Source: Cyanidioschyzon merolae (Eukaryota). From it: 64,000 nucleotides of DNA. The DNA lies in assembly GCA_000091205.1 (NCBI GenBank), contig AP006493.2; one strand, 5' to 3'. Shown piece by piece: positions 1 through 64,000 of this stretch. The notes under the pieces are model-generated. The model was not told where the DNA came from and made no database searches. It saw only the letters and a list, made by a program, of their open reading frames with translations. Positions within the stretch are counted from its first letter, which is position 1. Each line of letters starts with the position of its first letter. A program made the translations under genes and the position numbers.

Positions 1-990
1 TCCGATGAAGCAAGTATTCCCCTGAATGTGCACCGAGGCGTTGGAACCCTGACGGAGGAAGCGCCCGAGGTGCAAAGCGTGGACAAGCCGTCGCGCAGGA
101 GAGCACTGCGCACGACGCTCCTGTGTTTGTTTAACGCTTTATGTACGATCTGCATCGTTAGCGCGAATAAACTCGTCTTTGAGGGTTACGGGTTCCGCTA
201 CGGCACCACTCTAACGTTTTTCCACTTTTCGGCAACTGGACTGGGTCTCTTTGTGATGGCCGTTGTGCGCGTTTTCCGGCCAATACGTCTGGATCTGCAC
301 AAAACCTGCCTCTTAGCATTCTTCGGCATGGGTTTCGTTGTCTTCACAAATCTATCTCTGCTGCACAACTCTGTTGCATTCTATCAGTTGTTCAAGCACT
401 TGAACACGGTTGGCGTCATTGTGCTCGACTGGTCACTGTATCGGAAACCATTGCCTCCACAGTTGCGGCTTCCGATCTTTCTGCTGATTGTCGGCGTGCT
501 CATCAATACCTTTGGTGATTATCGGTTCAATGTTCTTGGTACCGTATATGCCTCGGGGGGCGTCATCGTAACGTCATTCTACCAACTGTTGGTGGGGCGC
601 TTCCAGGCGGAGCTACATTGCGATCCGATGCAACTACAGTTTTACACCGCACCTCTCTCGGCCGTCTTTCTCGCGCCATTTTTGCCCGTCTTTGACGAGT
701 ACCGATGGTGGCGTGAATCATCCATCTGGCGGCATCCAATGACTGCAGGAGGAGCGGGCGCCATCTTTCTGTCATCGCTTATCGCTCTTCTTATGAATAT
801 ATCAATCTTCGCGGTGATCGGGAACACATCAGCCTTGACCTACAATGTACTTGGACATGCAAAGACCTCCATCTTGCTCCTCATGGATTTTTTCCTTTAC
901 GGTAGACCACTGAATTTGCAGAATACTCTAGGAGTTTTAATTGCGCTGGCGGGTGTGTTCCTCTATTCGCGAGCAAAGCTCTCGAAGTAA
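1..990 (+). CDS. SLC35/TPT-family nucleotide-sugar transporter-like membrane protein, 5'-partial (reading frame is open to nt 1; the track start at 28 is GTG)
   Basis: Multi-pass hydrophobic protein of ~320 aa with TPT/NST-like helix arrangement (e.g. 'ANKLVFEGYGFRYGTTLTFFHFSATGLGLF', C-terminal 'LLMDFFLYGRPLNLQNTLGVLIALAGVFLY'). There are no in-frame stops back to the window edge. Confidence 0.5.
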   Translation, partial: SDEASIPLNVHRGVGTLTEEAPEVQSVDKPSRRRALRTTLLCLFNALCTICIVSANKLVFEGYGFRYGTTLTFFHFSATGLGLFVMAVVRVFRPIRLDLHKTCLLAFFGMGFVVFTNLSLLHNSVAFYQLFKHLNTVGVIVLDWSLYRKPLPPQLRLPIFLLIVGVLINTFGDYRFNVLGTVYASGGVIVTSFYQLLVGRFQAELHCDPMQLQFYTAPLSAVFLAPFLPVFDEYRWWRESSIWRHPMTAGGAGAIFLSSLIALLMNISIFAVIGNTSALTYNVLGHAKTSILLLMDFFLYGRPLNLQNTLGVLIALAGVFLYSRAKLSK

Positions 991-2335
991 TGCGTAACAC
1001 GAAACGAAACGTAACGAGGCGGAAGATAACACGCTTTGTGTAGCAGCAGCAGTAGTCGTCGTAGTCATACTAGAAGCTATCTCGATTGGCGTTGCTGTCA
1101 TCTGGCCCCAGCTCCCAGCATGAGCGGTGCCTTTAGGATGAGTGAGCTTATGGCATCTCGCATGAACCCTTTTTGAGACTGCCTGCTCTTTCCCTCTTCA
1201 GTCCGTCTGTTGCAATTGATCGTCCGTGCTTGAAGCTGCTTCGATCCCGTGCAACTATAGCAGCTGCTGCAGCAACCGTGCTCGTTCTGCGCAATAGTCA
1301 GGGACGCCGTCTCTGGACACACCGTACGGCAGATGATTCCACGTATCGTATGGCGTGGAATCACTTCAGGGCCAGTGCTTCACTCGGACAGAGAAAAGCC
1401 CAGTGCTGGCATGAATTGGCCATCAAGCAGGACATGCATCCTGCGAGGTTCTTTGAATCAATTTCTGAACTTCTGCAATAGGCGGGGGAAGATGGTACTC
1501 GTGACCACGCGCATATAAGAGTCATCCGCAAAACCGGATAGACGCTACCTGGGCGCTGCGGATGGAAATCCACTGAAAGCGTCAACAAGCGCACTTGGGT
1601 AGGCCAGCGATTACTGCACAAACGCAGTAGAAAGAGTGTCATCCATCGACTCGCACATGGTTCATTAAGCGACTAGCTCATGGATTGCTCAGAGGGTCCA
1701 TTTCGCAGGGGAACACTACAGATCGAAGCTCACTCAACGGGAACTGCGACCCGCGTTTCGAGGGATGCTTTTGGGTTCTCGAAAGGCTCTGCAAGTGGAG
1801 CGCTGGTGGGTTATGTGGACGGAAACCACCACTGCACACAGCAATGCTCGTAGATATTCTCCCGTATTTGAGAATAAAGGAACGGGAATGCAAAGCTTTG
1901 CGTGCGTACACGTGAATGCAGCCTATCACAGGCATCGCGGGTGTCTTCATGTTGCATTGGGCTGGAAGGTTAATTTGAGGGCGGAGCAAAACGTACCTTC
2001 CATAAACTTCTGCGATGCTGATGTCAAGAGATCTCGCGCATCCGCAACCTGTAAGCCGACCAATGCCCCGAGCGGTGCGCCCGGTACCCATTCGTGTTGT
2101 GTCTTGGGCAGATAATGTATACGGTGTGCTGCACTGAAACTAATGGGTTTAAAAGTATTCGTGGATTTACGTTACACCTCGAGTAGCGAATCGTGATTCG
2201 TTTCTGCATTTCCAACCTGATGCGAGCGGCGGCATCTAGACGGCATCGGGTACGATGCATCCCTCCGGCAGCAGGTAAAGCACAGACGCTGCGCGTTGAA
2301 TGTCTCTGGAAGGAACCCGATGCAGCTGTAGAACT

Positions 2336-2896
2336 TCGATGAGAGCAATATACATAGTGCAGAAATCGATTCTACACGATTCTCATCGGTGCGTTCGGGG
2401 CGAAACCCACACATCATGGCACCGGATGCACACTGCAACAGGCCGAGAAGAAGAGCTTGAAACCGAGCCGACTGCACGAGATGGTACGCTGCAATTTGGT
2501 CGAACGTCACATGGCGAGGCTACCGATGGCTGAAGCCTTGCACGTCTGTGATTCACTCTGCAACGGTGCGCGCGCAGACGTGCTGCACCGAGTCTTGAAC
2601 GACTTGTGAAACAGTCCAAGATATCTGGTGCCTCTGCGGCGTCCAGTGGATTTGTGTCGAACGAACGCTCATGGTAATCGTTTAGCGCACAGCGTAGGCA
2701 TTGGCTGAACGGCAGAAGACTTTCGATTGAGAAACCAGTCATCAGGAGCCAAACGATACGATGTTCGCCCGATGCAAATCACTGATGTGGAAAGAGATGG
2801 CAATCTCAAAGGGCTAGAGCGCCGTATATCGAGACTGTGATCGTTTTCCCATGGCAACTGCTTAACGATAGTGTTATTCGACTATTCGATGTTCCT
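2336..2896 (-). repeat. IR-L: left copy of a ~560-bp near-identical inverted repeat (partner 11128-11690)
   Basis: Reverse complement of 11128-11690 with only a few mismatches. The small ORFs inside are identical in both copies (62-aa 'MPWENDHSLDIRRSS...' at 2669-2857(-) and 11166-11354(+)). Boundaries were found where flanking sequence diverges ('...gatgttcc|tgagtat' vs '...gatgttcc|acataa'). Confidence 0.9.
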
Positions 2897-3286
2897 GAGT
2901 ATTTGAGTGCCGTTACATCCGCAACAATGATATGTGCATTCGGATGGAGCGCCATCCACCAGAAGACTAACGATACAGCCATGAATCAATACTGCTGACA
3001 TAAAATCATGTTTGTCGGTCCATTTAGAGGGATGCGTTCCATACGGTGGACATTTGTTCGAAAGCACAAGCACCGAAACGCGCTGGCGTTTCCGCCTGAG
3101 CACCAGCAGACGCATCTGACGCATCAGCAGCGGAGGCGGCAACTAGCGCTAAGCGTACCCCTCGATGTCGCATGCGCGACGGCTGCGGAGGTCTTCGCGA
3201 GGTCAGTGCAAGCGTGATCAATGGTCTTCAAACACTTGAAACCCGTGCACGGAACTCGTGACTCGATTCCCAAATGCGGCATCTTC

Positions 3287-4912
3287 TTAGCTGCTGTCAG
3301 CGGAAGTTGGTTGTCTCGTTTCAGGTAGATAACGCCAAAGCCAATATTCCCCGCCCATTAATATCAGAGCAAAGAAGAGAAATGTTCCAGCAATGCCAAA
3401 CAGTTCCCGCTGCAAGAGCGGGAAACCGATACTCACCGCAGTGGTAGCGACAGCGTTCACAACCATTCCGATCGAGTTCGCCGACGCCCGAGCCTCCGGC
3501 GAAAACAATTCATTCGCGACAAGAACAGCAAGCGGCCCGTGAGAGACAGCAAATACAGCGACAAACAACATGAGCGCTAGAAAGCCCGTAAATGCGACAG
3601 AGGATGAACCGTTTTCTGCTCGGGTCGCCCGGGCAAGCGCAAGATGACAGGCAGCAAGCACTGGTGTTGAAAAAAGGTACAGTTTCCGACGACAGGTGCG
3701 ATCGATGATACCGACTGCAACCAGCGTGGCAATCACGTTCATGACGGATAAAAGCACAGCACCGTACAAAGGCCCAGATAATCTCGCAAGGCGCCTGGAA
3801 GAACCCATCGCACTGGATTGCACTTGTTCCAAAATTTGCACACCATACACGAGGACAACGTTGATTCCAGTCAACTGTTGGAGAAGTTGAAGTATCATGC
3901 ATATCTGTATCCGCGGATCGCGCAAAAGGAGCCACACGCTCGCTCGAGATCGAGCTGTCGGGGACGATCCCCGAGCCAAAACTGCGTACATCGCAAAGCT
4001 CTCCACATCTTTCAAGCTCAGTGACTCGTTTTGCAAAGAAGGCCTCGAGATAACGTTGAAAGAGTGTCCCGCCTCGGCAGCATCTGGACGCAAGGCGCGT
4101 GCACTCGCTACCATACTATGCTCCCGCTCTTTCCGCTGCGACATCGGTTTCCCGGTCTCCAGCATATCGGCACTCGTAGCGTCCCTGTATGCAGAAACGC
4201 CCATGGAGGACTGATAGCGCAGCAGGCCGATACACATCAAGATAGCGGGCACGAGTGGATAGCGCAAAGGTCGGAGAAAGTTTCCGCGCATGTCGATCCC
4301 GGCGCCACCAGCAACGGGATCCACTTGACGGTGTACATCCTCGTGACCAGTGGCAAGATTAACGAGATTGGCCATAAGAATACCGATTGTTATCGCGAGC
4401 TGATAGAGAAAGACAAAGGCGCCTCTGCTTGTTGACGGAGCAACCTCTAGACACAGAGCTGGCCCGAGAACGTTCACGATGCCGGCGCCGATGCCAATCA
4501 GCAAGCGGTGGATGAGCAGCACCAGAAACGCACCCATCTGGAAGCGACCTGTTAACATCCGTTCTCGTTTTATGAGAAAAGGAAGCCCCGACCCGAGACA
4601 GAAGAACACCGAGCTCCAGCGTAGCCATAAATAGCGGCGCCAAGCAGCAGTTCCCGCCCCATGCGCAAGAAACGGGAGGACCCTCTGGTACAGGCATCCG
4701 ACGAAAGCTCCGACAAAGTACGACCCAAGCAGAACTTGCTCCCCGGAAGGCCACGAGCCGAACCAGTCTTGGAACGAGCGGAACGTCGTTACCGTTGAGA
4801 ACACTGCCAAGTGGTACCCGAAAAGCAACCCGCCAAGCAAACAAGACAGCAAACAAGGCCGGGCCCCAAAAGTGCTCAGAAACCTCTTCCATCTCACTGT
4901 GACGGTTTCCAT
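3287..4912 (-). CDS. MFS sugar-porter family transporter (first ATG at 4912; ORF extends to a GTG at 4984)
   Basis: TM1 motif 'GGLLFGYHLAVFS' lies ~27 aa after Met. Sugar-porter signatures present: 'NVIATLVAVGIIDRTCRRKLYL', 'ELFSPEARASANSIGMVVNAVATT', 'LGSYFVGAFVGC'. Confidence 0.6.
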   Translation of the reverse strand: METVTVRWKRFLSTFGARPCLLSCLLGGLLFGYHLAVFSTVTTFRSFQDWFGSWPSGEQVLLGSYFVGAFVGCLYQRVLPFLAHGAGTAAWRRYLWLRWSSVFFCLGSGLPFLIKRERMLTGRFQMGAFLVLLIHRLLIGIGAGIVNVLGPALCLEVAPSTSRGAFVFLYQLAITIGILMANLVNLATGHEDVHRQVDPVAGGAGIDMRGNFLRPLRYPLVPAILMCIGLLRYQSSMGVSAYRDATSADMLETGKPMSQRKEREHSMVASARALRPDAAEAGHSFNVISRPSLQNESLSLKDVESFAMYAVLARGSSPTARSRASVWLLLRDPRIQICMILQLLQQLTGINVVLVYGVQILEQVQSSAMGSSRRLARLSGPLYGAVLLSVMNVIATLVAVGIIDRTCRRKLYLFSTPVLAACHLALARATRAENGSSSVAFTGFLALMLFVAVFAVSHGPLAVLVANELFSPEARASANSIGMVVNAVATTAVSIGFPLLQRELFGIAGTFLFFALILMGGEYWLWRYLPETRQPTSADSS

Positions 4913-5081
4913 GAAAGCAGGTCGAGCATAGTTTCTCACCAAGCAAACCAGTATGCCGCTCCGGCTGGCAGCAACTGCAAACACTTTTTTCCTCGTTGAA
5001 GTCGCCCTCGCAGATGCAGCCGATGCGTTTGGGATGTCGCAGTCGCAGCAGCCGCACTAGTTTCCTACCACTTCGGTTCGT

Positions 5082-6473
5082 ATGTTGCAGCAGCTGTTGT
5101 TCGTTTCAGGAGCGTTACCCTTGGAAGCTCGAGTTTGCGTGCACAGGGATTCACCGATACCGATTTGCGAGGCAGGAGACCGAAAGCACTGGAGGCGCCA
5201 CCCCAAGGGTGCAACGCAACCCAGTTTGCAGAGCCTCGGACGGCCGTTGATCTTTCCGAAGCTGAGCGAGCTTTTCAGCCGAAGTTTGACTGTCATGGCG
5301 CTCGACCCTGAACCTCGAGCAGGACGCAGTCTTGGTCGCTCTGTAGATGACGCTGGGAGCCTACGCTTTCACGCTGGGGACGGCCTGGTTCCGAACGAGC
5401 TGGTGGAGGCGCGGAGCAGCTTCGGTGCACTGCCCCCGCGACACTGCCTCTTCGCGGAGTTTCTCGGAACCGCGCTGCTGACGACTTTTTCCGGCTTAAT
5501 CGGCCTTTCGAGTCCTGCTGCAGTGCCGTTTCTTGCGGGTGCAATGATCTCCTGTATAGTACTGAGTTTCATTCCCACGTCAGGAGCGCTTTTGAACCCT
5601 TTTGTGGTGCTCGCGCTCTACGTCACAAAGCGCCTGAGACTGGTACCGAGCCTTGCGTATACGGGCGCTCAACTTGCTGGCGGCACTCTGGGTGCCGTTA
5701 TCTTTAGCCTCTTGGCGACGCCAGACATGTATAATCGTGTGGCGGGGGGCACGGTCTCATTGCAGACCAACATGTCTCTATGGCAGGGAGCGGGCTGGGA
5801 GTTTTTCCTCACATTTAGCCTGATCTCGCTAGTTTCAACAATGGGGTTTGCAGCCTTCGAACTACACGCAGAGAACGAATACGCTCGTTGGATGCAGCAG
5901 GCTGTATTTGCGCTTCTAATAGGATTGCTTGTTGGATTCCTTGTGGGTGTCGGTGGCCCGATAACGGGATGCTCCATGAACGGCGCACGCGCTTTGGGGC
6001 CGCTCGCAGTCGCGCAGCTCCGGGCATGGATGACAGCGGCTTCTCCAGAATGGCTTGAACGGGCATCTCGAGGTCATTTTGTGATCTACTGGTTGGCACC
6101 GGCTTTGGGCTCGGTGACTGGCGCCCTGCTCATGGAACATGCCATCGTATCACCTTGGCTTGGGCGTGCTCCAAAATCTATCCTGCAGGATTTGAGCGTC
6201 TACACCAAGCGGAACATGGCTCAGCTGCGTAGCTATGGTACAGCTGGGCTCCTTGCGTATGGGATTCTGAACACCATTTTTTACGGTTCGGTTTTCACAT
6301 ACAGTTTGGTCTTTGTCTTTGCATCGCAGCCTGGGGCAATCGCCAAGGCTTGGGCGGCGAGCTGGGTCGCAAGTCAAGCGACGAAACCTTTTCGACTTTT
6401 TCTGGCGATCGCTATGGCGCCCTGGATTCGACGACTCCTTGAAAGGCTTCCTTGGAATCGGCACCAAAGCTAA
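5082..6473 (+). CDS. MIP/aquaporin-family channel with non-canonical NPF and NGA motifs and an N-terminal extension (alternative in-frame ATG at 5295)
   Basis: 'AEFLGTALLTTFSG', 'SGALLNPFVVLALYV' (first NPA position), 'GCSMNGARALGPLAVA' (second NPA position), 'FVIYWLAPALGSVTGALL'. Confidence 0.6.
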   Translation: MLQQLLFVSGALPLEARVCVHRDSPIPICEAGDRKHWRRHPKGATQPSLQSLGRPLIFPKLSELFSRSLTVMALDPEPRAGRSLGRSVDDAGSLRFHAGDGLVPNELVEARSSFGALPPRHCLFAEFLGTALLTTFSGLIGLSSPAAVPFLAGAMISCIVLSFIPTSGALLNPFVVLALYVTKRLRLVPSLAYTGAQLAGGTLGAVIFSLLATPDMYNRVAGGTVSLQTNMSLWQGAGWEFFLTFSLISLVSTMGFAAFELHAENEYARWMQQAVFALLIGLLVGFLVGVGGPITGCSMNGARALGPLAVAQLRAWMTAASPEWLERASRGHFVIYWLAPALGSVTGALLMEHAIVSPWLGRAPKSILQDLSVYTKRNMAQLRSYGTAGLLAYGILNTIFYGSVFTYSLVFVFASQPGAIAKAWAASWVASQATKPFRLFLAIAMAPWIRRLLERLPWNRHQS

Positions 6474-8129
6474 TGCAAAACTTGACGCGTTTCCTCAGGA
6501 GCTCTGTACGTCTCGCCGCTTGTGAACTGCTGTCTATGTCGATGCGATGCTGTCACTAAAGTACGTCATGTTGCGGGGTAGTAGTTGATTCACACCCGGC
6601 AAGGTGCAGAGATCGAAGTTTCTCGCTGGATCGAACCGATAGAGGCACGGTGACGTTCGATGTGACCGGAGCGAAAGCAGAGAAGCGATCGAAGCGCAAA
6701 GCGCTGAGGCGTTTGCTTCCGAGTTCGTTCTCGTATGCGCTGCAGTAGCTCTTGCGAATTCTGGGGCTAAACTAAACGAGGCATCTGAATGGTCGCATAG
6801 AAGGAGCCTCGCAGCCCTTTACATGCTTTCTTGGGGCTCCAAAGGCAGCACCGTACGTTGTACGCTCCAGGAGGCTTGGAATGCGTTGCCTCGGATCGGT
6901 TTGCGACGAGACAATGCCATCATAGCTGTTGCGGAAGTTTTGATTCATCAGCGGCCGGATCGCTCATGATCTGAGCTGGTGGCCGAAGAATCCCTGAACT
7001 GCCGGAACGGCCAGCGCTGAGCCTTCGCAAGACTTGAGCGCAGGTGTTTTCAACGGCTGAGACCGATGTATCTAAAAGGATTCTTTCATATGCGCGAGCG
7101 TTGTCTGTAACCGCAGGCGACGTGTGAGAGAGAAGTTGCATCTGCAGTTGCAGGAAGTTTACCGCGTGTTGCATTGCTTTCTGTAGGACTGGCAGGAGCA
7201 CTCTACGTATAATAGATGGGTTATGAACGGGGTGCCTCAACTGCTATTGCGCACTTTTAAACTCCAAAATGAGCGCTTTGCATCCTGGATGACGGCATCC
7301 GCGTCACCGAAAAGAACAACATGGCATCAACCATCGCCATGGATTTCCTTTTACGGATACGAGTGGTGCGTCGCCAGTCTCGGAACTTGGCCAGCGCTTC
7401 ACGTTCTATTTCTAATTCACTGTCAAGGAATTTGTTAACATATCTCAAGTTTATGTTACGCAAAGAGCACGGTGAGAAGCGAAAGGCGTCTGAAGGAAGT
7501 TCACACATGGTCGATGACATCAGTAGATTGCATTATTTCTTGAAAAGACCGCACGCTGGAGCAGATTTTTTCAGATCATTACAAATCAGATCGCTCAATA
7601 GCGGGAAAGAGCTCGAAGACTATAAGCAGCACGGAATGAACTGTGCTCAAGAAGCATAGCTTGCACCATAGGCTCAGTGTCAGCGCCCTGAACGGGCATT
7701 GCCTCTGTGCGCAGCAGCGGCAGGCAAGGCTCTCCCGATAAGCTTCCAGCGCATCGGCGCCTTGCATTCCTTGGAAAGAACAGTTCATCTACAAGCCTCA
7801 TACTGCAAACCGAAACGAACGCGATTCTCCGCGCACATCTACTGGGGCGCTCAAGACCCGGCCCAGGCAGAGATGCAGCTCGACATTTTCGTCGTGTTCG
7901 CAGGTTGACTCCCTTTTGTAGCACTGGATTGGTGCAGGCAGACACTTGTCGGCATCCAAGTGCATCAATATTCAGAAATGTTATACGCATAGATCAGATG
8001 AAAATGGAACACTGAATTGCTCGCTCTTTTCCTGCCTCTCGATTGTTTTCCAAACTTTTTTTAGATATTCAGCCTCGGCATTCCAAGTGCAGCAGGAAGG
8101 GCATGCGCATTCTTAAGAAGCTTTCGGAA

Positions 8130-8390
8130 TCTCGATCGTCTTTTCGGAGTGGCTCCATGTACTCTCGAACGCTGGCATTCGTTACGTCACCGGAATCAGG
8201 ATGACTCGCGACGCCATCAAACAGGGGTTCGAAAAATAAGCGATATCATTATCGAATTCATTCAGAAAAGCATCCAGTCTTCTGCATTACTTTCGTGTAG
8301 CATGCTCAAGTCACGCATTATTCAATATTTTGACCTCTCTATATGAAGGCAACTCATGGGTAAAGCAAGTCGCTCCGTTGGATTGACGCA
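8130..8390 (+). repeat. R1-E: ~260-bp fragment of the R1 dispersed repeat family (tail region only)
   Basis: 8150-8390 aligns with 36130-36370 (e.g. 'tcgttacgtcaccggaatcaggatgactcgcgacgcc' vs 'tcgttccgccaccggaatcacgatgctttgcgacgct'; 'agcatgctcaagtcacgcatt...aaggcaactcatggg' vs 'agcatgctcatattacacgtt...aaggcaactcgtggg'). Confidence 0.6.
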
Positions 8391-8988
8391 GAAAAACACT
8401 CGACCTCGTCAACGCACAACGTGGGATATGCTTGAGGCATCCATCGCTGGCGCGCATTGCTACCCTGACGAGTTGCCATAGAACACAACTTCGAACACGT
8501 GAAGCAATCGTGATTTGAGCATGCTATGCGTATGAAAGGCGAAGACTGGACGATTGTTCGTATAAATTTTCTTGCATTGTATCGGCTATGTAAAGAACCC
8601 TTGGTCGAGGCTGTCGCGAACTCCGTTGTTTCAAGTAACGTATCGAATCCCAGCGTCACATAGAGTCGATGAAGCCACCCCGAAAAGATGACGAAGAATC
8701 CTTAGAAACACATATTCATCTGTAAGACCTTATTGCCCTACTTCGGATGTCGAAGCTGTCCATGTAAAAAACGTTCAAAAATATTGCAACACAGGGACAG
8801 AGCGAGCAGTTCACGGTGGTATTCGAACATGACACGAGCGCGCGTTCATGCGCAAGCGCATGCTGTTGCGGCTGGAGCGGCACCACGCTTACCAAATACC
8901 GCTTCGTACTTCGTGTCACTTCGTGAACGGGAACGTGTGCTGTAGATGGTACGAAGATCACGGTTGTCCTTGAAACACTGCACCAAAC

Positions 8989-11076
8989 ATGGGAATAGCG
9001 GGATTCCAGCGCTGGTATCTGGAGAATTTCCCCAGCACAGTCGTTACGGTAACTGGGGAGAGCGCGCCTGAGCACTTTGACCACGTGCTTTTCGACCTGA
9101 ACCAGCTTATCCACTTGGCAGCGCGCGTCGCAAGAAACCGCGACCAGTTTTTCATCCGTTTATTCAGGTGGTTAGATAACATTCTTCGGCTTTGTGTACC
9201 GAAAAAGTCGGTCTTCATAGCGTTTGATGGCCCGGCGCCCTTGGCGAAGCTCGTTACGCAAAAGCGAAGGCGCGTCCTCGAGTCGAGGAAACTCCACCGC
9301 ACGCGCAAACGCAAACGACGTTGCGGCGTTGATGTGCTCAGCCTTTCGCCTGGAACAGAACTTATGCAGCTGACTTTGCAGGCTGTAGAATTTTACGTTT
9401 GTTCTCGACTGCAATCGAAGCGTCATTTGTACCAGAACGTGCGTTTCGTTGTGAGTGGTCCGACTGTTCCCGGCGAGGGCGAAATAAAAATCATCGACTA
9501 CATCCACCGCTATGTGGACCCGCAGCACTCCGTTGTCGTCATTGGCAGCGACGCTGATCTCGTGGTATTAGGACTGGCAACGCAGAAAGTTCGGAATTTC
9601 TTCGTCTTCGTTATCACTCCGCGAGCCAATATGCAGGACGCGCCCGAGCACGGGACTGCTCAGAAACGACAGGCTATAAGCGCCATCGTCATTAGCGTCT
9701 GGCAGTGGATTCGGGTTCTTGATCGTTTTTTCCCCGGTGAAACACCGTCTCTGCGTCTAGATCTGGTTGTGATGCTCATGATGCAGGGAAACGATTACTT
9801 GCCAAAGCTGCGCGGCACTTCATTTAATTCGATCTGGGAGGCGTACAAGGCTTTGAAATTGGACAAAGGGCCCATGCGAGGAAAATACCTCGTATGCAGA
9901 GAGCAGCGCAGTTTCGACTGGGAATTCCTGTACGCGCTCATGAAGCGCCTCATCAACCCGCTGGTCCCGAATCTTACGAAAGAGCTCATCGAAATGTATC
10001 GAGAAGCGAGCATACGTGGGCAAGAAGCGCTGAGACTCGCCCAAGCGGGGAATGCATCCGTAGAGGCCTCGTCATCCTGCGAATCCGAGTCAAAAGATTC
10101 AGTCGAACGCAACGTTCACCCGAGTGATCTGGAAGATGGCACCGAACCTGACGCTGCGCACGGCGAAATTTCGGCGGACGTCACGGATCCTGAGGATATT
10201 TTGGAGAAAGTGGATATACCGGAAGGCATATCGGTGGACGACGACGAGAAGCTGTACGACACAGAGGAATGGCTGCGAACGTTGCTTTGGGCGCTCGCGA
10301 TGTATATTGATGGATTCTGTCCCGATTTTTACCACACATATTCAAGGGCCTATGGACCATCGGCATCAGACATTGTTCGATGGCTTAAGGAGAACGACGG
10401 TGATCCGCTCCTGCAACTGCAACCGCCGTTGAGCGTTGCACCACCGCTACCACCGCACGCAGCGCTGTTAGCCCTGGTCCCGGCGAGCGCGGCGAGGCTT
10501 CTACCGCAGCCCATCTTCAAAAGAGTACTCTTGCGAAGTCAGCAGCAAGCCGAGAACTCCGAAAGCGCCGCAGAGATGGGAACGAATGCCGACGAGACTG
10601 CAAAACTGATCACATTCATCTTGCAAGATGACGGGCGACGCACGAATCGTTCACTTCTTTTGCGTGTTGTCGAAGGCATCCGCGATGACGAATACGAAGA
10701 AATCGAGAAGCATCGGACCCGGTTAAGCTCGTCGGTGGCTTTCGCACTTCGTCAGGGTGACATGTCTGGCAATGGTCGGACGTGCGCGAGCTCCCAGGAG
10801 CGGGCCCCAAAACTACCAGAGCCGCCTGTGCAACGGTTCGCCAAGCTGTCGCTGTCAGGTGCAGAGTTCAGCATTGAGGGCGTCCAACTTACAAGCACGC
10901 CGCCGTGTCGCTCATGGTGCTGGAGTACTGACGGGACGGAAGCGCGTCGAACGAGCAAAAAAGCGGTTTCGGTACAAAATCTGTCGTACAAGCGCGTATT
11001 TACCCGCAAAATACAATCGGAACGTTCTCAGCGGGACAGAAAACGCATCAACCATGCGACTGAAAGAAATCCTTAG
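8989..11076 (+). CDS. XRN-family 5'-3' exoribonuclease (catalytic CR1+CR2 core, 695 aa, short C-terminus)
   Basis: N-terminus 'MGIAGFQRWYLENFP'. Acidic active-site motifs 'VFIAFDGPAPLAKLVTQKRRR', 'PGEGEIKIIDYI' and 'VIGSDADLVVLGL' are present. CR2-like 'LWALAMYIDGFCPDFYHTYSRAYGPSASD'. Confidence 0.75.
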   Translation: MGIAGFQRWYLENFPSTVVTVTGESAPEHFDHVLFDLNQLIHLAARVARNRDQFFIRLFRWLDNILRLCVPKKSVFIAFDGPAPLAKLVTQKRRRVLESRKLHRTRKRKRRCGVDVLSLSPGTELMQLTLQAVEFYVCSRLQSKRHLYQNVRFVVSGPTVPGEGEIKIIDYIHRYVDPQHSVVVIGSDADLVVLGLATQKVRNFFVFVITPRANMQDAPEHGTAQKRQAISAIVISVWQWIRVLDRFFPGETPSLRLDLVVMLMMQGNDYLPKLRGTSFNSIWEAYKALKLDKGPMRGKYLVCREQRSFDWEFLYALMKRLINPLVPNLTKELIEMYREASIRGQEALRLAQAGNASVEASSSCESESKDSVERNVHPSDLEDGTEPDAAHGEISADVTDPEDILEKVDIPEGISVDDDEKLYDTEEWLRTLLWALAMYIDGFCPDFYHTYSRAYGPSASDIVRWLKENDGDPLLQLQPPLSVAPPLPPHAALLALVPASAARLLPQPIFKRVLLRSQQQAENSESAAEMGTNADETAKLITFILQDDGRRTNRSLLLRVVEGIRDDEYEEIEKHRTRLSSSVAFALRQGDMSGNGRTCASSQERAPKLPEPPVQRFAKLSLSGAEFSIEGVQLTSTPPCRSWCWSTDGTEARRTSKKAVSVQNLSYKRVFTRKIQSERSQRDRKRINHATERNP

Positions 11077-11127
11077 CAGGGGCTGCGCGAACAACTTGGG
11101 GTAAGCGCTCAGGCCCAATTATTATGT

Positions 11128-11690
11128 GGAACATCGAATAGTCGAATAACACTATCGTTAAGCAGTTGCCATGGGAAAACGATCACAGTCTCGATATACG
11201 GCGCTCTAGCCCTTTGAGATTGCCATCTCTTTCCACATCAGTGATTTGCATCGGGCGAACATCGTATCGTTTGGCTCCTGATGACTGGTTTCTCAATCGA
11301 AAGTCTTCTGCCGTTCAGCCAATGCCTACGCTGTGCGCTAAACGATTACCATGAGCGTTCGTTCGACACAAATCCACTGGACGCCGCAGAGGCACCAGAT
11401 ATCTTGGACTGTTTCACAAGTCGTTCAAGACTCGGTGCAGCGCGTCTGCGCGCGCACCGTTGCAGAGTGAATCACAGACGTGCAAGGCTTCAGCCATCGG
11501 TAGCCTCGCCATGTGACGTTCGACCAAATTGCAGCGTACCATCTCGTGCAGTCGGCTCGGTTTCAAGCTCTTCTTCTCGGCCTGTTGCAGTGTGCATCCG
11601 GTGCCATGATGTGTGGGTGTCGACCCGAACGCATCGATGAGAATCGTGTAGAATCGATTTCTGCACTATGTATATTGCTCTCATCGAATG
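11128..11690 (+). repeat. IR-R: right copy of the ~560-bp inverted repeat (partner 2336-2896)
   Basis: See IR-L. It begins 52 bp after the XRN stop codon. Confidence 0.9.
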
Positions 11691-11989
11691 AGCTGGGTCG
11701 CAGCCTTTTCGCGTTGCAGCACGTCCAGCGTCGTCGGCTACCGCCACACGACGCGACGTTTCGAGCATTTTCTTCTAAAATTGTTGTAGTTGGCAAAGGC
11801 ACGCCTCTTGCCTCAGTGCAACAGAAACCGTTGGCGTCCCAGCACAGATGCATGTTCTCCTGCAGAAGATCATCGGCTTGAGCTATTTGGACCCTCGTGT
11901 ACTCCCTGAATGAAGCCTGGAAAGCATTCTCCTCTGATCAATACGATGCCTAGATCATCGAGCTAGGTCCTGGGGCCGTCATTCCTCTT

Positions 11990-12260
11990 ATTGGTGTGCC
12001 TCGTGGCGTCCCTAATGAAGGACACTCGATGATCCAGAGCTCTCGACAAGCTCTGCATCTTCATCTGCGTTCTGTTCAGGTCTTTGGCACCATCCGCTTA
12101 TTGCATACGTACGGGAATGGATGTGATGCCCTCCAAATGAGGAATAATGCCCACCACCATGTTTTTTTTCTCCTCATCTATGTTGACGGGTGGGAAACGA
12201 GTATCGTTAGTCGGGACGAGCACAGGTATCAAAAAGTGCATGACGATTGATACACTCTCG
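11990..12260 (+). mobile_element. Possible degenerate Ty1/copia-type reverse-transcriptase remnant
   Basis: Translation 'TYGNGCDALQMRNNAHHHVFFLLIYVDGWET' resembles the copia RT block '...GF..sesDpClY......iyllLYVDDmli' with YVDD degenerated to YVDG. There are no intact flanking domains and the surrounding frames are broken. Confidence 0.2.
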
Positions 12261-14739
12261 ATCTCCATCGTCCCGTTCTACTGGATTCCTTTTCCTCTCT
12301 GTGCAAGAGAAGCCTTGAATGAACTCCGCCAATGCTCTCTGCAAAATTGTTCGAATGCATCATCGATTCTTCCAGAGACCAGCCGAATTTCTCACGGAAG
12401 AGGCTATACACCACAGCATTATCTTCGGCGATATATTTGGACTTGATGTCGTGTATAAGGATCACTTCGCATATACGCTCGTGTTCGGCGAGTCTACTTT
12501 GCTCCGGAGCGCTCCGTTCGGGAACATGTCCTAGTGCAAGATCCCAGGAAGATAGCCCTCAAGTGTCTATCGTTGTTTAGGCACGACAGCTTCTGTTCGC
12601 GGCTGAAAGCAATACGACGATTGTGGACGATCTGAAGCGACTCTCGCCTTTGTTGTGAAATCTCATCAGGACGCACGAGTACTTCGAGCTCTGCAACCGT
12701 AGACAGCTCGGTGTTCACCCCCGATGACAACCCCAAGAATCACTTCCTTCAATCCGCATTTTTCTGGGCTAGTGCGGTCAGCATATAACGCCCACAGCGC
12801 TCACTTCATCGAGCTCATGGTATTGGCCAAAGTATGCTTTTGGGTTTCGAGGTTGTCCAGGTACTTTTTTGGACCTGCGCAGTACAAATTCCCCTTGCCG
12901 AGGTGGCACAAGGTCGTACCAAGGTATTCCGGGTAGCGCGTGTGGAATCCAACTTGATCCTAGGATCAGGTTGATTTGCAATTTCTGTGTCGAGCGTCAT
13001 TTGGTTTTTGCTCACAGGTTTGATAGAAAACTTTCTGAGCAACGTGGACAGCTGGCAGCCCCGCTTCTTGAACTCGGGCGGATAGTTGGTTGACGAGGCG
13101 CGTCAAGGAGATGGACCCTACTGAAGACTTCCTCGGTCAAGATGCTACATTGGCCCTAATGGCGTCCTGCATGTCACTTTTCGGAAGCGTCAGCGAGATA
13201 ATGTGTTTTAGTAGCAAGGCCTCGAAAATGGTTTGGGACCGATGTTTCCGATCCGATATCATTTCTCGTCGGTCGTGAGTCGAGCATTTTTCTCGAGGAT
13301 CTTTCTTTTTTTTGTATTTCGGTTTCCTTTCCTTCCCCTTTTCCTGGCAGAGTGGTATACAAGTGTCCCCATGCTTCATATCCGCTCCGTTGCTCGGGAC
13401 TCAGGCCGACTGCGCGAACGATGGCATCGAAGCTCGCCCTCATTACATATGCGAACTATTCCTCGAGTTCGCGTCCATCATCCTGTCTTTCGCGAGCGTA
13501 TGCACTGACCAAAGCGCGCTTTTCAGTTTCTGCAAGTGCTCGATCACAGGAGCAACAGAGCAGCTCAGCACTGGTGAATACAGGGTTTGACTTGTCAGTG
13601 AACAGATTGTTGATGAGCGGTGACATGGATGCGAACGACCTGTCAATCGGTCCGTGATCGTAAAATTGTTATTCAACTACGGAGAAGACGCCTTCGACTG
13701 GATTGCACCGCGAGCCATATGCAGACACAACCAGGAAAAAACGCCAAAACTCAGATGCATACTTCTTAACCGCTCTTGAGCGATAGAAAGCGACACTGCC
13801 GAGGAATAAGCCTAATGGATGTGGGAAGCGGAAGCGATAAAGTGCTTATACGAAAAACCTGGTCTTGCTCGATGCTATGCGTTTGCTGACTCAGAGACGA
13901 CCACACAATCGCATCGTCGGTGGAGATGGTGTTTTCATCACGCTCGCTTGTTTCTTCAATACGAACAGCGATTCGCGCCTCTTTGAGTCCAAAGTACATT
14001 GGCCTACCCATTCTCCCCATTAATGTCATATCGAATGAGATGCACATCCGTACCTCCTCCTGTAAGCGTTCGCGTTTCAGTCCGAACTTGCTAGTTTGTT
14101 GTTCAGTGCGCGACGCTCTCGAATTCACGTGTGCTTTTTCCTCGCTCATCCGTCTCTCTTCTTCATCGTTCGTAGGCAAGGCAAGGGAAACCCATATCCT
14201 TCTGTGTCTGTTGCGGTATTTCATGGAGATCGCACGGCATGTATTTAGGTGAATACGAGACAGGCGCTCTGGCAGCGTTTCATAAGTTCAGCTTTGTACG
14301 GATCACGTGACGGACAGCGAGTGTGAGAAGGGAGGCGCATCCACCTGTTGACCGCAGCATGCCCGTTTCTTACAAGCAGACTGTTTTTTTGCAGGCTAGC
14401 ATTCACAGTATAAAGTCGTCCTGCTACCATTTTCCAATCTAAAGGGCAAAATCGTTTTATTCGATTACTTTGAGAAAACCAAAATAGGCACCAAAAAGGT
14501 GTGCCGCTACAAACACTGCGACATTTACTGTTCCAAGTTCGACCTTCGGAAGAAATATGCAAGCACCTGAGCATCTACCATGTCCACGTGCGGCGTTGCA
14601 TCTACATCCGTTCCAGATTAAATGCAACACCGGACAGCTCGTCCAGCCCCTGGCTTTAGATCGTTTGCCGAACCATTGACGTGCGGAATCGATATCCGAA
14701 GAGCAGCAAGAAGGGCTCACGGGATGACGAGTAGTTTCA

Positions 14740-15885
14740 GCATTCTCGGCCGTTTTCTCTGAATGGCTTCTTCGAATCTATGCAATTTGGGTTCTCTTCA
14801 TCATTTTCAGCAAGATAATTCGCGACGCCGTCGAATACTGGTTCGTAAAAAACCCGAAATCCTTATGAGATTGATACGGATAACGCTCCACCCTTCAATG
14901 TTACCATCTCTCGGTATCGAGGGAAATCGTGGGTGCACCACTTCAAGGCGCTGGATTGACGACTAAAAACACGATGTCATTGCATGACGACAGCTACACA
15001 GGCTCATGCCGGAAGTTCCCTTAATTTCGCATTTCAACGATTCGATTCCATTTGAAACGCAAAGCATGTTCTATTCGTAGTCATCGACGAAATGGCTTTC
15101 CACGTCAGCTTGACATCTCCCAGGAGATACTCTCCCAGCGGCTTTCTTATCTTCCGCCTGCATGGGAGCGGTCACGGAGTAAACGTTGAGTCATCGCGGC
15201 GATCGTCTCCCGTGACCGGTGCTTCTCTATTTTGGACGAAAGGAACCTGTTCGGATCGAAATTTCTCGACGGGATCTCTAGCCTGGACTTTTCGTCTGGC
15301 ACTTGTTTCATCACCGACAGCCTCGAGCTCCAAGAACCATCAATAAAATGGAACAACGTGGGTTCGCGGTGCGGCAGGCAGAGCACTCGCCGATAGGGTC
15401 ATGCAGAAGAGGCCCGTGATCCTAGGATACGGCGCCAGGGGCGCAAGCGCAGGCGGAGGAGGATGCAGGGTATCGTGGGTAGCCTTCAGTACCCGTCAAG
15501 CGCGTTAATCGAAAACGATAAGCAAGGGTTCATGCGCAGCGAAGCAGCCCCAGAAGCAGAAAATGTGGCAGACGCGTAGCGCCATCGGACTGTAGGCAAG
15601 TGCCGACGCTGCGATGGGCCCGCGGAGGATTTGAACAACGAAGATGAGCATCATAACTGAAGCATCAACCGCAATGATTGCTTCTGCATGAGGTGCGTCG
15701 AAAAATGCCAGAGACATCGGAATCAAAACTCTGATGCTGCGATCAGCATCGTGTGACTGCTGACGACAGATCTCGAGGCAAAGGAGAGACCGGTGAATTT
15801 GAACCCGGTGATGCTAGTCAGGAAAAGAAAGCAGTGGACGAAATAGCCTAGAAAGGCATGTTTTGATGACAACCGGAACAGAAGC
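14740..15885 (-). repeat. R1-A: full-length copy (~1.15 kb) of the non-coding dispersed repeat family R1
   Basis: Collinear nucleotide similarity (~70-75% by eye) to 36110-37250, 49335-50520 and 61027-62050. Shared blocks include 'gtgactgctgac...gagagaccg', 'gaaatttcgatc', 'cgcgatgactcaa' and a 'ggcatgag' tail. Confidence 0.7.
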
Positions 15886-16468
15886 ATACACTAGCGTTTA
15901 CCGCAGAGTCAAACAACTGGACTCCGTTCGATTTTGTGCACAGATGCGTATCAGGCGCTGAGCAGTGGCGGCAGTCAGCGCAACAGCCCCCTTAGACAGT
16001 ACATCAGCTCCCATTCACTTGATTCGCCTCGCATCCGTTCCCGTAATATTGCTCCAAGCCGAACCAAGACGCATATGTCTATACTGCGGGAGCATCCTCT
16101 TGTATAAATACAGGACACCTGTTGCACAGACTCATTTGCTTATCGGTGAATATATTTTTCCCCATGCAGTATCCGTTCCCTGATGCCCATCTTCGTGCCG
16201 TTGGGACCTCAAACTAGGCAAAATGCGAGATACCCGAGTTCGTAGGAGAGACCAGCCACTCGCAAAAATCTATTGTTTGTCCATTGTAGCGTCCGTGTGC
16301 CAGGCCTCGTCTTCATGTTTTCGAAAGCATACGCATGCGAGACGCAAGCTTTGCGTTCCGAAGGAGTTTACGATCTAACACCTGCGGTTGCGCTCAGCAC
16401 AGACTTCGCAGGCCACCTGCTGTCGGTGCTTCGGGCGGATGCATCCGACTCATCCTCGAGCCGACGCC

Positions 16469-16718
16469 TTTTGTGGTACGGTAACGCCGTTCTGTCTCGG
16501 TGCAGCGACAGCACCGGCGCTGTAGGCGCTATTGCTGCCGCTTTCGGCAGGCTCGGCACACGATAGGACGTACGAAACGACCAGAATATCCGAGATGAAG
16601 TATAGGTAATATAACATGGGAGTAGGGGGTTGATGGATACCTCACCTCGCACTGAAAAAAATAACACAAAAAAGTAAGAAAAGAAAAATGCGCATAATCG
16701 GAGAACGCTGGCCTATGG
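16469..16718 (+). promoter_or_regulatory. Conserved upstream element, copy 1, ending ~14 bp before the lipid-kinase ATG
   Basis: Aligns with the reverse complement of 21550-21770. Blocks 'cgacagcaccggcgct', 'acgtacgaaacgaccag.atatccgaga', 'gggtaat..aac.tgg' and 'aatcgg.gaacgctggc.t.tg' are conserved in order. Confidence 0.45.
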
Positions 16719-16731
16719 AAACGTTTTGCCA

Positions 16732-18771
16732 ATGGAAAAAAATCCGACTCGTATGCAATCGCGAACGTCGCGAAAGCAGCTCCTAGAAGGATTCTTTCTG
16801 TGGCAGCAGCGGAGCTTGGTGGACGGCAGGTGTTCGCGGTGTCGCATGGCTGCAACTGCGGTGGCGTGTGTGAACCCCAAGTCTGGTGGACTGAGGGGAG
16901 CGAAAGTTCTGGAGGTGCTGCGTAAGATTCTGGGAGCGGAAAAGTGCCTGAACGTGCTGCAGGTCCCAAGCGCTGCCGAGTGGCTGGTTGAGAACTTTGG
17001 AGCAGAGGAAAACCTCCGCATTCTTATTTGCGGTGGCGACGGAACTATTAGTCGCGTTGTCGATAGTTATGTACAGGTGGTGAGTCGACTCAGCGCTTCA
17101 GGCGATTCAGCCAGTTCCGATCGTCAGCTGGACGTTCTTCGCAAATGGGCGTTTGCCCCGATTCCCATCGGTACTGGTAACGATCTAGCGCGCACGCTGG
17201 GCTGGGGCTCGAATCTCGTGGGTGTAAGCGGGCCTTTTTTCGAGGGCGTGGTCAGGTATGCAGTAGAGAGTGTACCGGTTCCGCTGGATACCTGGCAGGT
17301 GACGCGAAAGCGACTGAGGAGGCAGCAAGGCTCGCGCAGCAGCTCGCTGTTAGCCCACTTCTCCTCCGGTGAGGCTTCTGCGAACAGAGACCGCAGTGTT
17401 CGCTTCGCAAGCGCTGAATCTGGGGCTTGTGCGCCAGGTCAAGGTTCGGATTCGGAGTCCGATGAAGAGGAAGAGTCTACGTATGCGAGACGTTTCACGA
17501 TGCTGAGCTATTTGTCCCTCGGATGCGATGCGGATGTGGAATTGCTTTTCAACTCTCGACGAGAAGCAAATCCGAGACGATATCGGAGCCAGACGCTTAA
17601 CTACATTTCACATGCTCTCTTTGGGATCGAACGAACGATGCTGAGTCGGGCGCGACCTCTTTACAAGGAGCGCATCACGCTCTATGTTGATGGGCAACGC
17701 ATCAAGATTCCACGCGCCGCGCAGTCCCTTTTATTCGCAAACATTCCTTCCTATGGTGCTGGGGCGGATCCAGGTGGAGTGGCCCGCCGTCAGCGTCGGG
17801 CCCTAGCTCGGAAACAGCAACAGGTACTCCAACTTTGTCGCTGCTTTCATCGTCGGTCCTCAGGGGATCATACGGTTTCCCAGTCGGAAGCACATCCTCC
17901 CGGGGGGAGCGCGGTAGATAAGCATGCGGCTACAATCGACGCACGCACGGAGGGAGCGCATCATAGCCCCGATCCTGTCGAAAGGGAATCATCTCAGGCT
18001 GCACGTCAGGACGCTGTGGGCCCGCACGACTCTGTCAGCAGCGCAGTCCTGCCGTGCGTGGACGACGGCAGGTTGGATATCATGACCATGAAGAGTCTTG
18101 TTCATTTTGTATGGATTAAAATGGGTCGCGAGGCTCAGCGTCTGCGGAACGGTAGGAAAATTCGCATTGAGCTTGAGGAGAGTCGCTCTTCGTTGGTCCG
18201 CGCGGCCTCGTCGCTTGTCGCCAAACATATCGCAGTGCAATGTGACGGTGAGGCATGGAACCAAGCACGTAATGAATGCATCGAAATTGAGCCTTTCTCG
18301 TTTCAGGTAGGCTTCCTGCTTGGCCCACTCTACGCTGGGGCAATCTTTAAGGCAGACTCGCGCATGCGCTTGGTCCGCGGTCTCGTTGCTCCCTACCTGA
18401 AGCCAACCAGTGCACCCAGCGCAGTTTTCAGTCAACCAGATTCCATCAGATATATAGAGCAGGGCCTCTCCAAGGCGAGTGAGGCGTTCTTGGCTGGTGT
18501 TGGAGAACGTGCCAGGATCGCTCGCAGCGCCCCAGATGTGCCGCCGAGATCTTCCGTCAGCCGCACTGTGGCATCTGAGCGTTCCATCAGTGTCGAGCGT
18601 AGCGGGCATGCTAGCAACCGCCAACCCGAGACGCATCCCGAAGAAAATGACGAGTCCGGGGCGCCCAAGCAACGAGAGAGGTTCTCACGATCTCGGTGGT
18701 TGTCGCACGCGCTGGGCAGCTGTTTCGGTGGCAAGCGCCAGCCTGCTGGTGAACCTGTCGGGGCGAAATAA
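16732..18771 (+). CDS. Diacylglycerol-kinase-like lipid kinase (DAGK catalytic plus accessory domains; long low-complexity C-terminus)
   Basis: 'LRILICGGDGTISRVV', 'IPIGTGNDLARTLGWG', 'DTWQVT', '...LFANIPSYGAGADP'. The track start at 16726 is TTG; the first ATG is at 16732. Confidence 0.7.
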   Translation: MEKNPTRMQSRTSRKQLLEGFFLWQQRSLVDGRCSRCRMAATAVACVNPKSGGLRGAKVLEVLRKILGAEKCLNVLQVPSAAEWLVENFGAEENLRILICGGDGTISRVVDSYVQVVSRLSASGDSASSDRQLDVLRKWAFAPIPIGTGNDLARTLGWGSNLVGVSGPFFEGVVRYAVESVPVPLDTWQVTRKRLRRQQGSRSSSLLAHFSSGEASANRDRSVRFASAESGACAPGQGSDSESDEEEESTYARRFTMLSYLSLGCDADVELLFNSRREANPRRYRSQTLNYISHALFGIERTMLSRARPLYKERITLYVDGQRIKIPRAAQSLLFANIPSYGAGADPGGVARRQRRALARKQQQVLQLCRCFHRRSSGDHTVSQSEAHPPGGSAVDKHAATIDARTEGAHHSPDPVERESSQAARQDAVGPHDSVSSAVLPCVDDGRLDIMTMKSLVHFVWIKMGREAQRLRNGRKIRIELEESRSSLVRAASSLVAKHIAVQCDGEAWNQARNECIEIEPFSFQVGFLLGPLYAGAIFKADSRMRLVRGLVAPYLKPTSAPSAVFSQPDSIRYIEQGLSKASEAFLAGVGERARIARSAPDVPPRSSVSRTVASERSISVERSGHASNRQPETHPEENDESGAPKQRERFSRSRWLSHALGSCFGGKRQPAGEPVGAK

Positions 18772-19163
18772 AGGGCCCTGCTTGCGACGCTAACATCGCA
18801 TGCTTTATCCATTTTTACTGGGGCAGTGGAGGAAACCCAATTCCGTATTCACACCTGCAAGGCTGAGACAAGGGGCTCGGCAAGCGACGCAAGCAGTGCC
18901 CGCGTCATCCATTTTTATTGAAGCGGCGGAGGAAACTTGATCCTCTGTCAGCGCGTTAGCGGCAAGATGCCCAAACGCCTCGTGCACAGAGATAGCGAAG
19001 TAGCGATGGACCGTGGCGGCTCAGCAGGATCCATTGATTCGGATGCATCATCAGCGCGCTGCGTTAGGCGAATGTTCAGCAAGATAACGCAGTTGGAAGA
19101 CATCATTGCCGCAATCGGGGCCGTGGAGCTGCCCACACAATGGTGGACGTTTTCGTATGACCA

Positions 19164-21434
19164 TCACGGTCTGGTGGGTGCTTGTTCTTGCCCTGGGGAC
19201 TTCAATGGGCTCGCATCAGGCGCTACACCTGCCGCTGGGCTTGTATAGTGGGTGCCGTGCTCCGCTCGTACGCTGTGCGTGTGACGGGACCCCATGATGG
19301 GCTCAGCACTCGCGACGCCGGGCGGTACACCCATGAAATCCGTCGGAGAAGTGAACGGCTGTGGGTATGGAGGCATCAGCAAGTGCGGCAGCGGTGGATA
19401 GGCCGGAATCGGCTGCATGGGCATTGCTGAGTAGCCAGCGGGTCCCATGAGGGGCTGCGGCGCATACGGCAAAAAGTACGCAGACGGATACGGTTGCGCT
19501 GCTGGGTGTGCCGCGCCCATCCCCGGACCATAAAAGTAACCGCCACCGCCCTGGATCAGAAAAACCTGCTCCCGTTGCGCGATAGACATGCCCCGGTAGC
19601 GTGACCGGCCGCCTCGGCCTCGGTGAGGATTTCCAGACGAAACGTTCTGAAAGCGCTGCTGCTCCTGAGGAGCCGGTTCAATCAGCGCTTGCGATGGCAC
19701 GAATTCTTCGGCATTCACGTTGAGGTGGAAATCCTTCGCGTTCGGATCCATTGCCTTACCGCTAGTGGCGCTGCCGCCACTGAACTCACTCTTCGCTTGT
19801 TCTTTCGGCGACTGGATTAGGCTGCGCTCTCGTTCGTCACTGGTCGCTTCCACGGCGAGACTGCTCTCGGAGCCGGCCAACGACAATTTGCTGCCTGCAC
19901 GGATCATGGAACGCAAGTTACCGGAACTTGTCTTTCGCTCAATATCGGCACTAAAGCGGCGAAAATATTCCGTTTCGCGCTCCCTGCTGCGCTCGCTTTC
20001 GTAGCCCTGTTGCTGTTGCTGCTGCGCTTTGAACTCATTCAGCTTCTGAATCACTTCATCAGGCACATGCGGAACACTTAGCTCCAGGTTCAGACCAACG
20101 ACCTCGCGGCCGACTGTGACACTCGCGGGGATGGGGCCTGCGCTAGGCGCTGTAGGGGTTGTTGCCAGGGCCGGTGACGCTCGATCGCTCCCGTTCCCCA
20201 TCGCGGGCGATGTGGAGCCGCTCCGCGCAACCACCACACCAGTCATCCGCGCATCCTCTAACCTTTGTCGACTCGACAGACGTTGGAGGACTCGTTTGTG
20301 CTCGACATCATATTGGTCGAGCAAGTATTCTGACGAGCTGTTTCGCGACAATGAAGCTGATGAACGGTTTCGTCGCAGCGCATATAAGTATTCAGTGGAC
20401 GCAGCTATCGAGATACCAGCAGCGGTAGCTTTTGAGGCTGCGGGTCGCATTGGAGCATCCGTTGCAGAGCTGCTTGTGTCCTCGGATGCAGGTATCCCCG
20501 TTGGTCGTGGCCCGATCTCTTCGCTGGTGCGAGGCTCGTTTGATTCTCCGGGATGCTCCGCGGTGCGCACAACAGCCCCATATCGAAGTTCCTCGTCATC
20601 GCAGCCGCTTTCATCTGCCAATTGAATGAACTGGCCACGTTCCTCGGCCACATGGGGATTATCCGCTGCTTTCGATTCGATTTCAGCTGCCAGTCTCGCG
20701 GCGCGGGCGATATCTGCTTCGGAAAAGCGGTTCGGATCTAATTTCGTGGTATAATGCTCCTCTGTGTACGTGGTTTTCACTCCGAACTTGCGTTCGTTCT
20801 CCACAAACTGGTCCCACTTTGTTCGCTGATACCGGTCGAGAGCGTCAAAGGCGAGCTCGCGATGCGGTGCGTTCCGGTGAGCGCCCTCCGCTTTTCGTTT
20901 AGTTGCAGATGCGTCCGGGGCTGCTTGATCGTCCGCCCATGCAACGAGTTCTCGCTCAGAGGGACTCTCTCGTTCAGCACCGTGACTGATCTCTCGGTCC
21001 GTGACAACCGACCCCGACCTCGTGCCTGTCTCAACAGACGGTCGAGGAGCCGCCTCTGCATTATCGCCGGAGGCTAGCGGCACTCCTTTTGCGTAGAGCC
21101 TGACCAGATCAGAGCGACGGAATACCATAAACGGCACCGGAGGCACTGCCGGTTTCGGTAGCTGCTCGTGCCACGAAAGGCCGTGCATACGTACTCGCTC
21201 TGCAAAACGGAGCACGACGCCCTCTTCGGGCACTGCTGCGTACAAGGTACCCTTGTAGCGACTACCATCACGAAGCGTCACTTCTACCTCGCGGCCAAGA
21301 AGACTGCCGTAGACAAACAGTACGCGCGAGAGGTTACTTTCGTTGTCAGAGTGACCCGGATCGCCGCCGCTTGACGACACTGGCATACCAACTCCGCTCG
21401 TACTTGGTTCCCGCTTGGTCGGCATCAGATCCAT
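19164..21434 (-). CDS. Ataxin-2/Pbp1-like protein (LSm, LsmAD and PAM2 motifs)
   Basis: LSm-like 'VLFVYGSLLGREVEVTLRDGSRYKGTLYAA'. LsmAD 'KWDQFVENERKFGVKTTYTEEHYTTKLD'. PAM2-like 'NAKDFHLNVNAEEFVPS'. The track start at 21476 is TTG; the first ATG is at 21434 (MDLMPTK). Confidence 0.7.
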   Translation of the reverse strand: MDLMPTKREPSTSGVGMPVSSSGGDPGHSDNESNLSRVLFVYGSLLGREVEVTLRDGSRYKGTLYAAVPEEGVVLRFAERVRMHGLSWHEQLPKPAVPPVPFMVFRRSDLVRLYAKGVPLASGDNAEAAPRPSVETGTRSGSVVTDREISHGAERESPSERELVAWADDQAAPDASATKRKAEGAHRNAPHRELAFDALDRYQRTKWDQFVENERKFGVKTTYTEEHYTTKLDPNRFSEADIARAARLAAEIESKAADNPHVAEERGQFIQLADESGCDDEELRYGAVVRTAEHPGESNEPRTSEEIGPRPTGIPASEDTSSSATDAPMRPAASKATAAGISIAASTEYLYALRRNRSSASLSRNSSSEYLLDQYDVEHKRVLQRLSSRQRLEDARMTGVVVARSGSTSPAMGNGSDRASPALATTPTAPSAGPIPASVTVGREVVGLNLELSVPHVPDEVIQKLNEFKAQQQQQQGYESERSRERETEYFRRFSADIERKTSSGNLRSMIRAGSKLSLAGSESSLAVEATSDERERSLIQSPKEQAKSEFSGGSATSGKAMDPNAKDFHLNVNAEEFVPSQALIEPAPQEQQRFQNVSSGNPHRGRGGRSRYRGMSIAQREQVFLIQGGGGYFYGPGMGAAHPAAQPYPSAYFLPYAPQPLMGPAGYSAMPMQPIPAYPPLPHLLMPPYPQPFTSPTDFMGVPPGVASAEPIMGSRHTHSVRAEHGTHYTSPAAGVAPDASPLKSPGQEQAPTRP

Positions 21435-21549
21435 CTTTCTTGTAGCAGCAGCAGCAGCGGCAGCAGCAGACAACAAGCAGACGGCTAACAGCTGAACCCC
21501 GATCTATAACGTTTCGATGAGAATGTTTCTTATTTGACAAAAATCTTTA

Positions 21550-21770
21550 CACAAGCCAGCGTTCCCCGATTGTGTGCTTGGTATCAGCGCGCAGTAAAGC
21601 ATCCGTCGTTCCACCTAATTCCAAGTTCCATTACCCATTTTTTCTCGGATATACTGGTCGTTTCGTACGTTCTATCGTGCGCCTAGTGCATGCTGTGGGC
21701 GTCCGCGGTAGCGCCAAGAGCGCCGGTGCTGTCGTAGCACGGGGACAGGACGGTTTTACCGTCCACAAAG
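21550..21770 (-). promoter_or_regulatory. Conserved upstream element, copy 2, ~115 bp upstream of the ataxin-2-like ATG
   Basis: Reverse complement aligns with 16469-16718 (see copy 1). Both copies have the same orientation relative to their downstream gene. Confidence 0.45.
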
Positions 21771-22645
21771 AGCGACGGCAAACGAGGGTAAACTGATACA
21801 AACGCGCAGACGCCTCCCAGCCTTTCGACAAGCCACCTACTATCAGCTTCGGCTTCTCCTTGCACACCTCTACCCCGAGAGCCTACCCCACAAAGTTGTA
21901 TCCTATCAGCCCCTCGGGTCTCTTCTTCAGCAAAGCATATCTCATGATATTGTTGGCGGCGTTGACGTCGCCGTTCAAGAACTCGATGCGGTTTACTGCC
22001 TCTACTGGAACTCATCAGCGCAAGAGTACCTCGAGCGCGTGCCTTCTTTGCCACCAAAGTCTCGATATCGTCCTGTCGGGCAAAGAATCCTTTTCTCGCG
22101 TATCTCTCTTCTTCTTCTTCGCTCGATGCTCGGCGAAAGTGGATTTTTAGCGGGTCCGAGCTGAATTCGTTGGGATTTTTAGCGTTTTCTTCGGCAGTCG
22201 ACGATGATGGCCCTCCGGGATCCCCAACTTCCATGTCTGTAGTGTTCCCTCGGATTTGTTAAGTTTACAAATGAACGCACGTTGAACATGTCTGCTACAG
22301 ACTGCGACGAAGCATTTGATGACACGCACCTGGGGACGGGACACGATTGCGTTGAAGAACTGCAGGAAATCGGGTAGCGGCCCGTGCTCCCCAGCGAGAC
22401 CCCATGAAGTGCAGATGACATGCAGGCCCTTGCGGCCGTCGCGGCGGGCGATTGCGCCCAGCGCGCCACCGACTGCTAATCGGTGCGTACACGGACACGT
22501 GTTCATGGGGCGCGCCGATCGCCTGAGCGACCGGTCGCTCGGGCGATCCGGACAGTCGAGGGGTCCGCGTGGCGGCGGGGCGCGCATGAGGCCCTGCGCC
22601 TGCTGCCCGCAACGCTGACCGCATGAACGGTGCTGCGTGTCCTGC

Positions 22646-23215
22646 ATGCGCGCTGCAACAGCCTTCCTGGCACTACTCTGCATCCAGGTATTTTATTATT
22701 GGGTCCCAAGGTGGCAGACCGGCAGTGAACTGGTGTCTTTGAGTTCGTACGGAACCATATATCAGCGCCCGAGCGCCGCAGCTGACTGCTATCAGGGTAC
22801 GGTGAACAATAGCGCGGGCGGCAGTACGTGCACATGTAACAGCGGCTGGTACACCGTACCGGAGAATGCTCCGGTGCAGTGTGCGTGCAACCTAAACTGT
22901 GACCTAGAGGGTACCAAGTCATGCAATCGGTCATTGCAAGTTTGCTTTTGTAAGGACGGGTACGGTACCGCGCCCAACCAGAACCCAAAGAATCGAGTCT
23001 ATTGCAATGTGAAGTATCCCAGTACGAACTCGAGCTCGAATGGAGGCGGGGCGACCTCCCCTGCAAACTCCACTGGAGGCGGCGGATTCAATCTATCCGG
23101 TATCAGTCTTCCCACGATTCTGCTGGCCCTTGTTTGTTTGGGAATCGGAGCTGCAATTTTTGCTTTCTGTTGCTGCTTATGTTGGCCATTCGTGGCCCGA
23201 GCGCGAATGTATTAA
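22646..23215 (+). CDS. Small type-I membrane protein with signal peptide, EGF-like Cys module, Ser/Gly/Asn-rich stalk, TM helix and Cys-cluster tail
   Basis: 'MRAATAFLALLCIQ' (signal), 'CTCNSGWYTVPENAPVQCACNLNCDLEGTKSC...CFCKDGYG', TM 'ILLALVCLGIGAAIFAF' and tail 'CCCLCWPF'. No recognisable family, so this is an ORF-level call. Confidence 0.35.
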   Translation: MRAATAFLALLCIQVFYYWVPRWQTGSELVSLSSYGTIYQRPSAAADCYQGTVNNSAGGSTCTCNSGWYTVPENAPVQCACNLNCDLEGTKSCNRSLQVCFCKDGYGTAPNQNPKNRVYCNVKYPSTNSSSNGGGATSPANSTGGGGFNLSGISLPTILLALVCLGIGAAIFAFCCCLCWPFVARARMY

Positions 23216-24000
23216 TGGCGAATACAGGGGGAGCGCATTGAGGCCCCCCCTCCCGCTCCGCCATTCGAACATCCGCGACGCTGCCTGTCCCAGAGTCGGC
23301 GCACAGACGTTGCACGAACTGCGTTCTCGTGGCGTGCCTGCCGATGCGAACCGCCTCAAGTGAATGTTTGACAGCGGCGAAGTGCTCGTAAACATGTAAA
23401 AAGGGCAATCTCCGACGGCGGCATTTGCGCGTCCATCTAAATCCCAATTGCTTGCCCTGTGTCCTGGTGTCTTGAGGCCTGACGTGCGGCTTGTGGGTCT
23501 GGTCGCCCTCATGCCCGATTATCGCTTATCATACCATGACGGTATGCGCAGGGGAAAATATTTGGAGCGCAGTTTTGCCAACGCAAATGGTTCGTTCTCT
23601 CCAACAGAGCGCACTAACGCTCGCTGCGCATTCTCGTGACGGAAAACGATTCTTTCAGAGCGATCAGTACTGCATTCGACCCGACGCCTATGAGAGGCAG
23701 CTGGGGAAGCTTTCAGGCAGCCGATGCGTCCTCTGTGCGGACTGGAGAGTCTCATACAAGTCTGAGACTAAAGTATCGAGTGTTTACCGCCCCGGCGACA
23801 CATTCGCTGCCCGATAGAGAGCTAAGTATTCATCCTTGGGGGACGCATGCTAAGGGAATGCAGCGCAAAGATTGCCATAAAGCCCAAGGAAGCGTCCTGG
23901 AAACTTTGGTGTCCTCCGTCAGACTGGTGCGCGCTGACGTACCACGTGTGATGTGAGACATGCGTTTTCCGTTGAACACGGCATATCCGCAGCGTCTCGC

Positions 24001-24447
24001 TCACATACCCGTTTCGGTTCCGTGACCGTGTTCCATGCGGTTGGCGTAGAGCGCGTGCACGGGCGGCGCAGAGAGAGAACCGTGAACGTTTGGTTGCGAT
24101 ACCAACAAATCTTCCTTCGGAACAATGTCAATCAGAAAGTCAAAAATATCAGTCTTTTGAATGGCAGCGCTCACATCGCTGCGTTGCAGCGTCCTTCGCT
24201 TCGCCTCCTCAGTGATAGCCCAGGCCCTCAACGTCAGCTCTTGAACAAAGAGTTCACAGGCCTTGCCAAATATAATAGGTGCCTCAGCGCTAACCATTCG
24301 CACGTCCTCGTCGGACTTGATTATCTTTTTTATCCGAGCCAGCGGCAGTGCGTGGTTCTTAAAATCAGTGGCGGTCTCGCACTCCCGAAGGTGTCTCCGC
24401 CACATTTCCGCAAGAGCCTGTTCCAGTCTCTGGTTTGAGTGACTCAT
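24001..24447 (-). CDS. NFYC: NF-YC (HAP5/CBF-C) histone-fold subunit of the CCAAT-binding complex
   Basis: 'DFKNHALPLARIKKIIKSDEDVRMVSAEAPIIFGKACELFVQELTLRAWAITEEAKRRTLQRSDVSAAIQKTDIFDFLIDIVP' is a near-textbook NF-YC histone fold. The start codon is ATG. Confidence 0.85.
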   Translation of the reverse strand: MSHSNQRLEQALAEMWRRHLRECETATDFKNHALPLARIKKIIKSDEDVRMVSAEAPIIFGKACELFVQELTLRAWAITEEAKRRTLQRSDVSAAIQKTDIFDFLIDIVPKEDLLVSQPNVHGSLSAPPVHALYANRMEHGHGTETGM

Positions 24448-24545
24448 ATTCCTTTAGACCTGAACAAGAATGGTACCCCTCAAACAACAAAAGCGCGCAG
24501 CAACAGTACACAGCGCACCTTTGGCACGTCGCCCAAAACGCCGAT

Positions 24546-25565
24546 TTACGGCCGCTGTAAGCTGTCCGGTTTCGCGCCGAGCTGCTCCCGCTGATGCGGC
24601 ACATCCAAGCGTCCTAGATCGTATTTAGGCACAATGCCACTGGGATTCAAAGGAAACAAGGATTTGAAATAGCTATTCGCAGTTTCTTTGACATCGAAGG
24701 TGTGAGACACCTCAGCTGCGTACGTTTGGATCATATCACGCATCCAAGCGTGCAGGTTTGGAAACTCTGTGATCTTTCGCTGACAGCAGCGAAAGAGCGT
24801 ATGATATACAGAATCGAAGCGAATCAGGGTCGGAAATAGAAATATATCACTTTCACTAGGATATGGCGTGCCGCTCACGTACCGCTGGCCCGCGAGCCTC
24901 TGTTCCAGCTCCGCGAGCGTCTGGAATACACTCCGCTCGGCATCCTCGTAAGCAGCCTGCGTCCTCGCGAATCCGACCTTGTAGACTCCGTTGTTCAGAT
25001 TATCGTGAATCCATGTTTTGTCAGCTTCAATTTGCGACTGATATTCTGCAGGGAAAGGGTCGATGCCGCTGGGAGTCTGCCGTTCGGTCGCGATATGCCG
25101 CATGAAGCGGACGATATCTGCTGACTCGTTCGAGACGATGAGGCCAGAGCGGGCGTCCACCAAGAGCGGGGCAGTAGCACGCCCCCGAAAAGAGGGATCG
25201 GCATTACGGTAGATTTGTTTCAAGTCGCGGGCCGATCGATACGTGGCTGGCAGACGCTCGTTGGCGTCTTCTGCGTTAGAACGCGAACCTACCGGCCTGA
25301 GCACCCACTTGCCTTCCGGGGAAGGATATACACGCACCGGAACTATAATGCGAGAAGCATTAGAGTTATCTGTCAGGCGGTGGAATGCCGCGGCTAGTAA
25401 ACATCGATGACACCAGGGACACTCGATTCCATAAAACAGGAGGAACTGGTCTTCTTCGAATGAACCCGTCCAGATCTGGTCCTTGTAGCCACTTGATAGA
25501 TACGAAGGCGGCGGGCGTTCATATGATCCGGTACCCTTCCTAGTAGGGGCGAGTTGTGACATCAT
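24546..25565 (-). CDS. Glutathionyl-hydroquinone reductase (Xi-class, ECM4-like GST)
   Basis: 'LLFYGIECPWCHRCLLAAAF' is the CPWA/CxR active-site motif of the Xi class, followed by a GST C-terminal-like region. The ORF is open to GTG 25874. In-frame ATGs at 25565 (MMSQ...) give a family-typical ~339 aa; further ATGs lie at 25598 and 25679. Confidence 0.7.
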   Translation of the reverse strand: MMSQLAPTRKGTGSYERPPPSYLSSGYKDQIWTGSFEEDQFLLFYGIECPWCHRCLLAAAFHRLTDNSNASRIIVPVRVYPSPEGKWVLRPVGSRSNAEDANERLPATYRSARDLKQIYRNADPSFRGRATAPLLVDARSGLIVSNESADIVRFMRHIATERQTPSGIDPFPAEYQSQIEADKTWIHDNLNNGVYKVGFARTQAAYEDAERSVFQTLAELEQRLAGQRYVSGTPYPSESDIFLFPTLIRFDSVYHTLFRCCQRKITEFPNLHAWMRDMIQTYAAEVSHTFDVKETANSYFKSLFPLNPSGIVPKYDLGRLDVPHQREQLGAKPDSLQRP

Positions 25566-26012
25566 AAGGTGCCAGAGCTGTCGCCAAAACAGCCGCGCCA
25601 TTCGCACTAAAAGCTCAAAAGGAACCGCGGAGGACAGGATACCCGCCCCACTGTTCCTCCGAACCGTGCGCTCGTCCATTCGACATACAATCGTCGTAGG
25701 CAGTTGACGCGTTCGGCGCGAATTCCTCCTATTTGGCGTTCGTAGCAGCTTGGCGCTATGGGAGCGAATCGGCGACACCGGTGGCCTCCGCCGGGATTGC
25801 GAGCCACAAGTGCTCAGAACAAACAACGCGTGGCTGGTCTTTGACGATTTAAGCGTCATTTTGCTTTTCTGCACAGGTCTCTATAGAATCAACCATAGGA
25901 ACCGCACGGAATACCTGACGCAGACTTGAACAGTATTGCCAGGAGCTATGGATTACACAGCCGCTGCATCTCCCGACGTGTGACGTGCAGCTGCGGGTAC
26001 AGCGCCCTCGAC

Positions 26013-27107
26013 ATGACGACTGCCATCATAGTTCATATATGGATAAAATTACTAGCACATGATCCTCAACCTCCCAGGCGATCTGCCGCGGAGCTCAGCG
26101 AGCACTGCCCTCTTTGTTTTCAGGCTCCGCTGGACAGGCTCATGTTCATCGTTAACAGTTTCCGAAATAGCTCTCAAAAGAGGCCCTTTGTTCGTAGAAG
26201 ACAGCCTATAGGTTTGAGCGTGCGTCCGAAACGCTGGTGTCGCACGCATGGCCTCGTGCTTGCGGAACACGAGGCGCCGGGGCGCCGGGCACCTCAAAAA
26301 CCTGCGATCAGCCTCCGCCTGGAGGTGGCAAAGTCTGCGGCGAGTATAGCTTGTGCACTCTTGTTTGCACTTGTTTGCGAAGACCAAGCTCGAAATGGTT
26401 TGAGCTCCAGTGGAACATCGTTAGCATCTGCGGCGATGGAGTCGAGCTTTTGCGGGACGACGAGCGAGGCGAGGCCTGCTGCCTCCGAAGGAACATGTAT
26501 TCAGAGGTTCCTGGAATCTCTGCAAATTCCTGGAGCGTTTGCCGCGGATCTAACTGGATTTGTCGAAGATGACACTGGAACCTCTCCAGGAAGCGTGGTT
26601 TCGCGAGTAAATAGCTCGCTGCAGGCTTTGGTTCAGAATACTGGTTACCGGGTTTTCATCCTAATAAAACGTGACATTCCACTCGGAACGGACTTGAATA
26701 GTCTCGCTCGGGAGGTTTATGAGTCAAAGAATGGTGATGGCAATCTTCTTGTTCTTGTTTTGAATCCGAAGACAGCCAAGGGAGGGTATTACGCAGGTGA
26801 TCAAGTGCAGAGAGCCATCCCAAACTCTGTTTTGATGAGCATCGCGAACGAGACCTATCCGTTCAACACACTGCAGGGCAAGTATGGTGCTGCACTTCTG
26901 GACGTTACCAACAGACTGGAGGCCGTTCTCTCGGGTCGCGATGACCCTGGCCCTCCGGTCGTTCGCAAATCTGAGAAGGTGGCCTCTTTTAAGACAAGAG
27001 AGGAGACCGAGAGTCAGCGAAAGAAATATGTGGGCGTCGTCGCCACTCTGCTGATCATCAGCGTCGTCGCGCCTATGGCGCAGTACTTTTGGTACCAGCG
27101 AAAATAG
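26013..27107 (+). CDS. TPM-domain (DUF477) protein with C-terminal TM anchor, possibly organelle-targeted
   Basis: 'VFILIKRDIPLGTDLNSLAREVYESKNGDGNLLVLVLNPKTAKGGYYAGDQVQRAIPNSVLMSIANETYPFNTLQGKYGAALLDVTNRLEAVLSG' matches the TPM fold pattern. C-terminal TM 'YVGVVATLLIISVVAP'. The track start at 25926 is TTG; in-frame ATGs lie at 26013 and 26142. Confidence 0.45.
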   Translation: MTTAIIVHIWIKLLAHDPQPPRRSAAELSEHCPLCFQAPLDRLMFIVNSFRNSSQKRPFVRRRQPIGLSVRPKRWCRTHGLVLAEHEAPGRRAPQKPAISLRLEVAKSAASIACALLFALVCEDQARNGLSSSGTSLASAAMESSFCGTTSEARPAASEGTCIQRFLESLQIPGAFAADLTGFVEDDTGTSPGSVVSRVNSSLQALVQNTGYRVFILIKRDIPLGTDLNSLAREVYESKNGDGNLLVLVLNPKTAKGGYYAGDQVQRAIPNSVLMSIANETYPFNTLQGKYGAALLDVTNRLEAVLSGRDDPGPPVVRKSEKVASFKTREETESQRKKYVGVVATLLIISVVAPMAQYFWYQRK

Positions 27108-27237
27108 CGCCCACAGCGTGCACGCTGGGTGCAGCGGCAGACATACTCGGCGAGTCAGGTGCTGGAGGCTGGACTTGTCACGGGGCGTCCGCCAGAGGTC
27201 TCTGTGTTGCCGCTGCGCTCGAACGGAACGCAGTCGC

Positions 27238-29364
27238 CTATCTTGCTTTAGAGCACGCGACCGTCTGTAGCATACTGGGGCCCTCCAGGGACACGGAACG
27301 CACTAGCGCCGCTTTGGGTAGGGCAGGCAGTGTCTGTCCCGGCAAAGCGGTGACGCTCGTGAAGTATCCACGCCGCTGCGTCCTCGCGCGGAGGCCCGGC
27401 GGGAGGGAGAAACCCTTCCCCAGCAGGCCACAGCAGCCGCAGCAGCATCTCCAAATGCAAGTTCGGCAGCAGCACAATAGCAAAAGAATGAGGAACAACA
27501 GGCCAATAAAAAACAAAATGTTCAGGATGCACACATTGGCGAAGATGCACCCAATATCCAGGAGCCCGCCGCAACTACCGCAACCGCCTGATGGGTACGG
27601 TGAACTTCCGGTATGCGTTAGGTTTCCAGATGTCGTCGATGCGCTGCCCCCTTGCGCGCCATCCGTAGTCCGCACACTACTAGCGTTAAATTCGAGAACG
27701 AGGACGTCCAGAACTTGACCCAGGGCGTTCCGCAATGTGCAGTTGCACACACCTGCTCCACCGGTCGCCTTGGTTTCTATAATAGGCAATGAAATTGAAA
27801 CAAGTTGACCCGGCGCTAGCGTCACGATCTGAGCCTGAATAGGTTCAACGTTAGGTTCACAGGATGCACTGACTGTAAACTGAGCCGCATTCTGTCCAGT
27901 TCCTTCAGAAACTATCCAAAGATCAATTAAACCTCCTTTCGATTGTGAAGTGAACGGATTAATCTTCGATAGATGACGTAGAAATCGAGCGGGTGCCAAA
28001 TAAATAGTGTAAAACAACTCCTCAGCCGCGAACTGTAGCACAACCTCAGTTGCTTGAGTCCGGTTTGTGAAAAACCGTAACAGTGGATTCCGTGGTGTCA
28101 ATCCACTGACGTCAAAATCACCAAAAAACTGGACAAAATAACTGCCAACCTTTCCGGTTTGCTCAAGAGCAAGATCCGAGTCATAGTAATCCTGAAGTTG
28201 ATCGTGGAGACATGATTGCGTTGGTCGCTCGCATCGCTGCCCCTCATTTGTGAATGCACTGTAACTAACACCAATCTTATCGCAAGTGTCTCCAGTGATC
28301 GTAACTAGATCGTTATCGATGAGCATCCACCGGTTTATCTCGGTGGGAATATAGGAAATTCGATCCACACACCAAGCCTCAGAGGTGTCGGTGCAGACTG
28401 AAGGAACGAAGAAGAGTTTCTCTGAGTATGATGGAGTTCCCTCCCACGGAGCAAAGTCACCAATCGCTTGAGCGCTTATTTTCCCGTTCGAGGCATAACC
28501 AATAGGAGAACTCGGTGAGAGTGAAATGATCTCGGTCGAGCAGTTTTGAATAGCTTGATCCTGATTTCCAACGAGCCCAGAAATTGATTTGATAGTACTG
28601 TTGGCGAGGGGGCATTTGGTAACGTTCACAAGAATTACAAAATTGACGTCGGGTTCGCCAATTTGGAAAGCAGAATACCACAAACTATCAAATCGCAAAC
28701 AGTGTGCTGACTCAGTGGGGTTATCAAAGTTGAGCAGACTGCAATCCAGTCCGCCACGAATTCTGTTTGGCGACAGCCCCAGTAAATCCCCAGCATTGCA
28801 ATCACAGCAGAAGCCTTGGGAGTAGAGTATCCGGTCTGCTGGTTTCGTTGACCAGCTGGGATTGTAAGCGTAACCGCATGTTGGGTCACTGCTGCCCCAG
28901 GTTGCGACGCACTGGTTATCCAGCCAGTTCAACGGACCCTTCTGGTTGTACTTGTAAACGATTTCATAGGGTTTGTTGTTAAAATCGCTTTGATAGTAAA
29001 GAGGGTAGTCCAGCCGTATCCTAGACTTTGTCAGTGTGATATGCACCTGATACTTGAAAGCGTACACTGTGTTAGGATTATCCGCCGATCGTACCGTTGC
29101 GTTCGCTGAACTGCTGCCGTACACGGCCTGGGTCGCACTTACGGAGGACGAGGCTGCCGTGGCTCCGTTTTCTACAGCTAGGGTAAGCACCCATTTTTTT
29201 GAGCAAGGAATGCTTCCTGGCCTCCCAGAATCCAGACAAGTAACTATACTTCCGACACCAGTAAGTGAGCCTCCGACGGAGGCAGAAAAAAACGGTGCTA
29301 CTAGCCACAGTGGGACTTGGAAAAATAGTAGCACGAATAGACTCCGCCGAAAGATAACCTTCAT
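27238..29364 (-). CDS. HAP2: Candidate HAP2/GCS1-type gamete fusogen (signal peptide, large Cys-rich ectodomain, TM helix, multi-Cys cytoplasmic tail)
   Basis: Signal 'MKVIFRRSLFVLLFFQVPLWLVAP'. Ectodomain blocks 'ILYSQGFCCDCNAGDLLG' and 'CDKIGVSYSAFTNEGQRCERPTQSCL'. TM 'ILFFIGLLFLILLLL' followed by 'CCCRTCIWRCCCGCC' and a basic tail. The overall architecture matches HAP2, but assignment is from memory of the family, not an alignment. The ORF is open to TTG 29517. Confidence 0.5.
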   Translation of the reverse strand: MKVIFRRSLFVLLFFQVPLWLVAPFFSASVGGSLTGVGSIVTCLDSGRPGSIPCSKKWVLTLAVENGATAASSSVSATQAVYGSSSANATVRSADNPNTVYAFKYQVHITLTKSRIRLDYPLYYQSDFNNKPYEIVYKYNQKGPLNWLDNQCVATWGSSDPTCGYAYNPSWSTKPADRILYSQGFCCDCNAGDLLGLSPNRIRGGLDCSLLNFDNPTESAHCLRFDSLWYSAFQIGEPDVNFVILVNVTKCPLANSTIKSISGLVGNQDQAIQNCSTEIISLSPSSPIGYASNGKISAQAIGDFAPWEGTPSYSEKLFFVPSVCTDTSEAWCVDRISYIPTEINRWMLIDNDLVTITGDTCDKIGVSYSAFTNEGQRCERPTQSCLHDQLQDYYDSDLALEQTGKVGSYFVQFFGDFDVSGLTPRNPLLRFFTNRTQATEVVLQFAAEELFYTIYLAPARFLRHLSKINPFTSQSKGGLIDLWIVSEGTGQNAAQFTVSASCEPNVEPIQAQIVTLAPGQLVSISLPIIETKATGGAGVCNCTLRNALGQVLDVLVLEFNASSVRTTDGAQGGSASTTSGNLTHTGSSPYPSGGCGSCGGLLDIGCIFANVCILNILFFIGLLFLILLLLCCCRTCIWRCCCGCCGLLGKGFSLPPGLRARTQRRGYFTSVTALPGQTLPALPKAALVRSVSLEGPSMLQTVACSKAR

Positions 29365-29642
29365 AGGAGAAGAAAAGCATACTCGAAAATAAGCAGTTGC
29401 AATGCTAGGTGGAGTTAAGAATCGGAAGGTATTCACTGGGACTATGAAAACACACTTACGTCCGGCCCTCATCGGGCAGAAAAACACCGCGGTCTCGCTG
29501 CGATTTGACTCATCCAAAGGTCGCGAAGATCCGATGGGCGAGGAATGGGTCGCAAAAGTACATCAAGTGTGCAAGTGTGTAAAACATTTTTCTCGAAAAT
29601 CAGTAAAATACATTCTCGTTCTCCTTCACGTAACAGAATTCA

Positions 29643-32600
29643 ATGATCTGTTTTAGCCTGTTTCGCATAGTTTCCAAGCTGTCGCTTGCAGCACTCTTGT
29701 GGCTTGTACTGCATTTTCTTCAAAAAGAAATCCTCGGAACCTCGCCAGCTGTGCAGATGAATGTAGTCCCTGAGGTTGCTCGGGCATCAGGGAATACGTC
29801 ACCTCTTTTCCTTTTCTATGAAGAATGTGGGGGGGCAAATTGGACTCTGAATCGCTTTTGCTCGAGCAATTGTTGGACTTCAAACTCTTCTCCTTGTGGA
29901 AGTTCAGATGATTGGATATTTGTTGACTGCACTTCAGCTGGACAAGTTTCAGGGCTCCATCTTGAACATGAAAATATATATTGTGGAGGGATCCCGGAGG
30001 AACTTGCATCGCTTGGTTATCTAAGTACGCTGGACCTGAGTTACAACCCAGATCTTCGTACAGTAATACCAACTTGGATATCGAATTTCACGAATCTCGT
30101 TGAGTTAAAATTTGAGGATTCTGGATTCTATGGTGAGGTGCCTGATAGCATCTGTATGTTACGTAGCCTTTCTTCTCTCAAAGGGAGGGAAAATGATCTT
30201 TCCGGAACAATTCCTGATTGTATAGGAGAGTTGAAATACTTGCATGATTTAAGTTTCGCGAGCAATGAAATGTCTGGCCAAATACCCGATTCTATTGGAA
30301 ATTGCAGCAATTTATATTTCTTGGACCTTAGTAACAACAATTTCTCGGGAACACTTCCGGATAGTATCGTCTACATGAAGAACTTGCAGATACTCGACTT
30401 ATCATACAATAGCCTCGAAGGCACTCTTCCGGAACTCTTCGGATTCAGCGAGCTGCAATTGCTCCTTCTCGGTCACAACAATTTCAGTGGCACCATACCG
30501 GAGTTGCCTCCGAACCTAGTCGCCGTGGACTTCTCGAGCAACAATTTCAGTGGACAAGTTCCCATTCTGCCCTCTACAGTAACAAGCGCCAACTTTACCG
30601 GAAATCACTTCAGCTGCCCGATCCCATTGGGATCCATATATGACACGGCGTCATGCATATGTCCCGCCGGCTGGGCTGGTAACCGTACGACATGCAAACA
30701 GTGTAGTCCCGGCACTATCGCACCCACAGATGGTTCTAGTGTTTGCATGGCGTGCCCCAACGGAACGTTTGCAAATGCATCGACAAGCTTCAGATTTTGT
30801 GGTACATGCCCTGCGGGAAGCTTTGCTGTATCCCCAGCCGGAAACTGCTCAATCTGTCCAAAAGGAACCTATCAGCAGTCGCGCGGTAGTTCCCAGTGCA
30901 ATACCTGCGCCCCAGGCTATTTCACGGACGAACTTGGAGCGAGCTCCTGCAAAATATGCCTGGCAGGATCTTATGCAGAACTAGCTGGAAGCACGGAGTG
31001 CAAAGCCTGCGCCCCGGGAACCTACGCAGCGAGTAACGGATCGACTTCGTGTCAAGCATGCGCAGCGGGCTCCTACGCCGGCAACTATAGCTCTGCTACA
31101 TGTCAGATATGCCCGGCAGGATCTTATGCAGAACTAGCTGGAAGCACGGAGTGCAAAGCCTGCGCCCCGGGAACCTACGCAGCGAGTAACGGATCGACTT
31201 CGTGTCAAGCATGCGCAGCGGGCTCCTACGCCGGCAACTACAACTCTACAGCGTGCGAGATATGCCCGGCGGGATCTTATGCAGAACTAGCTGGAAGCAC
31301 GGAGTGCAAAGCCTGCGCCCCAGGAACCTACGCAGCGAGTAACGGGTCGACCTCGTGTCAGACGTGCAAAGCGGGCTCCTACGCGGGCAACTACAACTCT
31401 ACAGCGTGCGAGATATGCCCGGCAGGATCTTATGCAGAACTAGCTGGAAGCACGGAGTGCAAAGCCTGCGCCCCAGGAACCTACGCAGCGAGTAACGGAT
31501 CGACTTCGTGTCAAGCATGCGCAGCGGGCTCCTACGCCGGCAACTATAGCTCTGCTACATGTCAGATATGCCCCGCGGGAACGTATGCAGCGAGTGAGGG
31601 TTCAAGTTCATGTGAGCCCTGTCCACCGGGGAGTTCCGGGAACTCTATTGGATCCAAGTCATGCTCACTATGTCCGGCTGGCTCGTTCGCAGCTTCAAAT
31701 GGGTCCACTATGTGCCAAAAATGCCCAGCCGGTTACTTCAGTGACACGCCCGGGGCTGCAGCTTGCAAACCATGTCCTCTGGGCGTCTTTGCAAGTTCAG
31801 AGGGCTCTCGTGCGTGCTCCTTATGTCCGGCAGGGCAGTATGCGCCAGTCAATGGATCCGTCTTTTGCTTGAACTGTCCGCCGGGGAGCTTTTCGAATCA
31901 CTCTGGAGCGTCTACGTGCTACCAGTGCGGCGCAGGCTACTTCTCAGACACGCGTGGCTCCACGAGCTGTAAGCTGTGTCCTTTGGGAACTTTTTCCGCT
32001 GGACAAGGGCAGACTAGTTGCGAGGCTTGCCCACCTGGTTTCTATACAAACCAAACAGGATCGACCTCGTGCAGTTCCTGCGCTCCAGGGCATTATCAGC
32101 CCAGCACTGGCGCCGGCGGCTGCTTACCGTGTCCCGCTGGTACTCGGGCCGGCGCGTCCGGTGCTCCACGCTGCGATGCCTGCCCTTCGGGAACATTCTC
32201 TAACGTGACAGGTGCTGCAGTCTGCATAGAATGCCCAGCAGGTTGGTACTCCCAGGGTAATAGTACAAAGTGTATCGCTTGCGACACAGGGAGTTACGCG
32301 CAGTTCAATGCCAGCGGCTCATGCACAGAAGCGCCACCGGGGAGTTTTGTCAACAGTACTGGAGCGGCGTACTTCCAGTATTGTCCACCGGGAACATTTT
32401 CAAACCGGAGCGGTGCATCCAAGTGCGAACCATGTGAAACAGGAACCTTCGTGACTTATCTGGGCGCGACATCGTGCACAGCGTGCCGTGCGGGCTACTC
32501 CGCGCCTGCCAACGGCTCTGTGAACTGCACCGTTTGTCCGGCCGGTACATTTGCGTATACAGCCCCGGACGCTGCTGGGCTTGGGCGAGGGGCGTCCACA

Positions 32601-33629
32601 TGCAAGCCCTGCCCAAAAGGGACTTTTAATCAATACGAGGCGCATACGAAGTGTGAGCCTGCTCCCAAGGGAGGCTACGTGAGCACTGACGGATCCACGA
32701 AATATGAAGTGTGCTCGCCTGGGATGTATTCAGATTCCTCGGGTGCTTTTGTCTGCGAGCCGTGTCCGAACGGGTATATGAGCGCCAACAGCTCCGCAAC
32801 TTCTTGCGTCAAATGCCCCGCAAACACGTATTCAGCGAACAGAACCGGTTCAACGGCGTGCAAACCGTGCCCAACTTTGGCGTACTTTGAGAGTGTCGTC
32901 GTGCCTCAGTACCGCGTCTGCAGTCCGAATGCGGCATCCGTTTTCGCAATCATTGCCGTTATTCTTGCTGGAATCCTACTTGCCATGCTCGTTTGGTACC
33001 TTGCTCGCCGCTACAGAGCGTACAGAGGGACAAAGCCTAACAAACGGGAACAAGATGTTGCTTCATCTGCTCCGCGCTCCGCGGAGGTGACCCACCGCCG
33101 CAAGTCGCGATCAGTATTGCGCCGTGGTAGCGATGACGGAGAAGTGCACCCAATGGACACCGTTTCAACGTTTGCAGCAATTCCCGTGTCAAGAGACGAA
33201 TTGGAAAGCAAATTCAGGACGCATCGCTCCTTTTCCGAGGCGATAGAGCCGGTCACGCCGGATCAACCGCAGCGCCGAATATCAAGATACAGTCGCTCGG
33301 TTTCAGCTTCGAGATTCGGAATCCTTCTGGCATCCACTGCAGCATCTGGAGAGGGACGCTCCCAAAGTCTCACCCGGAAACGTCTATCATTCGCTACAGA
33401 GCAAGCGGCACGGGAGAGTGCCCACGGAGACGATGCAGCTTCCGACACGGACGATATTGTCCCGCTGCCGGGCAGCACACCCCAGCACCTGGCAGGAAAT
33501 ACTCCGCGAAAGCAGATTACGTTCGCAACTCCACAAAAAGAGCCAAAGTGGATTAGGGTCAGGACGGAGGAAGGTGCATATTACTTGCTGAATCGCCTGA
33601 ACGGAGAAATGTACGCGATCGGACCCTGA
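29643..33629 (+). CDS. Large type-I receptor-like surface protein: signal peptide, plant-type LRRs, ~25 ephrin-receptor/TNFR-like Cys repeats (CxxCxxGxY), TM helix, ~210-aa cytoplasmic tail
   Basis: LRRs 'LSYNPDLRTVIPTWISNFTNLVEL', 'NDLSGTIPDCIGELKYLHDL', 'NNFSGTLPDSIVYMKNLQIL'. Repeats 'CKACAPGTYAASNGSTSCQACAAGSYAG...'. TM 'VFAIIAVILAGILLAMLVWYL'. The start codon is ATG. Confidence 0.75.
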   Translation: MICFSLFRIVSKLSLAALLWLVLHFLQKEILGTSPAVQMNVVPEVARASGNTSPLFLFYEECGGANWTLNRFCSSNCWTSNSSPCGSSDDWIFVDCTSAGQVSGLHLEHENIYCGGIPEELASLGYLSTLDLSYNPDLRTVIPTWISNFTNLVELKFEDSGFYGEVPDSICMLRSLSSLKGRENDLSGTIPDCIGELKYLHDLSFASNEMSGQIPDSIGNCSNLYFLDLSNNNFSGTLPDSIVYMKNLQILDLSYNSLEGTLPELFGFSELQLLLLGHNNFSGTIPELPPNLVAVDFSSNNFSGQVPILPSTVTSANFTGNHFSCPIPLGSIYDTASCICPAGWAGNRTTCKQCSPGTIAPTDGSSVCMACPNGTFANASTSFRFCGTCPAGSFAVSPAGNCSICPKGTYQQSRGSSQCNTCAPGYFTDELGASSCKICLAGSYAELAGSTECKACAPGTYAASNGSTSCQACAAGSYAGNYSSATCQICPAGSYAELAGSTECKACAPGTYAASNGSTSCQACAAGSYAGNYNSTACEICPAGSYAELAGSTECKACAPGTYAASNGSTSCQTCKAGSYAGNYNSTACEICPAGSYAELAGSTECKACAPGTYAASNGSTSCQACAAGSYAGNYSSATCQICPAGTYAASEGSSSCEPCPPGSSGNSIGSKSCSLCPAGSFAASNGSTMCQKCPAGYFSDTPGAAACKPCPLGVFASSEGSRACSLCPAGQYAPVNGSVFCLNCPPGSFSNHSGASTCYQCGAGYFSDTRGSTSCKLCPLGTFSAGQGQTSCEACPPGFYTNQTGSTSCSSCAPGHYQPSTGAGGCLPCPAGTRAGASGAPRCDACPSGTFSNVTGAAVCIECPAGWYSQGNSTKCIACDTGSYAQFNASGSCTEAPPGSFVNSTGAAYFQYCPPGTFSNRSGASKCEPCETGTFVTYLGATSCTACRAGYSAPANGSVNCTVCPAGTFAYTAPDAAGLGRGASTCKPCPKGTFNQYEAHTKCEPAPKGGYVSTDGSTKYEVCSPGMYSDSSGAFVCEPCPNGYMSANSSATSCVKCPANTYSANRTGSTACKPCPTLAYFESVVVPQYRVCSPNAASVFAIIAVILAGILLAMLVWYLARRYRAYRGTKPNKREQDVASSAPRSAEVTHRRKSRSVLRRGSDDGEVHPMDTVSTFAAIPVSRDELESKFRTHRSFSEAIEPVTPDQPQRRISRYSRSVSASRFGILLASTAASGEGRSQSLTRKRLSFATEQAARESAHGDDAASDTDDIVPLPGSTPQHLAGNTPRKQITFATPQKEPKWIRVRTEEGAYYLLNRLNGEMYAIGP
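30949..31560 (+). repeat. Four tandem 153-bp (51-codon) near-identical units inside the receptor-like CDS
   Basis: Units begin at ~30949, 31102, 31255 and 31408. Each encodes 'C(K/Q/E)IC(L/P)AGSYAELAGSTECKACAPGTYAASNGSTSCQ(A/T)C(A/K)AGSYAGNY(S/N)S(A/T)(T/A)' at ~97% nt identity. Confidence 0.9.
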
Positions 33630-33675
33630 TTCATGGAGCATGGCGCATCGCTTAAAGTCGGATGCCATTGGCAGA

Positions 33676-34848
33676 CTATCCCCCGGCAGGATTCGGGAAC
33701 GCCGCCCGCGGAGTGCCTTCATCTATGTCTGATTTCGGCGTGTACGCTTCTGTTGAGGCAGCACCGGAGCTCGTTCGCACGGCGTCGGCTGCAAAAGGGT
33801 GCATGCTCATGATGAGAAGGTCCAGCTCCGCCAAACCGTGTATCCTTTGAGCGTGGAATAGCAGATTAGCCTTTTGTGCGAAAGGACGGCCGCAATCCAA
33901 AACCGGGCAACGGAAGCGTATTTCCCTCAGATGCACGGCTCTGTAGTGCGTGTTTGCGTTTCCTTTCTGAGAGAATCTTCTACCACAGCCCGGATACGGG
34001 CAGCCGAATGGCTTTTCTCGCTCGTGAACTGTTCTTATGTGAACCTGCAAATTCCCACTCAGGGTAAAACGCCGCCCGCAGCCCGAAAAAGGACACACGT
34101 GCTTTCCAAACTGGCCCCGCTGCGCACCGGGTGGCAAATTCGAGCACCTTCGTTTGCGGCGAGGCTGCAGGGAAGTCCCCGAGTGATAACGCTGATCCAA
34201 TGTTATTAGACGTGCGGCTTCTGAATCGATCCTGCCGAGCCACGTTCCGGTCGGAGCTGACCGTGGCGTTGCCGGAAAGCGACTCAGTGGCGAGCTTTCG
34301 GAGATGCTTGACATTACATTTCCACTGGATTCATCGCACTCGAGAGCAAACAGCTCCGCTCCCGAGACGGCCAGCGCATCGGTCGTTCGACTTGTCGATG
34401 GCGCACTGTGGGGAATGCTATCTTGTGAAGGCGAGTCTAATGTCGATGCGCCAGGTGCGGTGCACACCGAACTGATGTCCTCTGACGCGCATCGACTTAG
34501 AGGTCGACTCGTTTCAAAGGAGGGCGACCACAAGTTCGCGACCGGAAAGGCTGGAGCCGAAAGCGGCGCGCACGGGATCCCCGTCTCGTGTAGCAGAGCT
34601 TGGGTCCCGCTGGTCACGGAGACCGACAGCTCTCTCCAGGGAGGCCTCCTAGTGCTCTTTCCGACATTCGCTTGCCTAACTGTACCTTTCGGGGGTACAT
34701 TCTGTTCATGATCCTCAAGGAGATCAGCTATGTGCACGCGTAGATCGTGTTCTGAGAAAGCCGCGCGAAAGGGTTCCGCTCCAATGCCGCTCGCACTCGG
34801 CTGTTCAGAAGACGTTCCTCGAGCGTCGCTGGGCGTCACCGCTTCCAT
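33676..34848 (-). CDS. C2H2 zinc-finger protein (three C-terminal TFIIIA/YY1-type fingers)
   Basis: 'HVCPFSGCGRRFTLSGNLQVHIRTVHEREKPFGCPYPGCGRRFSQKGNANTHYRAVHLREIRFRCPVLDCGRPFAQKANLLFHAQRIH'. The track start at 34869 is GTG; the first ATG is at 34848. Confidence 0.7.
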   Translation of the reverse strand: MEAVTPSDARGTSSEQPSASGIGAEPFRAAFSEHDLRVHIADLLEDHEQNVPPKGTVRQANVGKSTRRPPWRELSVSVTSGTQALLHETGIPCAPLSAPAFPVANLWSPSFETSRPLSRCASEDISSVCTAPGASTLDSPSQDSIPHSAPSTSRTTDALAVSGAELFALECDESSGNVMSSISESSPLSRFPATPRSAPTGTWLGRIDSEAARLITLDQRYHSGTSLQPRRKRRCSNLPPGAQRGQFGKHVCPFSGCGRRFTLSGNLQVHIRTVHEREKPFGCPYPGCGRRFSQKGNANTHYRAVHLREIRFRCPVLDCGRPFAQKANLLFHAQRIHGLAELDLLIMSMHPFAADAVRTSSGAASTEAYTPKSDIDEGTPRAAFPNPAGG

Positions 34849-36109
34849 CCCCTGAGCTGTGTCACTCACTGAACAGGTGGCCCACGAAACGTGGAAGCGT
34901 TAAAAAGCAAAGATATCAACTAAACCAATGATAAACACAGAAAAGTCAAAGAAGACGCTTACAGCCCCTTCAAGCGGGACTGCCTCCGCGATTCAGAGCA
35001 CAGCAAGTCTCAAACCTGCTACGTCCTTCGAACCTTCCTTCTCGGGGCACCTCGTGCTTCTACCAACCCTCAACGGTCTTTTAAGACGCACGAAGCGCAC
35101 CAGGAGCTCGAATCTCTAACGAACAGAGCCCGAAAATGGATCTTTATCGTGTGTCTCTTTCAGGCGCCGCCTGCATCTGTGCGGGTTGTCATGTCGACCA
35201 GGCCGATTTCATGGCGGATGGCAGGGGCGCGGCTGCGAATCGAACGGAGGGCTGTGCGAAGCGCAGGCCCCGACCTATTTCTACGGCTGCGCATATGGAC
35301 ACGTGTCAGGGAAAACGATCTCCGCGCGTGCACTCCAATTCTGGCAGGCTGGTGCGTCACGGTCACATTGCTGCTCCACGCTCATGTCGATCGCGCTGCG
35401 TTCGCTGCTGCTTGACGTGACGCGGTATCGGTCGTGAGGGACAGATGGAGACGCAGAAGTAGGCACTGTGCACGAGATGCTCCACAGGTGCGGGACACGT
35501 TTAGATGTAACTCGAGACCCTAATTGGGAAATATATCAAACAAGAGATTGTGTGTCCCAAGTGCAAAGGCGCCCAAGACTCTCACGTTCGAGTGCGAGAT
35601 TTTCTCGTCGCTGAGAAACACTAGGTTTGCACCCAGAGGAGACGAGTAAAACTGTGTGCTTTGAGACGTGTAGCTTGGTTCCTGTGGAAGCCTTGTCTAT
35701 AAGACTTTGACATACGCATGCGACCGCGCCATTTTTCCCGGTCGTTGACTGACGAAGCTCGACAGTTCGACTTCCTTACCTGTAGAAAATTAACGACTCA
35801 CTCTGCACCTGCGCACTGCTGTACGTCATGGTTGCGCAGGCTGTACCGCGCATGAATACCAATTAAGCAAATAGGTAAGCTCGCTTCAACTATTACTGTA
35901 GTTGGAGGATGGCAACGGTTTCGATGAAAAGCAGAGCACAGGCCTGTGGGCTATGCCCTCGGGAGCTGTAGGACTTCGATCTGCAGCCGTGGAAAAGTAA
36001 AGCGGGGCACTGTGCTGCATGCTTTTGTTCATGTCTACTGATATTCTTTCCGAATTGTTTTCAGAGTTACTGCGTCGACATTCAAAGTGCAGCCGCAAGA
36101 GCACACGGC

Positions 36110-37250
36110 TCTGTACGGAGGTTTGCGATGATCCGGCGTCGTTTCGAGTCGCTCATTCAACTCGCTGTCGTTGGAACTCGTTCCGCCACCGGAATCACGA
36201 TGCTTTGCGACGCTCTCGAACGAAGATTCGTAAAATAACCGATCTGGTTATCCTGTTTGTACGCACAAGCCGTATCTTCACAGTTCCTTAATTGGAGCAT
36301 GCTCATATTACACGTTCTTCAAATTTTCAATCTTTCTAGTTAAAGGCAACTCGTGGGCGCAGCAATGCGATCCTCTGAATATACGAGGAAAACTACCAAT
36401 CGTCTTTGACGACTTTTTTACAAACTCACGCCAAAATTGCACTGAACAGCACATGAGAGATAATCGATGCCGCTCGAAACGCAAGGCGTTCTCTCTTTGT
36501 GGATATCAAAGAAACGGGATTCTACAGCTGCATGATGTCCCGAAAGGGATGTGCTCCTAGAGGTTCCGGTCTCTTTTGTTTCCATACAAAATCGTTCTCG
36601 ACCCGGACTTGAGTCATCGCAGCGATCGCTTCCAGTGGAGAGGGCGTCATCGCTTTGCAACATGATAGTATAGACCGATCGAAATTTCTCGGTTTGCTCT
36701 CCAGCCCGAGGGCTCTTTCCGATGCTTGTTCGATCGTGGACGAAATCGCACCCCATAAATACCATTTTGAATGGAACAGCACGCGCTTGCGCGTGCCACA
36801 GACAGCGTACATGTCGAAGAAATTGCCCAGTGGGACCCCGTGGTCTTGAGAAACGGTACGGGGCGTTGAAACGGAGAATGGCACCAGTGATAGCGTCCTG
36901 TGCCCGTCAAGGGTATGTACTGAGTAACGCAGTAGGCGTTCACGCGGCACAAGTCAGCTCTGGTAGGCGGAGGTATGATTGACATGTAGTAACACACGAC
37001 CACAACCAGGTGTCACAGCCGCGAAGGACACACCTACGCTGTACATAAAGACGATGAACCTGGCAAGGGAAGTGTAGATCCTAGCCTCCCTCTGTGCATG
37101 AAATGCGGAGATAACAGCCGGCAGCAGCGAAATCAGGACTCTAACGCCGCCGTCAACATACCGTGACTGCTGACAACGGAACTGGACGGACAGGAGAGAC
37201 CGACTAATTTCAGGCCGGTGCTTTCAGAGAGCGAAAAAAATTTGTCAAAG
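36110..37250 (-). repeat. R1-B: full-length copy of the R1 dispersed repeat family
   Basis: Collinear with R1-A, R1-C and R1-D. The overlapping small ORFs at 36418-37003 match R1-C ORFs in more than one frame, so conservation is at nucleotide level. Confidence 0.7.
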
Positions 37251-37980
37251 AACAAGCCCACAAATGCTGGTGTTCTTAACTGTGGAAAAAGATCCAAACT
37301 TTAGCTTGTACGCTCGTGTTAGAGTAAATGTTCCATTTTATTCTGACGTAGGTGTCGATGATCGACGAGCATCCGCTGAAAGTTCCACGATAGTGCAGAG
37401 CCTCGATCCGGTTGTAGTCCAGGGCGAAAGCATGTGGGGGCTCGGAATCCAATCAAAGACTTTGTGTCGTTACCACTGATGCGTGTTCCCATGGTGCACT
37501 GTAGGTGCGTCTTATCGGACTCCCAGGGATAGCTACCAGCTGTCGATAAGCAGCGGTAATACCATCGTGTACCCACGCACGCTCTAGAGAATCCCGTGCG
37601 CCTCTGATCCACATGCCAACAAAATTGCGAGAAAAAAGTGAACAATTTTCTACTGGTGCCAATAGCACTCAGAGATACGCGTCCAGCCATTCACCAGGAT
37701 AAGGTGCACAACGCGTTGCAGGGCGCTGTCGCGTTCCAGTTCCACGCTTGGAGCAGCCTCGAAGCACTGCGCCGCATTTGATGGCGCTTCGCGCGCCGAC
37801 TGGACGGTGCCGTTCCAACGCGCAGACGTTAGGGAGGGTCGCTCTCCGCCTCGACAAGCCGTACCCAGTAAACCTCTCGGGAGAGTTCCTTGTGCGAGAC
37901 AAAAGCTTACCTTACTCGAGATCCTTCGATTCGTACGCGGTAACCCGAGACGCTTCATAAGTGAAGTCTTGCTTTTCTCC

Positions 37981-39360
37981 ATGAACGGGTCAGGACCTGG
38001 GGTGCTCTCGGCAGCAGCGCAGGGAGCACAAGGCATCCGTTCGAGCACTGTTCACGTCATCGCGGCAACTGTTGGCATTGCTCGACTTCGTGAGGATGTG
38101 GCTGCCTACCTCGCAACAGACGCTGAGTATCGGCTACGTGAAATTATCCAAGAAGCAGGCAAGTTTATGCGGCACTCCAAGCGCAGGCGTTTAAAAACGT
38201 CAGACATAGCAGCGGCGCTGCGACTGCGAAACCTAGAGCCTCTCTATGGATTCAGCTCCAACGAGTCTGCACCTTTCGTTGGTGTGACACTGCCAGGAGA
38301 AAGTTCCCTGGGTGGAAGCAACACAGTCTACTTTGTAGGTGACGAGGAAGTAGACTTGCGAGATATCCTTGACGGTGAACTGCCGCGTGTACCTCTCGAG
38401 ACCACACTAGCGCTTCACTGGCTCGCAATTGAGGGCATACAGCCTAGAATTCCACAAAACCCTGCAGATGTTTCGAGTACGGCGCGACAGTCTTTGACCT
38501 ATATCCTTCGAGACACCGTGCACGATGAGCCAGGTCGAAACGCGTCGGATACCCCAGACACCGACACTGGGATGGTATCTTTTCGACCCAAAGTAAGGCA
38601 CGTTGTGTCGCGTGAACTGCAGCTGTATTACGAACTGGCTATTGAAGCATTGACTAGGAGCGCGCAGGAAACAGATGAAACGCTGCGGAATGCTTGCCTT
38701 GCCTCCATCGCGAGGGATCCTGGCTTGCAACAACTCGTGCCCTATTTTGTTGCCTTCCTATTCCACCATGTCTCGAACCATTGTCGCGATTTGCCACAGC
38801 TGCAGGTTTCCATGAAGCTGGCTCGGGCGCTCCTTGAGAATCGCTATGTGGGACTGGAACCATATTTGCATCAGCTGATGCCCTCCATCATTACTTGTAT
38901 TGTGGGTCGTTATCTGTGTCGCACTGCGGACGAGGATCATTGGACCTTACGGGAGAATGCTGCCTCGCTTCTCGCAGATGTTCACAAAATGTACGGTGGT
39001 ACCTACGAGAATCTGTTGCCTCGTATTGCAGAGACGCTGCGTCTTGCGTTAGTGGGTGAAGACAAAGCTCTTACTACACAGTACGGTGCTATTGTAGCAT
39101 TTCAGGAACTAGGTCCAGCTCTGGTAGAGGCACACATTGTGCCGCTTGCACCTAACTTGCTCGAAAGATGGGAGCGCAAGATCGAGCACGAGCTCGGTGA
39201 AGCGCCAATAAAATCAGCTGAGCTAGAGCTGGCAACGTCACCCAAGTGGTCAGAATTACGTCGTGTATATGCTGCTCTGGCAAAAGCGTTAGGCGTCGGA
39301 GCAGAAACCCTTGAGGCGAAGTATGGCAGCAAATATGCGCACTTCGTCATCCCTTCGTGA
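37981..39360 (+). CDS. TAF6: TAF6 (TFIID subunit 6): histone-fold N-terminus plus HEAT-repeat C-terminal domain
   Basis: 'VHVIAATVGIARLREDVAAYLATDAEYRLREIIQEAGKFMRHSKRRRLKTSDIAAALRLRNLEPLYGF' and 'DEDHWTLRENAASLLADV'. The ORF is open to GTG 37807; the first ATG is at 37981. Confidence 0.8.
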   Translation: MNGSGPGVLSAAAQGAQGIRSSTVHVIAATVGIARLREDVAAYLATDAEYRLREIIQEAGKFMRHSKRRRLKTSDIAAALRLRNLEPLYGFSSNESAPFVGVTLPGESSLGGSNTVYFVGDEEVDLRDILDGELPRVPLETTLALHWLAIEGIQPRIPQNPADVSSTARQSLTYILRDTVHDEPGRNASDTPDTDTGMVSFRPKVRHVVSRELQLYYELAIEALTRSAQETDETLRNACLASIARDPGLQQLVPYFVAFLFHHVSNHCRDLPQLQVSMKLARALLENRYVGLEPYLHQLMPSIITCIVGRYLCRTADEDHWTLRENAASLLADVHKMYGGTYENLLPRIAETLRLALVGEDKALTTQYGAIVAFQELGPALVEAHIVPLAPNLLERWERKIEHELGEAPIKSAELELATSPKWSELRRVYAALAKALGVGAETLEAKYGSKYAHFVIPS

Positions 39361-40325
39361 GCACGCTCAGCGCTGGCATGAGTAGCCAGATACGCAACAT
39401 CGCCAATGCGGAACGCTCGCTCCGCAGCCGCTTGCCGACGCTAGTGCTCGCTGGGGCGTGCTGCGAACCATGCAGAACACGTCCAGAGCAGTTGATTAGA
39501 TTCGAAGAGCTCACACTCAGAGCCATCGGCGCGCGTCGACCCGAATGGATGGATACTTGCTCTCGAAGCGCACAGAGCATACGAACGACGGGAAAAAATG
39601 TCTCGCACACGCTAGAACGCGGAAACGAAAACATCCACATTGCTGCGAGGTGAAGTCATGATCGAGATGCCACACAGAGGTTTCGGGTTGATAGATCCTA
39701 GGCGACTGCCGACACTGAAGAGCACCAGATCATCGATGGAAGAATCGACATGGACCGATGTTGTTTTGTGAAAGAATCCTCGTGAACGCCATCTTGTCAG
39801 GTGAATCAGTTGATCATCGATGTTTACCAATCATGTACAGCTCGCAGCGCCACTGCCGTCATTTGCATCATTGCAGTGCCGCTTGTGCGGTCGAATTGCA
39901 CAGCTTCAAAGTGCTTCGTTGACGCTCACGGTACCGCAGCATCTACGCAGCTTGCAGCCTGCGTTCATCCACGAATCTTGTTTCCTTGTCATATTTTGAA
40001 TGGCGTCTCGCAAGGCATAAGGCTGACGCGAACGACATGCCCCAGCACTGCTTACATTGTCGAGCCGAGGGGTCTCCCTGCCACCCTAGTCAGCGGGCAA
40101 TTCATGGCCCTGGGCTGCCGTGCGGCGCCCGTGGAAATCTCTCAAAGCATGACGCTGTTGACGTTTGTGCCTAAGATGCTTGTTCTAGTGTCCGTCCACG
40201 GGGGCAGATTAATCCAACTGCCTGCAACCGGCAGCGTGCGGGCATCGCCTGCAGGCCTTCCACGCCGGGCACTCTGCGCCTGCAACCGCACGCAGAGTAA
40301 TCTTCAGGGCAGTACAAGCAGCTGC

Positions 40326-40985
40326 TCACGAATATTGGGGAGAATAAAGCAACCTGCGCCCTGTACGATCCTCAAACGCGTACAGCACTCGCTCTACCGG
40401 ATCGGATGCGTCATGACCGGAATCCATGAGCACCGGCTCCGAGTAACGTCCGCTATCGGCCCGGCTCTGGAGCGCCGCCTCCAATAGCTCACATAAATGC
40501 AGCGCGAGAACTGCACCCTCAGCAGCATCCGCGTACGTGTCCCGAACCTCCAGATTGATGACATGCATGAGCTCGAAGTCTACAGGCTCTCGCTGCTGGC
40601 AGTCTTCGAGAATCGCTTCGAAGACGCGCTCTTCGAAGGACACCACCACATCAAAGTGCTGCCTCGACGCTTCCCGGTCCTGCCAACGCTCGGGGGCCGG
40701 CTTGACCGCCATATTCCGCTCAAGCATGGGTAGTACGGAGGCATTTCGAAAGTATTCCTCGTTCTGCGCACGGAGTTCCTCATATATTTCACGATATGGG
40801 ACACGAAAGTTGTACACAATCGGTTTGTCCGGCGCTGTTCCGGGAAGCTTCACGTTTGCACCAGTGCCGAAAGACCAAACATTAAAACCTCGCTTTTGAA
40901 GCAAGGCATGTGATTCCATTGACCTATTCATATTTGATGCGCATACCATCGCAAAACGCAGCGAAGGCCGCACCTCTCGATCCAT
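40326..40985 (-). CDS. SSU72: SSU72, RNA polymerase II CTD phosphatase
   Basis: 'LRFAMVCASNMNRSMESHALLQKRGFNVWSFGTGANVKLPGTAPDKPIVYNF' contains the CX5R P-loop 'VCASNMNRS'. The track start is TTG 41015; the ATG is at 40985. Confidence 0.85.
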   Translation of the reverse strand: MDREVRPSLRFAMVCASNMNRSMESHALLQKRGFNVWSFGTGANVKLPGTAPDKPIVYNFRVPYREIYEELRAQNEEYFRNASVLPMLERNMAVKPAPERWQDREASRQHFDVVVSFEERVFEAILEDCQQREPVDFELMHVINLEVRDTYADAAEGAVLALHLCELLEAALQSRADSGRYSEPVLMDSGHDASDPVERVLYAFEDRTGRRLLYSPQYS

Positions 40986-41716
40986 GTTACAGAAAGCGCT
41001 GTCTCGCCGCTCCAAGCGGCACTGTCATTGACTCGAAACCTCCTGCACCAAAGCCCTGTCTGAACCTCGACGCCAGTGACCGCTGCGTGCCCTCTCAGCG
41101 TTTCACCGTTGCAAGAAGGCACAGCGTTACGAACTCGCGGATCAGCGAACACAGACGCGCTGCCCTGTTCTGTCTTATAATATCGAGTCGATGCCCCACA
41201 AAGGAGCCTCCTTTCAATGGCGGCACAAAGAACTGATGACCACGAAGAGAGCACCGATTCCCTAGACACGCCCTGGACTTACGCGAGCTCAAGACAAGCC
41301 CTGTACGTTCTTTTGCGGTACCGGCGCTTCGTCGGCAGGCGCTAACCCCCAGCAACCTCGCCTTCGAATTCGCCTCACTGAACGCGTGCCCGCCGTGCCA
41401 CGCGTGCGACGGGCAACGCCCGGTGCAGCGTTTACTTGAACCTCGTGAGGCTCTTGAGAAGCGCTGCGAGTGCCATTTTGACGTTATTGTCGATTGCTGC
41501 TTAGCTGAGGATCGGGTCATACGTCAGGAGCAGCAAGGATTGGAGACCGTTGTCCCTACGACAGCATAGCGGCTGATAGTATCGAACAGCCACGGCAGAC
41601 AATCGTGAAGGGTGGCCTCAATTTGTGTGGAGCCCCGGGGTTACTCGGGGAAACGTTTGAACGACAAACGCGGGACGGTGAACCCGGGCCAACGCGAGGT
41701 CGTGCTCGCTTTCCGT

Positions 41717-43078
41717 ATGCCAGAGGAAACGAAGCCGGTGGAGAACCAGGTAGCGCCGACCACCGGCGAGTCTAGTTTTGCAGCTTTAGGTGTCTGTGCT
41801 GTGCTATGCGATGCCTGCCGTTTGTTGAACTATCGAGAGCCGACGCCTATCCAGCGAGAAGCGATTCCAGCTGCGCTCGCCGGGAAGGATATTGTTGGCC
41901 TCGCGCAAACCGGCTCTGGAAAGACGGCAGCGTTCGCAATACCTATCCTGCAGTTTCTGCTCGAGGATCCCCGTCCATACTTCGCTCTTGTCCTTTCACC
42001 TACGCGCGAGTTGGCGTTCCAAATTAGCGAACAGTTCCTCGCGCTCGGCAGCGAGATAGGGGTCCGAGTTGCGACCCTGGTAGGCGGCATGGACATGGTT
42101 GGTCAAGCAGTCACGTTGGCGAAGCGGCCTCATGTGGTTGTCGGTACCCCGGGTCGGGTAGTTGATCACTTGACTGCAACGAAAGGTTTCACATTGAAAC
42201 ATGTTCGAATTTTGGTGCTCGATGAGGCGGATCGACTCTTGAACATGGACTTTGAAGAGGAACTGGATCAGATCCTCGCCGCTGTGCCCCGCAGCGATGC
42301 TGACCCCTCCAAAGGCGAAACTTTTGCGCGCAAGACGTACCTTTTCTCAGCAACGATGACATCCCAGGTAGCAAAGCTGCAGCGAGCTTCCTTGCGATCG
42401 AAGGAAACCGTGCGGATCGAGGTATCGGCAAAGTACTCCACGGTTGAGACGCTTGTGCAACATTATCTCTTTATACCAGAAAAATACAAAGATTGTTATT
42501 TGACGTACCTATTCGAAGAACTTGTCGCAAGGCATAGTTGCATTGTATTTACGGACACGCAGAGCAGTGCACAGCGCCTGGCGCTGATGCTACGGAATCT
42601 GGGATACGGTGCGGTCTGCATCCACGGTGGTATGAGTCAGCCTAACCGCTTGGGCGCTCTGAATCAGTTCAAGTCCGGCGAAAAGCACATTCTTGTCGCA
42701 ACTGATGTTGCGTCTCGTGGTCTAGACATTCCGCTGGTAGACTTTGTGATTAATTACGATATCCCGCCACACGGCAAGGACTATATTCATCGCGTGGGGC
42801 GCACCGCACGCGCCGGGCGAACCGGCCGAGCGATCAGCCTTGTTTCTCAGTACGATGTAGAATTGTTTCAAAAGGTTGAGAAGCTGCTCGGTCGCCAGCT
42901 GGAAGCGCTCGCCGGCGTTCAACAGGAGCATGTGCTGCTGCTTCTGGATCGAGTGAGTGAGGCAGCACGGCTCGCAGTGCAAGAGATACGGGAAGAGAAA
43001 CTTGTTTTGCACGCTGCTGCTCGAAAGCGACGAATCCCTGCAGGTGCATCGGTTTCTCGACGACGTAGGCGCAGCTAA
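41717..43078 (+). CDS. RRP3: DEAD-box RNA helicase, DDX47/Rrp3-like
   Basis: Q-motif and motif I '[37 protein letters not shown]', 'PTRELAFQI', DEAD 'VLDEADRLL', 'SAT', '[13 protein letters not shown]'. The track start is GTG 41612; the ATG is at 41717. Confidence 0.85.
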
Positions 43079-46000
43079 AACATACCGACAGATATCGTTG
43101 GGCTTCAGCAAGCCCGCGGATTGGCGGCTCGATGGCACCGAACGCAGCCTCGTAAGAAATGTGCCAGGCTGATTGGCCACCAGGGCACTGATCGTGTTCT
43201 TGATTCCTGATCGTTGTCGAGGATAGATTATAGAGGAACTCCAGATGCTTTTTATGTTCATACAGCGGTCTTGAGTGCCCTTTCAGTCTAGTCCGTGCAA
43301 GCGGATACTTGAGCTTTCGAAGCACCGCCACAAGCGCTAACTGACACACGCGCTACCCGCGGCACATGCCTTACCTCTCGCGGAACTTGATACGATTACT
43401 CCAATGGACTGCTTTGGCAGTGTTCACGAGAACTTTGGATTGGCTTTGAATTGGGTTAGAGCACGGCAGCGTGGAGAGCGCACGCGGAATCCCCGAAACT
43501 CACGGATGTCAATGTCCTGGCTAGTCGTTTATATGTACGTCGCATTCGCCCCGAGATACGGATTCGCGCGCCACTGATGCTTGCTGGTCACGTCGTTCTT
43601 TCGACGGATATTAACCTTGTTCCAATGAAATGCGCCTGCGCGAATCGGCGAGATCCAGGTTGCCACCAACGATTACGGAACGCAATGTGCTGATATCCCA
43701 GCTCTGGAATGCCAGGCATGGTTCGGCTTGTATGTAGAATCTACGGGAGATTAAGAAAGTTTTGGTAAAGCCCACGAAAGTGCTGCTGGAATCAAGCTCG
43801 CTGTCGCTCCTCCTTCCGAAAGTCATTCGCACTGGGTCCCGTTCTACGCAGCCTCACTGCAGTAGCTTCAGGTACCTCCTCACCCTAGGATCATTTGCGA
43901 ACCTTCTGTATTTATCTAGTACACGCTCTGCGGGTGAGTCACCTGAATCCAGATGCATTTCTGCATGGGAGTCGCCGTAGTCTGGCGACGCAACGAAGCG
44001 ACATCAGAATCCGACAGTGCATCTTGAGGCCACACATGCTCCAGTTGTCTGCGCACTGCGGTTCGTTCAATCGCTCAATGCCTTCCAGGTGTTGATAATA
44101 AACCGTCCGGATGACGCAGAGGAGACCGCACACATATCACTGAACAAAAGACCCCAATGTCTGAGTCTTCGCGTTGTGCTGAGTTGACGTGAGTGGCATA
44201 CGTTTTCGTGGGGTGAGTCGTCCTTTCTCTTTGCGCATTGCGCGCGTTTCGCAAAAACAGGACTAGTTCGCCTCTGTGTACACGGATTCCTTCACTTAAA
44301 CCCTTTCCAATCCATACATATTGTGAGAAATACTGGTGAGGAAGCGATACATCGAAGAGGTTCCGAACAGCTGATAATGACGGCGATAGACCCGGATGAA
44401 CAAAGAAACAAGCACGTTTCTTCGAGAGATCGTCACTCGTTCAACAGAACACGTCCAATCTCGTACTGATATCCAAAACTTGTTGCGACACAGACTTGTG
44501 TTTTTGTCTCTTGATCAAATTTCGTTCCCATCAAACTGTATCCCTGTATATTGGCACTCGAACACAAAAACACTACTGTTCCTAAAGAAGAGACAAGGGA
44601 CCAAAACGACTGCAATTGCCCTGCAGGCCATTCAGTAGTGCGTTCGCCTACGATTTGCAATACGAACTAAATGTAAATATACATCGTGCTTCGTAGAAGC
44701 ACTTCGTGGCTTCTGATTTCCACATTCTTCTGACCTGCACGTAGACCGTGCCACTTTCCGTCACTCTCAAGCGGGCAAGGAGCGCGCTGCAGCGATTGGC
44801 GTTGAGCGGCTCTTGGTGCCAGGCTACTACCCCTGGTTCCGTCGACTCAAATGCGTCTTCTCGCGAGTGAAAGGAAACATCGAAGCGCATGGATCCATCG
44901 AAGGGTCGTTTGAATCCACGACACCCAAAGATGCACGACGCCATGAAGAATCGCGTAGCGTCTTTCTCATGGAAGGCGCATATGGCTTATCTCTCCCCAG
45001 CGTGCATCAGTATGCAACAGTTCGTTGGAGAGTTCCGGACGCTGGGATGCTATCTGTCTCAATTCGTCTGGAATTTTTCGACGAAGCATTTTTGCTAAAA
45101 TATGACGGGTGCTCGGGACGGAAGATACAATACGGGCCGAGCAGAGGATCAGATATTCGCTTCAAACGCTCACCAGGGGGTTGCGACGCGTCGCCGTGCC
45201 GTGTTGGCGATCGGGGTATCGAAAGCGCAGGCCCCGGAAACTCTCATACCAACATTTTTGACCAAAAGCATACGTGGGTCAATGCCGAGTGCTTCATGGA
45301 ACGTACCCATGGGCGTCCTTTGCGTATCCTGCTGAGCGTGATCAGGGAGAACTGATGACTGGGATTTCCGGCTGTCTCGATGGACGCAAATGACAAGCTG
45401 GTGGCGGCAGTGATCGATGCGGTAGCACGTGCGGAAGCGACATCGCAAAGACAGCAAGAGTCTCCCGAGGTATTCCATGCGTATTGTCTGGAGCTCGGCC
45501 TCGGACCGACGGACGTCGTATCCAGGGGATTGTTGGGAGGCCATGCTGCGTTCTTTACGCCTTGCGCCATTTTGTGTGCCTTGACGGAGACCGGCATAGC
45601 ATAGCAGACTCGTTGCTCGAACGCAAGCGCCCAAGCCTTGTCACGCGTCTATCGATATATAGTTCCCATGTATCAAACCGAGGCCCGTTGGATCATAGGA
45701 GGCATGTGTATGGTGTAGGTACTCCCCACTGAGGCTCGATTGGTCTTTGCGAGCGAGCACAAAGCTTTCGTGCAACATCGCGGAGACCATTAGCTGAGCT
45801 CATGCACAGTTTCTCGCTTCCGCGGACGAAATGGAAAGAACTTGACGAGGGCCATGGAGACCGACGGAATACGAGTCTGCGCGTACTTCGTGAGATTCGG
45901 TAAATCTAGTCCAGATGCGAGCAACGAGACTCGTCCTCAACTGCGCAATGTCGACGAAGAGAAGGACTTTATGTAGAGCGTGGATCCCATGCTCAGGGGG

Positions 46001-47394
46001 GTCGTGGCTCTCGCCATGACTGTTAAGCAAGCGGAGGATGCCGAATACCTGAAAGAAAAGGTAACGAAGCTGTTTTCGTTCCCCAGGGATCGATACGGTC
46101 TTGCGTCAACCCTGACAGACACCTGGATGCATACCAATACATGAAACGACGGAATCAAGAGCAATCTCGACGTTCCGGGCATCGTATCGAGCTGAAGCAG
46201 ACCCTCCGTGCGCTTCTTTCAGAGAGTACGCCATACCAAAAACGGCTCGCACGCATGTTCTTTTAGTAGAAGTACGTGAGACTCTGTTGGGGTTACTTAA
46301 CGTCTTGGTTGTACGAAGGCAAGAAGTGTATATTCGCAAACTTGCTCAAAGAGCTGGAAGAGGAAATGATCGGTTCATTGCGTTATCTGTTGGTCGCCTT
46401 TGGCGCTAGAGGTGCTGTAGCGTGCACGGGTCGGGTTCCTGCTTTTATAGAGAAGGTCGTCGAACGAGTGCAGGAATCGATTCTGTGCCATTCTCGTGGA
46501 TGCCTCTAGGACGATGTACGCGGATCACGAGCGGAAACTTGCGATGGAAATTGGTACAGGAGCAAGTGCGAAACAGAGACGGATGGACGAGACGGCGTGC
46601 GTGACGCTCTCCGTACGCCAGATGGCGATGCAATCCAATGGAGGCGGCTTGCTGTGACGTGACTCCACTAGCACTGACGCGCATGTGCACGCCTTGCATC
46701 GAGGCCTGACCGCAGTCATCGAATTCCCGGCAATAATTCGTGCCTCAGGAGCGTCCATCAGCTTTTTCTCTAGCAAACTTTCGAGATAATCGTTTAGCAC
46801 TTCGTGCGGGCAGTGAAATGAAACATTACAGGTTTTTGATGGAAAACCAGTGACCCTGAGAGAGCGATCTGATTCTTGCCTGGAGCAAAGCACTGGTATG
46901 GTACTGGTCAGCAATCTGGCAAGGCTGGAACGCAGTATACATACACAGAGAACTGTTTTTCTGTGCAAATGTCGATCGTTAACAGTTTCCCGTTATTCAA
47001 TATCACTAGGTATATTCGATAAAAAAGGGATCACCGTTCAAAAAAGCGAGGATTTCCCGCAAACATTCCTCGGCTGCAAATTGCATGGGCAGCACATGAA
47101 CTGCATCCGATACATGCAGACCGGCCATCTGAGCGATGTACACGTTGTCTATGCGGGCGTATCGAAGATCGAGCGCACGCATCAACCATTTGAGCAAGTT
47201 TACCACCAGGACGCCGTGATCTCGTTCATGCAAACAAGACGGACCAGACGCACGCCGACCGGCCTCCTCCGCGATCCCCTCGTTCATGCGTCTGCACGTC
47301 GCGGCTGAGAAGATCTCATAGACTACGACCGAGCAAAACCCCGTGTCACCTGAGATCAACAGTCGCGCGTCTGGACGTCCCGGTTGATGCGACC

Positions 47395-48720
47395 TCACCG
47401 GGTACGATCGAAAGAGTCCAAGAGGGTGCCGCGACGTGGGTCCAGCGCGTTGAGCGCGGCCTCGTGACAAACGTCACCGGTGCCTGCGCTCCGCGGCGGC
47501 GTGAAGGATGCCTCCGATTGATGCTTGCCGCCACCAAACTCCGATGCGGTACCGTTCGGCACCTCCGATCCTACATGCTTGCCATCAGATACAATTTCGT
47601 ACGTGAAGAGGGAACCCCACTCCATCCGACACGCATCGATCACCTCGCGTTGATCGCGGATGCGCACGCGACGTCCAGCGCGAGCAATGCGTGCGGCGAC
47701 GGCGAGTTTCTGGCTCTCCTCGATAATCGGGACAGCGCATGGATGCTTGTAGGTGACGCCTTCAAACGTATATTCTGGAAGGTTCTTCGCTAACAACGCC
47801 TCAGCCATATAGGTAGCATGCTTTTCATTGTAGGTATCTGTTGCACGACTCATCATGGGATCAATACCAACAGAAGCAGCGTAGCCGCCAAATGCTCGAT
47901 TATCGCGCGGGAAACAGGGTCCACCGAAGCCGTAGCCAGGCAGCAGGCACTTGGACCCGACACGTGAGTCCGCGCCGACGCTCGCCAAGATTGCGTATTT
48001 GTCTGCATTTGGTGTGCGATCCGCGACGTCGCCAATAAAATTCGCAAAGCTGATTTTCATGGTGATGAAACAGTTCAGAGCGAGCTTCGCAATTTCCGCG
48101 GATTCCGGTGACATCCTGTGCACGGTGATCTGGTCTGGGTTCCGCACAAAGGATCGCCAAAGACGCTCGAGCAGGTCTCCGCCATACGTACTGCTTTCAC
48201 CAATGAGAACCGTATCGGGCAGCTCGAGACCTTCGATGATGTTGCCTTGTTGAATAAACTCAGGATTGTATTGTAGTTGGACGTTTTCGCAGTCCCCTAA
48301 CAGTGCACGCCCAATATTTGCTATGTATCCCGGCATCACCGTGCAACATATGGTGATGATTTTATTGCGCGGCCGGCGAGTATTGATGTGCATCAAAACA
48401 CGCGAGAGCTGCGTGACGTCGTAGTGCCGGTCGCCGCCGGTGCTGGGCGTCGCAACCAGTACCAACAGATGATCGCTGAACTCTATCGCTTCATCCAACT
48501 CAGTCGTGGCTCGAAAGTTTCTAGCTGCCTTTAAGTACTCCATAACTTTGGGCTCGTTCGACTTGAGCGAACGCTCGTTGAGTGCCTCCACATACTGCGG
48601 CAAGACGTCGACCCCCAAGACGTGATAGCCGGCCCGTTCCGCGACAAGTGCCAAACAAAGACCAAGACGCCCGACTCCTATTAACGAAATATTCTTCTCT
48701 CGTGTGCTCGGACCGGACAT
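47395..48720 (-). CDS. Nucleotide-sugar dehydrogenase (UDP-glucose/GDP-mannose dehydrogenase family)
   Basis: N-terminal Rossmann 'ISLIGVGRLGLCLALV' and catalytic Cys region 'GYGFGGPCFPRD'. The C-terminal UDP-binding domain looks short. The track start is GTG 48741; the ATG is at 48720. Confidence 0.75.
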   Translation of the reverse strand: MSGPSTREKNISLIGVGRLGLCLALVAERAGYHVLGVDVLPQYVEALNERSLKSNEPKVMEYLKAARNFRATTELDEAIEFSDHLLVLVATPSTGGDRHYDVTQLSRVLMHINTRRPRNKIITICCTVMPGYIANIGRALLGDCENVQLQYNPEFIQQGNIIEGLELPDTVLIGESSTYGGDLLERLWRSFVRNPDQITVHRMSPESAEIAKLALNCFITMKISFANFIGDVADRTPNADKYAILASVGADSRVGSKCLLPGYGFGGPCFPRDNRAFGGYAASVGIDPMMSRATDTYNEKHATYMAEALLAKNLPEYTFEGVTYKHPCAVPIIEESQKLAVAARIARAGRRVRIRDQREVIDACRMEWGSLFTYEIVSDGKHVGSEVPNGTASEFGGGKHQSEASFTPPRSAGTGDVCHEAALNALDPRRGTLLDSFDRTR

Positions 48721-49334
48721 ATCTGCAGCAAACGGGTGCACCGCAAAACGTGCACGTTAAAATGATTAGTAGCGATTGCGACGTACAACCGTGGCCCATA
48801 CGAACTGTGAAAGCGCGCGCATCGATGCCTGCTACGCGCCGCGTTTGTTCACCGCATGGCCCTGGAGGCAAAGGTGTCATGCGGGCTGGATTGGATACCC
48901 GATGGCGAATTCGGCACCCGAACGTTCATAGGAACGATGCACTACCTCCAAAGGCAAGTCGGGGAGATGGATAATGAGACTCGCGGAATTTCCGCCATTC
49001 GTGGCGCCCTCATTAGATGCCAGACACAGTCGCACACGTTGAGGTCTCTGGATAGCCTCGACGATCCGACACGATGGAAAAAACGAGTCGCACATGGGGC
49101 GCTGGCGGCACCCTGGTGCCCTGGGCGGGAAACAGAGTGAAAGGGAGTCATGCTGGAGCGGCCCAGGTGAGAGGTATCAATGTGTCGTCCGCCATACCAC
49201 GGTATTTGTCGTGATTTTGACTTATTTACGCACAAGCACGTCACCATAAATTAGAACAGGCCCACTAAACCAGGCGTGCGTGCTAACGTTTTTGTTCCTT
49301 TTGCGGGGTTATCAACAACGTGCTTTGTGGGAAC

Positions 49335-50520
49335 GTTTTGCGACCGCTTCCTGTTCCCCCTCTCAAGGCCGGCTTTGTCTGCGGAAGCCGGTTTCTCCTT
49401 TCCCCCCAGTACCGTTGCTAGCAGTCTAATGATGTTGATTGGAGCGTTAAAGTCCCGATTTCGAGGGTTCCAGATCTTGCCTACGCGTCTGATGCACATG
49501 CGGAAGTTGCGATCTACACTTCGCTTGCCTTTTGCATCTGCTTTGAGCATGGACTCGGCGCGCACTGTGCAGCGCTGACGCTTGGCTGTGGTCCGGTGTT
49601 TTCATATATGCAATACACCATGTCCCTAGCCTCCTTCCTCAAGGGTCGCCTTGCAGCGCGTAAACCATTGCTTCATCCCTCGGTACATACCCTTGACTGG
49701 CACAGAAGGTTCGTGTGGATGCCTTGCACCGTTTCGTACCAGGCTCTGTTTCGTGTGTGATCACGCGCTTTCTCTGGGCGATATCTTCGGCGAGTACTCT
49801 GTCCGCAGCATGCGGAAGTGCATGCTGTTCCACTCGATAAAGGGCTTGAGGAAACCGATCTTGTCCATGACGAAACAAGGACCCGGAAAGAAAGTCCAGG
49901 CTCCAGAAAAAGTAGAGAAGATTCGATCCACCTTTACGCTCTTTGCTTGCAAAGCGATGACGAACTCTCCAACGGAAGCGAACGCTGCGATTACACAAGG
50001 CGGAGTCCAAGACCTTTCTGCACACAAACGGATGACACAGAAGCCACTGGAAGCATACCTGCGAGGCGCATCATGCTGCTGTCGGGTGCTGCTTTGTCGA
50101 TGCCTTGAAACAGGGAACGATTTGTCTTCCAAATGGCGTTGATTGTTTGACTTGCCAAATTAAGTGTGGTTGCGGCATGGGTTTGTGAACATCTCGTCAA
50201 GAGACGACGTCAATTTTATTTGCCCCGCCAATCCAGGGGCTCGAATTGCTGCGCCCGCGAGTTACAGTGAATTACAAACATGGGTAACTTGAAGAATGCG
50301 TTATTTGAGCGCGCGAGACGCGAGGAAAGGAGTAACGCGAAGGCTTGTACGTGTGAATCGGATACTGGTATTGGTCACCGTATGAAATCTTGTTCGAGGA
50401 CGTCGAAAATCGCCTCGATGCGGATGACGTACAGAATTCCATCGGGCGCGCGTCGAACGAACCGTTCCGAGCGGACGACCAAGCATCCGAACCCGACACG
50501 TGCATCCCTATGCACTCATT
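49335..50520 (+). repeat. R1-C: full-length copy of the R1 dispersed repeat family
   Basis: Collinear with R1-A, R1-B and R1-D (e.g. 'tacatacccttgactggcacag', 'aaagtcccgatttcg', tail 'attgctgcgcccgcgagtt'). Confidence 0.7.
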
Positions 50521-51057
50521 GCTTCAGTTGGCATGTAGAGGCTCCAAATTTATAAAAAAAAATTCCGAAAGATCGACTGCTAGGAACTGAGCGAGTAGCT
50601 GAGCGTTCCATTTGCGTCTCTCAGAAGACTGAAAGCATTGACAGCGCTCTGGATCCGTGGATAACCGTCATCGCCTGCGAGATGAAAGCAATGCATTCCT
50701 CCTTGCTGTGAGGTCGGACGCTCACAACGTCACTGGAGCGCCCCCTGAGCGGCCATGCGTGAGTTGCACGCATTTTTTCAGCTTTATTTGTGTCAGCGGA
50801 GTCGGCAGATACGCCCTCTGCAGGGACCTACACGGTTCGCCTTGTTTCCAGAGAAGAACTTTTACGATCTATACTGACTTGTAACGTTCGATAGCGCACA
50901 GAAAAGAGACTGGAATCATCGCGCAGCAGCTCCAGCGCAAACCTACGCTGTACCCGATGACGACCCAGGCAGATAGGCAAAGCACGTCACACACAAACGC
51001 AGCGGCAATCTAGAGCATGCCATCGCTGGCGCGCGTGTGGAGATTCTTCACGATCAC

Positions 51058-51059
51058 TG

Positions 51060-51092
<33 letters not shown>
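51058..51092. repeat. (GGC)n microsatellite, ~11 units
   Basis: 'cggcggcggcggcggcggcggcggcggcggcg' lies ~170 bp upstream of the RRM/CCHC/SAP ORF. Confidence 0.9.
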
Positions 51093-51093
<1 letters not shown>

Positions 51094-51261
51094 AATTCCA
51101 GCGCAGGCGCAGCTGCAGCGCACCACGTTGCGACGCTAAATCATCCGTAGGATACCCGCGCCTACGGGGACACTGGCACCTCATCGAAGCGGATTCGCTC
51201 GATAATCTTCCTCTGTATAGGAGGGAGTTCTGATACGTGCAATGAGCTCAAACTCGCTTTT

Positions 51262-52641
51262 GTGTGGCGGCCTAAACCGCGATGTACAGAAGAAAGCCTC
51301 AACCAGCTGTTTGGCTCGTTCGGCGTTTGTCGGATCAACCTCTTTCCGACGTACGCGTTCATCGACTATGAAAGCCCGCAAGACGCGGAGGAGGCTTTTA
51401 ACCAAATAAATAGCGGTGGACCGCTTTCAAATTTAAACGGTTTACAGCTTCGTGTAGAATGGAGCAGACGCTCTCGCAAGGGATATGCCTCGACGGAGCA
51501 ACGCGCTGGTGAGGCGTCATCTGGCGCTGGCGCATCGGGTGGCTGCTTCGAGTGCGGATCTATGGACCATCGCGTGCGAGACTGCCCTGTACGTCAGGAG
51601 AAAGAGCGTTTGGGTGGTGGCGGTGCAGGCCGCGGAGCCGCTCGGTACGGCTCCGAAGGCAGGCGTCCACTAGAGGGCGGGCCCGGTCGGGCCGGCAGCG
51701 GTGGCGCTCGCGTTTGCTACAACTGTGGCGGCGTTGGACATACGTCGCGTGAGTGCCCCTCTGAGAGGGGTGTTCGCGGCAACATGGGAGATCGCGGGCC
51801 TGGCAGCTCTGGCCCGCGCGGGTATCCAAGTACTGGGCGCGGCGCGGAGACGCGCTCCTGCTTCAAGTGCGGTGAGAGCGGCCACCTTGCGCGCTTTTGC
51901 CCAACAACATCTGCTGCGGGGCCCGATGGAAACGCGTATGGCAGCAGAGGACGCCGTGAGAACTCGAGGCCTGATCGTCGCGATTGGGGCTCTGGTCATT
52001 ATCAAGAGCCGTACAGCCGTGACAGGGATTCTGACAGAGCGCAAAACGTGTCCGAGGGTGGCGCAGGCTTTGGAAACCGCAGAGGGCGCGAAGACGATCG
52101 TTACGACTTTGGCAATGAGCTAAATGAAGAGCAACAGACGTACGAGAATCGCAGGGAGCGACCGTTCCATTCCGAGGGCGTTGAAGAAGACGAGCACTAC
52201 AGTGAGCATTCGCATGACGAAGGCTACGGAGATTACGATGACGACAACGCGGGCTCGTCTGTAGGGCAAAAACGACGTCTCGCGGGCGATGCATATGACT
52301 CGGGACACCACGACGGAGGTTCTGATGCTTCGCATGGCGATGGTAACAGTGATGATGACGGCGATGATGGTTATCAGCGAGATAGTCCAGGCAGCTCTTA
52401 CGGTGCAGACGAAGACCATGACGGGCGCGCTCAAGTGAACGGCTCGTACAAGCGCTCTCGGCATGGAAACGAAGGGCGAGGCTCGGAGCGTCGTGAGGCG
52501 CCTTCTGACTATGCGCACAGCGACTGGAATTCGTTGACGCTGAAGGATCTCAAGGCAGAGGCCGAGAAACGGGGTATTGATACAACCGGAATGCGACTTA
52601 AAAAGGATTACGTAGAGGCGCTCGAAAACGCGGCAGCGTGA
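51262..52641 (+). CDS. RRM (C-terminal half only) + three CCHC zinc knuckles + Arg/Gly/acidic region + C-terminal SAP-motif protein; 5' end unresolved
   Basis: RNP1-like 'YAFIDYE'. Knuckles 'CFECGSMDHRVRDCP', 'CYNCGGVGHTSRECP', 'CFKCGESGHLARFCP'. SAP 'LTLKDLKAEAEKRGIDTTGMRLKKDYVEAL'. The track start is GTG. There is no in-frame ATG or RNP2 upstream, so a 5' exon is suspected. Confidence 0.55.
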   Translation: MWRPKPRCTEESLNQLFGSFGVCRINLFPTYAFIDYESPQDAEEAFNQINSGGPLSNLNGLQLRVEWSRRSRKGYASTEQRAGEASSGAGASGGCFECGSMDHRVRDCPVRQEKERLGGGGAGRGAARYGSEGRRPLEGGPGRAGSGGARVCYNCGGVGHTSRECPSERGVRGNMGDRGPGSSGPRGYPSTGRGAETRSCFKCGESGHLARFCPTTSAAGPDGNAYGSRGRRENSRPDRRDWGSGHYQEPYSRDRDSDRAQNVSEGGAGFGNRRGREDDRYDFGNELNEEQQTYENRRERPFHSEGVEEDEHYSEHSHDEGYGDYDDDNAGSSVGQKRRLAGDAYDSGHHDGGSDASHGDGNSDDDGDDGYQRDSPGSSYGADEDHDGRAQVNGSYKRSRHGNEGRGSERREAPSDYAHSDWNSLTLKDLKAEAEKRGIDTTGMRLKKDYVEALENAAA

Positions 52642-52698
52642 TCGGGCTACGGAGCAGAGGCGTCTTACTTGACGAGTTCCTGCGAGAGATGGTAACCA

Positions 52699-52736
52699 GC
52701 TGCTGCTGCTGCTGCTGCTGCTGCTTCTGCTGCTGA
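52699..52736. repeat. (CTG)n microsatellite in the 3' flank of the RRM/CCHC/SAP gene
   Basis: 'ctgctgctgctgctgctgctgctgcttctgctgctg'. Confidence 0.9.
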
Positions 52737-54675
52737 TGATGGTAGCATTGTCCAATACGACAGTTGATATGCTCAGAATGTATGGACCGAATGGATGAAC
52801 CTTTATGATGAAGCGTTAGTGGCAAAGTTTAGAGTTTCTTTCAAGACTGCAAAGATTACTGAATGAGATTTCCGTGTTTCGCGACTTGCGTTTCAAACAA
52901 TATTCCATGTTCGTTCCAGCCTTGCGGTGGTGTCAGAGGCATTCACGTGCAATATAGAGTGAAAGCGGCACATTCCAGTCGGGGCGGCGATTTACGCGGC
53001 GGAGACTGTTAGGGCTCGGTACCGCAAAGAACGACCGCTTCACTGGCCTGTACGAAGACGCGACGTCTCTTGTGTTGTTCGCGGGAGCCGGGCATCGGCC
53101 CCGCACACGAATGGCCATCTGTCCAAGAGATCCCTCGGGAACCGTAACACGAACGCGTGCGACAGCGCAGAAACCTGGACCACGCTATCGAATGCTGCGT
53201 CTTGACGAAATGATCACTCAACCGAGCACACCGATCGATCCGTGGTTCTTCGTATGCAAAACCTTTGAATACTGCTCGATTTGCAATATGCCCCGCGGAA
53301 ACTGGTTGTGTTGAACGAATGATCTCAGCGATTTGGATGAGCATGCCCGCGGCCTCGGCTTCAATGGCGTGCCCGGTTCCCGATAAACTTAGCTTTACGG
53401 AATACCGTGACTGTTTCTTGGGAACTGGAAAAGATACATAGATGCACGGGGCGTTATCGTGTTGTGCTGGACGCTGACATGCATGCGAACTGGCGGTGGC
53501 ATCTCGCGGGCGCAGTGGATGGGTGGACCGACGGACGTCGGCCACACGATGCGGAACCGTTCATCAGCATCGATGCATCCGACGCACGGGACCTATCAAT
53601 GTGAGACGCCGTGTTTCATCCGTTTCGATTGGCGTTTCGTACGGAACAGAACTTTTACAGTTTCAGAAGTGAGAAGGCGCCGTATTCGCAGATCCGATGG
53701 ACTTGACGTGCGTTGCTCCAAGGTATCGGCGCGACTGCAGCTGCGCCTATACCTCATTTTTCATGCACAACAACCGAGCAACTGCAGCTCGCACGAGCGA
53801 TGGTCACGCTTTGCCCTTCGGAGGCAGTCGTCTGGAACGGCAACAGAGATTCGAGGTCTCCTGCCTTGACCATACTCTGTACTCGAACATGCCCCTGTCG
53901 ATGCCGTGTTCATCATGGCCCTGGGCGATCAGTTCGCGTTCCTGCGCTCGTGTCGATCAAGTTTTGTAAAGATTTGATCACGGTATTGACGGCGACATGG
54001 CGCCACACATCGAAACCAAACACTCTGTTTACACCAGCGCAAACACCATTCCCAAGCGTGATCGGATACGAACGTTCGAGGAGCTGCGAGACGACCTCCG
54101 CCCCATGTTAAGAATCATGAGCTTCTACTTCCTGGCACCTATACAACGAAATCCTCCGGCATTGAACTCAAGAAGCGTGCTCGGGTTTCCCGCGCATTTC
54201 GCACGCACGCTTGCAATCGAGCATACGTGTCCGATGCGTGTACGCGCATGCACGCATCGACCGGCGTTGCAGCGGGCGGAACGCATTGAGCGGTGCTCTA
54301 CCTGGCGTTATCCCGCTTCATCCGCAAATGACGGGGCTCGGATTCGCTTGCTCGGCATTCCAGCGGAGAGGATTCGATTTCGAACATGAATCGAGTTTCT
54401 TGGACGCCAATATGCATGCTCGCGGGACCAGGGTCGCCTGTTGACCACTCCATGCAACCATACGATGGAATGTATCGCCGCAGGACAAGCTGGAACGGCC
54501 TGCAAGCTCCGCATGCGCAACCTCGACAGCAACGGGGATCTGAACGGCACCAAGAGTTCGCTTGGATGTAGCTGAGCAGCTGTTCCATAGGCACTGAGCG
54601 TTCTGACGCGTGGTTTCACATAAAACCGGGCCTATAGGCTCGTAGAGGGATAATCAGCCACTGGTTCCATTGACG

Positions 54676-57006
54676 CTAGACTGGCATCGTCTCCTGCGAA
54701 TCCTGCGGCACCTTGGGCGCGTCGATCTGGTCGATTCGTTCTTCATGTGCCGCAACCCGTGATATGCCAAGGTCCGCTAACTGTCTCTCGTCGACGTCGC
54801 TCGGTGCCGCGGTCATCAATTCGCTGGCGCTCGTTGTTTTCGGAAAGGCAATCACATCGCGCAAACTCTTCGCCTGAGCGCACGTCATGAGAATACATCG
54901 ATCGAGTCCGAAAGCGAAGCCACCGTGCGGTGGTGCTCCGTACCGGAGCGCCTGCAACAAGAACCCAAACTTGGCCTGCTGCTCCTCATCGCTGATCGCT
55001 AACACGCTCAGAACAGCGCTTTGAATCGCCGGATCATAAATGCGGATGCTGCCTCCTCCGATTTCCGTCCCGTTGCATACCAGATCATAGGCCTCCGCTC
55101 GAAGCTTCAAAAGTTCCTGCGTCAGGGTAGCGTCTTTGGACAATGAATCGGGTTTTTCTCGTATACGTTGAACGAGCGTCAACAGCAGATCACGCTGGTC
55201 TTCCCGCGGCGAGGTGAATGGATGATGCACGCTAGTCAGTCGATTGTACTCATCGTCCCAGGCGAAGAGCGGAAAGCCGACTACCCAGCAAAATCGATAA
55301 TCTGTTTCATCCACGAATCCTCTTTCCTTGGCAATTTTGACACGAAGTCGACCCAAGGAGCCGAGAACGACGGGTCGCGAGCCAGCCGCCACCAGGAGGA
55401 GACTGTCAGGGCGCGCTCCCAGCTGCTCCACAAGCTGCCCTGCAACCGTTGGCTCCAGTTTGTTGAGCGGTCCGCTGTTTATAGTAGGCCGCCCGTCCGA
55501 TGATCCAATTTTGCCCCAGAGTAACCCAGATAAACCCAGTTGTTTCACAAACTGAGTATAATCGTCGATGACTTTTCTGGAGGTGTGTGGCGCGGCTCCC
55601 GGTACCACGAGAGCCCGAATGGTTTCTGCGCCTCGAAACGGCGCAACAGCGCAGAGGGCCTCAAAGAAATGCCAGTGTTGCGCTGTGTTGGATTCTCCCT
55701 GATTCGCAGACCAGATAGGCTGCAACTCGAGACCAAAACGCAAATCTGGCGCATCGGTTCCGTAACGCTCCATACAGTCATCATACGTCATCACCGGGAA
55801 CCGCAAACCTTGTCGTGCAGTGTTGCGAACCAACACTTCATCGTTCTTGAGCTCCTGCTCTGATAATACATTAGAAAAAAGCGCTTCGGCAACGCGCTCA
55901 ACAGTATGCATCACATCAGCTGCGCCCACAAAACTCATCTCCAAATCGACTTGCGTAAACTCCGGTTGACGATCCTGCCGCAGGTCTTCATCGCGAAAGC
56001 AGCGCGCAACTTGAAAATACCGATCCATACCACCAATCATGAGCAACTGTTTGTAAAGTTGCGGGGATTGTGGCAACGCATACCATTTTCCACGATGCAC
56101 GCGGCTAGGGACGAGGTAATCTCGCGCGCCCTCTGGAGTAGCTCGCGTCAGTATCGGTGTCTCTATTTCGACGAATCCGAGGCTATCGAGAACACGCCGC
56201 ACAGCCATGGTGGCCTCGTGACGGCGGATCAGAGCAGACTGCAGGGACGCTCGGCGCAAATCCAGGTACCGATATCGCAGTCGGGTTTCCTCCGAGGCAC
56301 CCGTGGTCGCCAGCTGACCAGAACCCGGACGGCCCGTTGTCGTATTGCCTGTCTCGGGGCGTTCCATGTCTAAAACTAGGGGCAAAGGGTCTGCCCTGTT
56401 CAGGACTTCGATGACATGGGCTGCAATCTCGACACTGCCGGTCGGCATCGAAGCGTTGACGTTCGCGGGATCTCGAGCACGTACCGTTCCACGAACGCGT
56501 ACCACAGACTCTCGTCGGATCGTTTTCACCTGAGTCCGAAGCGCTTCCGGGCTTGCAGCGTCAATCGTGACCTGGACGATGCCATGTCGGTCACGCAAAA
56601 GCAGAAAAGTGACGCCACCCCGGTCTCGTATGGTATGCGCCCAGCCGCAGACGGTGACGGTGCATCCAACGTGCTCGGAGCGGAGCGCACCGCACACATG
56701 TGTGCGGAGACTGGTTTGCGTCTCAGAAGCCGCAGAACAAGCGAGCAGTTTCACTGAGCGTGGTTGCTTTCGCTGTGGGCGACTCGCTCCGACCGGATGT
56801 GTGGCGACTTCGAAGCGCCGCGCGAGGAAACTTCGCTCACCCGAATTTCCCGTCAGAAAGTGCAACCAGCAACGCGAAAACGATAAACGCCCAAACGCCC
56901 ACGGCTGATATCGAAGCGGGCAGTTTCGCACGTCTCTCGCGACTCCTGACGCACCCAGCGGTTTCGCCAAGAAAGCAAAGCCGCACGTTGTTCGGAGAAG
57001 CTTCAT
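54676..57006 (-). CDS. Aspartyl-tRNA synthetase, bacterial/organellar type (class IIb) with N-terminal presequence
   Basis: 'TVCGWAHTIRDRGGVTFLLLRDRHGIVQV' (anticodon-binding OB fold). Class II motifs 'FRDEDLRQDRQPEFTQVDLEMSF' and 'GGGSIRIYD...HGGFAFGLDR'. The ~70-aa N-terminal extension rich in R/S/L suggests organelle targeting. The track start is GTG 57024; the ATG is at 57006. Confidence 0.85.
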   Translation of the reverse strand: MKLLRTTCGFAFLAKPLGASGVARDVRNCPLRYQPWAFGRLSFSRCWLHFLTGNSGERSFLARRFEVATHPVGASRPQRKQPRSVKLLACSAASETQTSLRTHVCGALRSEHVGCTVTVCGWAHTIRDRGGVTFLLLRDRHGIVQVTIDAASPEALRTQVKTIRRESVVRVRGTVRARDPANVNASMPTGSVEIAAHVIEVLNRADPLPLVLDMERPETGNTTTGRPGSGQLATTGASEETRLRYRYLDLRRASLQSALIRRHEATMAVRRVLDSLGFVEIETPILTRATPEGARDYLVPSRVHRGKWYALPQSPQLYKQLLMIGGMDRYFQVARCFRDEDLRQDRQPEFTQVDLEMSFVGAADVMHTVERVAEALFSNVLSEQELKNDEVLVRNTARQGLRFPVMTYDDCMERYGTDAPDLRFGLELQPIWSANQGESNTAQHWHFFEALCAVAPFRGAETIRALVVPGAAPHTSRKVIDDYTQFVKQLGLSGLLWGKIGSSDGRPTINSGPLNKLEPTVAGQLVEQLGARPDSLLLVAAGSRPVVLGSLGRLRVKIAKERGFVDETDYRFCWVVGFPLFAWDDEYNRLTSVHHPFTSPREDQRDLLLTLVQRIREKPDSLSKDATLTQELLKLRAEAYDLVCNGTEIGGGSIRIYDPAIQSAVLSVLAISDEEQQAKFGFLLQALRYGAPPHGGFAFGLDRCILMTCAQAKSLRDVIAFPKTTSASELMTAAPSDVDERQLADLGISRVAAHEERIDQIDAPKVPQDSQETMPV

Positions 57007-57614
57007 CTTCCAGTTCCTAGGCACACTCCTGCTACGCGCAAGCGAACAGTAAGAGAACCGACGGAAACACCCGCTGTGTACTTGAACCTGCTGCGGTGCG
57101 CGCCCAGGGGCTACGCTCGCCCGCTAGCGGAGGGCAAGCACCCGTCGCTTCTCGCACCGCGCTGTTGCGTTGTGTGCAGGGCGCCAGAGCCAGCCTCTCC
57201 TGAGCTATAACTGCCAAAAATCGTCCAGTTCTAATGTGCAGGCCGCCACACACACACACACAAATGCGTCAGCCAGCACAAAATCCTCACAAAAAGGGTC
57301 AATGAACCCAAGAGAAACACCCAATGCTGCCCGTGCTACTTGTAGTTGCGCTTCGCAGCAGCGCTAGCGACCGCGGTAGCTATGAGCACGCCTCCCCCGC
57401 CGACGGATGCGTATTTGCCGCAGCCGCAGCAGCAGCAGCAGCAGCGCAGGCGAGACTGCGCGGCTCGGGGCGATGCGCCGGCGATCGATCGTCCCTGCGA
57501 AAGCGATGCACTGTGGGTGAAAGGCCCCTCATTGCGTAGCGAGTAATCGATCTATAAATTCCTGGTTATTGTAGCTCGTGCTTCCGTCTTGTTCCACAGG
57601 TGCTTTTGGGGTTT

Positions 57615-58298
57615 ATGGATACCCACAAGTGCAAGTTATGCTCGAGTTCAGCGAGGCTGGGGTTCATCCTGACGTTGCCCTGTTCGCAAACGTCGGCGTT
57701 CTGCATCAGTTACGTCACGAGCGTGGACGAGCACAGACCACCGGGGCTCCTGACGCGCCTTGCCGGCACTCGGCGGCGCCTACGTGCAGGGACACTGCGA
57801 GCTGAGGGTGGCTCAGAAGACTCGAGAACAGCAGAGGAGTCGAACTCAAAGGTCGATGGCTCTAGTCACAGCTCGGGCAGTGTGCACGGGTACGGGGAGC
57901 CGGTGCCGTCGATACCGACCCGGCCGTTTGACGCCTCAGTAGTGCATCCGTCCTGGTATATAAACATGCGGCCCGACAATCCTTGCGTGGTTTGTTTAGG
58001 AGAAGGCTACATACGTTGCATGCATTGCTACGGGGCAGGGTACGTGGTCGTGGGGCCCGAGCCCGAAGATTTTCCCGAACGAGACCGTGAAGTCTGCACT
58101 GTTTGTTACGGAGAAGGCCGGCATCAATGTCGCCGGTGTGAAGGCACGGGCAAGCGTCCCATGTGGATCATCGACCCGGCAACTCGAGAGCGACGTTCGA
58201 TATCGCTGGAGCGGGACCTGCCTTGGAAAAAAGCGCTGATGGATCTCGCAGAAACAGAGTTGCGACGACAGGAATCGGAAAAGTCGAAAGATGCATAG
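57615..58298 (+). CDS. DnaJ-type (CxxCxGxG) zinc-finger domain protein, possibly organelle-targeted
   Basis: 'CVVCLGEGYIRCMHCYGAGYVV' and 'CTVCYGEGRHQCRRCEGTGKRP' are two CxxCxGxG pairs, as in BSD2/LQY1-like assembly factors. The N-terminal region is rich in R/S/A. Coordinates are approximate (±1-2 nt). Confidence 0.4.
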   Translation: MDTHKCKLCSSSARLGFILTLPCSQTSAFCISYVTSVDEHRPPGLLTRLAGTRRRLRAGTLRAEGGSEDSRTAEESNSKVDGSSHSSGSVHGYGEPVPSIPTRPFDASVVHPSWYINMRPDNPCVVCLGEGYIRCMHCYGAGYVVVGPEPEDFPERDREVCTVCYGEGRHQCRRCEGTGKRPMWIIDPATRERRSISLERDLPWKKALMDLAETELRRQESEKSKDA

Positions 58299-61026
58299 TG
58301 TGAGCAGGGAGTATCGTGCGCTTTTATGGACTCAGGGGTGTTTGATTTTGTTCGAGAAGCAGGACCCGACTCTTGTGCTTCGTGGCAAGGGCTCTTGGCC
58401 GGCCGCGACCCTCTACAGAGCCAAAGCGTTGTGCACGAACGGCTTCATCCAGAACAAAGCTGGTGACCACGACACCGTGAATGTTCGCTTCGCCTCGGAA
58501 ATTCCTGCAAGAATTTCTGCGAGAGCACACGGATTGTGCGTTCGTCTACGTTGGTCGTGCCCGATACTGGAGACTCGAATCGCAGCCGCGCACGCCTTTA
58601 TCGTATGCGATTGCGAGACGCGGATCGCTCATCAGGGAAAAGCGCTCGCGACGCATCCCGCGAGTCGACCTGGAGCACGCTTTGTCAAAAATCCCCCATG
58701 TTCACGAACCACGAAACACAACTAGGCATGCGCGGCGAGATCTGGTGTTCGCAGAGCGCGGTGGCCTGGTTTCTAGTCACCAGAGTTTACCGGCTTTTTC
58801 AAATCGAACTGAATCGAAAGCATTGTGTTGGGAACTAGAGGTCTAGGTGGTGCTGGTGATTTCACTGGCGGTGCGATGGTGCGCAAGTACGATGTTTCCG
58901 AGACCGCGTCGGGGCGATCCCGTCGCGGTGCGCTAGCACTGCCACGTGATGACGCGGCATGAATGCTGCTGTTCACACGAATTGGGAATGATCCCTAACT
59001 ACCCTACACCGTTCGTACACAGCATTCAACGAATCATAAATTTGTTGCTTTTCAAAATCCGAACATAACTGTTGTGCGTTTAAAAACACGTGATCTCTGC
59101 ACGGACCAGAGTTCGCATAAGCGCAACGGGCATGATTGCGTGATGAGAGGTCATGCGGCATGCGTTCGCGGCACAGCGACATGCGAGGTGCCTATGAAGT
59201 ACCGCGCAGCGTATCTTGTTCTGTCTGTAACCAATACATGGGAATCGTGACGTGAGATGCAACGCAAACTCGTGCGCGTCAAAAGTATCGTTCTTTCATT
59301 GGGCGTGACGAAGTGAGCGGCAGTTATTTCATAAACAGCATATGCATGACAGTGGAGCGCAAAAATATCCGCGAACATGTAAGGTACTTATTTACCCGCG
59401 CACAGACGCCTCCCAGCCTCTTTTGACAGGCCAATTGCTGTCGTTTCAGCTCCTTTTTGTACAATTTGAGTCTGAGAAGCTGGTCGAAAAGGCTGGACCG
59501 CATCAGATCCGCGAGTCTCGGCATCAGCATCGCACATCGTCTGATATCGATGGCGGCGTTCAAGTCTCGGTTCAGAGACTCCATGATTTTATTGACGCTG
59601 GTTGAACTCACCAATGCAATGATTGCTGCGGCCTGTGCACTTTGCGAGACTGCAGTCACGTTATCGGCTCGTCGGGCAGATTCCTTTCCCAGACGATAGC
59701 CACTGTTCGATTGCATCCTCTTCGTCACTCGCGATTTATCGCTGGATGGTCGGCGACGAGAGAATTTTTTGTCGAAATCCGAGATACCGGGCCTCCAGGA
59801 CCCTCAACTTCGATGCCCATAGGCGTCCACTGGATTTTTTATTTCTTCAAAATGAACGCATTTGTTGATTCCCTCAGGTGCGGAGCTTCGCGGAGCAAGA
59901 AGGACCCTCTGAAGAGAGATGCAATGTGCCCTGGTCTGTCAAAGAGTGCTCAAAGCTTCAGCGATTCGCTCAGTTGAACGATCAGTATGTTTTACGATAG
60001 AAAACACTCTTTCGATACGGTTGAATCACGGTGGGCATGTAGGAATGAAAAGCAGCTCTATCCCTAGAGAATGAGCAAACGCACGAGCGCAATCGGACTG
60101 GTCGAGTGCCACATAGTCCAGTTGAAGGATGTCTCCAGATTTCACGTGAAAAGTTCTCAATGATTCGTCAAAGTGGTTTGTGCTGCTGTACGAGCGCTCT
60201 CTACGAGCGAAACTGAGTCCGTTACTTGAATCCAGTGCAGCTCGAACAGAGGACGATGTCGTCGTCCTTTTCGAGTTCGCTCATACACACAACGGGCGCC
60301 CAGCTCCGCGAGTGCCCATATGCGCTCCGACCGTTTCATCCGGAGCATGTATCATCGAGTAGGACGAATGCGCTGTCGTCCTGCAAGAAGGATGTGCACT
60401 TCAGTGCGAAATCGACAGTGTGTTGTTCAGTGCGGGATTTTCTCTGTTAGAAGCGTGCTTTTTGTTTGTTCCTCCGTTTCTCTTCATTAACGGTCGTATC
60501 AACGGTACGCAATCTTCAGATCCTGTCGCATATTTGGTAATATTTTGTAGACAAGGCGTGGAGTGGAATGGATTGACAAGAAGAAAAATTTTTCGGCTGC
60601 GTCGAGTACATTCGGATTTGGTTGCGCGGCGTTCACGATTCGGCGTACGAGAAGCGTAAATCACTTGCCAGCTGACCGTCGCATATCCGTTTTGGACAAG
60701 TAAGACGATTTCCGCAAGGCAGCTGTGGTATCATAAAGTTTTTCTGTGACCTTTATCGAAGCTCTCGTCTACGTTGGGTTTGTTGAACGCCTGCTAGAGA
60801 AACGAAGGAAAATCGAGAATGGCTCGGTGATACATGTAGTCCAGAAATCACTTTTCTGTGTATTACTGCCCAGCATTGGCCATGCGTTGCCAAGGCGCTC
60901 CGTCGAAATCCTTTCGTATCAGCATGGAATTGAACGGGTTTACCTGGCGAACCCGGGCGAATACTCTAAAATGATGGTGACTTCCCAGAGTCACGAACGA
61001 CAGTCCTCACGCGCCTTTTCTACGAT

Positions 61027-62050
61027 TGCTTCCTGTTCCTCTCGCTTATTTACCGCTTGAAATACACCAGAATCTCTTTCCCCTCAGGTCCCGTGGTCAG
61101 CGGTAGAAGGATCTTGATAAGAGTATAAAAGTCCCGATTTCGCAGTTTCCGGCCTTTGACGACGCATGTCGTGCACTGGCAGAAGTCGCGGTCTAAGCCT
61201 CGCTCCAATTTCAATTTCTTTCCGGACAGCATTGGCGAGCCCTTCACAGCGATGGCACCTGAATCTAGTCAGGTATTCTCGTGTGCCGACCATGCATCTT
61301 CCGTCTGGCGCCGCCCTGAGACAAGTGAACGCTTGCTTCATCGCACCGTTCATGCGGTTTCGGGGTAAAGGGGGTTCCCCTCGATGCCGTATTCTCCGTG
61401 TCCGCTTCCGTTGCCAAACTCTACAACGAGGGTCTTGGTCCGGTTGATCGCTTCGGCGAGTAGCCTGTCCGCAGCACACACAAGCGCACGGCGTTCAATT
61501 TGATGGGGAATATGTGGAATTCGATAATTTTTCACGATGAAACATGTACCGGAAGGAGTGCCCAGGCTGGAGATCAAGTCGAGAGATTCGGATCCGTCGA
61601 CGCTGCTTCCGTGCTAGACTGTTACGCATTCTCGATGGGAACCAGTAGCCGAGGTGGCTCAAGTCCGACTCCAAGACCGTTTTTTATGGATGCAGAAGAG
61701 ACTGGAGTTTTTGGGAGCAGAACCCGGAAGACGTATCTTGCTGGTGTCGAATTCTGTTTCTTTGGCGCCCACAAAAATAAAAGGATCTGCGTTTCAAACG
61801 GGATCGATTATTTTGCGTGAGCTGTTCAGTGCAGTTTCGGCATGAGCTTCTAAACAATTCGTCGAAAGATAACGTCGTGTGGTTTGTCTCGCCAATGCAC
61901 CTGCGCGAATAGCGGTGCCTACGAGTTGCTTTGGAGCAGAAAGATCGAAAAATCGTCGAATGCGTTTTTCGAGCATGCTGTGCCTGAGGCATCGAGAAAA
62001 TTGCAGGCGCATACCTATGCATTGGATTCTGAAATCTGTTATTTTAAGAA
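61027..62050 (+). repeat. R1-D: copy (~1.0 kb) of the R1 dispersed repeat family
   Basis: Collinear with R1-C: 'gcttcctgttcc', 'aaagtcccgatttcg', '...ctgtccgcagca...', and tail 'gcgtttcaaacgggatcgattat...gttcagtgcagtttcggcatgag'. Confidence 0.65.
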
Positions 62051-62876
62051 CCATTGTTCGATGGCGTCGTTAGTCAACTTGCTTCCGATGACCTATCGCT
62101 TTCCAGCTTCAACGAGAGGAACGAACCACTCCGAAGTGGCCACCCAGACTCCCGTGACCAGCTATGAATACGTAAGCCCTTATTGATTCACGTCAAATGT
62201 CAAGGCTGTATATCAAAAACAACTTCGGAAAACTACCAAGGCAGAAATAGTTCGAGCTCTGGTATGATCCATGTTCTTGGGACGCAGGTGTAGGTCACGG
62301 CACACCCGGTGCCGCGCAGGCGCCATGGATCCGAAAGCGATGCGGCTGCGTGCGTGCACGCGCGACTCGACAGGCGTTTCCCGCTTTGTAGATGCGCGAG
62401 GCGGCCGCGCATCGGATTTTCAACTGCCAGCCGCGGCGTCGAGCGATCAACGTTCGTATGAGCGCCTGCGTTTTCTTGCGACTGCATTTCCCAGCGTTCG
62501 GGTTCGGGGTATCCGCGCTGCACGATAGGCAGTTCGGTTTTATAGGAGGCGTTGAATGGAGCCGCAGCCTCGATCCTGAACCTGAGTTGCGGTAACGCCG
62601 GAATATTGGTTTGACGGTCCCGCTGTGCAACTGCTTTCCAGAGAACGTGGCTCTAAACGTGTACCCACAGGTTGCGGCTTGCGCGCCAGGCGTTTCCGGT
62701 GACAAGTCAGGCGGGTTCTTGAGTTGATAGCCTTCGGTTTTGGCAGCGGTAGCAGCAGCAGCAGCTGCTGCTGCAGTACTAGTCGTTGACTGGGACGACA
62801 CCAGCAAGCTGTTGGCAAAGTATCTGTTCCCTTGTATTGCAGGGCTGCTTTCAACATCACGATTTATTGGTGCCTC

Positions 62877-63377
62877 ATGCCAAGCTCGTCAACCTTTCTC
62901 GCAGTCCAGTGCAGTACGTGCGAGCAGATTCAAATTCAAGCATCGCGCCGTGATGGGCGTTTTCGTTGTAAGGTCTGCGGCGAGTGGCAGAGTACTCAGA
63001 AGGTCCTCGCCAAGTCAGCTCGTCCTCAAGAATTACGACCCTTTGTGCAAACTGCAAACCGTGCTCGAGGCGAGCAGTCCTGTCGTTCGTCTAGAACGAT
63101 ATCGGTGCCCTATGTGGAAACTCCGGAGCGGCACTTGCATGTGAGCGAGCGTCCGCAGGGCCGCCAGCACAATTGTACCTCGATTCGACGCTCGCACGGG
63201 CCCAACGAAGCCTTCGTGTCGTCATCCCGCAACTGCAATGCGTTCGGGATCCCGGGTGTCGCTGGTTCTAGCACGAACGATCATTACCTGGATGCGGAGA
63301 TTCTCGACGAGCTCAATGAGCAACGTCATGATTCTTTCGACGACGCAATAGAGGACGCCCTGGAAGAGGCCAGGTAA
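62877..63377 (+). CDS. MRNIP/C5orf45-like N-terminal zinc-ribbon protein (tentative)
   Basis: 'FLAVQCSTCEQIQIQASRRDGRFRCKVCGEWQSTQKVLAKSA' fits the MRNIP pattern 'F.VL.C..C..FQVQQ.KK.KKW.CK.CGEKQS..KV.G'. The track start is TTG 62832; the ATG is at 62877. The 3' end abuts a 'ggtaagc' that could be a splice donor. Confidence 0.4.
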   Translation: MPSSSTFLAVQCSTCEQIQIQASRRDGRFRCKVCGEWQSTQKVLAKSARPQELRPFVQTANRARGEQSCRSSRTISVPYVETPERHLHVSERPQGRQHNCTSIRRSHGPNEAFVSSSRNCNAFGIPGVAGSSTNDHYLDAEILDELNEQRHDSFDDAIEDALEEAR

Positions 63378-63506
63378 GCGCCTGCTTCGGAACGACGTCA
63401 ACTTTCACTGGGCCCGGCTGTACTCTCTGTTCTCGCTGAACCTGAACCCTGCTTTCGTTGCAGCGCCGTCCTTCTGTATCGTTGCAAACCAAGACATCAA
63501 CAATAG

Positions 63507-63866
63507 TCACGAGGCAGGCGGCTCAGTTTCGGTTGTGCCTCTCCCGTTTCCTACAAAGTCCTGGAGGGACTGGCCACGGCGGCGGTAACGAAGTCTACCA
63601 GCTTCACAAGCAGGACACGGCCGATAGGCTTTGATTGGCCACCAGTGAAAGCCGCGCACGGCTGCGAGCCCACCCTGAAGACGTCCGCTGCCACCGCAGA
63701 GCTTACAGGGCGCAGCAGCGGAGGCAGAGGTTTCCGCTGCCTCCTCACGTGCTCGGAGAGCGCTCGAACCTCGCTTGGGTCGTCTCTCCGACCAGAGCGC
63801 ATGCTGACCACCCGGAGACGCTCCAGTTCGACTTGTAGAAAGCGGTGCAACGAAAAGTAACACCAT
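63507..63866 (-). CDS. Small basic CxxCxGxG/CxxC zinc-ribbon ORF (hypothetical)
   Basis: 'CKLCGGSGRLQGG...CPACEAGRL' is ORF-level only. It overlaps another minus-strand ORF in a different frame. Confidence 0.15.
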   Translation of the reverse strand: MVLLFVAPLSTSRTGASPGGQHALWSERRPKRGSSALRAREEAAETSASAAAPCKLCGGSGRLQGGLAAVRGFHWWPIKAYRPCPACEAGRLRYRRRGQSLQDFVGNGRGTTETEPPAS

Positions 63867-64000
63867 GATCCGGAACAGTCTAAGAATTCAAAAAAGGATT
63901 TACCGTTTTCGTCGTGAACGGCTACCACGTAGCGCAAAGCACACCCTTGAACGCGTGCGCCGCGGCGCGCTGAAAACCCTGCATCTTTGAGGTCACGTTT

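Follow-up and report, generated by a model that had tools for sequence, protein, structure and literature searches.

On chromosome 11 of the red alga Cyanidioschyzon merolae 10D, a near-identical pair of inverted repeats brackets a block of three genes. Within the 64,000-nt stretch of DNA that was analysed (the window), the two arms probably both derive from the final 561 bp of F2, as a non-coding dispersed repeat of the C. merolae lineage (~2.6-3.0 kb) is called here; they would have been homogenised locally by conversion and would form a latent substrate for inversion. The feature is modest and largely ordinary: the arms are real, they seem to exchange sequence, and inversion of the block was not seen. 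No new type of element or mechanism emerges from it, and any role of the pair for the flanking genes is putative. Its interest is that of an example, in a very simple eukaryotic genome, of a dispersed-repeat fragment forming an inverted pair around single-copy genes, with 561-bp arms 8 kb apart that are seemingly kept alike by conversion in wild populations and whose positions match those at which an inversion fixed in the sister genus has its breakpoints.

Inverted arms and the genes they enclose

A self-repeat search and MAFFT alignment place the two 561-nt arms on either side of an 8232-nt spacer (Table 1) with 4 mismatches, at IR positions 55, 66, 70 and 247, and 0 gaps, corresponding to an arm-to-arm identity of 99.3%. 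The near-identical inverted pair of ~560 bp put forward in the original prediction is therefore real, although its positions had been given 1-2 nt off. The edges of the arms are sharp, with identity at background level directly beyond both ends and local-alignment tests of the flanks giving z = 0.1-1.2. The possibility that the 561 nt are a conversion tract within an older, longer duplicate was rejected, as no residual homology extends past either boundary. The arm ends read TTCGATG...GTTCC, and the short terminal palindrome that had been noticed earlier, CGATGAGA...TCTCATCG, occupies IR positions 3-10 and 46-53. None of the ORFs inside the IR has a Pfam match, in agreement with the earlier statement that the repeat holds no intact ORF of family resemblance. 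GC enrichment, a signature of biased gene conversion, was sought in the arms and not found, and there is no direct copy of the arm unit within the window. The remaining repeats in the window are 57-77% identical, with the exception of a 153-bp tandem array in a coding gene whose copies are 66-93% identical to the reference copy.

The three genes called inside the block, an MFS sugar porter, an aquaporin and a protein with an XRN N-terminal domain, are all recovered by Pfam, and the proteins of the window are those of the finished 10D genome. The porter is annotated in 10D as 'L-arabinose permease' (BAM80459), with a start ATG at 4912, and the XRN-like protein is identical to P0051 of C. merolae 10D. 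Shorter, 423-aa sugar-porter calls in environmental contigs were considered as truncations and proved instead to be start-codon choices of the gene caller. The TPT-family gene to the left of the block is present in complete form in two environmental assemblies (L009 and L043). The left arm lies in the convergent intergenic region between the TPT and sugar-porter genes, inverted relative to the right arm. As originally described, each arm has the same sense relative to its adjacent gene and sits in its 3' flank. The left arm is 391 nt beyond the stop of the sugar porter and the right arm 51 nt beyond that of the XRN-like gene. The mating-type region of C. merolae is ~18 kb away from the block.

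Table 1. Features of the window discussed in the text.
Feature	Position	Strand	Evidence or remarks
TPT-family transporter, left neighbour outside block	28..990	+	Pfam TPT; 5' end cut by window start
Left arm	2335..2895	+	Isolated 561-nt copy of repeat-family end
MFS sugar porter	3287..4984	-	Pfam Sugar_tr 1.5e-56; exact match BAM80459
Aquaporin	5082..6473	+	Pfam MIP; exact match BAM80460
XRN-N-domain protein	8989..11076	+	Pfam XRN_N 2.4e-41; BAM80461
Right arm	11128..11688	-	Terminal 561 nt of full-length F2 copy
F2 copy 1	11128..14166	+	Between XRN-like and DAGK genes; self-BLAST, nhmmer
Diacylglycerol kinase, right neighbour outside block	16732..18771	+	Pfam DAGK; exact match BAM80462
F2 copy 2	44377..47006	-	55-57% identical paralogue; self-BLAST, nhmmer
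F2 far-end fragment	59989..60757	+	nhmmer E = 1.7e-35

A dispersed non-coding repeat and the class of the element

The outer end of the right arm runs unbroken into the body of a longer repeat, F2 copy 1 (3039 nt), which is related to a second copy of 2630 nt elsewhere in the window (nhmmer E = 1.5e-117; self-BLAST of 11163-13172 against 46971-44931, E = 2.7e-75). Relative to copy 2, copy 1 carries an insertion of ~430 nt at 13185-13615. The arm-equivalent part of copy 2, at ~46446-47006, lies downstream of a UDP-glucose dehydrogenase gene and ends ~388 nt beyond its stop codon. Homology between copy 2 and both arms stops at the arms' inner end (within about 3 nt), the inner flanks showing none (z = 1.6-2.1), and extends past the outer end of the right arm only (z = 40 for the right outer flank, -0.7 for the left). 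Read on the + strand, the left arm runs from a truncated outer end to the family terminus at its inner end, and the end sequence of F2 for this pair is ...TTCGATGTTCC.

The ORFs within F2, judged from sequence, look non-coding. A Pfam search of all six frames of 11100-14500, with stops replaced by X, returned zero domains, and the mismatches between copies 1 and 2 show no codon periodicity. When all stop-to-stop ORFs of 11100-16700 were compared by tblastn with the rest of the window, the matches were weak and fell in several frames and on both strands, which argues that this region is non-coding. No 10D CDS is annotated in copy 1, since the BAM accessions of its flanking genes are consecutive. 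Rfam gave nothing at the gathering threshold or at E <= 1, and a tRNA search found none.

In C. merolae, 253 copies of a novel 3.2-kb interspersed element account for ~5% of the genome, and such interspersed elements have been reported to be transcribed (Nozaki et al. 2007, PMC1955436). Repeats make up 12.7% of the genome compared with 0.59% in Cyanidiococcus, an expansion reported to be specific to C. merolae (Cho et al. 2023, PMC9812998). F2 is likened to the Nozaki element by its size, its intergenic location, the lack of an intact ORF and its dispersal (three pieces plus the left arm within 64 kb), the element's own marks being its transcription and a truncated ORF that bears a weak similarity to the WSSV protein WSV486. 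The window also holds a second repeat family, E1, of ~1.3 kb, which could equally be the 3.2-kb element.

Among known classes of mobile elements, a MITE or other class II DNA transposon was rejected because the arms show neither TIRs nor a TSD. The 19-nt terminus was found in the two arms alone, even with 3 mismatches allowed, neither of the two F2 copies is flanked by a pair of TIRs, and the MAFFT alignment reveals no direct repeat shared by the arm flanks; in addition, C. merolae yielded no MITEs in P-MITE (PMC3964958). A solo LTR or LTR retrotransposon was likewise rejected, as the ends are not TG...CA, no direct partner exists in the window and the six-frame Pfam search is empty; only non-LTR retroelements, and no LTR elements, have been reported from C. 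merolae (PMC1955436). A 5'-truncated non-LTR element is the closest comparison. Copies of such elements have a common terminus and variable truncation, and here three copies end within ~3 nt, the left arm being cut at an arbitrary internal point at 561 nt and the right arm and F2 copy 2 continuing for >2 kb. Unlike such copies, F2 has no poly(A) or simple-repeat tail, TSD, or RT/endonuclease ORF or remnant (Pfam six frames of 11100-14500; arm alignments), and the new copy lies only 8 kb from its source.

The left arm probably arose in a single duplication that kept to the terminus of the element, either as a truncated transposition-type copy or as a second insertion of the same burst that was trimmed later. 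Intrachromosomal conversion between the close inverted copies would have kept them at ~99% identity as distant paralogues drifted to ~55-57%. The pair would then constitute a latent substrate for inversion via NAHR, with inversion presumably rare or selected against and the present orientation ancestral. For an insertion that could fall anywhere in the genome, a site 8 kb from the source would be a coincidence of ~0.1%, unless the pair was noticed only since close copies stay homogenised. Also against this reading, TSD, poly(A) tail, TIRs and RT ORF are all lacking, and the coincidence of the arms with breakpoints in Cyanidiococcus, described below, is left unexplained. The suggestion that an ordinary transposable element happened to insert twice holds insofar as the arms are a piece of a repeat family, but there are no TSDs, and a 29-mer from the IR matched this locus alone in a limited metagenome scan (3 contigs returned), with no other near-identical copy.

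Apparent exchange between the arms and orientation in wild populations

Wherever a sampled C. merolae-type population covers the locus, both arms are present, and identical arm junctions recur in >15 independent hot-spring metagenome assemblies. The left-arm junctions are the same in L009, L010, L021 and L043-L051, and those of the right arm in L009, L010, L012, L019, L020 and L033-L036. In six independent contigs at least one of the arms is crossed in full, flanked left and right by unique sequence.

These populations also carry variation within the arms. At IR sites 66/70/130, anchored to the flanks, the haplotypes G-A-C and T-C-A both occur on both arms, and the two arms agree in 4/4 samples typed for both (3300050358, 3300050357, 3300005573 and 3300051093). 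The typing relied on short-read metagenome assemblies of mixed populations, with alleles anchored to unique flank; only flank-anchored sites were counted because an assembler may mix interior alleles between the arms. The presence of the same haplotypes on both arms across strains points to gene conversion, by which the arms appear to exchange sequence. Due to such exchange, their 99.3% identity does not date the duplication.

A similar pattern is known from the palindromes of the human Y chromosome and from plastid inverted repeats. As in those systems, the arms are ~99% identical (other paralogues ~55%), polymorphisms are common to both arms and key sites agree within typed samples. In contrast to them, the C. 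merolae arms are very short, at 561 bp, are separated by 8.2 kb of single-copy genes, hold no gene and show no GC enrichment. C. merolae is a haploid, genetically tractable organism in which homologous recombination is efficient, so that direct measurement is feasible both for how often this locus inverts as against converts and for any effect on the adjacent genes.

With respect to orientation, all 8 of the 8 arm-spanning stretches (3 left-arm and 5 right-arm, from 6 metagenome contigs) are in the reference orientation, as is 10D. A published comparison of 10D with MS1 Ha3 reported rearrangements on chromosomes 3 and 19 only, in which a segment of 8 kb may fall below resolution. The proposal that the pair serves as a substrate for inversion is plausible, but no inverted isomer occurs among these stretches; it is nevertheless this very block that is inverted in the sister genus.

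Synteny in relatives and alternative origins

Synteny of the porter-aquaporin-XRN block is conserved across three genera, represented by Cyanidium, Cyanidiococcus and C. merolae. In two Cyanidiococcus species it is inverted, and the breakpoints fall in the very pair of intergenic intervals where C. merolae has the arms; the chance of arms falling in both breakpoint intervals is ~1 in 28, judged post hoc. The tree implied by the XRN identities is ((Cyanidiococcus x2), C. merolae), Cyanidium, and the gene order of Cyanidium (L008) is that of the window, so the orientation in C. merolae, common to this outgroup, is ancestral. A sensitive BLASTN search with all intergenic segments found no matches at the loci of Cyanidiococcus and Cyanidium, making the ancestral junctions untraceable, and F2 is absent at the loci examined in both genera.

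In the Drosophila breakpoint model, inversions are flanked by inverted copies of a transposable element or by inverted duplications that result from staggered breaks. The present case is similar in that an inverted pair brackets a gene block whose orientation is not the same in sister taxa, and the breakpoints lie in the intervals of the pair. It differs in that C. merolae, the carrier of the repeat, has the ancestral orientation, whereas the inverted Cyanidiococcus lacks the repeat, and in that no orientation polymorphism is seen in C. merolae.

The IR could by this logic be a by-product of a staggered-break inversion, in which 561 nt at a breakpoint were duplicated when the block flipped in the C. 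merolae lineage, either by re-inversion from a Cyanidiococcus-like order or by a flip that was reversed through homologous recombination between the arms. Such an origin would account for the placement of the arms in the breakpoint intervals of the two Cyanidiococcus species, for the lack of a TSD and for the contiguity of the right arm with its native outer neighbour. It is nonetheless unlikely. As C. merolae has the outgroup orientation and not a derived one, the model needs two inversions that reused the same breakpoints, and one nick would have to fall within ~3 nt of the F2 terminus, a coincidence of ~0.2%. Moreover, the inner flank of the left arm should be native F2, but its homology is not significant: z = 40 outside the right arm, which is contiguous there, against z = 2.1 inside the left, although paralogue homology ends at the terminus anyway. 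Non-coding homology to relatives, by which the old junctions might be traced, is also lacking.

There is a comparably small chance that the 561-nt unit is a functional 3'-flank module of the porter and XRN-like genes, such as a terminator, 3' UTR or RNA element, kept by selection. The window has three copies of the unit, each same-sense downstream of a stop codon, at 51, 391 and ~388 nt, and only with a 3' UTR of <= 51 nt could the XRN transcript stay out of the arm; however, three same-sense placements have a ~1 in 4 chance, and the third copy shares just 55% identity and lacks a conserved block. The predicted folding is mildly stronger than that of shuffled sequence (z = -2.6 and -2.1), but the z-scores are similar on both strands and therefore do not point to RNA, and no Rfam match was found. 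Interspersed elements are reported to be transcribed (Nozaki 2007, PMC1955436), yet the unit is absent at the orthologous genes of relatives. Of the original suggestion of a shared 3' module kept identical by conversion, the conversion is supported; the unit itself is the end of a ~3-kb dispersed repeat, and any terminator or UTR role is putative.

That the pair is an ancient inversion switch, which predates the split of Cyanidioschyzon and Cyanidiococcus, mediated the inversion in the latter and decayed there, seems very unlikely. The coincidence of the arms with the inversion breakpoints is in its favor, as is conversion between the arms, through which identity sets no age limit. Yet neither F2 nor any inverted repeat leaves a trace at the breakpoints in L002 or L007, and the repeat expansion is reported to be C. 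merolae-specific (PMC9812998). F2 paralogues can still be aligned at 55-57%, whereas orthologous intergenic DNA between the genera is all unalignable, and the arm-spanning stretches include zero inverted isomers. Equally doubtful is a hotspot of recurrent inversion at these two intervals, where a conversion-maintained IR or predecessor repeats would have flipped the block repeatedly, with one flip fixed in Cyanidiococcus and rare isomers that may still segregate in C. merolae.

Finally, an assembly artefact, or a composite mobile unit that carries the three genes and has the arms as its terminal repeats, is most improbable and both readings were rejected: short-read assemblers do break at the arms, leaving contigs of 8236-8518 nt bounded by IR sequence, but 10D is finished telomere to telomere (PMC1955436), independent metagenome contigs cross the arms into unique sequence, and the three genes keep the same neighbors in all three genera, so the block is not a mobile unit. 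In one environmental contig, L031, a 768-aa ORF follows the first 136 nt of the arm; this contig is chimeric, joined to AT-rich foreign sequence, and the ORF was discarded.

The inverted pair and its fixation

The near-identical inverted pair of about 560 bp that the original prediction drew around three genes is indeed present. Its two arms, as the copies are called here, measure 561 nt each, are separated by 8232 nt and differ by 4 mismatches and no gaps (MAFFT, with 100-nt flanks); the coordinates first proposed, 2336-2896 and 11128-11690, were 1-2 nt off. A repeat search returned it as the single long inverted pair, whether run on the first 16 kb or on the entire window. Similarity between the aligned arms ends abruptly on either side, and local alignment against shuffled sequence detected no homology past the arm boundaries, to 1.3 kb out (z = 0.1-1.2).

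Pfam confirmed the three enclosed genes. The outer two, encoding the sugar porter and the XRN-like protein, point outward and, as predicted, carry the arms in their 3' flanks in the same sense, 391 nt past the porter stop and 51 nt past the XRN-like stop. The BAM accessions of the flanking genes run consecutively, which shows that the annotation has no CDS at 6474-8988 and none separating the XRN-like gene from the diacylglycerol kinase (DAGK) gene. The exact protein matches to strain 10D place the window on chromosome 11 of the 10D genome, which is finished telomere-to-telomere (PMC1955436).

Arms, genes and repeat copies in the window
Feature	Position	Strand	Identification
TPT transporter, left of block	28-990	+	Pfam
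Left arm	2335-2895		repeat search
Sugar porter	3287-4984	-	Pfam Sugar_tr; exact match BAM80459 (L-arabinose permease)
Aquaporin	5082-6473	+	Pfam MIP; exact match BAM80460
XRN-like	8989-11076	+	Pfam XRN_N; identical to C. merolae 10D BAM80461/XP_005536497
Right arm	11128-11688		repeat search
F2 copy 1	11128-14166	+	
DAGK, right of block		+	exact match BAM80462
LsmAD protein			exact match BAM80463
CMK071C			exact match BAM80464
HAP2/GCS1 (CMK076C)	27238-29517	-	
LRR/growth-factor-receptor/TNFR receptor-like (CMK078C)	29643-33629	+	
F2 copy 2	44377-47006	-	
F2 far-end fragment	59989-60757		nhmmer
E1 repeat copies	36045-37349; 49238-50572; 60919-62231; 14614-15901; 7995-8410		

Contigs from independent hot-spring metagenomes (JGI, ENA, Logan), retrieved via protein look-ups and one DNA scan, are ~99.2-99.9% identical to the window. 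Two of them, L009 and L010 (26.9-kb), hold both arms in the window arrangement, while L021 crosses the left arm and L012, L019 and L020 the right, with unique sequence on both sides of each. Ten assemblies from the TPT side meet the left arm at an identical outer junction, and at least four from the DAGK/F2 side do so at the right arm. Many contigs of 8236-8518 nt comprise the inter-arm block and end at the arms or ~140 nt into them, which is the expected behaviour of de Bruijn assemblers at a repeat. None of the metagenome assemblies retrieved covers the locus yet lacks an arm. The inverted pair is real and fixed in the population, and the identical junctions in independent assemblies dispose of an assembly artefact. 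Recombination between the arms could in principle invert the block in C. merolae, which is proficient in homologous recombination; the inverted isomer was not seen, as 0 of 8 arm-spanning stretches had inverted junctions. The rearrangements reported from a published comparison of 10D with MS1 Ha3 are a single inversion and a single translocation, affecting chromosomes 3 and 19 (PMC13353863); an 8-kb event might escape the resolution of that dot plot. One further contig (L031, 3189-5772) is chimeric: 136 nt of arm give way to AT-rich sequence, clearly another organism's, encoding a 768-aa low-complexity protein rich in lysine, aspartate, alanine and proline.

F2, the repeat behind the arms

The right arm is a portion of a larger repeat of roughly 2.6-3.0 kb, belonging to the dispersed non-coding family F2. 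Sensitive self-comparison of the window aligns 11163-13172 with 46971-44931 (57% over 2076 nt, E = 2.7e-75) and 13619-14166 with 44925-44377, and nhmmer relates copies 1 and 2 at E = 1.5e-117. At the outer flanks, homology to the paralogue, copy 2, is found for the right arm (z = 40) and not for the left (z = -0.7); the inner flanks of both arms bear no resemblance to that of the paralogue (z = 1.6-2.1). Paralogue homology to both arms extends to within a few nucleotides of the inner end, where it ceases. Since it stops there in three different contexts, this end is a genuine F2 terminus. The right arm is thus the native end of a full-length F2 copy. The left arm is a stand-alone copy with one end at the F2 terminus and is truncated after 561 nt.

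Nothing in F2 points to a known class of element. Searches found no terminal inverted repeats, target-site duplication or tail, no Pfam domains in six frames and no Rfam match; the copies share no consistent reading frame, and their mismatches lack codon periodicity, with a transition:transversion ratio of 1:1. Published work agrees with this: recognisable transposons are very few in C. merolae and its retroelements all non-LTR (PMC1955436), no MITEs were found (PMC3964958), and repeats make up 12.7% of its genome versus 0.59% in Cyanidiococcus (PMC9812998). F2 may correspond to the novel, transcribed 3.2-kb interspersed element present in 253 copies (PMC1955436), whose defining feature is a WSV486-like ORF. 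Between 11128-13184 and 47006-44928, ~2 kb can be aligned with hardly any indels and an identity of just 55-60%. Non-coding DNA under free drift would not usually look like this, which hints at a constraint on length.

Near-identity and probable origin of the arms

Arm unit and F2 body are equally diverged from copy 2, at 55% and 55.7% identity. The arms do not evolve more slowly than the rest of the element, and they show no GC enrichment. Fourteen sites within them vary across strains. Because the assembler may mix interior sites of short-read contigs between arms, typing used only IR sites (numbered within the 561-nt unit) 20, 55, 66, 70 and 130, at most ~140 nt from unique flank, in contigs entering from that flank. 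At sites 66/70/130 each arm showed both haplotypes, G-A-C and T-C-A, in different samples, and the two arms agree in 4/4 metagenome samples typed for both. Over all five sites in order, the two arms read GATCA/GATCA in samples 3300050358 and 3300050357, and differ only at site 20 in 3300005573 (GAGAC/AAGAC) and 3300051093 (AAGAA/GAGAA); 10D has mixed haplotypes, AGGAC and AATCC, differing at sites 66 and 70. Polymorphism common to both arms is the signature of inter-arm gene conversion. Given such conversion, their 99.3% identity gives no date for the duplication.

In a Cyanidium caldarium-like contig (L008; XRN identity 46%) the gene order is CAF1A(-) TauE(-) IF-2B(-) TPT(+) porter(-) MIP(+) XRN(+) DAGK(+) LsmAD(-) ... 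GST(-) TPM(+), equal to that of C. merolae (window plus contig L043). Two Cyanidiococcus species (XRN identity 63% in L002-L006, 64% in L007) have exactly porter-MIP-XRN flipped between TPT and DAGK. On the tree given by XRN identities, ((Cyanidiococcus A, Cyanidiococcus B), C. merolae), Cyanidium, parsimony makes the inversion derived in Cyanidiococcus and the C. merolae orientation ancestral. The Cyanidiococcus and Cyanidium loci compared have no inverted repeat or F2-like sequence at the breakpoints. With the block found between the same neighbours in relatives that lack both, the enclosed genes are an ordinary syntenic block, and the suggestion that the arms are terminal repeats of a composite mobile unit carrying them falls away. 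The arms occupy exactly the 2 of 8 intervals in a nine-gene collinear stretch that are the Cyanidiococcus inversion breakpoints, a coincidence of roughly 1 in 28, reckoned after the fact, for which chance or a shared permissiveness of both intervals is the only explanation offered. Contig L002 has intergenic short tandem duplications at 4502-4687 and 14566-14751 (93 nt x2 and 91 nt x2, 97% identical), the first of them in the DAGK/porter interval, one inversion breakpoint.

The best-supported account has three steps. F2 would have spread through the intergenic DNA of C. merolae once its lineage and Cyanidiococcus had separated; one event would have put a truncated inverted copy, ending at the F2 terminus, 8.2 kb from a full-length one; and conversion between these close copies would have kept the arms homogeneous while distant paralogues diverged. 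The only hints that the unit might be a functional 3' module are its three copies, each lying past a gene in the same sense, and mild fold z-scores, which are alike on both strands. A staggered-break inversion would also yield an inverted pair, but would need two inversions with breakpoint reuse and a nick exactly at the F2 terminus, and an ancient flip-flop is at odds with F2, which appears young and lineage-specific. The unit is unlikely to act through small RNA or dsRNA: both mRNAs would have it in one and the same orientation, and Dicer and Argonaute were lost in Cyanidiophyceae (PMC9812998). Taken as a conversion-homogenised derivative of F2, the inverted pair is real but ordinary and of a known kind, with one unexplained comparative coincidence.

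Other features of the window

The recently described mating-type region of C. merolae, a short interval between HAP2/GCS1 and a receptor-like gene (PMC13353863), lies inside the window at 27238-33629, ~18 kb from the right arm. Within the receptor-like gene, a 153-bp unit is repeated five times in tandem (30795-31706; 66-93% identical to the reference copy), probably representing the many cysteine-rich domains of Ephrin_rec_like/TNFR type in its product (22 Pfam stretches).

Besides F2 there is another dispersed and diverged family, E1 (~1.3 kb, 59-67% identical). Several of its copies stop ~0.5-0.8 kb upstream of where a gene starts, facing that gene (TAF6, UDP-glucose dehydrogenase, DAGK), a placement that suggests repeat modules consistently positioned relative to promoters. 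Two inverted E1 left-end fragments form a diverged 0.8-kb palindrome (8013-8813, 63% self-complementary) just upstream of the XRN-like gene, within the 2.5-kb stretch that has no gene call. Another inverted pair, 16435-16669 and 21570-21805 (73% identical over 240 nt), lies directly upstream of the DAGK (+) and LsmAD/ataxin-2-like (-) starts. Its two copies have the same sense with respect to their genes, making the pair a 5'-flank equivalent of the 3'-flank arms.

Follow-up and report, generated by a model that had tools for sequence, protein, structure and literature searches.

Fanzor1 genes have been documented within Mariner-type elements with terminal inverted repeats (TIRs) and TA duplications, such as the 3620-bp PUl-1 (PMC3627910), and the 2013 survey listed a single Fanzor family for Cyanidioschyzon merolae (Bao & Jurka 2013, PMC3627910). 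P-MITE reports no MITEs in this species (PMC3964958), and C. merolae is cited as nearly transposon-free, with transposons making up 0.7% of its genome, class II elements numbering eight and MITEs being absent. Here we describe R1, a repeat family dispersed over a 64,000-nucleotide stretch of DNA (the window), whose source is C. merolae 10D nuclear DNA and whose flanking proteins are exact matches to BAM80460-BAM80478. We propose, with a probability of roughly 93%, that R1 is an old non-autonomous class II family of the IS630-Tc1-mariner type in C. merolae, derived from a Fanzor1-carrying transposon.

The dispersed family recognised in the preliminary description is real: the window copies match each other far beyond chance (self-BLASTN E 1e-55 to 1e-128), and an nhmmer profile recovers the four full copies with E = 0. 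Measured from TIR to TIR these are 1346-1397 bp long (~1.37 kb), longer than the ~1.15 kb first given, and they are 56-62% identical in pairs (59-64% within BLASTN HSPs), less than the earlier ~70-75%. Together with two inverted 5' fragments they make up about 9.9% of the window, rather than ~8%. The tail fragment formerly placed at 8130-8390 exists, with the wider bounds given below for fragment A, and the inverted fragment B had been overlooked. Thirty-six further distinct full-length copies were taken from hot-spring metagenome contigs (63 full-length hits from a metagenome scan followed by nhmmer, giving 40 distinct copies). The resulting 40-copy consensus is 1360 nt long and restores two reading frames, a transposase frame opening at an ATG at nt 72 and a Fanzor frame open for about 335 codons. 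The features in the window are listed here with strands assigned from the ancestral genes, opposite to the earlier labels; slashes mark element ends.

7986-8421, + strand: fragment A, left TIR and 5'-most ~430 nt of R1, covering the transposase HTH region, with TATA/ as 5' flank (nhmmer E 8e-125; alignment; terminus)
8405-8840, - strand: fragment B, the same 5' ~430 nt again, inverted and tail-to-tail with fragment A (nhmmer E 3e-50; BLASTN to c2; terminus)
14605-15950, + strand: copy c1, full length, 1346 bp between the TIR ends, more decayed than c2, c3 and c4, 5' flank TCTA/CATCC... (nhmmer E = 0; TIR anchoring)
14679-15342, + strand: c1 Tc1/IS630-like transposase remnant, HTH and DDE_3 up to the second Asp (projected from the 40-copy alignment; consensus DDE_3 E 5e-10)
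15342-15894, + strand: c1 Fanzor1 C-terminus remnant with GYG strand, two CxxC motifs and RuvC-III NRDFNAA (projection; consensus Cas12f1-like_TNB E 8e-8)
35984-37354, + strand: copy c2, full length, 1371 bp (nhmmer; TIR anchoring)
36065-36765, + strand: c2 transposase remnant (projection from the 40-copy alignment)
36765-37304, + strand: c2 Fanzor1 C-terminal remnant, ...CMKCG...RNQDSNAAVNI in translation (tblastn)
49233-50629, - strand: copy c3, full length, 1397 bp (nhmmer; TIR anchoring)
49839-50549, - strand: c3 transposase remnant (tblastn; projection)
49283-49839, - strand: c3 Fanzor1 C-terminal remnant, RNRDFNAPINI (tblastn)
60911-62290, - strand: copy c4, full length, 1380 bp, 5' flank CCTA/CACCTGCG... 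(nhmmer; TIR anchoring)
61505-62213, - strand: c4 transposase remnant (tblastn)
60966-61505, - strand: c4 Fanzor1 C-terminal remnant (projection; included in the hhalign match to the Fanzor1 profile)

The accessions of the flanking genes are numbered without a break past the fragment pair and past c1, c2 and c3, and there is therefore no annotation at those copies. The similarity between copies ends at the TIRs and the flanks are unrelated, while the four loci recur in independent metagenome assemblies at about 99.3% identity. These observations, together with the low identity between copies, refute an origin of the similarity in misassembly or in a recent segmental duplication that included the flanks, which the preliminary description had named as a possible refutation; this explanation is practically out of the question. 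Nothing speaks for it beyond the presence of repeats and one unrelated 561-bp pair in the window that is 99% identical.

The first frame of the consensus corresponds to an HTH and DDE_3 (Tc1/IS630-type) transposase that ends after the second catalytic Asp, the third catalytic residue being absent. Pfam identifies DDE_3 with E 5.1e-10 (39.8 bits against a cutoff of 28.6) and HTH_33 with E 5e-4, and homologues of this half are annotated as Tc1-like or IS transposases. An intact 3.6-kb relative, L065, encodes both proteins on one strand, the transposase with 326 aa and Fanzor1 with 780 aa; such intact relatives come from other metagenomes, with a GC content of 43-56%. In tblastn searches the L065 transposase matches the R1 consensus at 38% identity (E 5e-54), as well as c3 over 50549-49680 (E 1e-4) and c4 over 62216-61527 (E 2e-10). 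By sequence homology, the transposase half is a member of the IS630-Tc1-mariner superfamily, of which only a truncated pseudogene is left.

The second frame of the consensus corresponds to the C-terminal zinc-ribbon and RuvC-III part of Fanzor1. Pfam identifies Cas12f1-like_TNB with E 8.3e-8 (32.7 bits against a cutoff of 26.3), and the consensus is matched by L065 Fanzor aa 545-760 at 43% identity (tblastn E 5e-33) and by the Fanzor of a second relative, L079, at 48% identity (E 2.5e-29). Proteins of the intact relatives also match c2, c3 and c4 directly (E 1e-4 to 2e-10); among these matches, the L065 and L079 Fanzor1 proteins span 36726-37202 in c2 (E 7e-9 and 4e-10) and 49839-49386 in c3 (E 1e-10). 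An independent test used the four window copies alone, whose frame-corrected translations match a Fanzor1 profile in hhalign with a probability of 92% (P 7e-7), against P 0.3-0.7 for antisense frames, 0.64 for the reversed sequence and at least 0.054 for 30 column shuffles. R1 keeps only the last ~180 Fanzor1 codons and does not encode a complete, active nuclease with WED, REC and RuvC-I. Nothing in R1 corresponds to Fanzor aa 1 to ~545, and R1 is therefore a Fanzor gene fragment and not a Fanzor gene.

Both ends of R1 carry TIRs of roughly 25 bp, the left CACCTGTGTCAGATTAAAATGGAAC and the right, on the reverse complement, CACCCATGTCAGAATAAAATGGAAC, which agree at 22 of 25 positions in end alignments of the 40 copies; the right TIR is well kept in c2 (CACCTACGTCAGAATAAAATGGAACA on the reverse complement). 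The same terminal motif bounds L065, whose two ends read TA/CAACCGTGAAAATTAAAATGGAACAC and TA/CACCAGAGAAAGTAGAAATGGAACAC, and lies downstream of the Fanzor gene of a further relative, L070. Among 39 copies, an exact TA flanks the left end in 7 and the right end in 9, compared with a background of 3.4% (P 3e-4 and 5e-6). Within the window it is present at fragment A and, of the 8 termini of full copies, at only 2. A transposase and TIRs had not been seen earlier, but both exist and are too degraded for detection in single copies. Terminal repeats and target-site duplications, named beforehand as signs against RNA genes, were thus found, the TA duplications being visible only statistically, since most individual flanks are mutated.

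All 40 copies share one deletion junction, with an indel of 0-3 nt across it, and at the position of a premature stop TGA is the commonest codon (13 of 40 copies). Each copy carries 2-12 frameshifting indels at differing places, as well as in-frame stops (median 4 + 3 per copy), which affect most copies, and the dN/dS ratios against the consensus, 0.87 and 0.78, are slightly below 1. Mean identity to the consensus is 0.73, and the mean pairwise identity of 0.57 fits the 0.56 that a star-shaped burst predicts. The matches between small open reading frames in more than one frame, which had been taken as a sign of non-coding conservation, are real and stem from frameshifts in decayed coding sequence; a nucleotide-level, non-coding character accordingly holds for the present copies but hid a protein-coding origin. 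A living, fast-evolving protein-coding family with its stops inside introns could account for the three-base periodicity of substitutions at both element ends and for an intron-like GTAAAA...polypyrimidine-AG stretch near nt 240-355. It is refuted by the lesions of the individual copies and is extremely improbable: the supposed intron aligns in frame with the intact L065 transposase, the two halves lie in different frames, the TGA was already present in the master, no relatives turned up when the frame-corrected translations were used in a protein search, and introns occur in only 26 genes of C. merolae (PMC1955436; PMC5405695).

The preliminary description had left two options open, an old non-autonomous transposon, which we consider correct, and structured ncRNA genes or intergenic cis-regulatory modules under nucleotide-level selection, which gained no support from Rfam, RNAalifold, dN/dS or the divergence of c3. 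An Rfam scan of the whole window gave no hit, no tRNA-like genes were found in it, and for the 40 copies RNAalifold returned an open chain (0.00 kcal/mol) on either strand in all of the 150-nt windows, which already points to a lack of covariation. Compared with shuffled sequences, the reconstructed ancestral 3' 288 nt fold somewhat more stably (z -2.7); for the 3' end of L065, z is -1.1. Between strains, c3 diverges by 17.8/kb compared with 14.4/kb in intergenic DNA and 7/kb at third codon positions, and c2 shows 3.6 SNPs/kb compared with 14.6/kb in neighbouring intergenic DNA. Local SNP heterogeneity is large, another transposable-element remnant ranging from 3.8 to 11.9/kb between strain sets. 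The intergenic, unannotated position of the copies next to gene ends, the reported transcription of similar 'WSV' repeats in this genome (PMC1955436), the low SNP density of c2 and the folding of the consensus 3' end would all suit RNA genes or cis-modules. Nevertheless, this explanation is highly improbable, as each copy is about 27% off the master with many indels, c3 shows no constraint relative to intergenic DNA, and two decayed protein genes and the TIRs explain the R1 sequence fully. The copies carry the wreck of a Tc1-like transposase and a Fanzor tail, and R1 is therefore the relic of an ordinary transposon rather than a family of RNA genes.

TnpB and Fanzor guide (omega) RNAs are encoded at the Fanzor 3' end and right TIR. 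R1 retains this region, and it is conceivable, albeit very unlikely, that some copies of the transposon relic were co-opted after insertion as omega RNA sources, promoter or terminator pieces or Polycomb targets; H3K27me3 lies on about half of the annotated repeats in C. merolae (PMC5405695) and the low SNP density of c2 would also fit, but conserved structure is absent from the 40 copies and decay is near-neutral along the whole element. A related and speculative idea, which we regard as very unlikely, is that R1 may have succeeded because the deletion left intact both TIRs and the omega-RNA-encoding Fanzor 3' end. R1 could then be a eukaryotic counterpart of the bacterial guide-RNA-bearing non-autonomous elements, moved in trans by a Tc1-like transposase and homed or retained with the help of Fanzor1, likewise in trans, and some copies might still yield omega-like RNAs with flanking host sequence as guide.

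For the transposon relic itself, we propose the following series of events. The ancestor was probably a composite element of ~3.5 kb with the order TIR, Tc1-like DDE transposase, Fanzor1 (eukaryotic TnpB-like) nuclease, TIR. A single internal deletion of ~2.1 kb would have fused the transposase gene, just past the second catalytic Asp, to the last ~180 Fanzor1 codons, placing the latter in a different reading frame and leaving both TIRs in place. The 1.37-kb derivative was incapable of producing an active enzyme, having lost the third catalytic residue and carrying the premature TGA. Autonomous relatives presumably supplied transposase in trans that bound the TIRs of the derivative and inserted it at TA sites, for the most part between genes. 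This probably happened in one burst, followed by almost neutral decay until the copies were about 73% identical to the master and about 57% identical to each other; they presumably lack function at present. An intact autonomous copy was not found in C. merolae itself, and a less-deleted Cyanidioschyzon copy (L042/L045) is hinted at only.

Since R1 makes up ~10% of the window and is represented by at least 40 distinct copies in Cyanidioschyzon contigs, the class II content of C. merolae has been underestimated, and part of its 'intergenic' DNA is transposon wreckage. The R1 consensus can be used for masking in annotation, promoter studies and gene-targeting designs. R1 also shows that the algal lineage once hosted a second, older Fanzor1 lineage, carried by a Tc1/mariner vehicle whose TIRs and TA sites are clear, in contrast to the known CMe-1A family, whose vehicle is unclassified.

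Among known systems, CMe-1A, the 'WSV486-like' repeat (Nozaki 2007, PMC1955436; Bao & Jurka 2013), is like R1 a Fanzor1-derived, old, intergenic and dispersed repeat of C. merolae, and its deletion derivatives occur in the window at 59403-59863. R1 is not CMe-1A: BLASTN places the published 3169-bp consensus at five sites in the window, all of them outside the R1 copies, and the two share only remote protein homology confined to the RuvC-II/III region. CMe-1A is also larger (3.2 kb), lacks TIRs and a transposase, and is of younger age, its copies being about 80% identical to their consensus. The transposase half of R1 belongs with the bacterial IS630/ISfu1-type insertion sequences and Tc1-like transposases (Pfam DDE_3, PF13358), with which it shares DDE_3 and a winged-helix HTH; unlike the bacterial elements, R1 has a eukaryotic host, is paired with a Fanzor1 gene and has its third catalytic residue deleted. 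Deletion derivatives such as maize Ds from Ac and the Tc1/mariner MITEs, for instance Stowaway, likewise keep their TIRs and TA target preference, and as in these, R1 lost its coding capacity by one deletion and was probably amplified in trans, although R1, at 1.37 kb, exceeds typical MITEs in size and still contains ~1.2 kb of decayed coding sequence that can be recognised. Further counterparts are the Fanzor1-carrying Mariner/Tc1 transposons, PUl-1 of Pythium ultimum and PGv-1 (Bao & Jurka 2013, PMC3627910). R1 differs from these in its internal deletion, its 1.37-kb length without a complete gene, its dozens of copies and its red algal host, whereas its reconstructed ancestor and L065 have the same architecture as the PUl-1 type: a TIR, a Tc1/mariner-type DDE transposase, Fanzor1 and a second TIR within ~3.6 kb, with co-stranded genes and a TA duplication.

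We propose that R1, the dispersed repeat family of the window, is a non-autonomous Tc1/mariner-type element that would have been mobilised in trans into TA sites via its terminal inverted repeats (TIRs), with one round of amplification and decay from then on. The four collinear copies noted in the preliminary description were recovered by self-BLASTN, MAFFT and an nhmmer profile, and the matching of copies in more than one frame also held, translated comparisons being similar in all six frames. With the ends defined, the units measure 1346-1397 bp instead of ~1.15 kb, so that the coordinates first assigned fall inside them; pairwise identity is 56-62% and not 70-75%; and where a single fragment was reported, two 5' fragments are present, the second inverted (E 3e-50).

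7986-8421 (+) and 8405-8840 (-), pair of R1 5' fragments, between BAM80460/61 (consecutive accessions)
14605-15950 (+), full R1 copy c1, between BAM80461/62 (consecutive accessions)
35984-37354 (+), full R1 copy c2, between BAM80471/72 (consecutive accessions)
49233-50629 (-), full R1 copy c3, between BAM80475/76 (consecutive accessions)
60911-62290 (-), full R1 copy c4

Since the accessions are consecutive across the fragment pair, c1, c2 and c3, the reference annotation places no protein there. The large ORFs of the window are ordinary eukaryotic proteins (HAP2, TAF6, XRN, ataxin-2-like, aspartyl-tRNA synthetase), and twelve are identical to C. merolae 10D proteins within BAM80460-BAM80478. 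One metagenome scan yielded 79 loci, mostly hot-spring Cyanidioschyzon contigs, which nhmmer matched 121 times, and the 63 full-length matches reduce to 40 distinct copies; scans of viral contigs did not find R1. On average the 40 copies are 57% identical to each other and 73% identical to the consensus; one burst, with each copy decaying independently thereafter, predicts such values.

The 1360-nt consensus of these copies restores two coding frames.

Consensus ATG nt 72 to ~nt 779, transposase frame: Tc1/IS630-type transposase (Pfam DDE_3, E 5e-10, above gathering score; HTH_33, E 5e-4)
Consensus ~nt 779 to stop nt 1316, Fanzor frame: Fanzor/TnpB C-terminus (Pfam Cas12f1-like_TNB, E 8e-8, above gathering score)

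The TnpB-like C-terminal motifs CxxC...CxxC...RNRDFNAxINI are found in translations of R1, on the strand opposite to that of the initial alignment. When the four window copies, frame-corrected, were compared with a Fanzor1 profile by hhalign, the match extended from RuvC-II to RuvC-III (probability 92%, P 7e-7) and the controls were clean (antisense frames, P 0.3-0.7; reversed sequence, 0.64; 30 column shuffles, at least 0.054). Raw six-frame translations of single copies had no Pfam match because the copies are too broken, and only the 40-copy consensus succeeded. The frame-corrected alignment retrieved nothing at E <= 10 from solved-structure profiles and no match from the protein database, the HMM of the CMe-1 Fanzor family recognised only the RuvC-III motif in six-frame translations (E 0.04), and RNAcode-like and BLOSUM/stop frame scoring did not decide the strand, antisense frames scoring as well as sense. 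Two candidate features were rejected: an apparent intron (GTAAAA...AG) is in-frame transposase sequence, and 'YSPxxSPxE', considered as the third-catalytic motif, is a coincidence, being the Fanzor 'QRALARAAD' region in another frame.

Complete versions of the composite element occur in several loci from other metagenomes. Locus L065 encodes a 326-aa transposase followed by a 780-aa Fanzor1 on the same strand; both genes are also present in L089/L091, and the Fanzor gene in L079, L070, L055 and L090. DDE_3 is present in every database relative of the transposase, some of which bear the name Tc1-like transposase. The L065 transposase (aa 2-255) aligns with the R1 consensus at 38% identity (E 5e-54), the similarity fading after ~aa 233, and its Fanzor (aa 545-760) at 43% (E 5e-33); the L079 Fanzor reaches 48% (E 2.5e-29), and the same proteins match window copies c2, c3 and c4 directly. 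The alignment of L065 to both halves therefore identifies R1 as the composite element minus ~2.1 kb; what is missing is the tail of the transposase, which held the third catalytic residue, together with the spacer and the first ~545 aa of Fanzor. The metagenomes that hold the intact or nearly intact Tc1-like transposase and Fanzor1 elements (L064/L065, L070, L079, L089/L091, L090, L055) are other than the Cyanidioschyzon-rich hot springs, and the GC content of these loci is 43-56%. At 7955-8389, L079 contains one more Fanzor tail, this one CMe-1-like.

The left TIR reads CACCTGTGTCAGATTAAAATGGAAC in end alignments of the 40 copies, and the right TIR, as its reverse complement, CACCCATGTCAGAATAAAATGGAAC. 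The L065 element, ~3.6 kb across, starts and ends with this motif, and a TA precedes it in each case. In L070, AAAATGGAACAC recurs exactly, downstream of the Fanzor gene. An exact TA is present at the left end of R1 in 7/39 cases and at the right end in 9/39, TA being 3.4% of window dinucleotides (enrichment P 3e-4 and 5e-6, respectively).

The deletion junction is crossed by 40/40 copies with an indel of at most 3 nt, and the copies therefore descend from one deleted master. In the consensus transposase frame one codon is TGA, more frequent at its site than any other (13/40), so the master was already non-coding. dN/dS against the consensus is 0.87 in the transposase part and 0.78 in the Fanzor part, and single copies contain, at the median, 4 + 3 in-frame stops, together with 2-12 frameshifting indels. 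Strain SNP density, tried as a test of constraint, was set aside as noisy: between 10D and the metagenome strains, which are ~99.3% identical, c3 has 17.8 SNP sites/kb (other intergenic sequence, 14.4; third codon positions, 7.0) and c2 only 3.6. A further transposon remnant has 3.8 SNP/kb in one strain set and 11.9 in the other, so the contrast of c2 and c3 indicates local heterogeneity and not consistent constraint.

A structured ncRNA had been offered as an alternative in the preliminary description. RNAalifold on the 40-copy alignment returned an open chain (0.00 kcal/mol) in every 150-nt window on both strands, and across the whole window Rfam at gathering thresholds gave nothing and ARAGORN no tRNA. 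The reconstructed 3' end of R1 folds modestly better than shuffles (z -2.7), and its L065 counterpart does not (z -1.1). The 3' end of Fanzor may conceivably have served formerly as a guide-RNA scaffold; nothing supports a present RNA function of R1.

The two 5' fragments (7986-8840) lie tail-to-tail with left TIRs at both outer ends, forming a foldback-like unit of ~855 bp that could itself once have been mobile. The two arms resemble each other no more closely than R1 copies do in general, which makes the arrangement an old one, and a metagenome strain (L057) shares it. Both fragments stop at consensus nt ~425-435 (window 8405-8421), a recurrent breakpoint: the R1 copy of L031/L034 is interrupted at this site by a nested 1.5-kb insert (L031 1785-3316) that includes a further Tc1-like transposase piece as well as a CMe-1 tail. 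A perfect 6-bp hairpin, GTCGTC-CCTT-GACGAC, is located at the breakpoint.

Other transposon pieces share the window with R1.

2335-2895 and 11128-11688, inverted repeat of 561 bp, 99% identical
11339-12388 (-) and 45815-46503 (+), pair of remnants, each ~2 kb, from a third Fanzor1 lineage; nucleotide similarity extends more widely, over 11163-13172 and 46971-44931
16453-16626 (-), 21535-21779 (+), 21802-22053 (-), 59403-59619 (-) and 59765-59863 (-), CMe-1A pieces, 69-80% identical to the published element
14055-14440 vs 60379-60763, 13619-14166 vs 44925-44377 and 59393-60358 vs the L031 insert, additional diverged repeat pieces, identity 58-68%

The inverted repeat looks like a recent duplication. 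Both of its arms contain the C-terminal part of a diverged Fanzor1 remnant (CMe-1 aa 589-702). Between the arms lie 8.2 kb with the R1 fragment pair and the genes for the sugar transporter, aquaporin and XRN, a segment whose inversion the repeat could permit. The third-lineage remnants (26-29% identical to the CMe-1 protein, E 4e-16 and 8e-12; mutual DNA identity 57%) take up the wide gaps at 11-14 kb and 43-47 kb and have no BLAST-level relationship to R1; the other Fanzor remnants of the window, considered as the parent of R1, likewise lack similarity to it in BLAST. The CMe-1A copy at 59.4-59.9 kb is internally deleted, consensus 869-962 being joined to 2863-3083, so deletion derivatives are common for Fanzor elements in this genome. 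The additional diverged pieces adjoin c1 and c4. The intergenic gaps of the window are mosaics of several old transposon families.

The CCHC/RRM gene at 51262-52641 is annotated with 359 aa in 10D (BAM80476) and called with 466 aa in metagenome strains; with three between-strain indel sites, its start or frame in 10D may have been annotated wrongly or may vary. The 1328-aa LRR/ephrin-receptor-like gene contains five 153-nt tandem units (30795-31706, 66-93% identical) and has the top between-strain SNP density among coding regions, 9.8/kb.

The 'WSV486-like' repeat, with 253 copies in the C. merolae genome (PMC1955436), has since been identified with the Fanzor1 element CMe-1A (PMC3627910). R1 is not CMe-1A, since the published CMe-1 protein and CMe-1A consensus map elsewhere in the window. 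The class II tally of Nozaki et al. came to only eight elements (PMC1955436), P-MITE has no MITEs in C. merolae (PMC3964958), and the survey of Bao and Jurka has one Fanzor family in this species (PMC3627910); the searchable literature, Repbase lying outside that search, holds no description of R1. Mariner-Fanzor1 composites have been described by Bao and Jurka, for example PUl-1, with 3620 bp, 24-bp TIRs and TA (PMC3627910). R1 matches these composites, and differs from them in being a deletion derivative of such an element.

Follow-up and report, generated by a model that had tools for sequence, protein, structure and literature searches.

Fungal MAT idiomorphs, such as mat A and mat a of Neurospora, are dissimilar sequences found at one and the same chromosomal position. 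Their flanks are homologous, their boundaries are sharp, recombination is locally suppressed, and they encode transcription factors. In Chlamydomonas, mating-type-specific adhesion via FUS1 and MAR1 is needed before HAP2 trimerizes (PMC8777248). For Cyanidioschyzon merolae, a prefusion structure of HAP2 was reported by Feng et al. in 2022 (Nat Commun, PMC9279424; PDB 7S0K), and Hirooka et al. (2026, Plant Cell, PMC13353863) demonstrated the sexual cycle by experiment and established Cz. merolae 10D as a mating haploid. The latter work placed a candidate mating-type region between CMK076C (HAP2) and CMK078C, ~1 kb in 10D and ~2.6 kb in the opposite type, which co-segregates with mating type and of which the diploid has both variants. 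This compact region was singled out by one genome comparison of strains from different continents, and its variant correlates with mating type among only a handful of typed clones (PMC13353863).

The stretch analyzed here, 64 kb of Cz. merolae DNA (the window), contains at 27238–33629 HAP2 and a neighboring receptor-like gene, whose starts flank and overlap the candidate mating-type region in its 10D-type form. It is the locus already published in 2022 and 2026, with HAP2, the receptor-like neighbor, and the ~1-kb candidate region: the HAP2 is identical and has the 10D-form N terminus, the receptor neighbor is the same, the idiomorph sizes match, and nothing is different in kind. An earlier note, made from the sequence alone, had proposed a recognition-and-fusion module and, by implication, a sexual cycle. 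Both of its ORFs are present (Table 1), the module agrees with the published region between CMK076C and CMK078C, whose two-idiomorph structure is reproduced here, and the sexual cycle has its experimental demonstration in the published work. Our analysis adds base-exact idiomorph boundaries (29266–30275), retrieval of both idiomorphs from environmental metagenomes, placement of one idiomorph edge between LRR rungs 5 and 6, a contrast in divergence between LRR scaffold and binding face, a GC minimum, and signs of polymorphism over the same interval in a sister lineage. More modest additions are the sister-lineage contigs that break at both boundaries, a WW-like motif in the receptor tail, and a diploid-specific zinc-finger neighbor.

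The fusogen and its receptor-like neighbor

The product of the minus-strand gene is HAP2, the class II gamete fusogen. It matches Pfam HAP2-GCS1 (PF10699) over positions 1–515 of the 515-position model (E=6.9e-170), and residues 28–564 are identical to the solved HAP2 structure 7S0K_A; the check proposed in the earlier note thus came out for HAP2. Residue 565 is R in the window and H in 7S0K_A, where the H probably begins the His-tag of the construct. The architecture anticipated in that note is present throughout, with a signal peptide, a Cys-rich ectodomain (19 Cys, including the GFCCDC motif), one TM helix, and a 78-aa Cys-rich, basic tail in which the cluster CCCRTCIWRCCCGCC is followed by basic residues. 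Read from its first TTG, the ORF covers 27238–29517 (759 aa); in the annotation it begins at the ATG at 29364 and has 708 aa. The ectodomain is numbered as residues 28–564 of XP_005536505.1 in PMC9279424, and chain 7S0K_A starts with residue 28 of the 708-aa form.

Table 1. Coordinates of the locus and its neighbors in the window
Feature	Position	Strand	Remarks
TPM-domain gene CMK075C, tail-to-tail with HAP2	25926..27107	+	Pfam TPM_phosphatase
HAP2/GCS1 gene CMK076C	27238..29364	-	708 aa + stop; Pfam PF10699; gene ID and numbering from PMC9279424, PMC13353863
HAP2 poly-Cys cluster CCCRTCIWRCCCGCC	27430-27474	-	directly after TM helix
HAP2 TM helix	27475-27555	-	residues 604-630
HAP2-GCS1 domain	about 27526-29214	-	
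HAP2 GFCCDC motif	28798-28815	-	
HAP2 signal peptide	29284-29364	-	residues 1-27, hydrophobic N terminus
10D-type mating-type idiomorph (candidate)	29266..30275	.	1,010 bp: HAP2 codons 1-33, 278-bp spacer, receptor codons 1-211
Divergent intergenic spacer, putative shared or back-to-back promoter region	29365..29642	.	278 bp; promoter function presumed
Receptor-like type I membrane protein gene CMK078C	29643..33629	+	1328 aa + stop; Pfam LRR families, Ephrin_rec_like x25, TNFR/NCD3G-type Cys repeats
Mating-type-specific receptor tip (candidate)	29643..30275	+	signal peptide, Cys-containing N-cap, LRR rungs 1-5; residues 1-211
Ten-rung plant-type LRR solenoid	29937..30632	+	residues about 99-330; AF2 model
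Cys-rich stalk	30663..32912	+	about 25 ephrin-receptor-like/TNFR-like repeats, 82 Cys
153-bp tandem array inside stalk	30954-31590	+	4.2 copies, 91% matches
Receptor TM helix	32940..33008	+	residues 1100-1122; hydropathy scan
C-terminal WW-like motif KWIRVRTEEGAYYLLNRLNGEMYAIGP	33546..33626	+	end of 206-aa cytoplasmic tail
C2H2 zinc-finger gene CMK079C, tail-to-tail with receptor	33676..34869	-	Pfam zf-C2H2

CMK078C, described as a receptor-like LRR/GFR/TNFR protein (PMC13353863), is a single-pass receptor-like glycoprotein with a plant-type LRR head, a long Cys-repeat stalk, and a kinase-less tail. The LRR and ephrin-receptor-like-repeat type I protein of the earlier note thus holds at 1328 aa, with Pfam LRR and Ephrin_rec_like matches (the latter in 25 stretches, E=1e-103) and one TM helix; a kinase domain was not found with Pfam. 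In the AF2 model of the solenoid (pLDDT 87, pTM 0.86), the idiomorph boundary falls between rungs 5 and 6. The top Foldseek matches of the solenoid are plant LRR receptor ectodomains (MIK2, E=5e-16; ERL1; FLS2; PGIP, TM 0.75), with which the head has in common the plant-specific 24-residue LRR and the Cys-containing N-cap. Unlike plant LRR receptor kinases, CMK078C is without a kinase, carries its LRR head on ~25 ephrin-receptor-like Cys repeats, and has a lineage-restricted tail, with only 3 matches among 1.84 billion representatives. The terminal motif KWIRVRTEEGAYYLLNRLNGEMYAIGP is conserved in P0133 and more weakly in P0135; AF2 models it as a three-stranded sheet (pLDDT ~93), and its Foldseek list consists mostly of WW domains with no significant match, nor did Pfam give a match. 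Within the stalk, the 153-bp array is one unit longer than in the window in one metagenome contig (L003) and two units longer in another (L002). A role of the receptor in mating is suggested by its position, its allelic divergence, and its expression.

Two idiomorphs with sharp boundaries

The short shared spacing of at most 280 bp that the earlier note had emphasized is a 278-bp gap between ATGs when measured from the annotated HAP2 start. Adjacency alone is unremarkable because short intergenic gaps are usual in the window (46–130 bp at neighboring junctions). The weight of the pairing comes instead from the idiomorph structure, the expression data, and synteny.

The opposite idiomorph was found in a metagenome contig (L001, positions 151–2773; 2,623 bp) that aligns with the window at 99.4% over 27517–29265 and at 98% over 30276–30425, with nothing alignable between. 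Its HAP2 N terminus matches the published Ha3 sequence, and the idiomorph sizes of 1,010 and 2,623 bp agree with the published ~1 kb and ~2.6 kb (PMC13353863). It has its own HAP2 signal peptide, a spacer of 1.9 kb, and an LRR tip that is homologous but only ~30% identical. The spacer is wholly idiomorph-specific, its counterpart consisting of 1,882 unrelated bp with no similarity between the two; mature HAP2 is nearly unchanged. Two other environmental contigs, L002 and L003, carry the 10D-type form of the window with 0 differences in 1,010 bp (100% identity) and with varying flanks, and the flank of L001 is nearer to that of L002 than to the window. The idiomorph is also the lowest-GC kilobase of the 64-kb window (0.43–0.44 against a mean of 0.537). 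The sharp boundaries, GC minimum, invariant 10D-type copies, varying flanks, and flank affinity of L001 together indicate that recombination suppression is restricted to the idiomorph.

The receptor tips are 29% identical over 220 alignment columns (the opposite tip has 220 aa), and this identity is unevenly distributed: 16 of 25 LRR scaffold positions are identical, as against 2 of 25 on the concave face. Both tip ORFs are intact and retain the LRR scaffold. Both tips therefore seem to be functional but to differ in what they present for binding. They have diverged more deeply (32–34%) than the shared LRRs next to them have between lineages (71% and 49%). Two contigs of a sister lineage, recovered from one metagenome, break off within 1–4 codons of the two idiomorph boundaries, an indirect sign that this lineage is polymorphic over the same interval.

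Orthologue adjacency, another check proposed in the earlier note, gave a divided answer: Cyanidium retains the gene order ZnF-receptor-HAP2-TPM-GST, but in Galdieria, which also mates, HAP2 has other neighbors and no adjoining LRR receptor, so the pairing is not universal in the class. CMK075C is a conserved HAP2 neighbor across Cyanidiophyceae (L004 and the Cyanidium and Galdieria tables). On the receptor side, synteny of CMK079C is retained in L008 and L009. This zinc-finger gene is strongly diploid-specific, with a TPM of 153–173 in the diploid versus 0.3–1.9 in haploids, and its Cyanidium orthologue behaves likewise (180–209 versus 1.1–1.8; PMC13353863).

Expression and possible roles of the idiomorphs

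Expression was taken from published RNA-seq (Data Sets S8 and S9, PMC13353863). In Cyanidium caldarium, neither HAP2 nor the receptor reaches 0.3 TPM in the diploid, whereas both stand at 50–150 TPM in the haploid (>500-fold haploid-specific). In Cz. merolae, HAP2 stands at ~16 TPM in the diploid, ~64 in Ha3, and ~110 in 10D, and the receptor at ~18, ~100, and ~25, respectively. Both genes are therefore haploid-enriched with a mating-type bias in Cz. merolae; they are not strictly co-regulated, and both are detectable in diploids (~16–18 TPM). The constitutive, independent expression that the earlier note had set against its own proposal is not the pattern of either species. The sequenced haploids were vegetative and, in the authors' opinion, perhaps not yet gametes, and the HAP2 orthogroup is a haploid DEG in only one of three columns of the orthogroup table (PMC13353863).

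The best explanation, and in our judgment a probable one, is that this is a candidate mating-type locus in which the idiomorphs supply the promoter region and the ligand-binding face of the receptor, and HAP2 carries out fusion. Each idiomorph would contribute its own promoter region and so set a mating-type-specific HAP2:receptor transcript ratio; 10D has a ratio of about 4:1 and MS1 Ha3 one of about 0.6:1. Each would also place its own ligand-binding face on an otherwise common receptor, such that the two tips might recognize one another, or a ligand specific to the partner, only when the cells are of unlike type. Recognition could then lead to adhesion or to a licensing signal where the cells touch, perhaps relayed via the conserved WW-like tail motif. 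HAP2, with a mature ectodomain essentially the same in both types, would then insert its fusion loops, trimerize, and merge the membranes like other class II fusogens.

It is also conceivable, although we consider it rather unlikely, that the idiomorph acts through regulation only. A mating-type-specific promoter region would set asymmetric dosage or timing of HAP2, the receptor, or both (one partner being, for example, the main HAP2 donor), the divergence of tip and signal peptide would be a by-product of long recombination suppression, and the receptor would have a generic haploid surface or signaling role. The unrelated spacers with their 7-fold length difference (278 versus 1,882 bp), the transcript ratios that vary by mating type, the near constancy of mature HAP2, and the regulatory nature of the HAP2 asymmetry in Chlamydomonas (PMC8777248) are all consistent with this proposal. 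However, an intact tip ORF that keeps its scaffold and changes its concave face is more readily explained by selection on binding specificity than by neutral decay, and the two haploid types are within 2-fold of each other in HAP2 expression.

More doubtful still is a hidden determinant: the additional ~1.9 kb of the Ha3-type idiomorph would contain a non-coding RNA or a small gene missed by annotation, present or absent like MID in Chlamydomonas, to which HAP2 and the receptor would be mere neighbors. The length of the Ha3-type spacer (1,882 bp, compared with intergenic gaps of 46–280 bp seen here) invites such a proposal, as does a small RWP-RK gene (139 aa, MID family) that a sister lineage carries in an insertion immediately beside HAP2. 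Yet the Ha3-type spacer contains no ORF >113 aa, no Pfam match at E<=1, no Rfam match at E<=0.1, and no similarity to RWP-RK or to any other sequence compared in this analysis, and a hidden determinant leaves unexplained why 633 bp of receptor coding sequence, with its frame preserved, belong to the idiomorph. That the locus instead holds hypervariable surface-receptor alleles under balancing or diversifying selection unrelated to sex (e.g. for pathogen or environmental sensing), its mating-type correlation being due to chance or to linkage with a nearby true locus, would suit plant-type LRR ectodomains, which are typical of immune and peptide receptors, and the few clones typed (PMC13353863), but is very improbable given that the authors' genome comparison picked out this compact region and the diploid has both forms (PMC13353863), that the region adjoins a gamete fusogen with both genes haploid-specific in Cyanidium, and that the flanks recombine freely up to sharp boundaries, which makes linkage to a distant locus unlikely.

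Comparison with other mating systems

As a candidate mating-type locus, this region resembles Chlamydomonas reinhardtii FUS1/MAR1/HAP2, in which mating-type-specific single-pass surface glycoproteins adhere first and HAP2 fuses afterward, and in which an adhesion gene lies inside the mating-type locus (MT+ for FUS1; PMC8777248); in Cz. merolae, the adhesion role is proposed. FUS1 has Ig-like domains and MAR1 is proline-rich, and neither has the LRR or ephrin-like repeats of CMK078C. FUS1 and MAR1 are also mutually unrelated, whereas the Cz. merolae tips are alleles of one gene, and Chlamydomonas HAP2 is expressed in minus gametes only, whereas Cz. merolae HAP2 lies directly against the idiomorph and has transcripts in haploids of both types.

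The MTA/MTB genes of Tetrahymena thermophila likewise form a head-to-head pair, with mating-type-specific parts, including the intergenic region, that are <60% identical and common C-terminal parts that are >99% identical. As in Cz. merolae, the common parts comprise Cys-rich repeats (furin-like, of growth-factor-receptor type) and membrane anchors; self/non-self recognition acts upstream of HAP2, which is expressed in all mating types (PMC7786109, PMC8777248). MTA and MTB are, however, paralogues with five TM helices each, whereas the Cz. merolae pair consists of HAP2 and an unrelated single-TM receptor. In Tetrahymena, somatic DNA rearrangement assembles seven types, in contrast with two Mendelian idiomorphs here, and the mating-type-specific part in Cz. 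merolae is an LRR head, unlike that of MTA/MTB.

With fungal MAT, the Cz. merolae region shares dissimilar sequences at the same position, homologous flanks, sharp boundaries, and apparent local suppression of recombination. It differs in encoding a promoter region and an extracellular receptor tip, and it is an unusually small idiomorph (1.0/2.6 kb) that cuts two coding sequences.

A two-form interval spanning the starts of both genes

The divergent genes for the HAP2 fusogen (CMK076C) and for a receptor-like protein with an LRR head on a Cys-repeat stalk (CMK078C) begin within an interval that occurs in two forms, an idiomorph that takes in the presumed promoter region of the pair and, on the receptor side, the outer half of the LRR head. 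When metagenomes were scanned with the HAP2 ectodomain, three C. merolae contigs were recovered. Two of these, L002 and L003, are colinear with the window (99.8% identity over 27001-30950) and carry the same 1,010-bp form. The third, L001, matches the window at 99.4% over 27517-29265 and at 98% over 30276-30425, and between these flanks holds 2,623 bp without similarity to the window. The matching flanks and unalignable middle delimit the 10D-type idiomorph (10D being the strain with the window's mating type). The HAP2 leader of L001 matches the published Ha3 sequence, and its receptor tip is in frame with the shared remainder of the gene. By blastn and tblastx, the two spacers show no similarity to each other, nor does the long L001 spacer to any part of the window, L002, or L003.

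The boundaries are sharp. GC content is 0.44 in the 10D-type idiomorph and 0.42 in the opposite one, compared with 0.50-0.56 in flanking coding sequence, and no other kilobase of the 64-kb window has a GC content as low as that of the 10D-type idiomorph. Its copies in the window, L002, and L003 show 0 differences, whereas the surrounding 3 kb differs by ~0.3% among them, a hint, in this small sample, that diversity within the 10D class is reduced. The HAP2 flank of L001 (1,749 bp) has 6 mismatches to 10D-type L002 and 11 to the window; it is closer to L002 than to the window, which indicates recombination between mating types in the flanks as far as the boundary. Among the four sequences compared, recombination is thus suppressed inside the interval and free outside it. 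The receptor-side edge, with 3 mismatches in its first 150 bp, suggests a slightly fuzzier limit.

The interval between these two genes has been published as a candidate mating-type region (Hirooka et al., Plant Cell 2026, PMC13353863), the only paper that a literature search by gene ID found to name CMK076C or CMK078C. All cultivable Cyanidiophyceae are reported there to have a sexual cycle, and 10D to be a haploid clone whose isogamous mating partners are haploids obtained from the Yellowstone diploid MS1, so that the sexual cycle implied in the earlier note is borne out. Region form, typed by PCR, correlates with the two mating types (10D/Ha5/Ha6 and Ha2/Ha3/Ha15); the region measures ~1 kb in 10D, compared with ~2.6 kb in MS1 Ha3, and diploid MS1 has both forms. 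According to the authors, it alters the N-termini of the two proteins as well as cis-regulatory DNA, HAP2 beginning MKVIFRRSLF... in 10D and MRIHLAK... in Ha3 (Fig. S9, PMC13353863). The window has the 10D N-terminus. The few substitutions drawn in HAP2 for MS1 Ha3 in that machine-read figure are absent from L001; these discrepancies may be reading errors or strain differences, and L001 is therefore placed in the Ha3 class by its idiomorph only.

Features of the locus and of related contigs (window positions unless a contig is named)
Feature	Position (strand)	Length	Content
HAP2 gene, CMK076C	27238-29364 (-)	708 aa	
HAP2 open frame from first TTG	27238-29517 (-)		
Open frame upstream of HAP2 ATG	29365-29517 (-)	51 codons	in-frame ATG 29472, TTG 29517
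10D-type idiomorph	29266-30275	1,010 bp	HAP2 codons 1-33, whole 278-bp spacer, receptor codons 1-211
10D-type copy, L002	8991-10000	1,010 bp	
10D-type copy, L003	7292-8301	1,010 bp	
Opposite idiomorph, L001		2,623 bp	27-codon HAP2 leader, 1,882-bp spacer, 220-codon receptor tip
Receptor gene, CMK078C	29643-33629 (+)	1328 aa	
Stalk tandem array	30954-31590	4.2 copies of 153 bp	51-aa unit, three Cys-repeat units
Stalk array, L003	6130-6613	one unit more than window	
Stalk array, L002	7982-8318	two units more than window	
Receptor tail motif	33546-33626	~27 residues	receptor residues 1302-1328
C2H2 zinc-finger gene, CMK079C	33676-34869 (-)		tail-to-tail with receptor
Faint RWP-RK-like match	35120-35284		tblastn E=0.15
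Zinc-finger gene start to TAF6	34870-37806	2.9 kb	longest ORF 142 aa
Insertion at HAP2-TPM junction, L004 (Ga0453586_001648)	2026-4917	~2.9 kb	RWP-RK gene, 139 aa
Distant HAP2, L007 (JGI 3300062347, Ga0606064_0159)	8649-11413		33% identity

The fusogen and the receptor

Both open reading frames lie where the earlier note had placed them, and we regard the identities of both genes as virtually certain. On its sequence, the minus-strand gene is CMK076C, a HAP2/GCS1 class II fusogen. Its product matches Pfam PF10699 (HAP2-GCS1) over model positions 1-515 of 515 with 566 bits, against a gathering threshold of 27.4 bits (E=6.9e-170), and residues 28-564 are identical to PDB 7S0K_A, the monomeric prefusion C. 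merolae HAP2 with the three-domain class II ectodomain fold (Feng et al., Nat Commun 2022, PMC9279424); the window is accordingly nuclear DNA of C. merolae. Further structure matches are to HAP2 of Trypanosoma, Chlamydomonas, and Arabidopsis (E=2e-64 to 8e-27). A signal peptide is followed by an ectodomain with 19 Cys and a GFCCDC motif, a single TM helix (residues 604-630), the cluster CCCRTCIWRCCCGCC, and a basic tail. A type-I topology follows from hydrophobic segments at 8-28 and 599-643 together with a poly-Cys/basic tail of 78 aa. The query in the homologous-protein search was a 321-aa core segment. Exact-product look-ups with the 708-aa and 744-aa HAP2 forms and the 1328-aa receptor found no record.

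We take the ATG at 29364 as the start in biological use because the crystallized chain starts at residue 28 of the 708-aa form, the ectodomain being residues 28-564 of XP_005536505.1 (PMC9279424). The alternative start offered in the earlier note, 29472, is less likely, as the signal peptide begins only at 29364. In the opposite idiomorph, moreover, a stop lies in frame 30 codons before the HAP2 ATG, so the upstream extension is probably not translated.

The receptor matches N-terminal LRR families in Pfam, followed by 25 Ephrin_rec_like stretches with overlapping TNFR and NCD3G Cys-repeat models; LRRNT_2, the N-cap model of Pfam, is unmatched, and no kinase domain is found. An AlphaFold2 model of residues 33-345 (pLDDT 87, pTM 0.86) shows an N-cap and ten LRR rungs, and in Foldseek its best matches all come from the ectodomains of plant LRR receptors (MIK2, E=5e-16; ERL1; FLS2; PGIP, TM 0.75). 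A homology search with the LRR domain returned generic plant-type LRR proteins, mostly from land plants, and the top matches inspected are not orthologues. The stalk (~750 residues, 82 Cys) contains a tandem array of near-identical copies, whose copy number differs among 10D-type alleles, making stalk length polymorphic in nature.

One TM helix (1100-1122) leads to a tail of 206 aa in which Ser, Thr, and basic residues are abundant. No Pfam domain matches the tail at E<=10, and it is lineage-restricted, with three matches among 1.84 billion representatives. Its last ~27 residues are conserved as KW[IV]RV[RK]T..G..YLLNRLNGEMYAI[GS]P, a motif that recurs in the sister-lineage orthologue and, in weaker form, in a relative further removed. 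AlphaFold2 predicts a three-stranded sheet here (pLDDT ~93), and the Foldseek list consists mostly of WW domains, none significant (best E-value 0.23). The first Trp and terminal Pro of the WW signature are present, and the motif has no second Trp. With no Pfam match, there is no statistical assignment to the WW family; the predicted fold resembles a WW domain without the second Trp.

What differs between the two forms is distributed unequally. The fusogen is essentially invariant: its signal peptide differs, along with at most about six mature residues, and outside the idiomorph L001 HAP2 has one substitution relative to the window, F213L, which also occurs in 10D-type environmental contigs. 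The receptor tips, by contrast, share 29% identity across 220 alignment columns (32-34% when only the mature or LRR part is taken), although both are still recognized as LRR domains. Aligned in LRR register, they agree at 16 of the 25 scaffold positions and at 2 of the 25 concave-face positions; the LRR fold has been kept and the putative binding face replaced. In the AlphaFold2 model, the boundary separates rung 5 from rung 6 of the ten-rung solenoid.

Expression and the carrier of specificity

Transcription of both genes is haploid-biased and mating-type-biased. In published Data Set S8 (three replicates; PMC13353863), HAP2 stands at 14-17 TPM in diploid MS1, 59-69 in haploid Ha3, and 106-116 in haploid 10D, and the receptor at 18-19, 93-108, and 23-28, respectively. 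The HAP2-to-receptor ratio therefore flips between mating types, a comparison in which the Ha3 receptor would be under-counted rather than over-counted if, as appears, reads were quantified on 10D gene models. The adjacent Cyanidium caldarium orthologues, g1397 and g1398, are below 0.3 TPM in diploids and reach 50-150 TPM in haploids (Data Set S9, PMC13353863). The two genes are thus not constitutively and independently expressed, an outcome that would have spoken against the module of recognition and fusion proposed in the earlier note. The authors caution that haploid cultures are possibly vegetative cells that are not yet gametes (PMC13353863).

The earlier note also proposed a shared bidirectional promoter. 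The ATG-to-ATG gap is 278 bp, but other junctions nearby in the window are 46-130 bp, so close spacing is normal here and alone is no evidence of a functional pair. A scan of the spacer for bacterial-type promoters and terminators found nothing, these models not being applicable to a eukaryote. Haploid-specific co-expression in Cyanidium is consistent with a candidate bidirectional promoter, whereas in C. merolae each transcript changes between mating types independently of the other, unlike the coupled expression that such a promoter would give.

The zinc-finger gene beyond the receptor, CMK079C, has the opposite profile: 153-173 TPM in the diploid and 0.3-1.9 in both haploid types, with 180-209 and 1.1-1.8, respectively, for the Cyanidium orthologue at the same position (data of PMC13353863, whose main text does not mention CMK079C). 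A haploid-specific pair with a diploid-specific transcription factor as neighbor, kept in Cyanidium, makes a conserved three-gene block. Upstream of the zinc-finger gene, the stretch to TAF6 is without a convincing ORF and is unusually long for a compact genome, the equivalent being 1.7 kb in L008 (sister lineage) and 0.18 kb in L009 (another lineage). The faint RWP-RK-like match within it was set aside as having neither motif nor supporting ORF.

We consider it highly probable that this locus is the mating-type locus. In the mechanism that we propose, the two mating types would present unlike LRR binding faces on a common stalk, at a receptor dosage relative to HAP2 that differs by type. Contact between unlike cells would then give heterotypic recognition or adhesion, and this contact would license HAP2 for insertion of its fusion loops and trimerization. 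The recognition step at the tips, specifically, is a tentative proposal to which we give somewhat less than an even chance. Its strongest competitor is an idiomorph that acts through regulation only: the interval does replace the promoter region and the transcript ratio does flip, and the concentration of receptor differences on the concave face is what points instead to the tips. A determinant might also be hidden in the long spacer of the Ha3-type form; in that spacer, however, there is no ORF above 113 aa, no Pfam match for any small ORF, no Rfam family, no meaningful repeats, and nothing found with an RWP-RK protein query. A hypervariable receptor without a sexual role would account for the divergent tips and sits poorly with the position of the region beside the gamete fusogen and with the haploid-specific expression of both genes in Cyanidium.

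Relatives and known systems

The question raised earlier of whether the two genes adjoin in related genomes has a divided answer. The order ZnF-receptor-HAP2-TPM-GST (TPM here denoting a gene) is the same in the window and in Cyanidium caldarium. In Galdieria-type loci (L005, Logan SRR29605939; L006, SRR25885127), HAP2 instead lies beside a UPF1 helicase, bZIP, lycopene cyclase, and a 219-aa protein without a Pfam match, neighbors that agree with the G. partita gene table; no LRR receptor adjoins HAP2 in L005, L006, or that table. The pairing appears to be limited to the Cyanidioschyzon/Cyanidiococcus/Cyanidium side of the class.

Two sister-lineage contigs from one metagenome (JGI 3300041539) bear on the age of the interval. 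L004 has HAP2 at about 69% nucleotide and 70% amino-acid identity and keeps HAP2-TPM-GST-NF-YC; L008 keeps receptor-ZnF-TAF6-Ssu72-DEAD-UDPGDH. L004 begins at HAP2 residue 35 and L008 at receptor residue 208, compared with C. merolae boundaries of 33/34 and 211/212. These ends, within 1-4 codons of the two boundaries and, in the receptor, in LRR sequence and not the repeat array, seem best explained if the assembly forked at a polymorphic interval that has these same limits, as such ends are expected from a sister population with two unalignable forms over the same interval. L009 starts about one LRR before the equivalent boundary and is ambiguous as further evidence, since near-identical LRR units could break assembly alone. 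The adjacent shared LRRs are 71% (L008) and 49% (L009) identical to those of C. merolae, well above the 32-34% between the two C. merolae tips, so the idiomorphs are either older than the lineage splits or fast-evolving under selection.

The sister-lineage insertion in L004 lies at the HAP2-TPM tail-to-tail junction, which spans 130 bp in the window. Duplicated pieces of the HAP2 and TPM 3' ends border the insertion, and its small gene belongs to RWP-RK (Pfam E=4e-10), the family that includes the Chlamydomonas sex determinant MID. The canonical haploid-specific RWP-RK genes CMN310C, CcyanHa1_g2497, and CdcalHa5_g1191 map elsewhere, making this an extra copy beside the mating-type region, and the insertion could be haplotype-specific. 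In L007, a eukaryotic contig, two TALE-class Homeobox_KN ORFs lie immediately upstream of HAP2 and a third is ~9 kb away, physically linking a fusogen to the KNOX/BELL-type zygote-identity gene family.

The broadest reading, which we think rather unlikely, is that the idiomorph is ancient and keeps both its boundaries (one inside the HAP2 signal-peptide region, the other between receptor rungs 5 and 6) across cyanidialean genera, and that the tips form a self/non-self pair licensing HAP2; a MID-like transcription-factor layer might be added by the RWP-RK gene beside HAP2 in at least one sister-lineage haplotype. If true, this would be among the smallest known mating-type loci, with the fusogen gene itself part of it.

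HAP2 identity and structure (2022) and the sexual cycle and candidate region (2026) were already known. The finding of the earlier note is thus real and its reasoning sound, and it amounts to a rediscovery. Added here are the exact boundaries, both forms recovered from the environment, the divergence of face versus scaffold, and the GC minimum, together with the boundary-coincident contig breaks in the sister lineage, the WW-like tail motif, and the conserved diploid-specific zinc-finger neighbor. C. merolae is a minimal-genome model eukaryote long regarded as asexual, and a 1-kb locus on the start of the ancestral gamete fusogen gene offers a very compact system for studying mating: what specifies isogamous mating types, how recognition and HAP2-driven fusion are linked, and how old such loci are in the plant lineage. 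At stake are whether LRR tips or promoters carry specificity and whether sister genera share the idiomorph; homologous-recombination tools are available for 10D (PMC13353863).

In its extracellular LRR solenoid with N-cap, single TM helix, and lack of a kinase, CMK078C fits the class of plant-type LRR receptor-like proteins, although its Cys-repeat stalk is atypical of them. In Chlamydomonas, FUS1-MAR1 adhesion is required before HAP2 trimer formation (PMC8777248), and we infer a parallel licensing step here, with adhesion preceding trimerization. The head-to-head Tetrahymena genes MTA/MTB likewise combine type-specific N-terminal parts and spacer with shared C-terminal parts that have Cys repeats (PMC7786109). 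The Tetrahymena genes, however, are paralogous, with five TM helices each and a furin-like repeat domain, whereas CMK076C and CMK078C are unrelated genes, for HAP2 and an LRR receptor, with a single TM helix each; only the overall logic is common to the two systems.

Follow-up and report, generated by a model that had tools for sequence, protein, structure and literature searches.

Yeast adhesins of the FLO1/ALS type carry intragenic coding minisatellites, with in-frame units of about 100–150 bp in the ectodomain, and recombination between near-identical units alters unit number and hence exposed length. In LPA, the small disulfide-bonded domain kringle IV type 2 is present in near-identical copies whose number differs between individuals via unequal recombination, and the protein stays folded. 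The LPA repeat is a multi-exon genomic unit of 5.5 kb, present in dozens of copies. The locus described here has something in common with both systems. It resembles the FLO1/ALS-type genes in having in-frame tandem units in a surface-protein ectodomain, but here a disulfide-rich folded module (three CxxC hairpins) takes the place of a Ser/Thr-rich low-complexity spacer, and only 1–4 copies have been seen. It resembles LPA in that the near-identical copies are disulfide-bonded domains, but each unit is 153 bp long, intron-less and contained inside one exon.

Our preferred reading, to which we give a probability of roughly 85%, is that the array is real, that it constitutes an in-frame coding minisatellite within the extracellular stalk of an LRR/Cys-rich receptor-like protein with a single membrane pass, that it expanded within its lineage, and that its units have been exchanged by recombination. 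As a kind of feature it is known: an ordinary variable coding minisatellite in a surface protein. It is a clean natural case in which in-frame amplification and shuffling within a single species have acted on a folded disulfide-rich domain and not on a low-complexity spacer, with several alleles captured by independent environmental assemblies.

The array lies in what we call the window, the whole stretch of 64,000 nucleotides that was analyzed. Its host gene encodes a type I, single-pass membrane receptor-like protein without a kinase domain (Table 1). The same 1328-aa gene was called in assembly L011, and the orthologs in two related species are continuous ORFs too. The leucine-rich repeat region was matched by Pfam LRR_1, LRR_8, LRR_4 and LRR_14, all above their cut-offs. 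In the stalk, spacing between consecutive CxxC motifs is exactly 17 aa in 30 of 38 intervals. Pfam Ephrin_rec_like (PF07699) covers it in 25 stretches with 339 bits against a cut-off of 23.1, and TNFR_ELAPOR1_6th and NCD3G also match. The best solved relative is the Chlamydomonas mastigoneme protein Mst1 (PDB 8tx1, phmmer E=1.5e-47), and this sequence match identifies the module type. Ephrin_rec_like/GCC2_GCC3 proteins such as Mst1 and ELAPOR1 (PDB 9vqm) have the same 17-residue CxxC module in long runs. Mst1, however, is a filament-forming flagellar hair protein, whereas the protein here has an LRR head, a transmembrane helix and a cytoplasmic tail. The helix is followed by the basic stretch ARRYRAYR and is kept in both orthologs.

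Table 1. Positions (in the window) of the array, its units and the parts of the host gene
Feature	Position	Strand	Description	Basis
Host gene ORF	29643..33629	+	single uninterrupted ORF, 1328 aa, ATG to stop	ORF list and translation
Probable signal peptide	29643..29738	+	aa 1-32, hydrophobic core LSLAALLWLVLHFL	judged by eye from translation
Plant-type leucine-rich repeat region	29970..30509	+	aa about 110-289	Pfam
Cys-rich stalk	30693..32870	+	aa 351-1076, 39 CxxC motifs	motif positions and spacings, Pfam
Tandem array	30948..31559	+	4 x 153 bp = 4 x 51 aa = 12 CxxC modules, aa 436-639	TRF and unit alignment
Unit 1	30948..31100	+	K-head, CTG (Leu) at codon 5, G at column 68, S body, linker A (YSSAT)	
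Window-specific junction	31081..31125	+	linker A and CAG, then unit body, in place of diverged module	
Unit 2	31101..31253	+	Q-head, G at column 68, S body, linker B (YNSTA)	
Unit 3	31254..31406	+	E-head, A at column 68, P block, linker B	
Unit 4	31407..31559	+	E-head, A at column 68, S body, linker A	
3' edge of array	31560..31590	+	about 30 nt of next, diverged module resemble unit start	TRF
Transmembrane helix	32940..33002	+	aa 1100-1120, VFAIIAVILAGILLAMLVWYL	read from translation
Cytoplasmic tail	33003..33626	+	208 aa	
C-terminal 27 aa	33546-33626	+	KWIRVRTEEGAYYLLNRLNGEMYAIGP, conserved in sister species	

Two further groups of surface proteins invite comparison. Plant LRR receptor-like proteins and kinases share with this protein a signal peptide, an N-terminal cap with a Cys pair, a single transmembrane helix and the plant-specific LRR consensus LxxLxLxxNxLSGxIP. 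They differ from it in that here CxxC modules form a stalk of about 730 aa between the LRRs and the membrane, and the tail lacks a kinase domain or any other known domain. Measured against the definition of an LRR receptor-like kinase, the protein has the extracellular LRRs and the single transmembrane helix but lacks the cytoplasmic kinase; Pfam Pkinase matched neither the whole protein nor the tail. Giardia VSPs (PF03302) are likewise CxxC-rich type I surface proteins, but their variation comes from expression switching among paralogs, while here it lies in repeat number and order at one locus. Membership in the VSP family was rejected, as the Pfam VSP score of 20.4 bits fell short of the 31.4 cut-off and the C-terminus reads ...EMYAIGP rather than ending in a CRGKA tail.

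A homolog search with the whole protein was swamped by generic LRR and Ephrin_rec_like matches, the best at 31–34% identity, and many plant RLKs and RLPs were matched through the LRR part. The cytoplasmic tail gave no Pfam domain and no database homolog, and the last 302 aa (final stalk modules, transmembrane helix and cytoplasmic tail) returned zero homologs as a query. A WW domain was ruled out for the conserved C-terminus: the last 40–42 aa of the window and sister-species proteins matched no family at E<=10. Exact-sequence look-ups found no record of the 1328-aa product and nothing for the XRN-like neighbor or two start variants of the neighboring HAP2 gene.

TRF found one array at 30954-31590, with a period of 153, 4.2 copies, 91% matches, no indels and a score of 1050; the 0.2 is the 3' edge listed in Table 1. 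The units run head-to-tail and in frame within the ORF (153 bp being 51 codons), as the sequence-only reading of this DNA had described when it reported four tandem 153-bp units in a receptor-like gene. That reading took each 51-aa unit for a double Cys module, but a unit in fact has three CxxC motifs spaced strictly 17 aa apart, with 6 Cys and 2 N-glycosylation sequons, and corresponds to about one Pfam Ephrin_rec_like domain. Its figure of ~97% identity applies to units 1 and 4 (97.4%) but not to the remaining pairs, which are 87.6–94.1% identical. It was right that the other Cys modules are far more diverged. Among 637 pairs of 153-nt segments in the same register, not both members of which lie inside the array, identity averaged 35% and reached 56% at most, against 88–97% among the units. 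Scanning the window for Rfam families and tRNAs gave no hits.

Differences among the four units are clustered and mosaic. Unit pairs differ at 4–19 positions, units 1 and 2 are identical across 126 nt, and the longest exact internal repeat is also 126 nt. Nine of the 20 variable columns are synonymous and 11 fall in residue-changing codons (K/Q/E, L/P, A37T, A39K, S48N, A50T and T51A). The earlier description of the substitutions as mostly synonymous or at the Y(S/N)S(A/T) positions thus needs correcting: about half of the variable sites are non-synonymous, and residue changes also occur outside those positions. The P block occupies columns 92–131. Six of its changes are synonymous, and two replacements, A37T and A39K, produce QTCK. 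It is private to unit 3 within the window and also occurs in units of L004, L011, L012 and L013. The linkers divide the window units differently, units 1 and 4 against units 2 and 3, and the two variants replace 5 of 7 residues and shift one N-glycosylation sequon. In every unit pair dN is below dS, and dS between the S and P unit types is about 0.25–0.37.

The array is also spanned in six other metagenome assemblies of this species, with flanks about 99.2–99.5% identical and flank haplotypes that are distinct (48 variable sites in 6.2 kb). The sequence-only reading had proposed comparing unit number between strains or isolates. Across these six assemblies the counts are 1, 2, 2, 3, 4 and 4, with 4 in the window. 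All seven arrays are different, their lengths are always multiples of 153 bp, and the ORF is intact in all alleles of 1, 2, 3 and 4 units (ORFs of 1226, 1277 and 1328 aa). Their 20 units comprise 11 distinct sequences. A four-gamete test across the 20 units gave 23 incompatible site pairs within 153 bp, and none of the 20 departs from the others at any Cys or scaffold G/Y position. Only the right part of L005 was used, since it is a probable chimera. Its 77% match had raised the possibility of a diverged species, which we rejected: a paralog-like 5' end containing Ns meets sequence of this very locus (99.3%) at about 30276. Searching with an 84-aa ORF as a left-side handle yielded no new spanning contigs.

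Structural turnover of the array is certain. The order of units is [S-A][S-B][P-B][S-A] in the window and [P-B][S-B'][P-B][S-A] in L011 and L012, each of which has 4 units independently of the window, and the window junction is unique: its 45-mer was found once among all fetched loci, in the window only. The junction shares only about 8–11 nt with the other contexts, which is too short for a k-mer misjoin. Copy-number polymorphism within the species is likely on the sequences at hand, but not proven, because the short alleles may be collapsed.

The ortholog in a sister species is syntenic, 59% identical in amino acid sequence, and has exactly one unit without a tandem repeat; in the ortholog of a third species, a Rio Tinto relative, the module is absent. 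All window units are equidistant from the sister-species unit, at only 62–65% identity. With one unit in the sister species and none in the third, parsimony favors a gain here, and the array expansion is lineage-specific. The protein itself evolves fast, at 59% identity between species compared with 88% for DDX47. For both related species the contig breaks off within the ortholog, leaving its upstream neighbor beyond the contig edge. We also sampled nine other Ephrin_rec_like-rich proteins and found no near-identical internal repeats, in assemblies that are biased against such repeats. Judging by these nine members, near-identical internal units are not general in the family.

The units have exact tracts of 62–242 nt in common. 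The mechanism we propose would begin with tandem duplication of one ancestral 153-bp unit after the sister-species split. Misaligned homologous pairing would then add, delete and patch-convert whole units, with unequal crossing-over, sister-chromatid exchange and repair-associated conversion as candidate routes. The products would always be multiples of 153 bp with the same start and end point within the 17-aa module. Since reading frame and cysteine register are preserved, such variants should be tolerated. Each added unit would bring 3 modules, 6 Cys and 2 N-glycosylation sequons, and would presumably give the N-terminal LRR head a longer stalk; stalk length may in turn have a functional effect. 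The earlier proposal of recent expansion by unequal crossing-over or slippage, with variable ectodomain length, is supported by the single unit in the sister species, the seven different arrays and the mosaic units.

How much of the length variation is real depends on the short alleles. It is possible, though on balance we think it unlikely, that the array is structurally polymorphic while in nature the species never has fewer than 4 units, the contigs with 1–3 units being products of short-read, small-k collapse. Arrays of 1–3 units are seen exclusively in older short-read assemblies (JGI24721J44947, Ga0078972, Ga0123519 and Ga0207433). Each short allele can be derived from an L011/L012-like 4-unit array by jumping within a common tract of 50–110 nt, which is a signature of de Bruijn collapse as well. 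Two newer contigs, L001 and L002 (re-read as L013 and L014), end inside the array, and L006 begins at a break in the LRR region, suggesting a fragile assembly. An exact internal repeat of 242 nt in L012 means that a count of 4 could itself be too low. In the first unit of L004, L005 and L007, however, K-head, G68 and linker B' occur together in a span of about 130 nt, and because this linkage is missing from L011 and L012, these alleles are not a plain collapse of those two. There is a further difference at column 41 (a vs c), L005 is distinguished from L007 at column 68, and demonstrated exchange between units would be expected to yield unequal products. It would be a different matter if the window's own 4-unit array were mis-assembled, whether expanded, strain-chimeric or collapsed from a longer one. 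Tandem repeats are error-prone in assembly, and the exact product is without any record. We nevertheless regard this as improbable, given two independent assemblies with 4 units and a 1328-aa ORF, the short longest exact repeat, the number of positions at which the units differ, the intact reading frame, and a junction with too little common sequence for a graph misjoin. The sequence-only reading had itself raised assembly collapse or expansion as an alternative; the unique junction speaks against it for the window, and the alleles with fewer than 4 units may be collapsed.

The remaining rivals accept the array and question its age or its cause. Duplication might predate the sister-species split, with concerted evolution keeping the units alike and the sister species having lost copies. 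The dS between S and P types lies far above the roughly 0.5% divergence between strains, so at least two unit lineages are not brand new, and conversion between units is evident. With parsimony favoring gain here and all window units equidistant from the sister-species unit, we give this reading little credence. The last rival arises from the neighborhood. The gene is head-to-head with the gamete fusogen HAP2 (HAP2-GCS1, Pfam E=6.9e-170), with about 278 bp between the likely ATGs, and the array could vary by diversifying selection in a gamete or cell-surface recognition protein co-regulated with HAP2. The linker variants, with their residue changes and shifted sequon, and the fast evolution of the protein are consistent with this, yet dN is below dS for all unit pairs, and with a gene every ~3 kb a divergent neighbor is weak evidence. 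Linkage to HAP2 was checked in P0002, a distant homolog of the same architecture and the only such one with a readable context, and its neighbor is not HAP2. We consider selection of this kind very unlikely, and return to a coding minisatellite expanded within the lineage as the best account of the array. Its biological importance is modest unless the HAP2 link turns out to be functional.

A functional link of the gene to HAP2 is pure conjecture. One specific form of it, which we would rate as a long shot, is a gamete-surface recognition or adhesion receptor whose gene would be transcribed divergently with HAP2 out of a common promoter region of ~280 bp, with length and glycosylation variants from the recombination-prone array affecting mating compatibility in natural hot-spring populations. 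Chlamydomonas MAR1 is a HAP2-associated gamete adhesion receptor with a small Cys-rich hook and a Pro-rich stalk, and was reported to be without homologs outside green algae (PMC13601591). The protein here has no sequence homology to MAR1. Both are single-pass proteins whose recognition region is membrane-distal; both have an extended stalk and, in the cytosol, a long disordered tail. The gene here adjoins HAP2. If the conjecture were true, the protein would be a functional analogue of MAR1 in a non-green lineage.

At the array, metagenome assemblies of this organism built from short reads break off or may be collapsed, and gene models and copy numbers there are therefore untrustworthy without long reads. 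The array could also serve in strain typing of the organism, which is probably an acidophilic or thermophilic alga. The best named relatives of its DDX47 are no more than about 60–65% identical and are distributed among green, red and glaucophyte algae; going by habitat, GC content and intron poverty, it may be a cyanidiophyte red alga. The host is intron-poor, with roughly one gene per 3 kb, and the species is seen in Yellowstone hot-spring metagenomes.

Tandem Repeats Finder returned one array only in the 28–35 kb part of the window (30954–31590; period 153, 4.2 copies, 91% matches, no indels, score 1050). It sits in a single uninterrupted ORF for a 1328-aa LRR and Cys-rich receptor-like protein, hereafter the target protein. 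Pairwise comparison of the four units gave 97.4% identity for U1/U4 and 87.6–94.1% for the remaining five pairs; the sequence-only reading had put the units at about 97%, which stands for U1/U4 and not for the others. For 637 same-register pairs of 153-nt windows, pairs with both members inside the array being excluded, identity averaged 35% and reached at most 56%. Similarity within the array is therefore far above the background of the gene, and the other Cys modules are indeed far more diverged, as had been claimed.

Feature coordinates (window nucleotides unless marked aa)
Feature	Position	Remark
TPM-domain protein	25926–27107 (+)	
HAP2-GCS1	27238–29364 (-)	full-length; Pfam E = 6.9e-170
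84-aa ORF	29402–29656 (+)	overlaps target gene start
Target ORF	29643–33629 (+)	
U1	30948–31100	codon register
U2	31101–31253	codon register
U3	31254–31406	codon register
U4	31407–31559	codon register
Probable signal peptide	N-terminus	read as hydrophobic stretch
Plant-type LRRs	aa about 110–289	
Stalk	aa 351–1076	39 CxxC motifs, almost perfect 17-aa period
TM helix	aa 1100–1120	followed by basic residues
Tail	C-terminal side	208 aa
Tail end	33546–33626	last 27 aa
Bacterial-type AspRS	54676–57024 (-)	roughly 100-aa N-terminal extension

There are 20 variable columns among U1–U4, 9 of them synonymous and 11 in residue-changing codons (K/Q/E, L/P, A37T, A39K, S48N, A50T, T51A), so the changes reach beyond the Y(S/N)S(A/T) positions first described, and about half of the variable columns are non-synonymous. 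They are clustered: within the window array a "P" block (columns 92–131) is private to U3, linker haplotypes split U1+U4 from U2+U3 (YSSATCQ versus YNSTACE), and synonymous column 68 splits U1+U2 from U3+U4. Such a pattern is mosaic and does not fit a simple tree of duplications. Since S and P unit types differ at a dS of about 0.25–0.37 and U1 matches U2 exactly for 126 nt, the array holds both a unit dimorphism of older date and very recent changes.

Four same-species contigs came from a metagenome scan with the target protein (flanks 99.2–99.5% identical to the window), and further contigs from a look-up of the identical 459-aa TAF6 product. The array is fully spanned in seven assemblies, window included. 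Comparing unit number across strains, as the sequence-only reading had proposed, revealed different arrays of 1–4 units, with L012 and L011 separated by u4 SNPs.

Array composition in the seven spanning assemblies; units (u1–u4 outside the window) are written as head (K, Q or E), body (S, standard, or P, with the P block) and linker (A, B or B'); L numbers are metagenome contigs
Allele	Units	Composition
Window	4	[K,S,A][Q,S,B][E,P,B][E,S,A]
L011	4	[K,P,B][E,S,B'][E,P,B][E,S,A]
L012	4	as L011, SNPs in u4
L004	3	[K,S,B'][E,P,B][E,S,A]
L005	2	[K,S,B'][E,S,A]
L007	2	[K,S,B'][E,S,A], u2 column 68 = G, not A
L006	1	[K,S,A]

The B' linker is a GCG GCC variant (G45A) not present in the window. Array length is a multiple of 153 bp, with the ORF intact, in 7/7 assemblies, and every Cys is kept in 20/20 units; these comprise 11 distinct sequences. 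Across the units 22 columns vary, and 23 pairs of sites inside the 153 bp are incompatible by the four-gamete criterion. The flanks hold 48 variable sites in 6.2 kb, shared between contigs in a mosaic fashion, and the contigs therefore stem from different strains or populations and do not repeat a single assembly. Flank SNPs between the window (30303–37719) and L001, L002 and L004–L007 form mosaic haplotypes, consistent with recombination among natural strains; three left-flank SNPs are exclusive to L005 and L006, and right-flank SNPs group the contigs otherwise. In L005, Ns at polymorphic sites point to a mixed population in its sample. At the 5' end of that contig (1–1143 of JGI24721J44947_10003175) the encoded N-terminal/LRR domain is another one, with 49% aa identity to the window's. 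This end meets window-like sequence at about window 30276 through ambiguous bases inside a conserved LRR stretch (GQIPDSIGNCSNLYFLDLSNNNFSGTLPDSIVYMK); it is either an assembly chimera with a paralog or a real domain-swapped allele. L006, L008 and L009 (the latter two from a sister species) also start near this point.

Structural turnover of the array is solid, because unit orders differ, linkage of the K head differs, and the window junction is unique. The window and L011/L012 have equal unit numbers (4) in a different order. The window, L004, L005 and L007 combine the K head with the S body and G68, whereas L011/L012 combine it with the P body and A68; this linkage spans less than one read length. 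The window junction of linker A, CAG and unit body (31081–31125) was seen at no other locus and shares only about 8–11 nt (ATATGCCC) with other contexts, an overlap too short to yield a graph misjoin. The window allele may have arisen by joining of a one-unit end (K unit, linker A, Q) to a three-unit array at this microhomology.

Polymorphism of unit copy number within the species is likely (probability roughly 0.6–0.7), not proven, because de Bruijn collapse of longer arrays leaves the same signature as real unequal crossover. A jump in a 50–110-nt shared tract is enough to turn an L011/L012-like array into each of the alleles with fewer than four units, and all such alleles come from older assemblies, so collapse could account for them. 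The newer contigs L001 and L002 (re-read as L013 and L014) break off within a P unit of the array; since at least 152 nt are exactly shared by u1 and u3 in arrays of the L011 type, such breaks are expected.

The exact tracts shared between units (62–242 nt) would be an adequate substrate for misaligned homologous recombination and conversion, and the presence of HAP2 together with the mosaic flank haplotypes is consistent with a sexual, recombining population. One 51-aa unit consists of three complete 17-residue CxxC modules with 6 Cys, about one Pfam domain, rather than the "double" Cys module first described. Unit-register exchange thus keeps frame and cysteine spacing, and alleles with 30, 33, 36 or 39 CxxC modules are expected to fold. 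The sole predictable effect would be a longer or shorter glycosylated stalk beneath the LRR head. Each unit has two N-x-S/T sequons, one of which is moved between the A and B linkers (N-Y-S to N-S-T). The repeat is real, and the original proposal of recent expansion by unequal crossing-over or slippage, with variable ectodomain length, was essentially right; arrays differ between all spanning assemblies. Intragenic minisatellites occur in surface adhesins, where the array works alike, and LPA kringle IV-2 is a copy-variable domain repeat resembling ours because the target's unit, too, is a folded disulfide domain. The array is an ordinary kind of feature; the organism and protein are new for it.

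The stalk matches Pfam Ephrin_rec_like (339 bits, 25 stretches), and both this match and the spacing of its motifs place the target protein among the Ephrin_rec_like repeat proteins. Among solved structures the stalk comes closest to the mastigoneme protein Mst1 of Chlamydomonas (8tx1, E = 1.5e-47), with ELAPOR1 next. Fresh unit expansions are not general in this family, since internal 51-aa windows of nine other Ephrin_rec_like-rich proteins were at most 43–75% identical in this sample, with the proviso that assemblies are selective against such repeats. Pfam searches found no kinase domain in the target protein, which rules out an LRR receptor kinase, and no domain in its tail. A Giardia VSP was ruled out by a Pfam score below cut-off and the wrong tail. 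The tail end, in an otherwise unconserved cytoplasmic tail, is nearly identical in the L008 ortholog (KW[IV]RV[RK]T..G..YLLNRLNGEMYAI[GS]P); its likeness to a WW domain is superficial, with no Pfam match.

L008/L009 (from the species with 88% DDX47 identity) and L010 (74%) are syntenic with the window, sharing the order target, ZnF, TAF6, Ssu72, DDX47, UDP-glucose dehydrogenase, RRM/CCHC and AspRS. The conserved order covers about 33.6–57 kb of the window in three species with DDX47 74–88% identical to the window's. The L008 ortholog (977 aa, cut by the contig end, 59% identical to the target protein) holds exactly one unit copy and no tandem repeat in that length; the unit's module region is absent from the L010 ortholog. 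Because U1–U4 are each 62–65% identical to the sister-species unit and 88–97% to one another, expansion of the array, or at least its homogenisation, is younger than the species split. In L010 (ENA ERZ1300892 NODE_18, 9–322) a tandem array makes up the part of the ortholog that codes for the LRRs (4.5 copies at a period of 72 nt; 90% matches at a period of 144 nt), and the contig ends there. The repeat-unstable parts of the gene differ between species.

HAP2-GCS1 lies upstream on the opposite strand, head-to-head with the target gene, the likely ATGs being about 278 bp apart. Its presence would imply that the uncultured hot-spring host is sexual. Several JGI, ENA and Logan records annotate the 84-aa ORF of the HAP2/target intergenic region as a gene, almost certainly a miscall by a prokaryotic gene finder. 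Chlamydomonas HAP2 acts together with MAR1, an adhesion receptor that crosses the membrane once, has a Cys-rich head, extended stalk and disordered tail, and is said to have no homologs outside green algae (PMC13601591). From its adjacency to HAP2 the target protein could conceivably have a MAR1-like role, which we consider very improbable; in P0002, the one distant homolog with readable context, HAP2 is not adjacent.

Genes are densely packed in the window: both strands carry long ORFs, and introns are not obvious. The encoded proteins include HAP2-GCS1, TAF6, DDX47/Rrp3, XRN-like, C2H2 zinc-finger, bacterial-type (organellar) AspRS and TPM-domain proteins; no tRNA or Rfam family was found in its 64 kb. 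Its DDX47 is 100% identical to one JGI metagenome protein, 88%, 86% and 74% identical to three further ones, and only about 60–65% identical to those of named algae and plants. One same-species contig comes from a Yellowstone hot-spring metagenome (Ga0078972; PMC8986864), and the 74% relative from Rio Tinto microbial mats below pH 1 (ERZ1300892; PMC11052175). An uncultured eukaryote that is acidophilic or thermophilic, and probably algal, is the likely host. ERZ1300892 was described as holding "cyanobacteria-related contig sequences" (PMC11052175). L010 (136 kb at 129x coverage), which carries TAF6, Ssu72, DDX47, C2H2 ZnF and organellar AspRS genes in synteny with the window, is nuclear DNA of a eukaryote. 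This suggests that an acidophilic eukaryotic alga was abundant in that sample. To the TPM and AspRS of the window, contigs of the relatives add DUF1825, CBM_20, TIC20 and LHC-like proteins, and the whole set hints at a photosynthetic clade.
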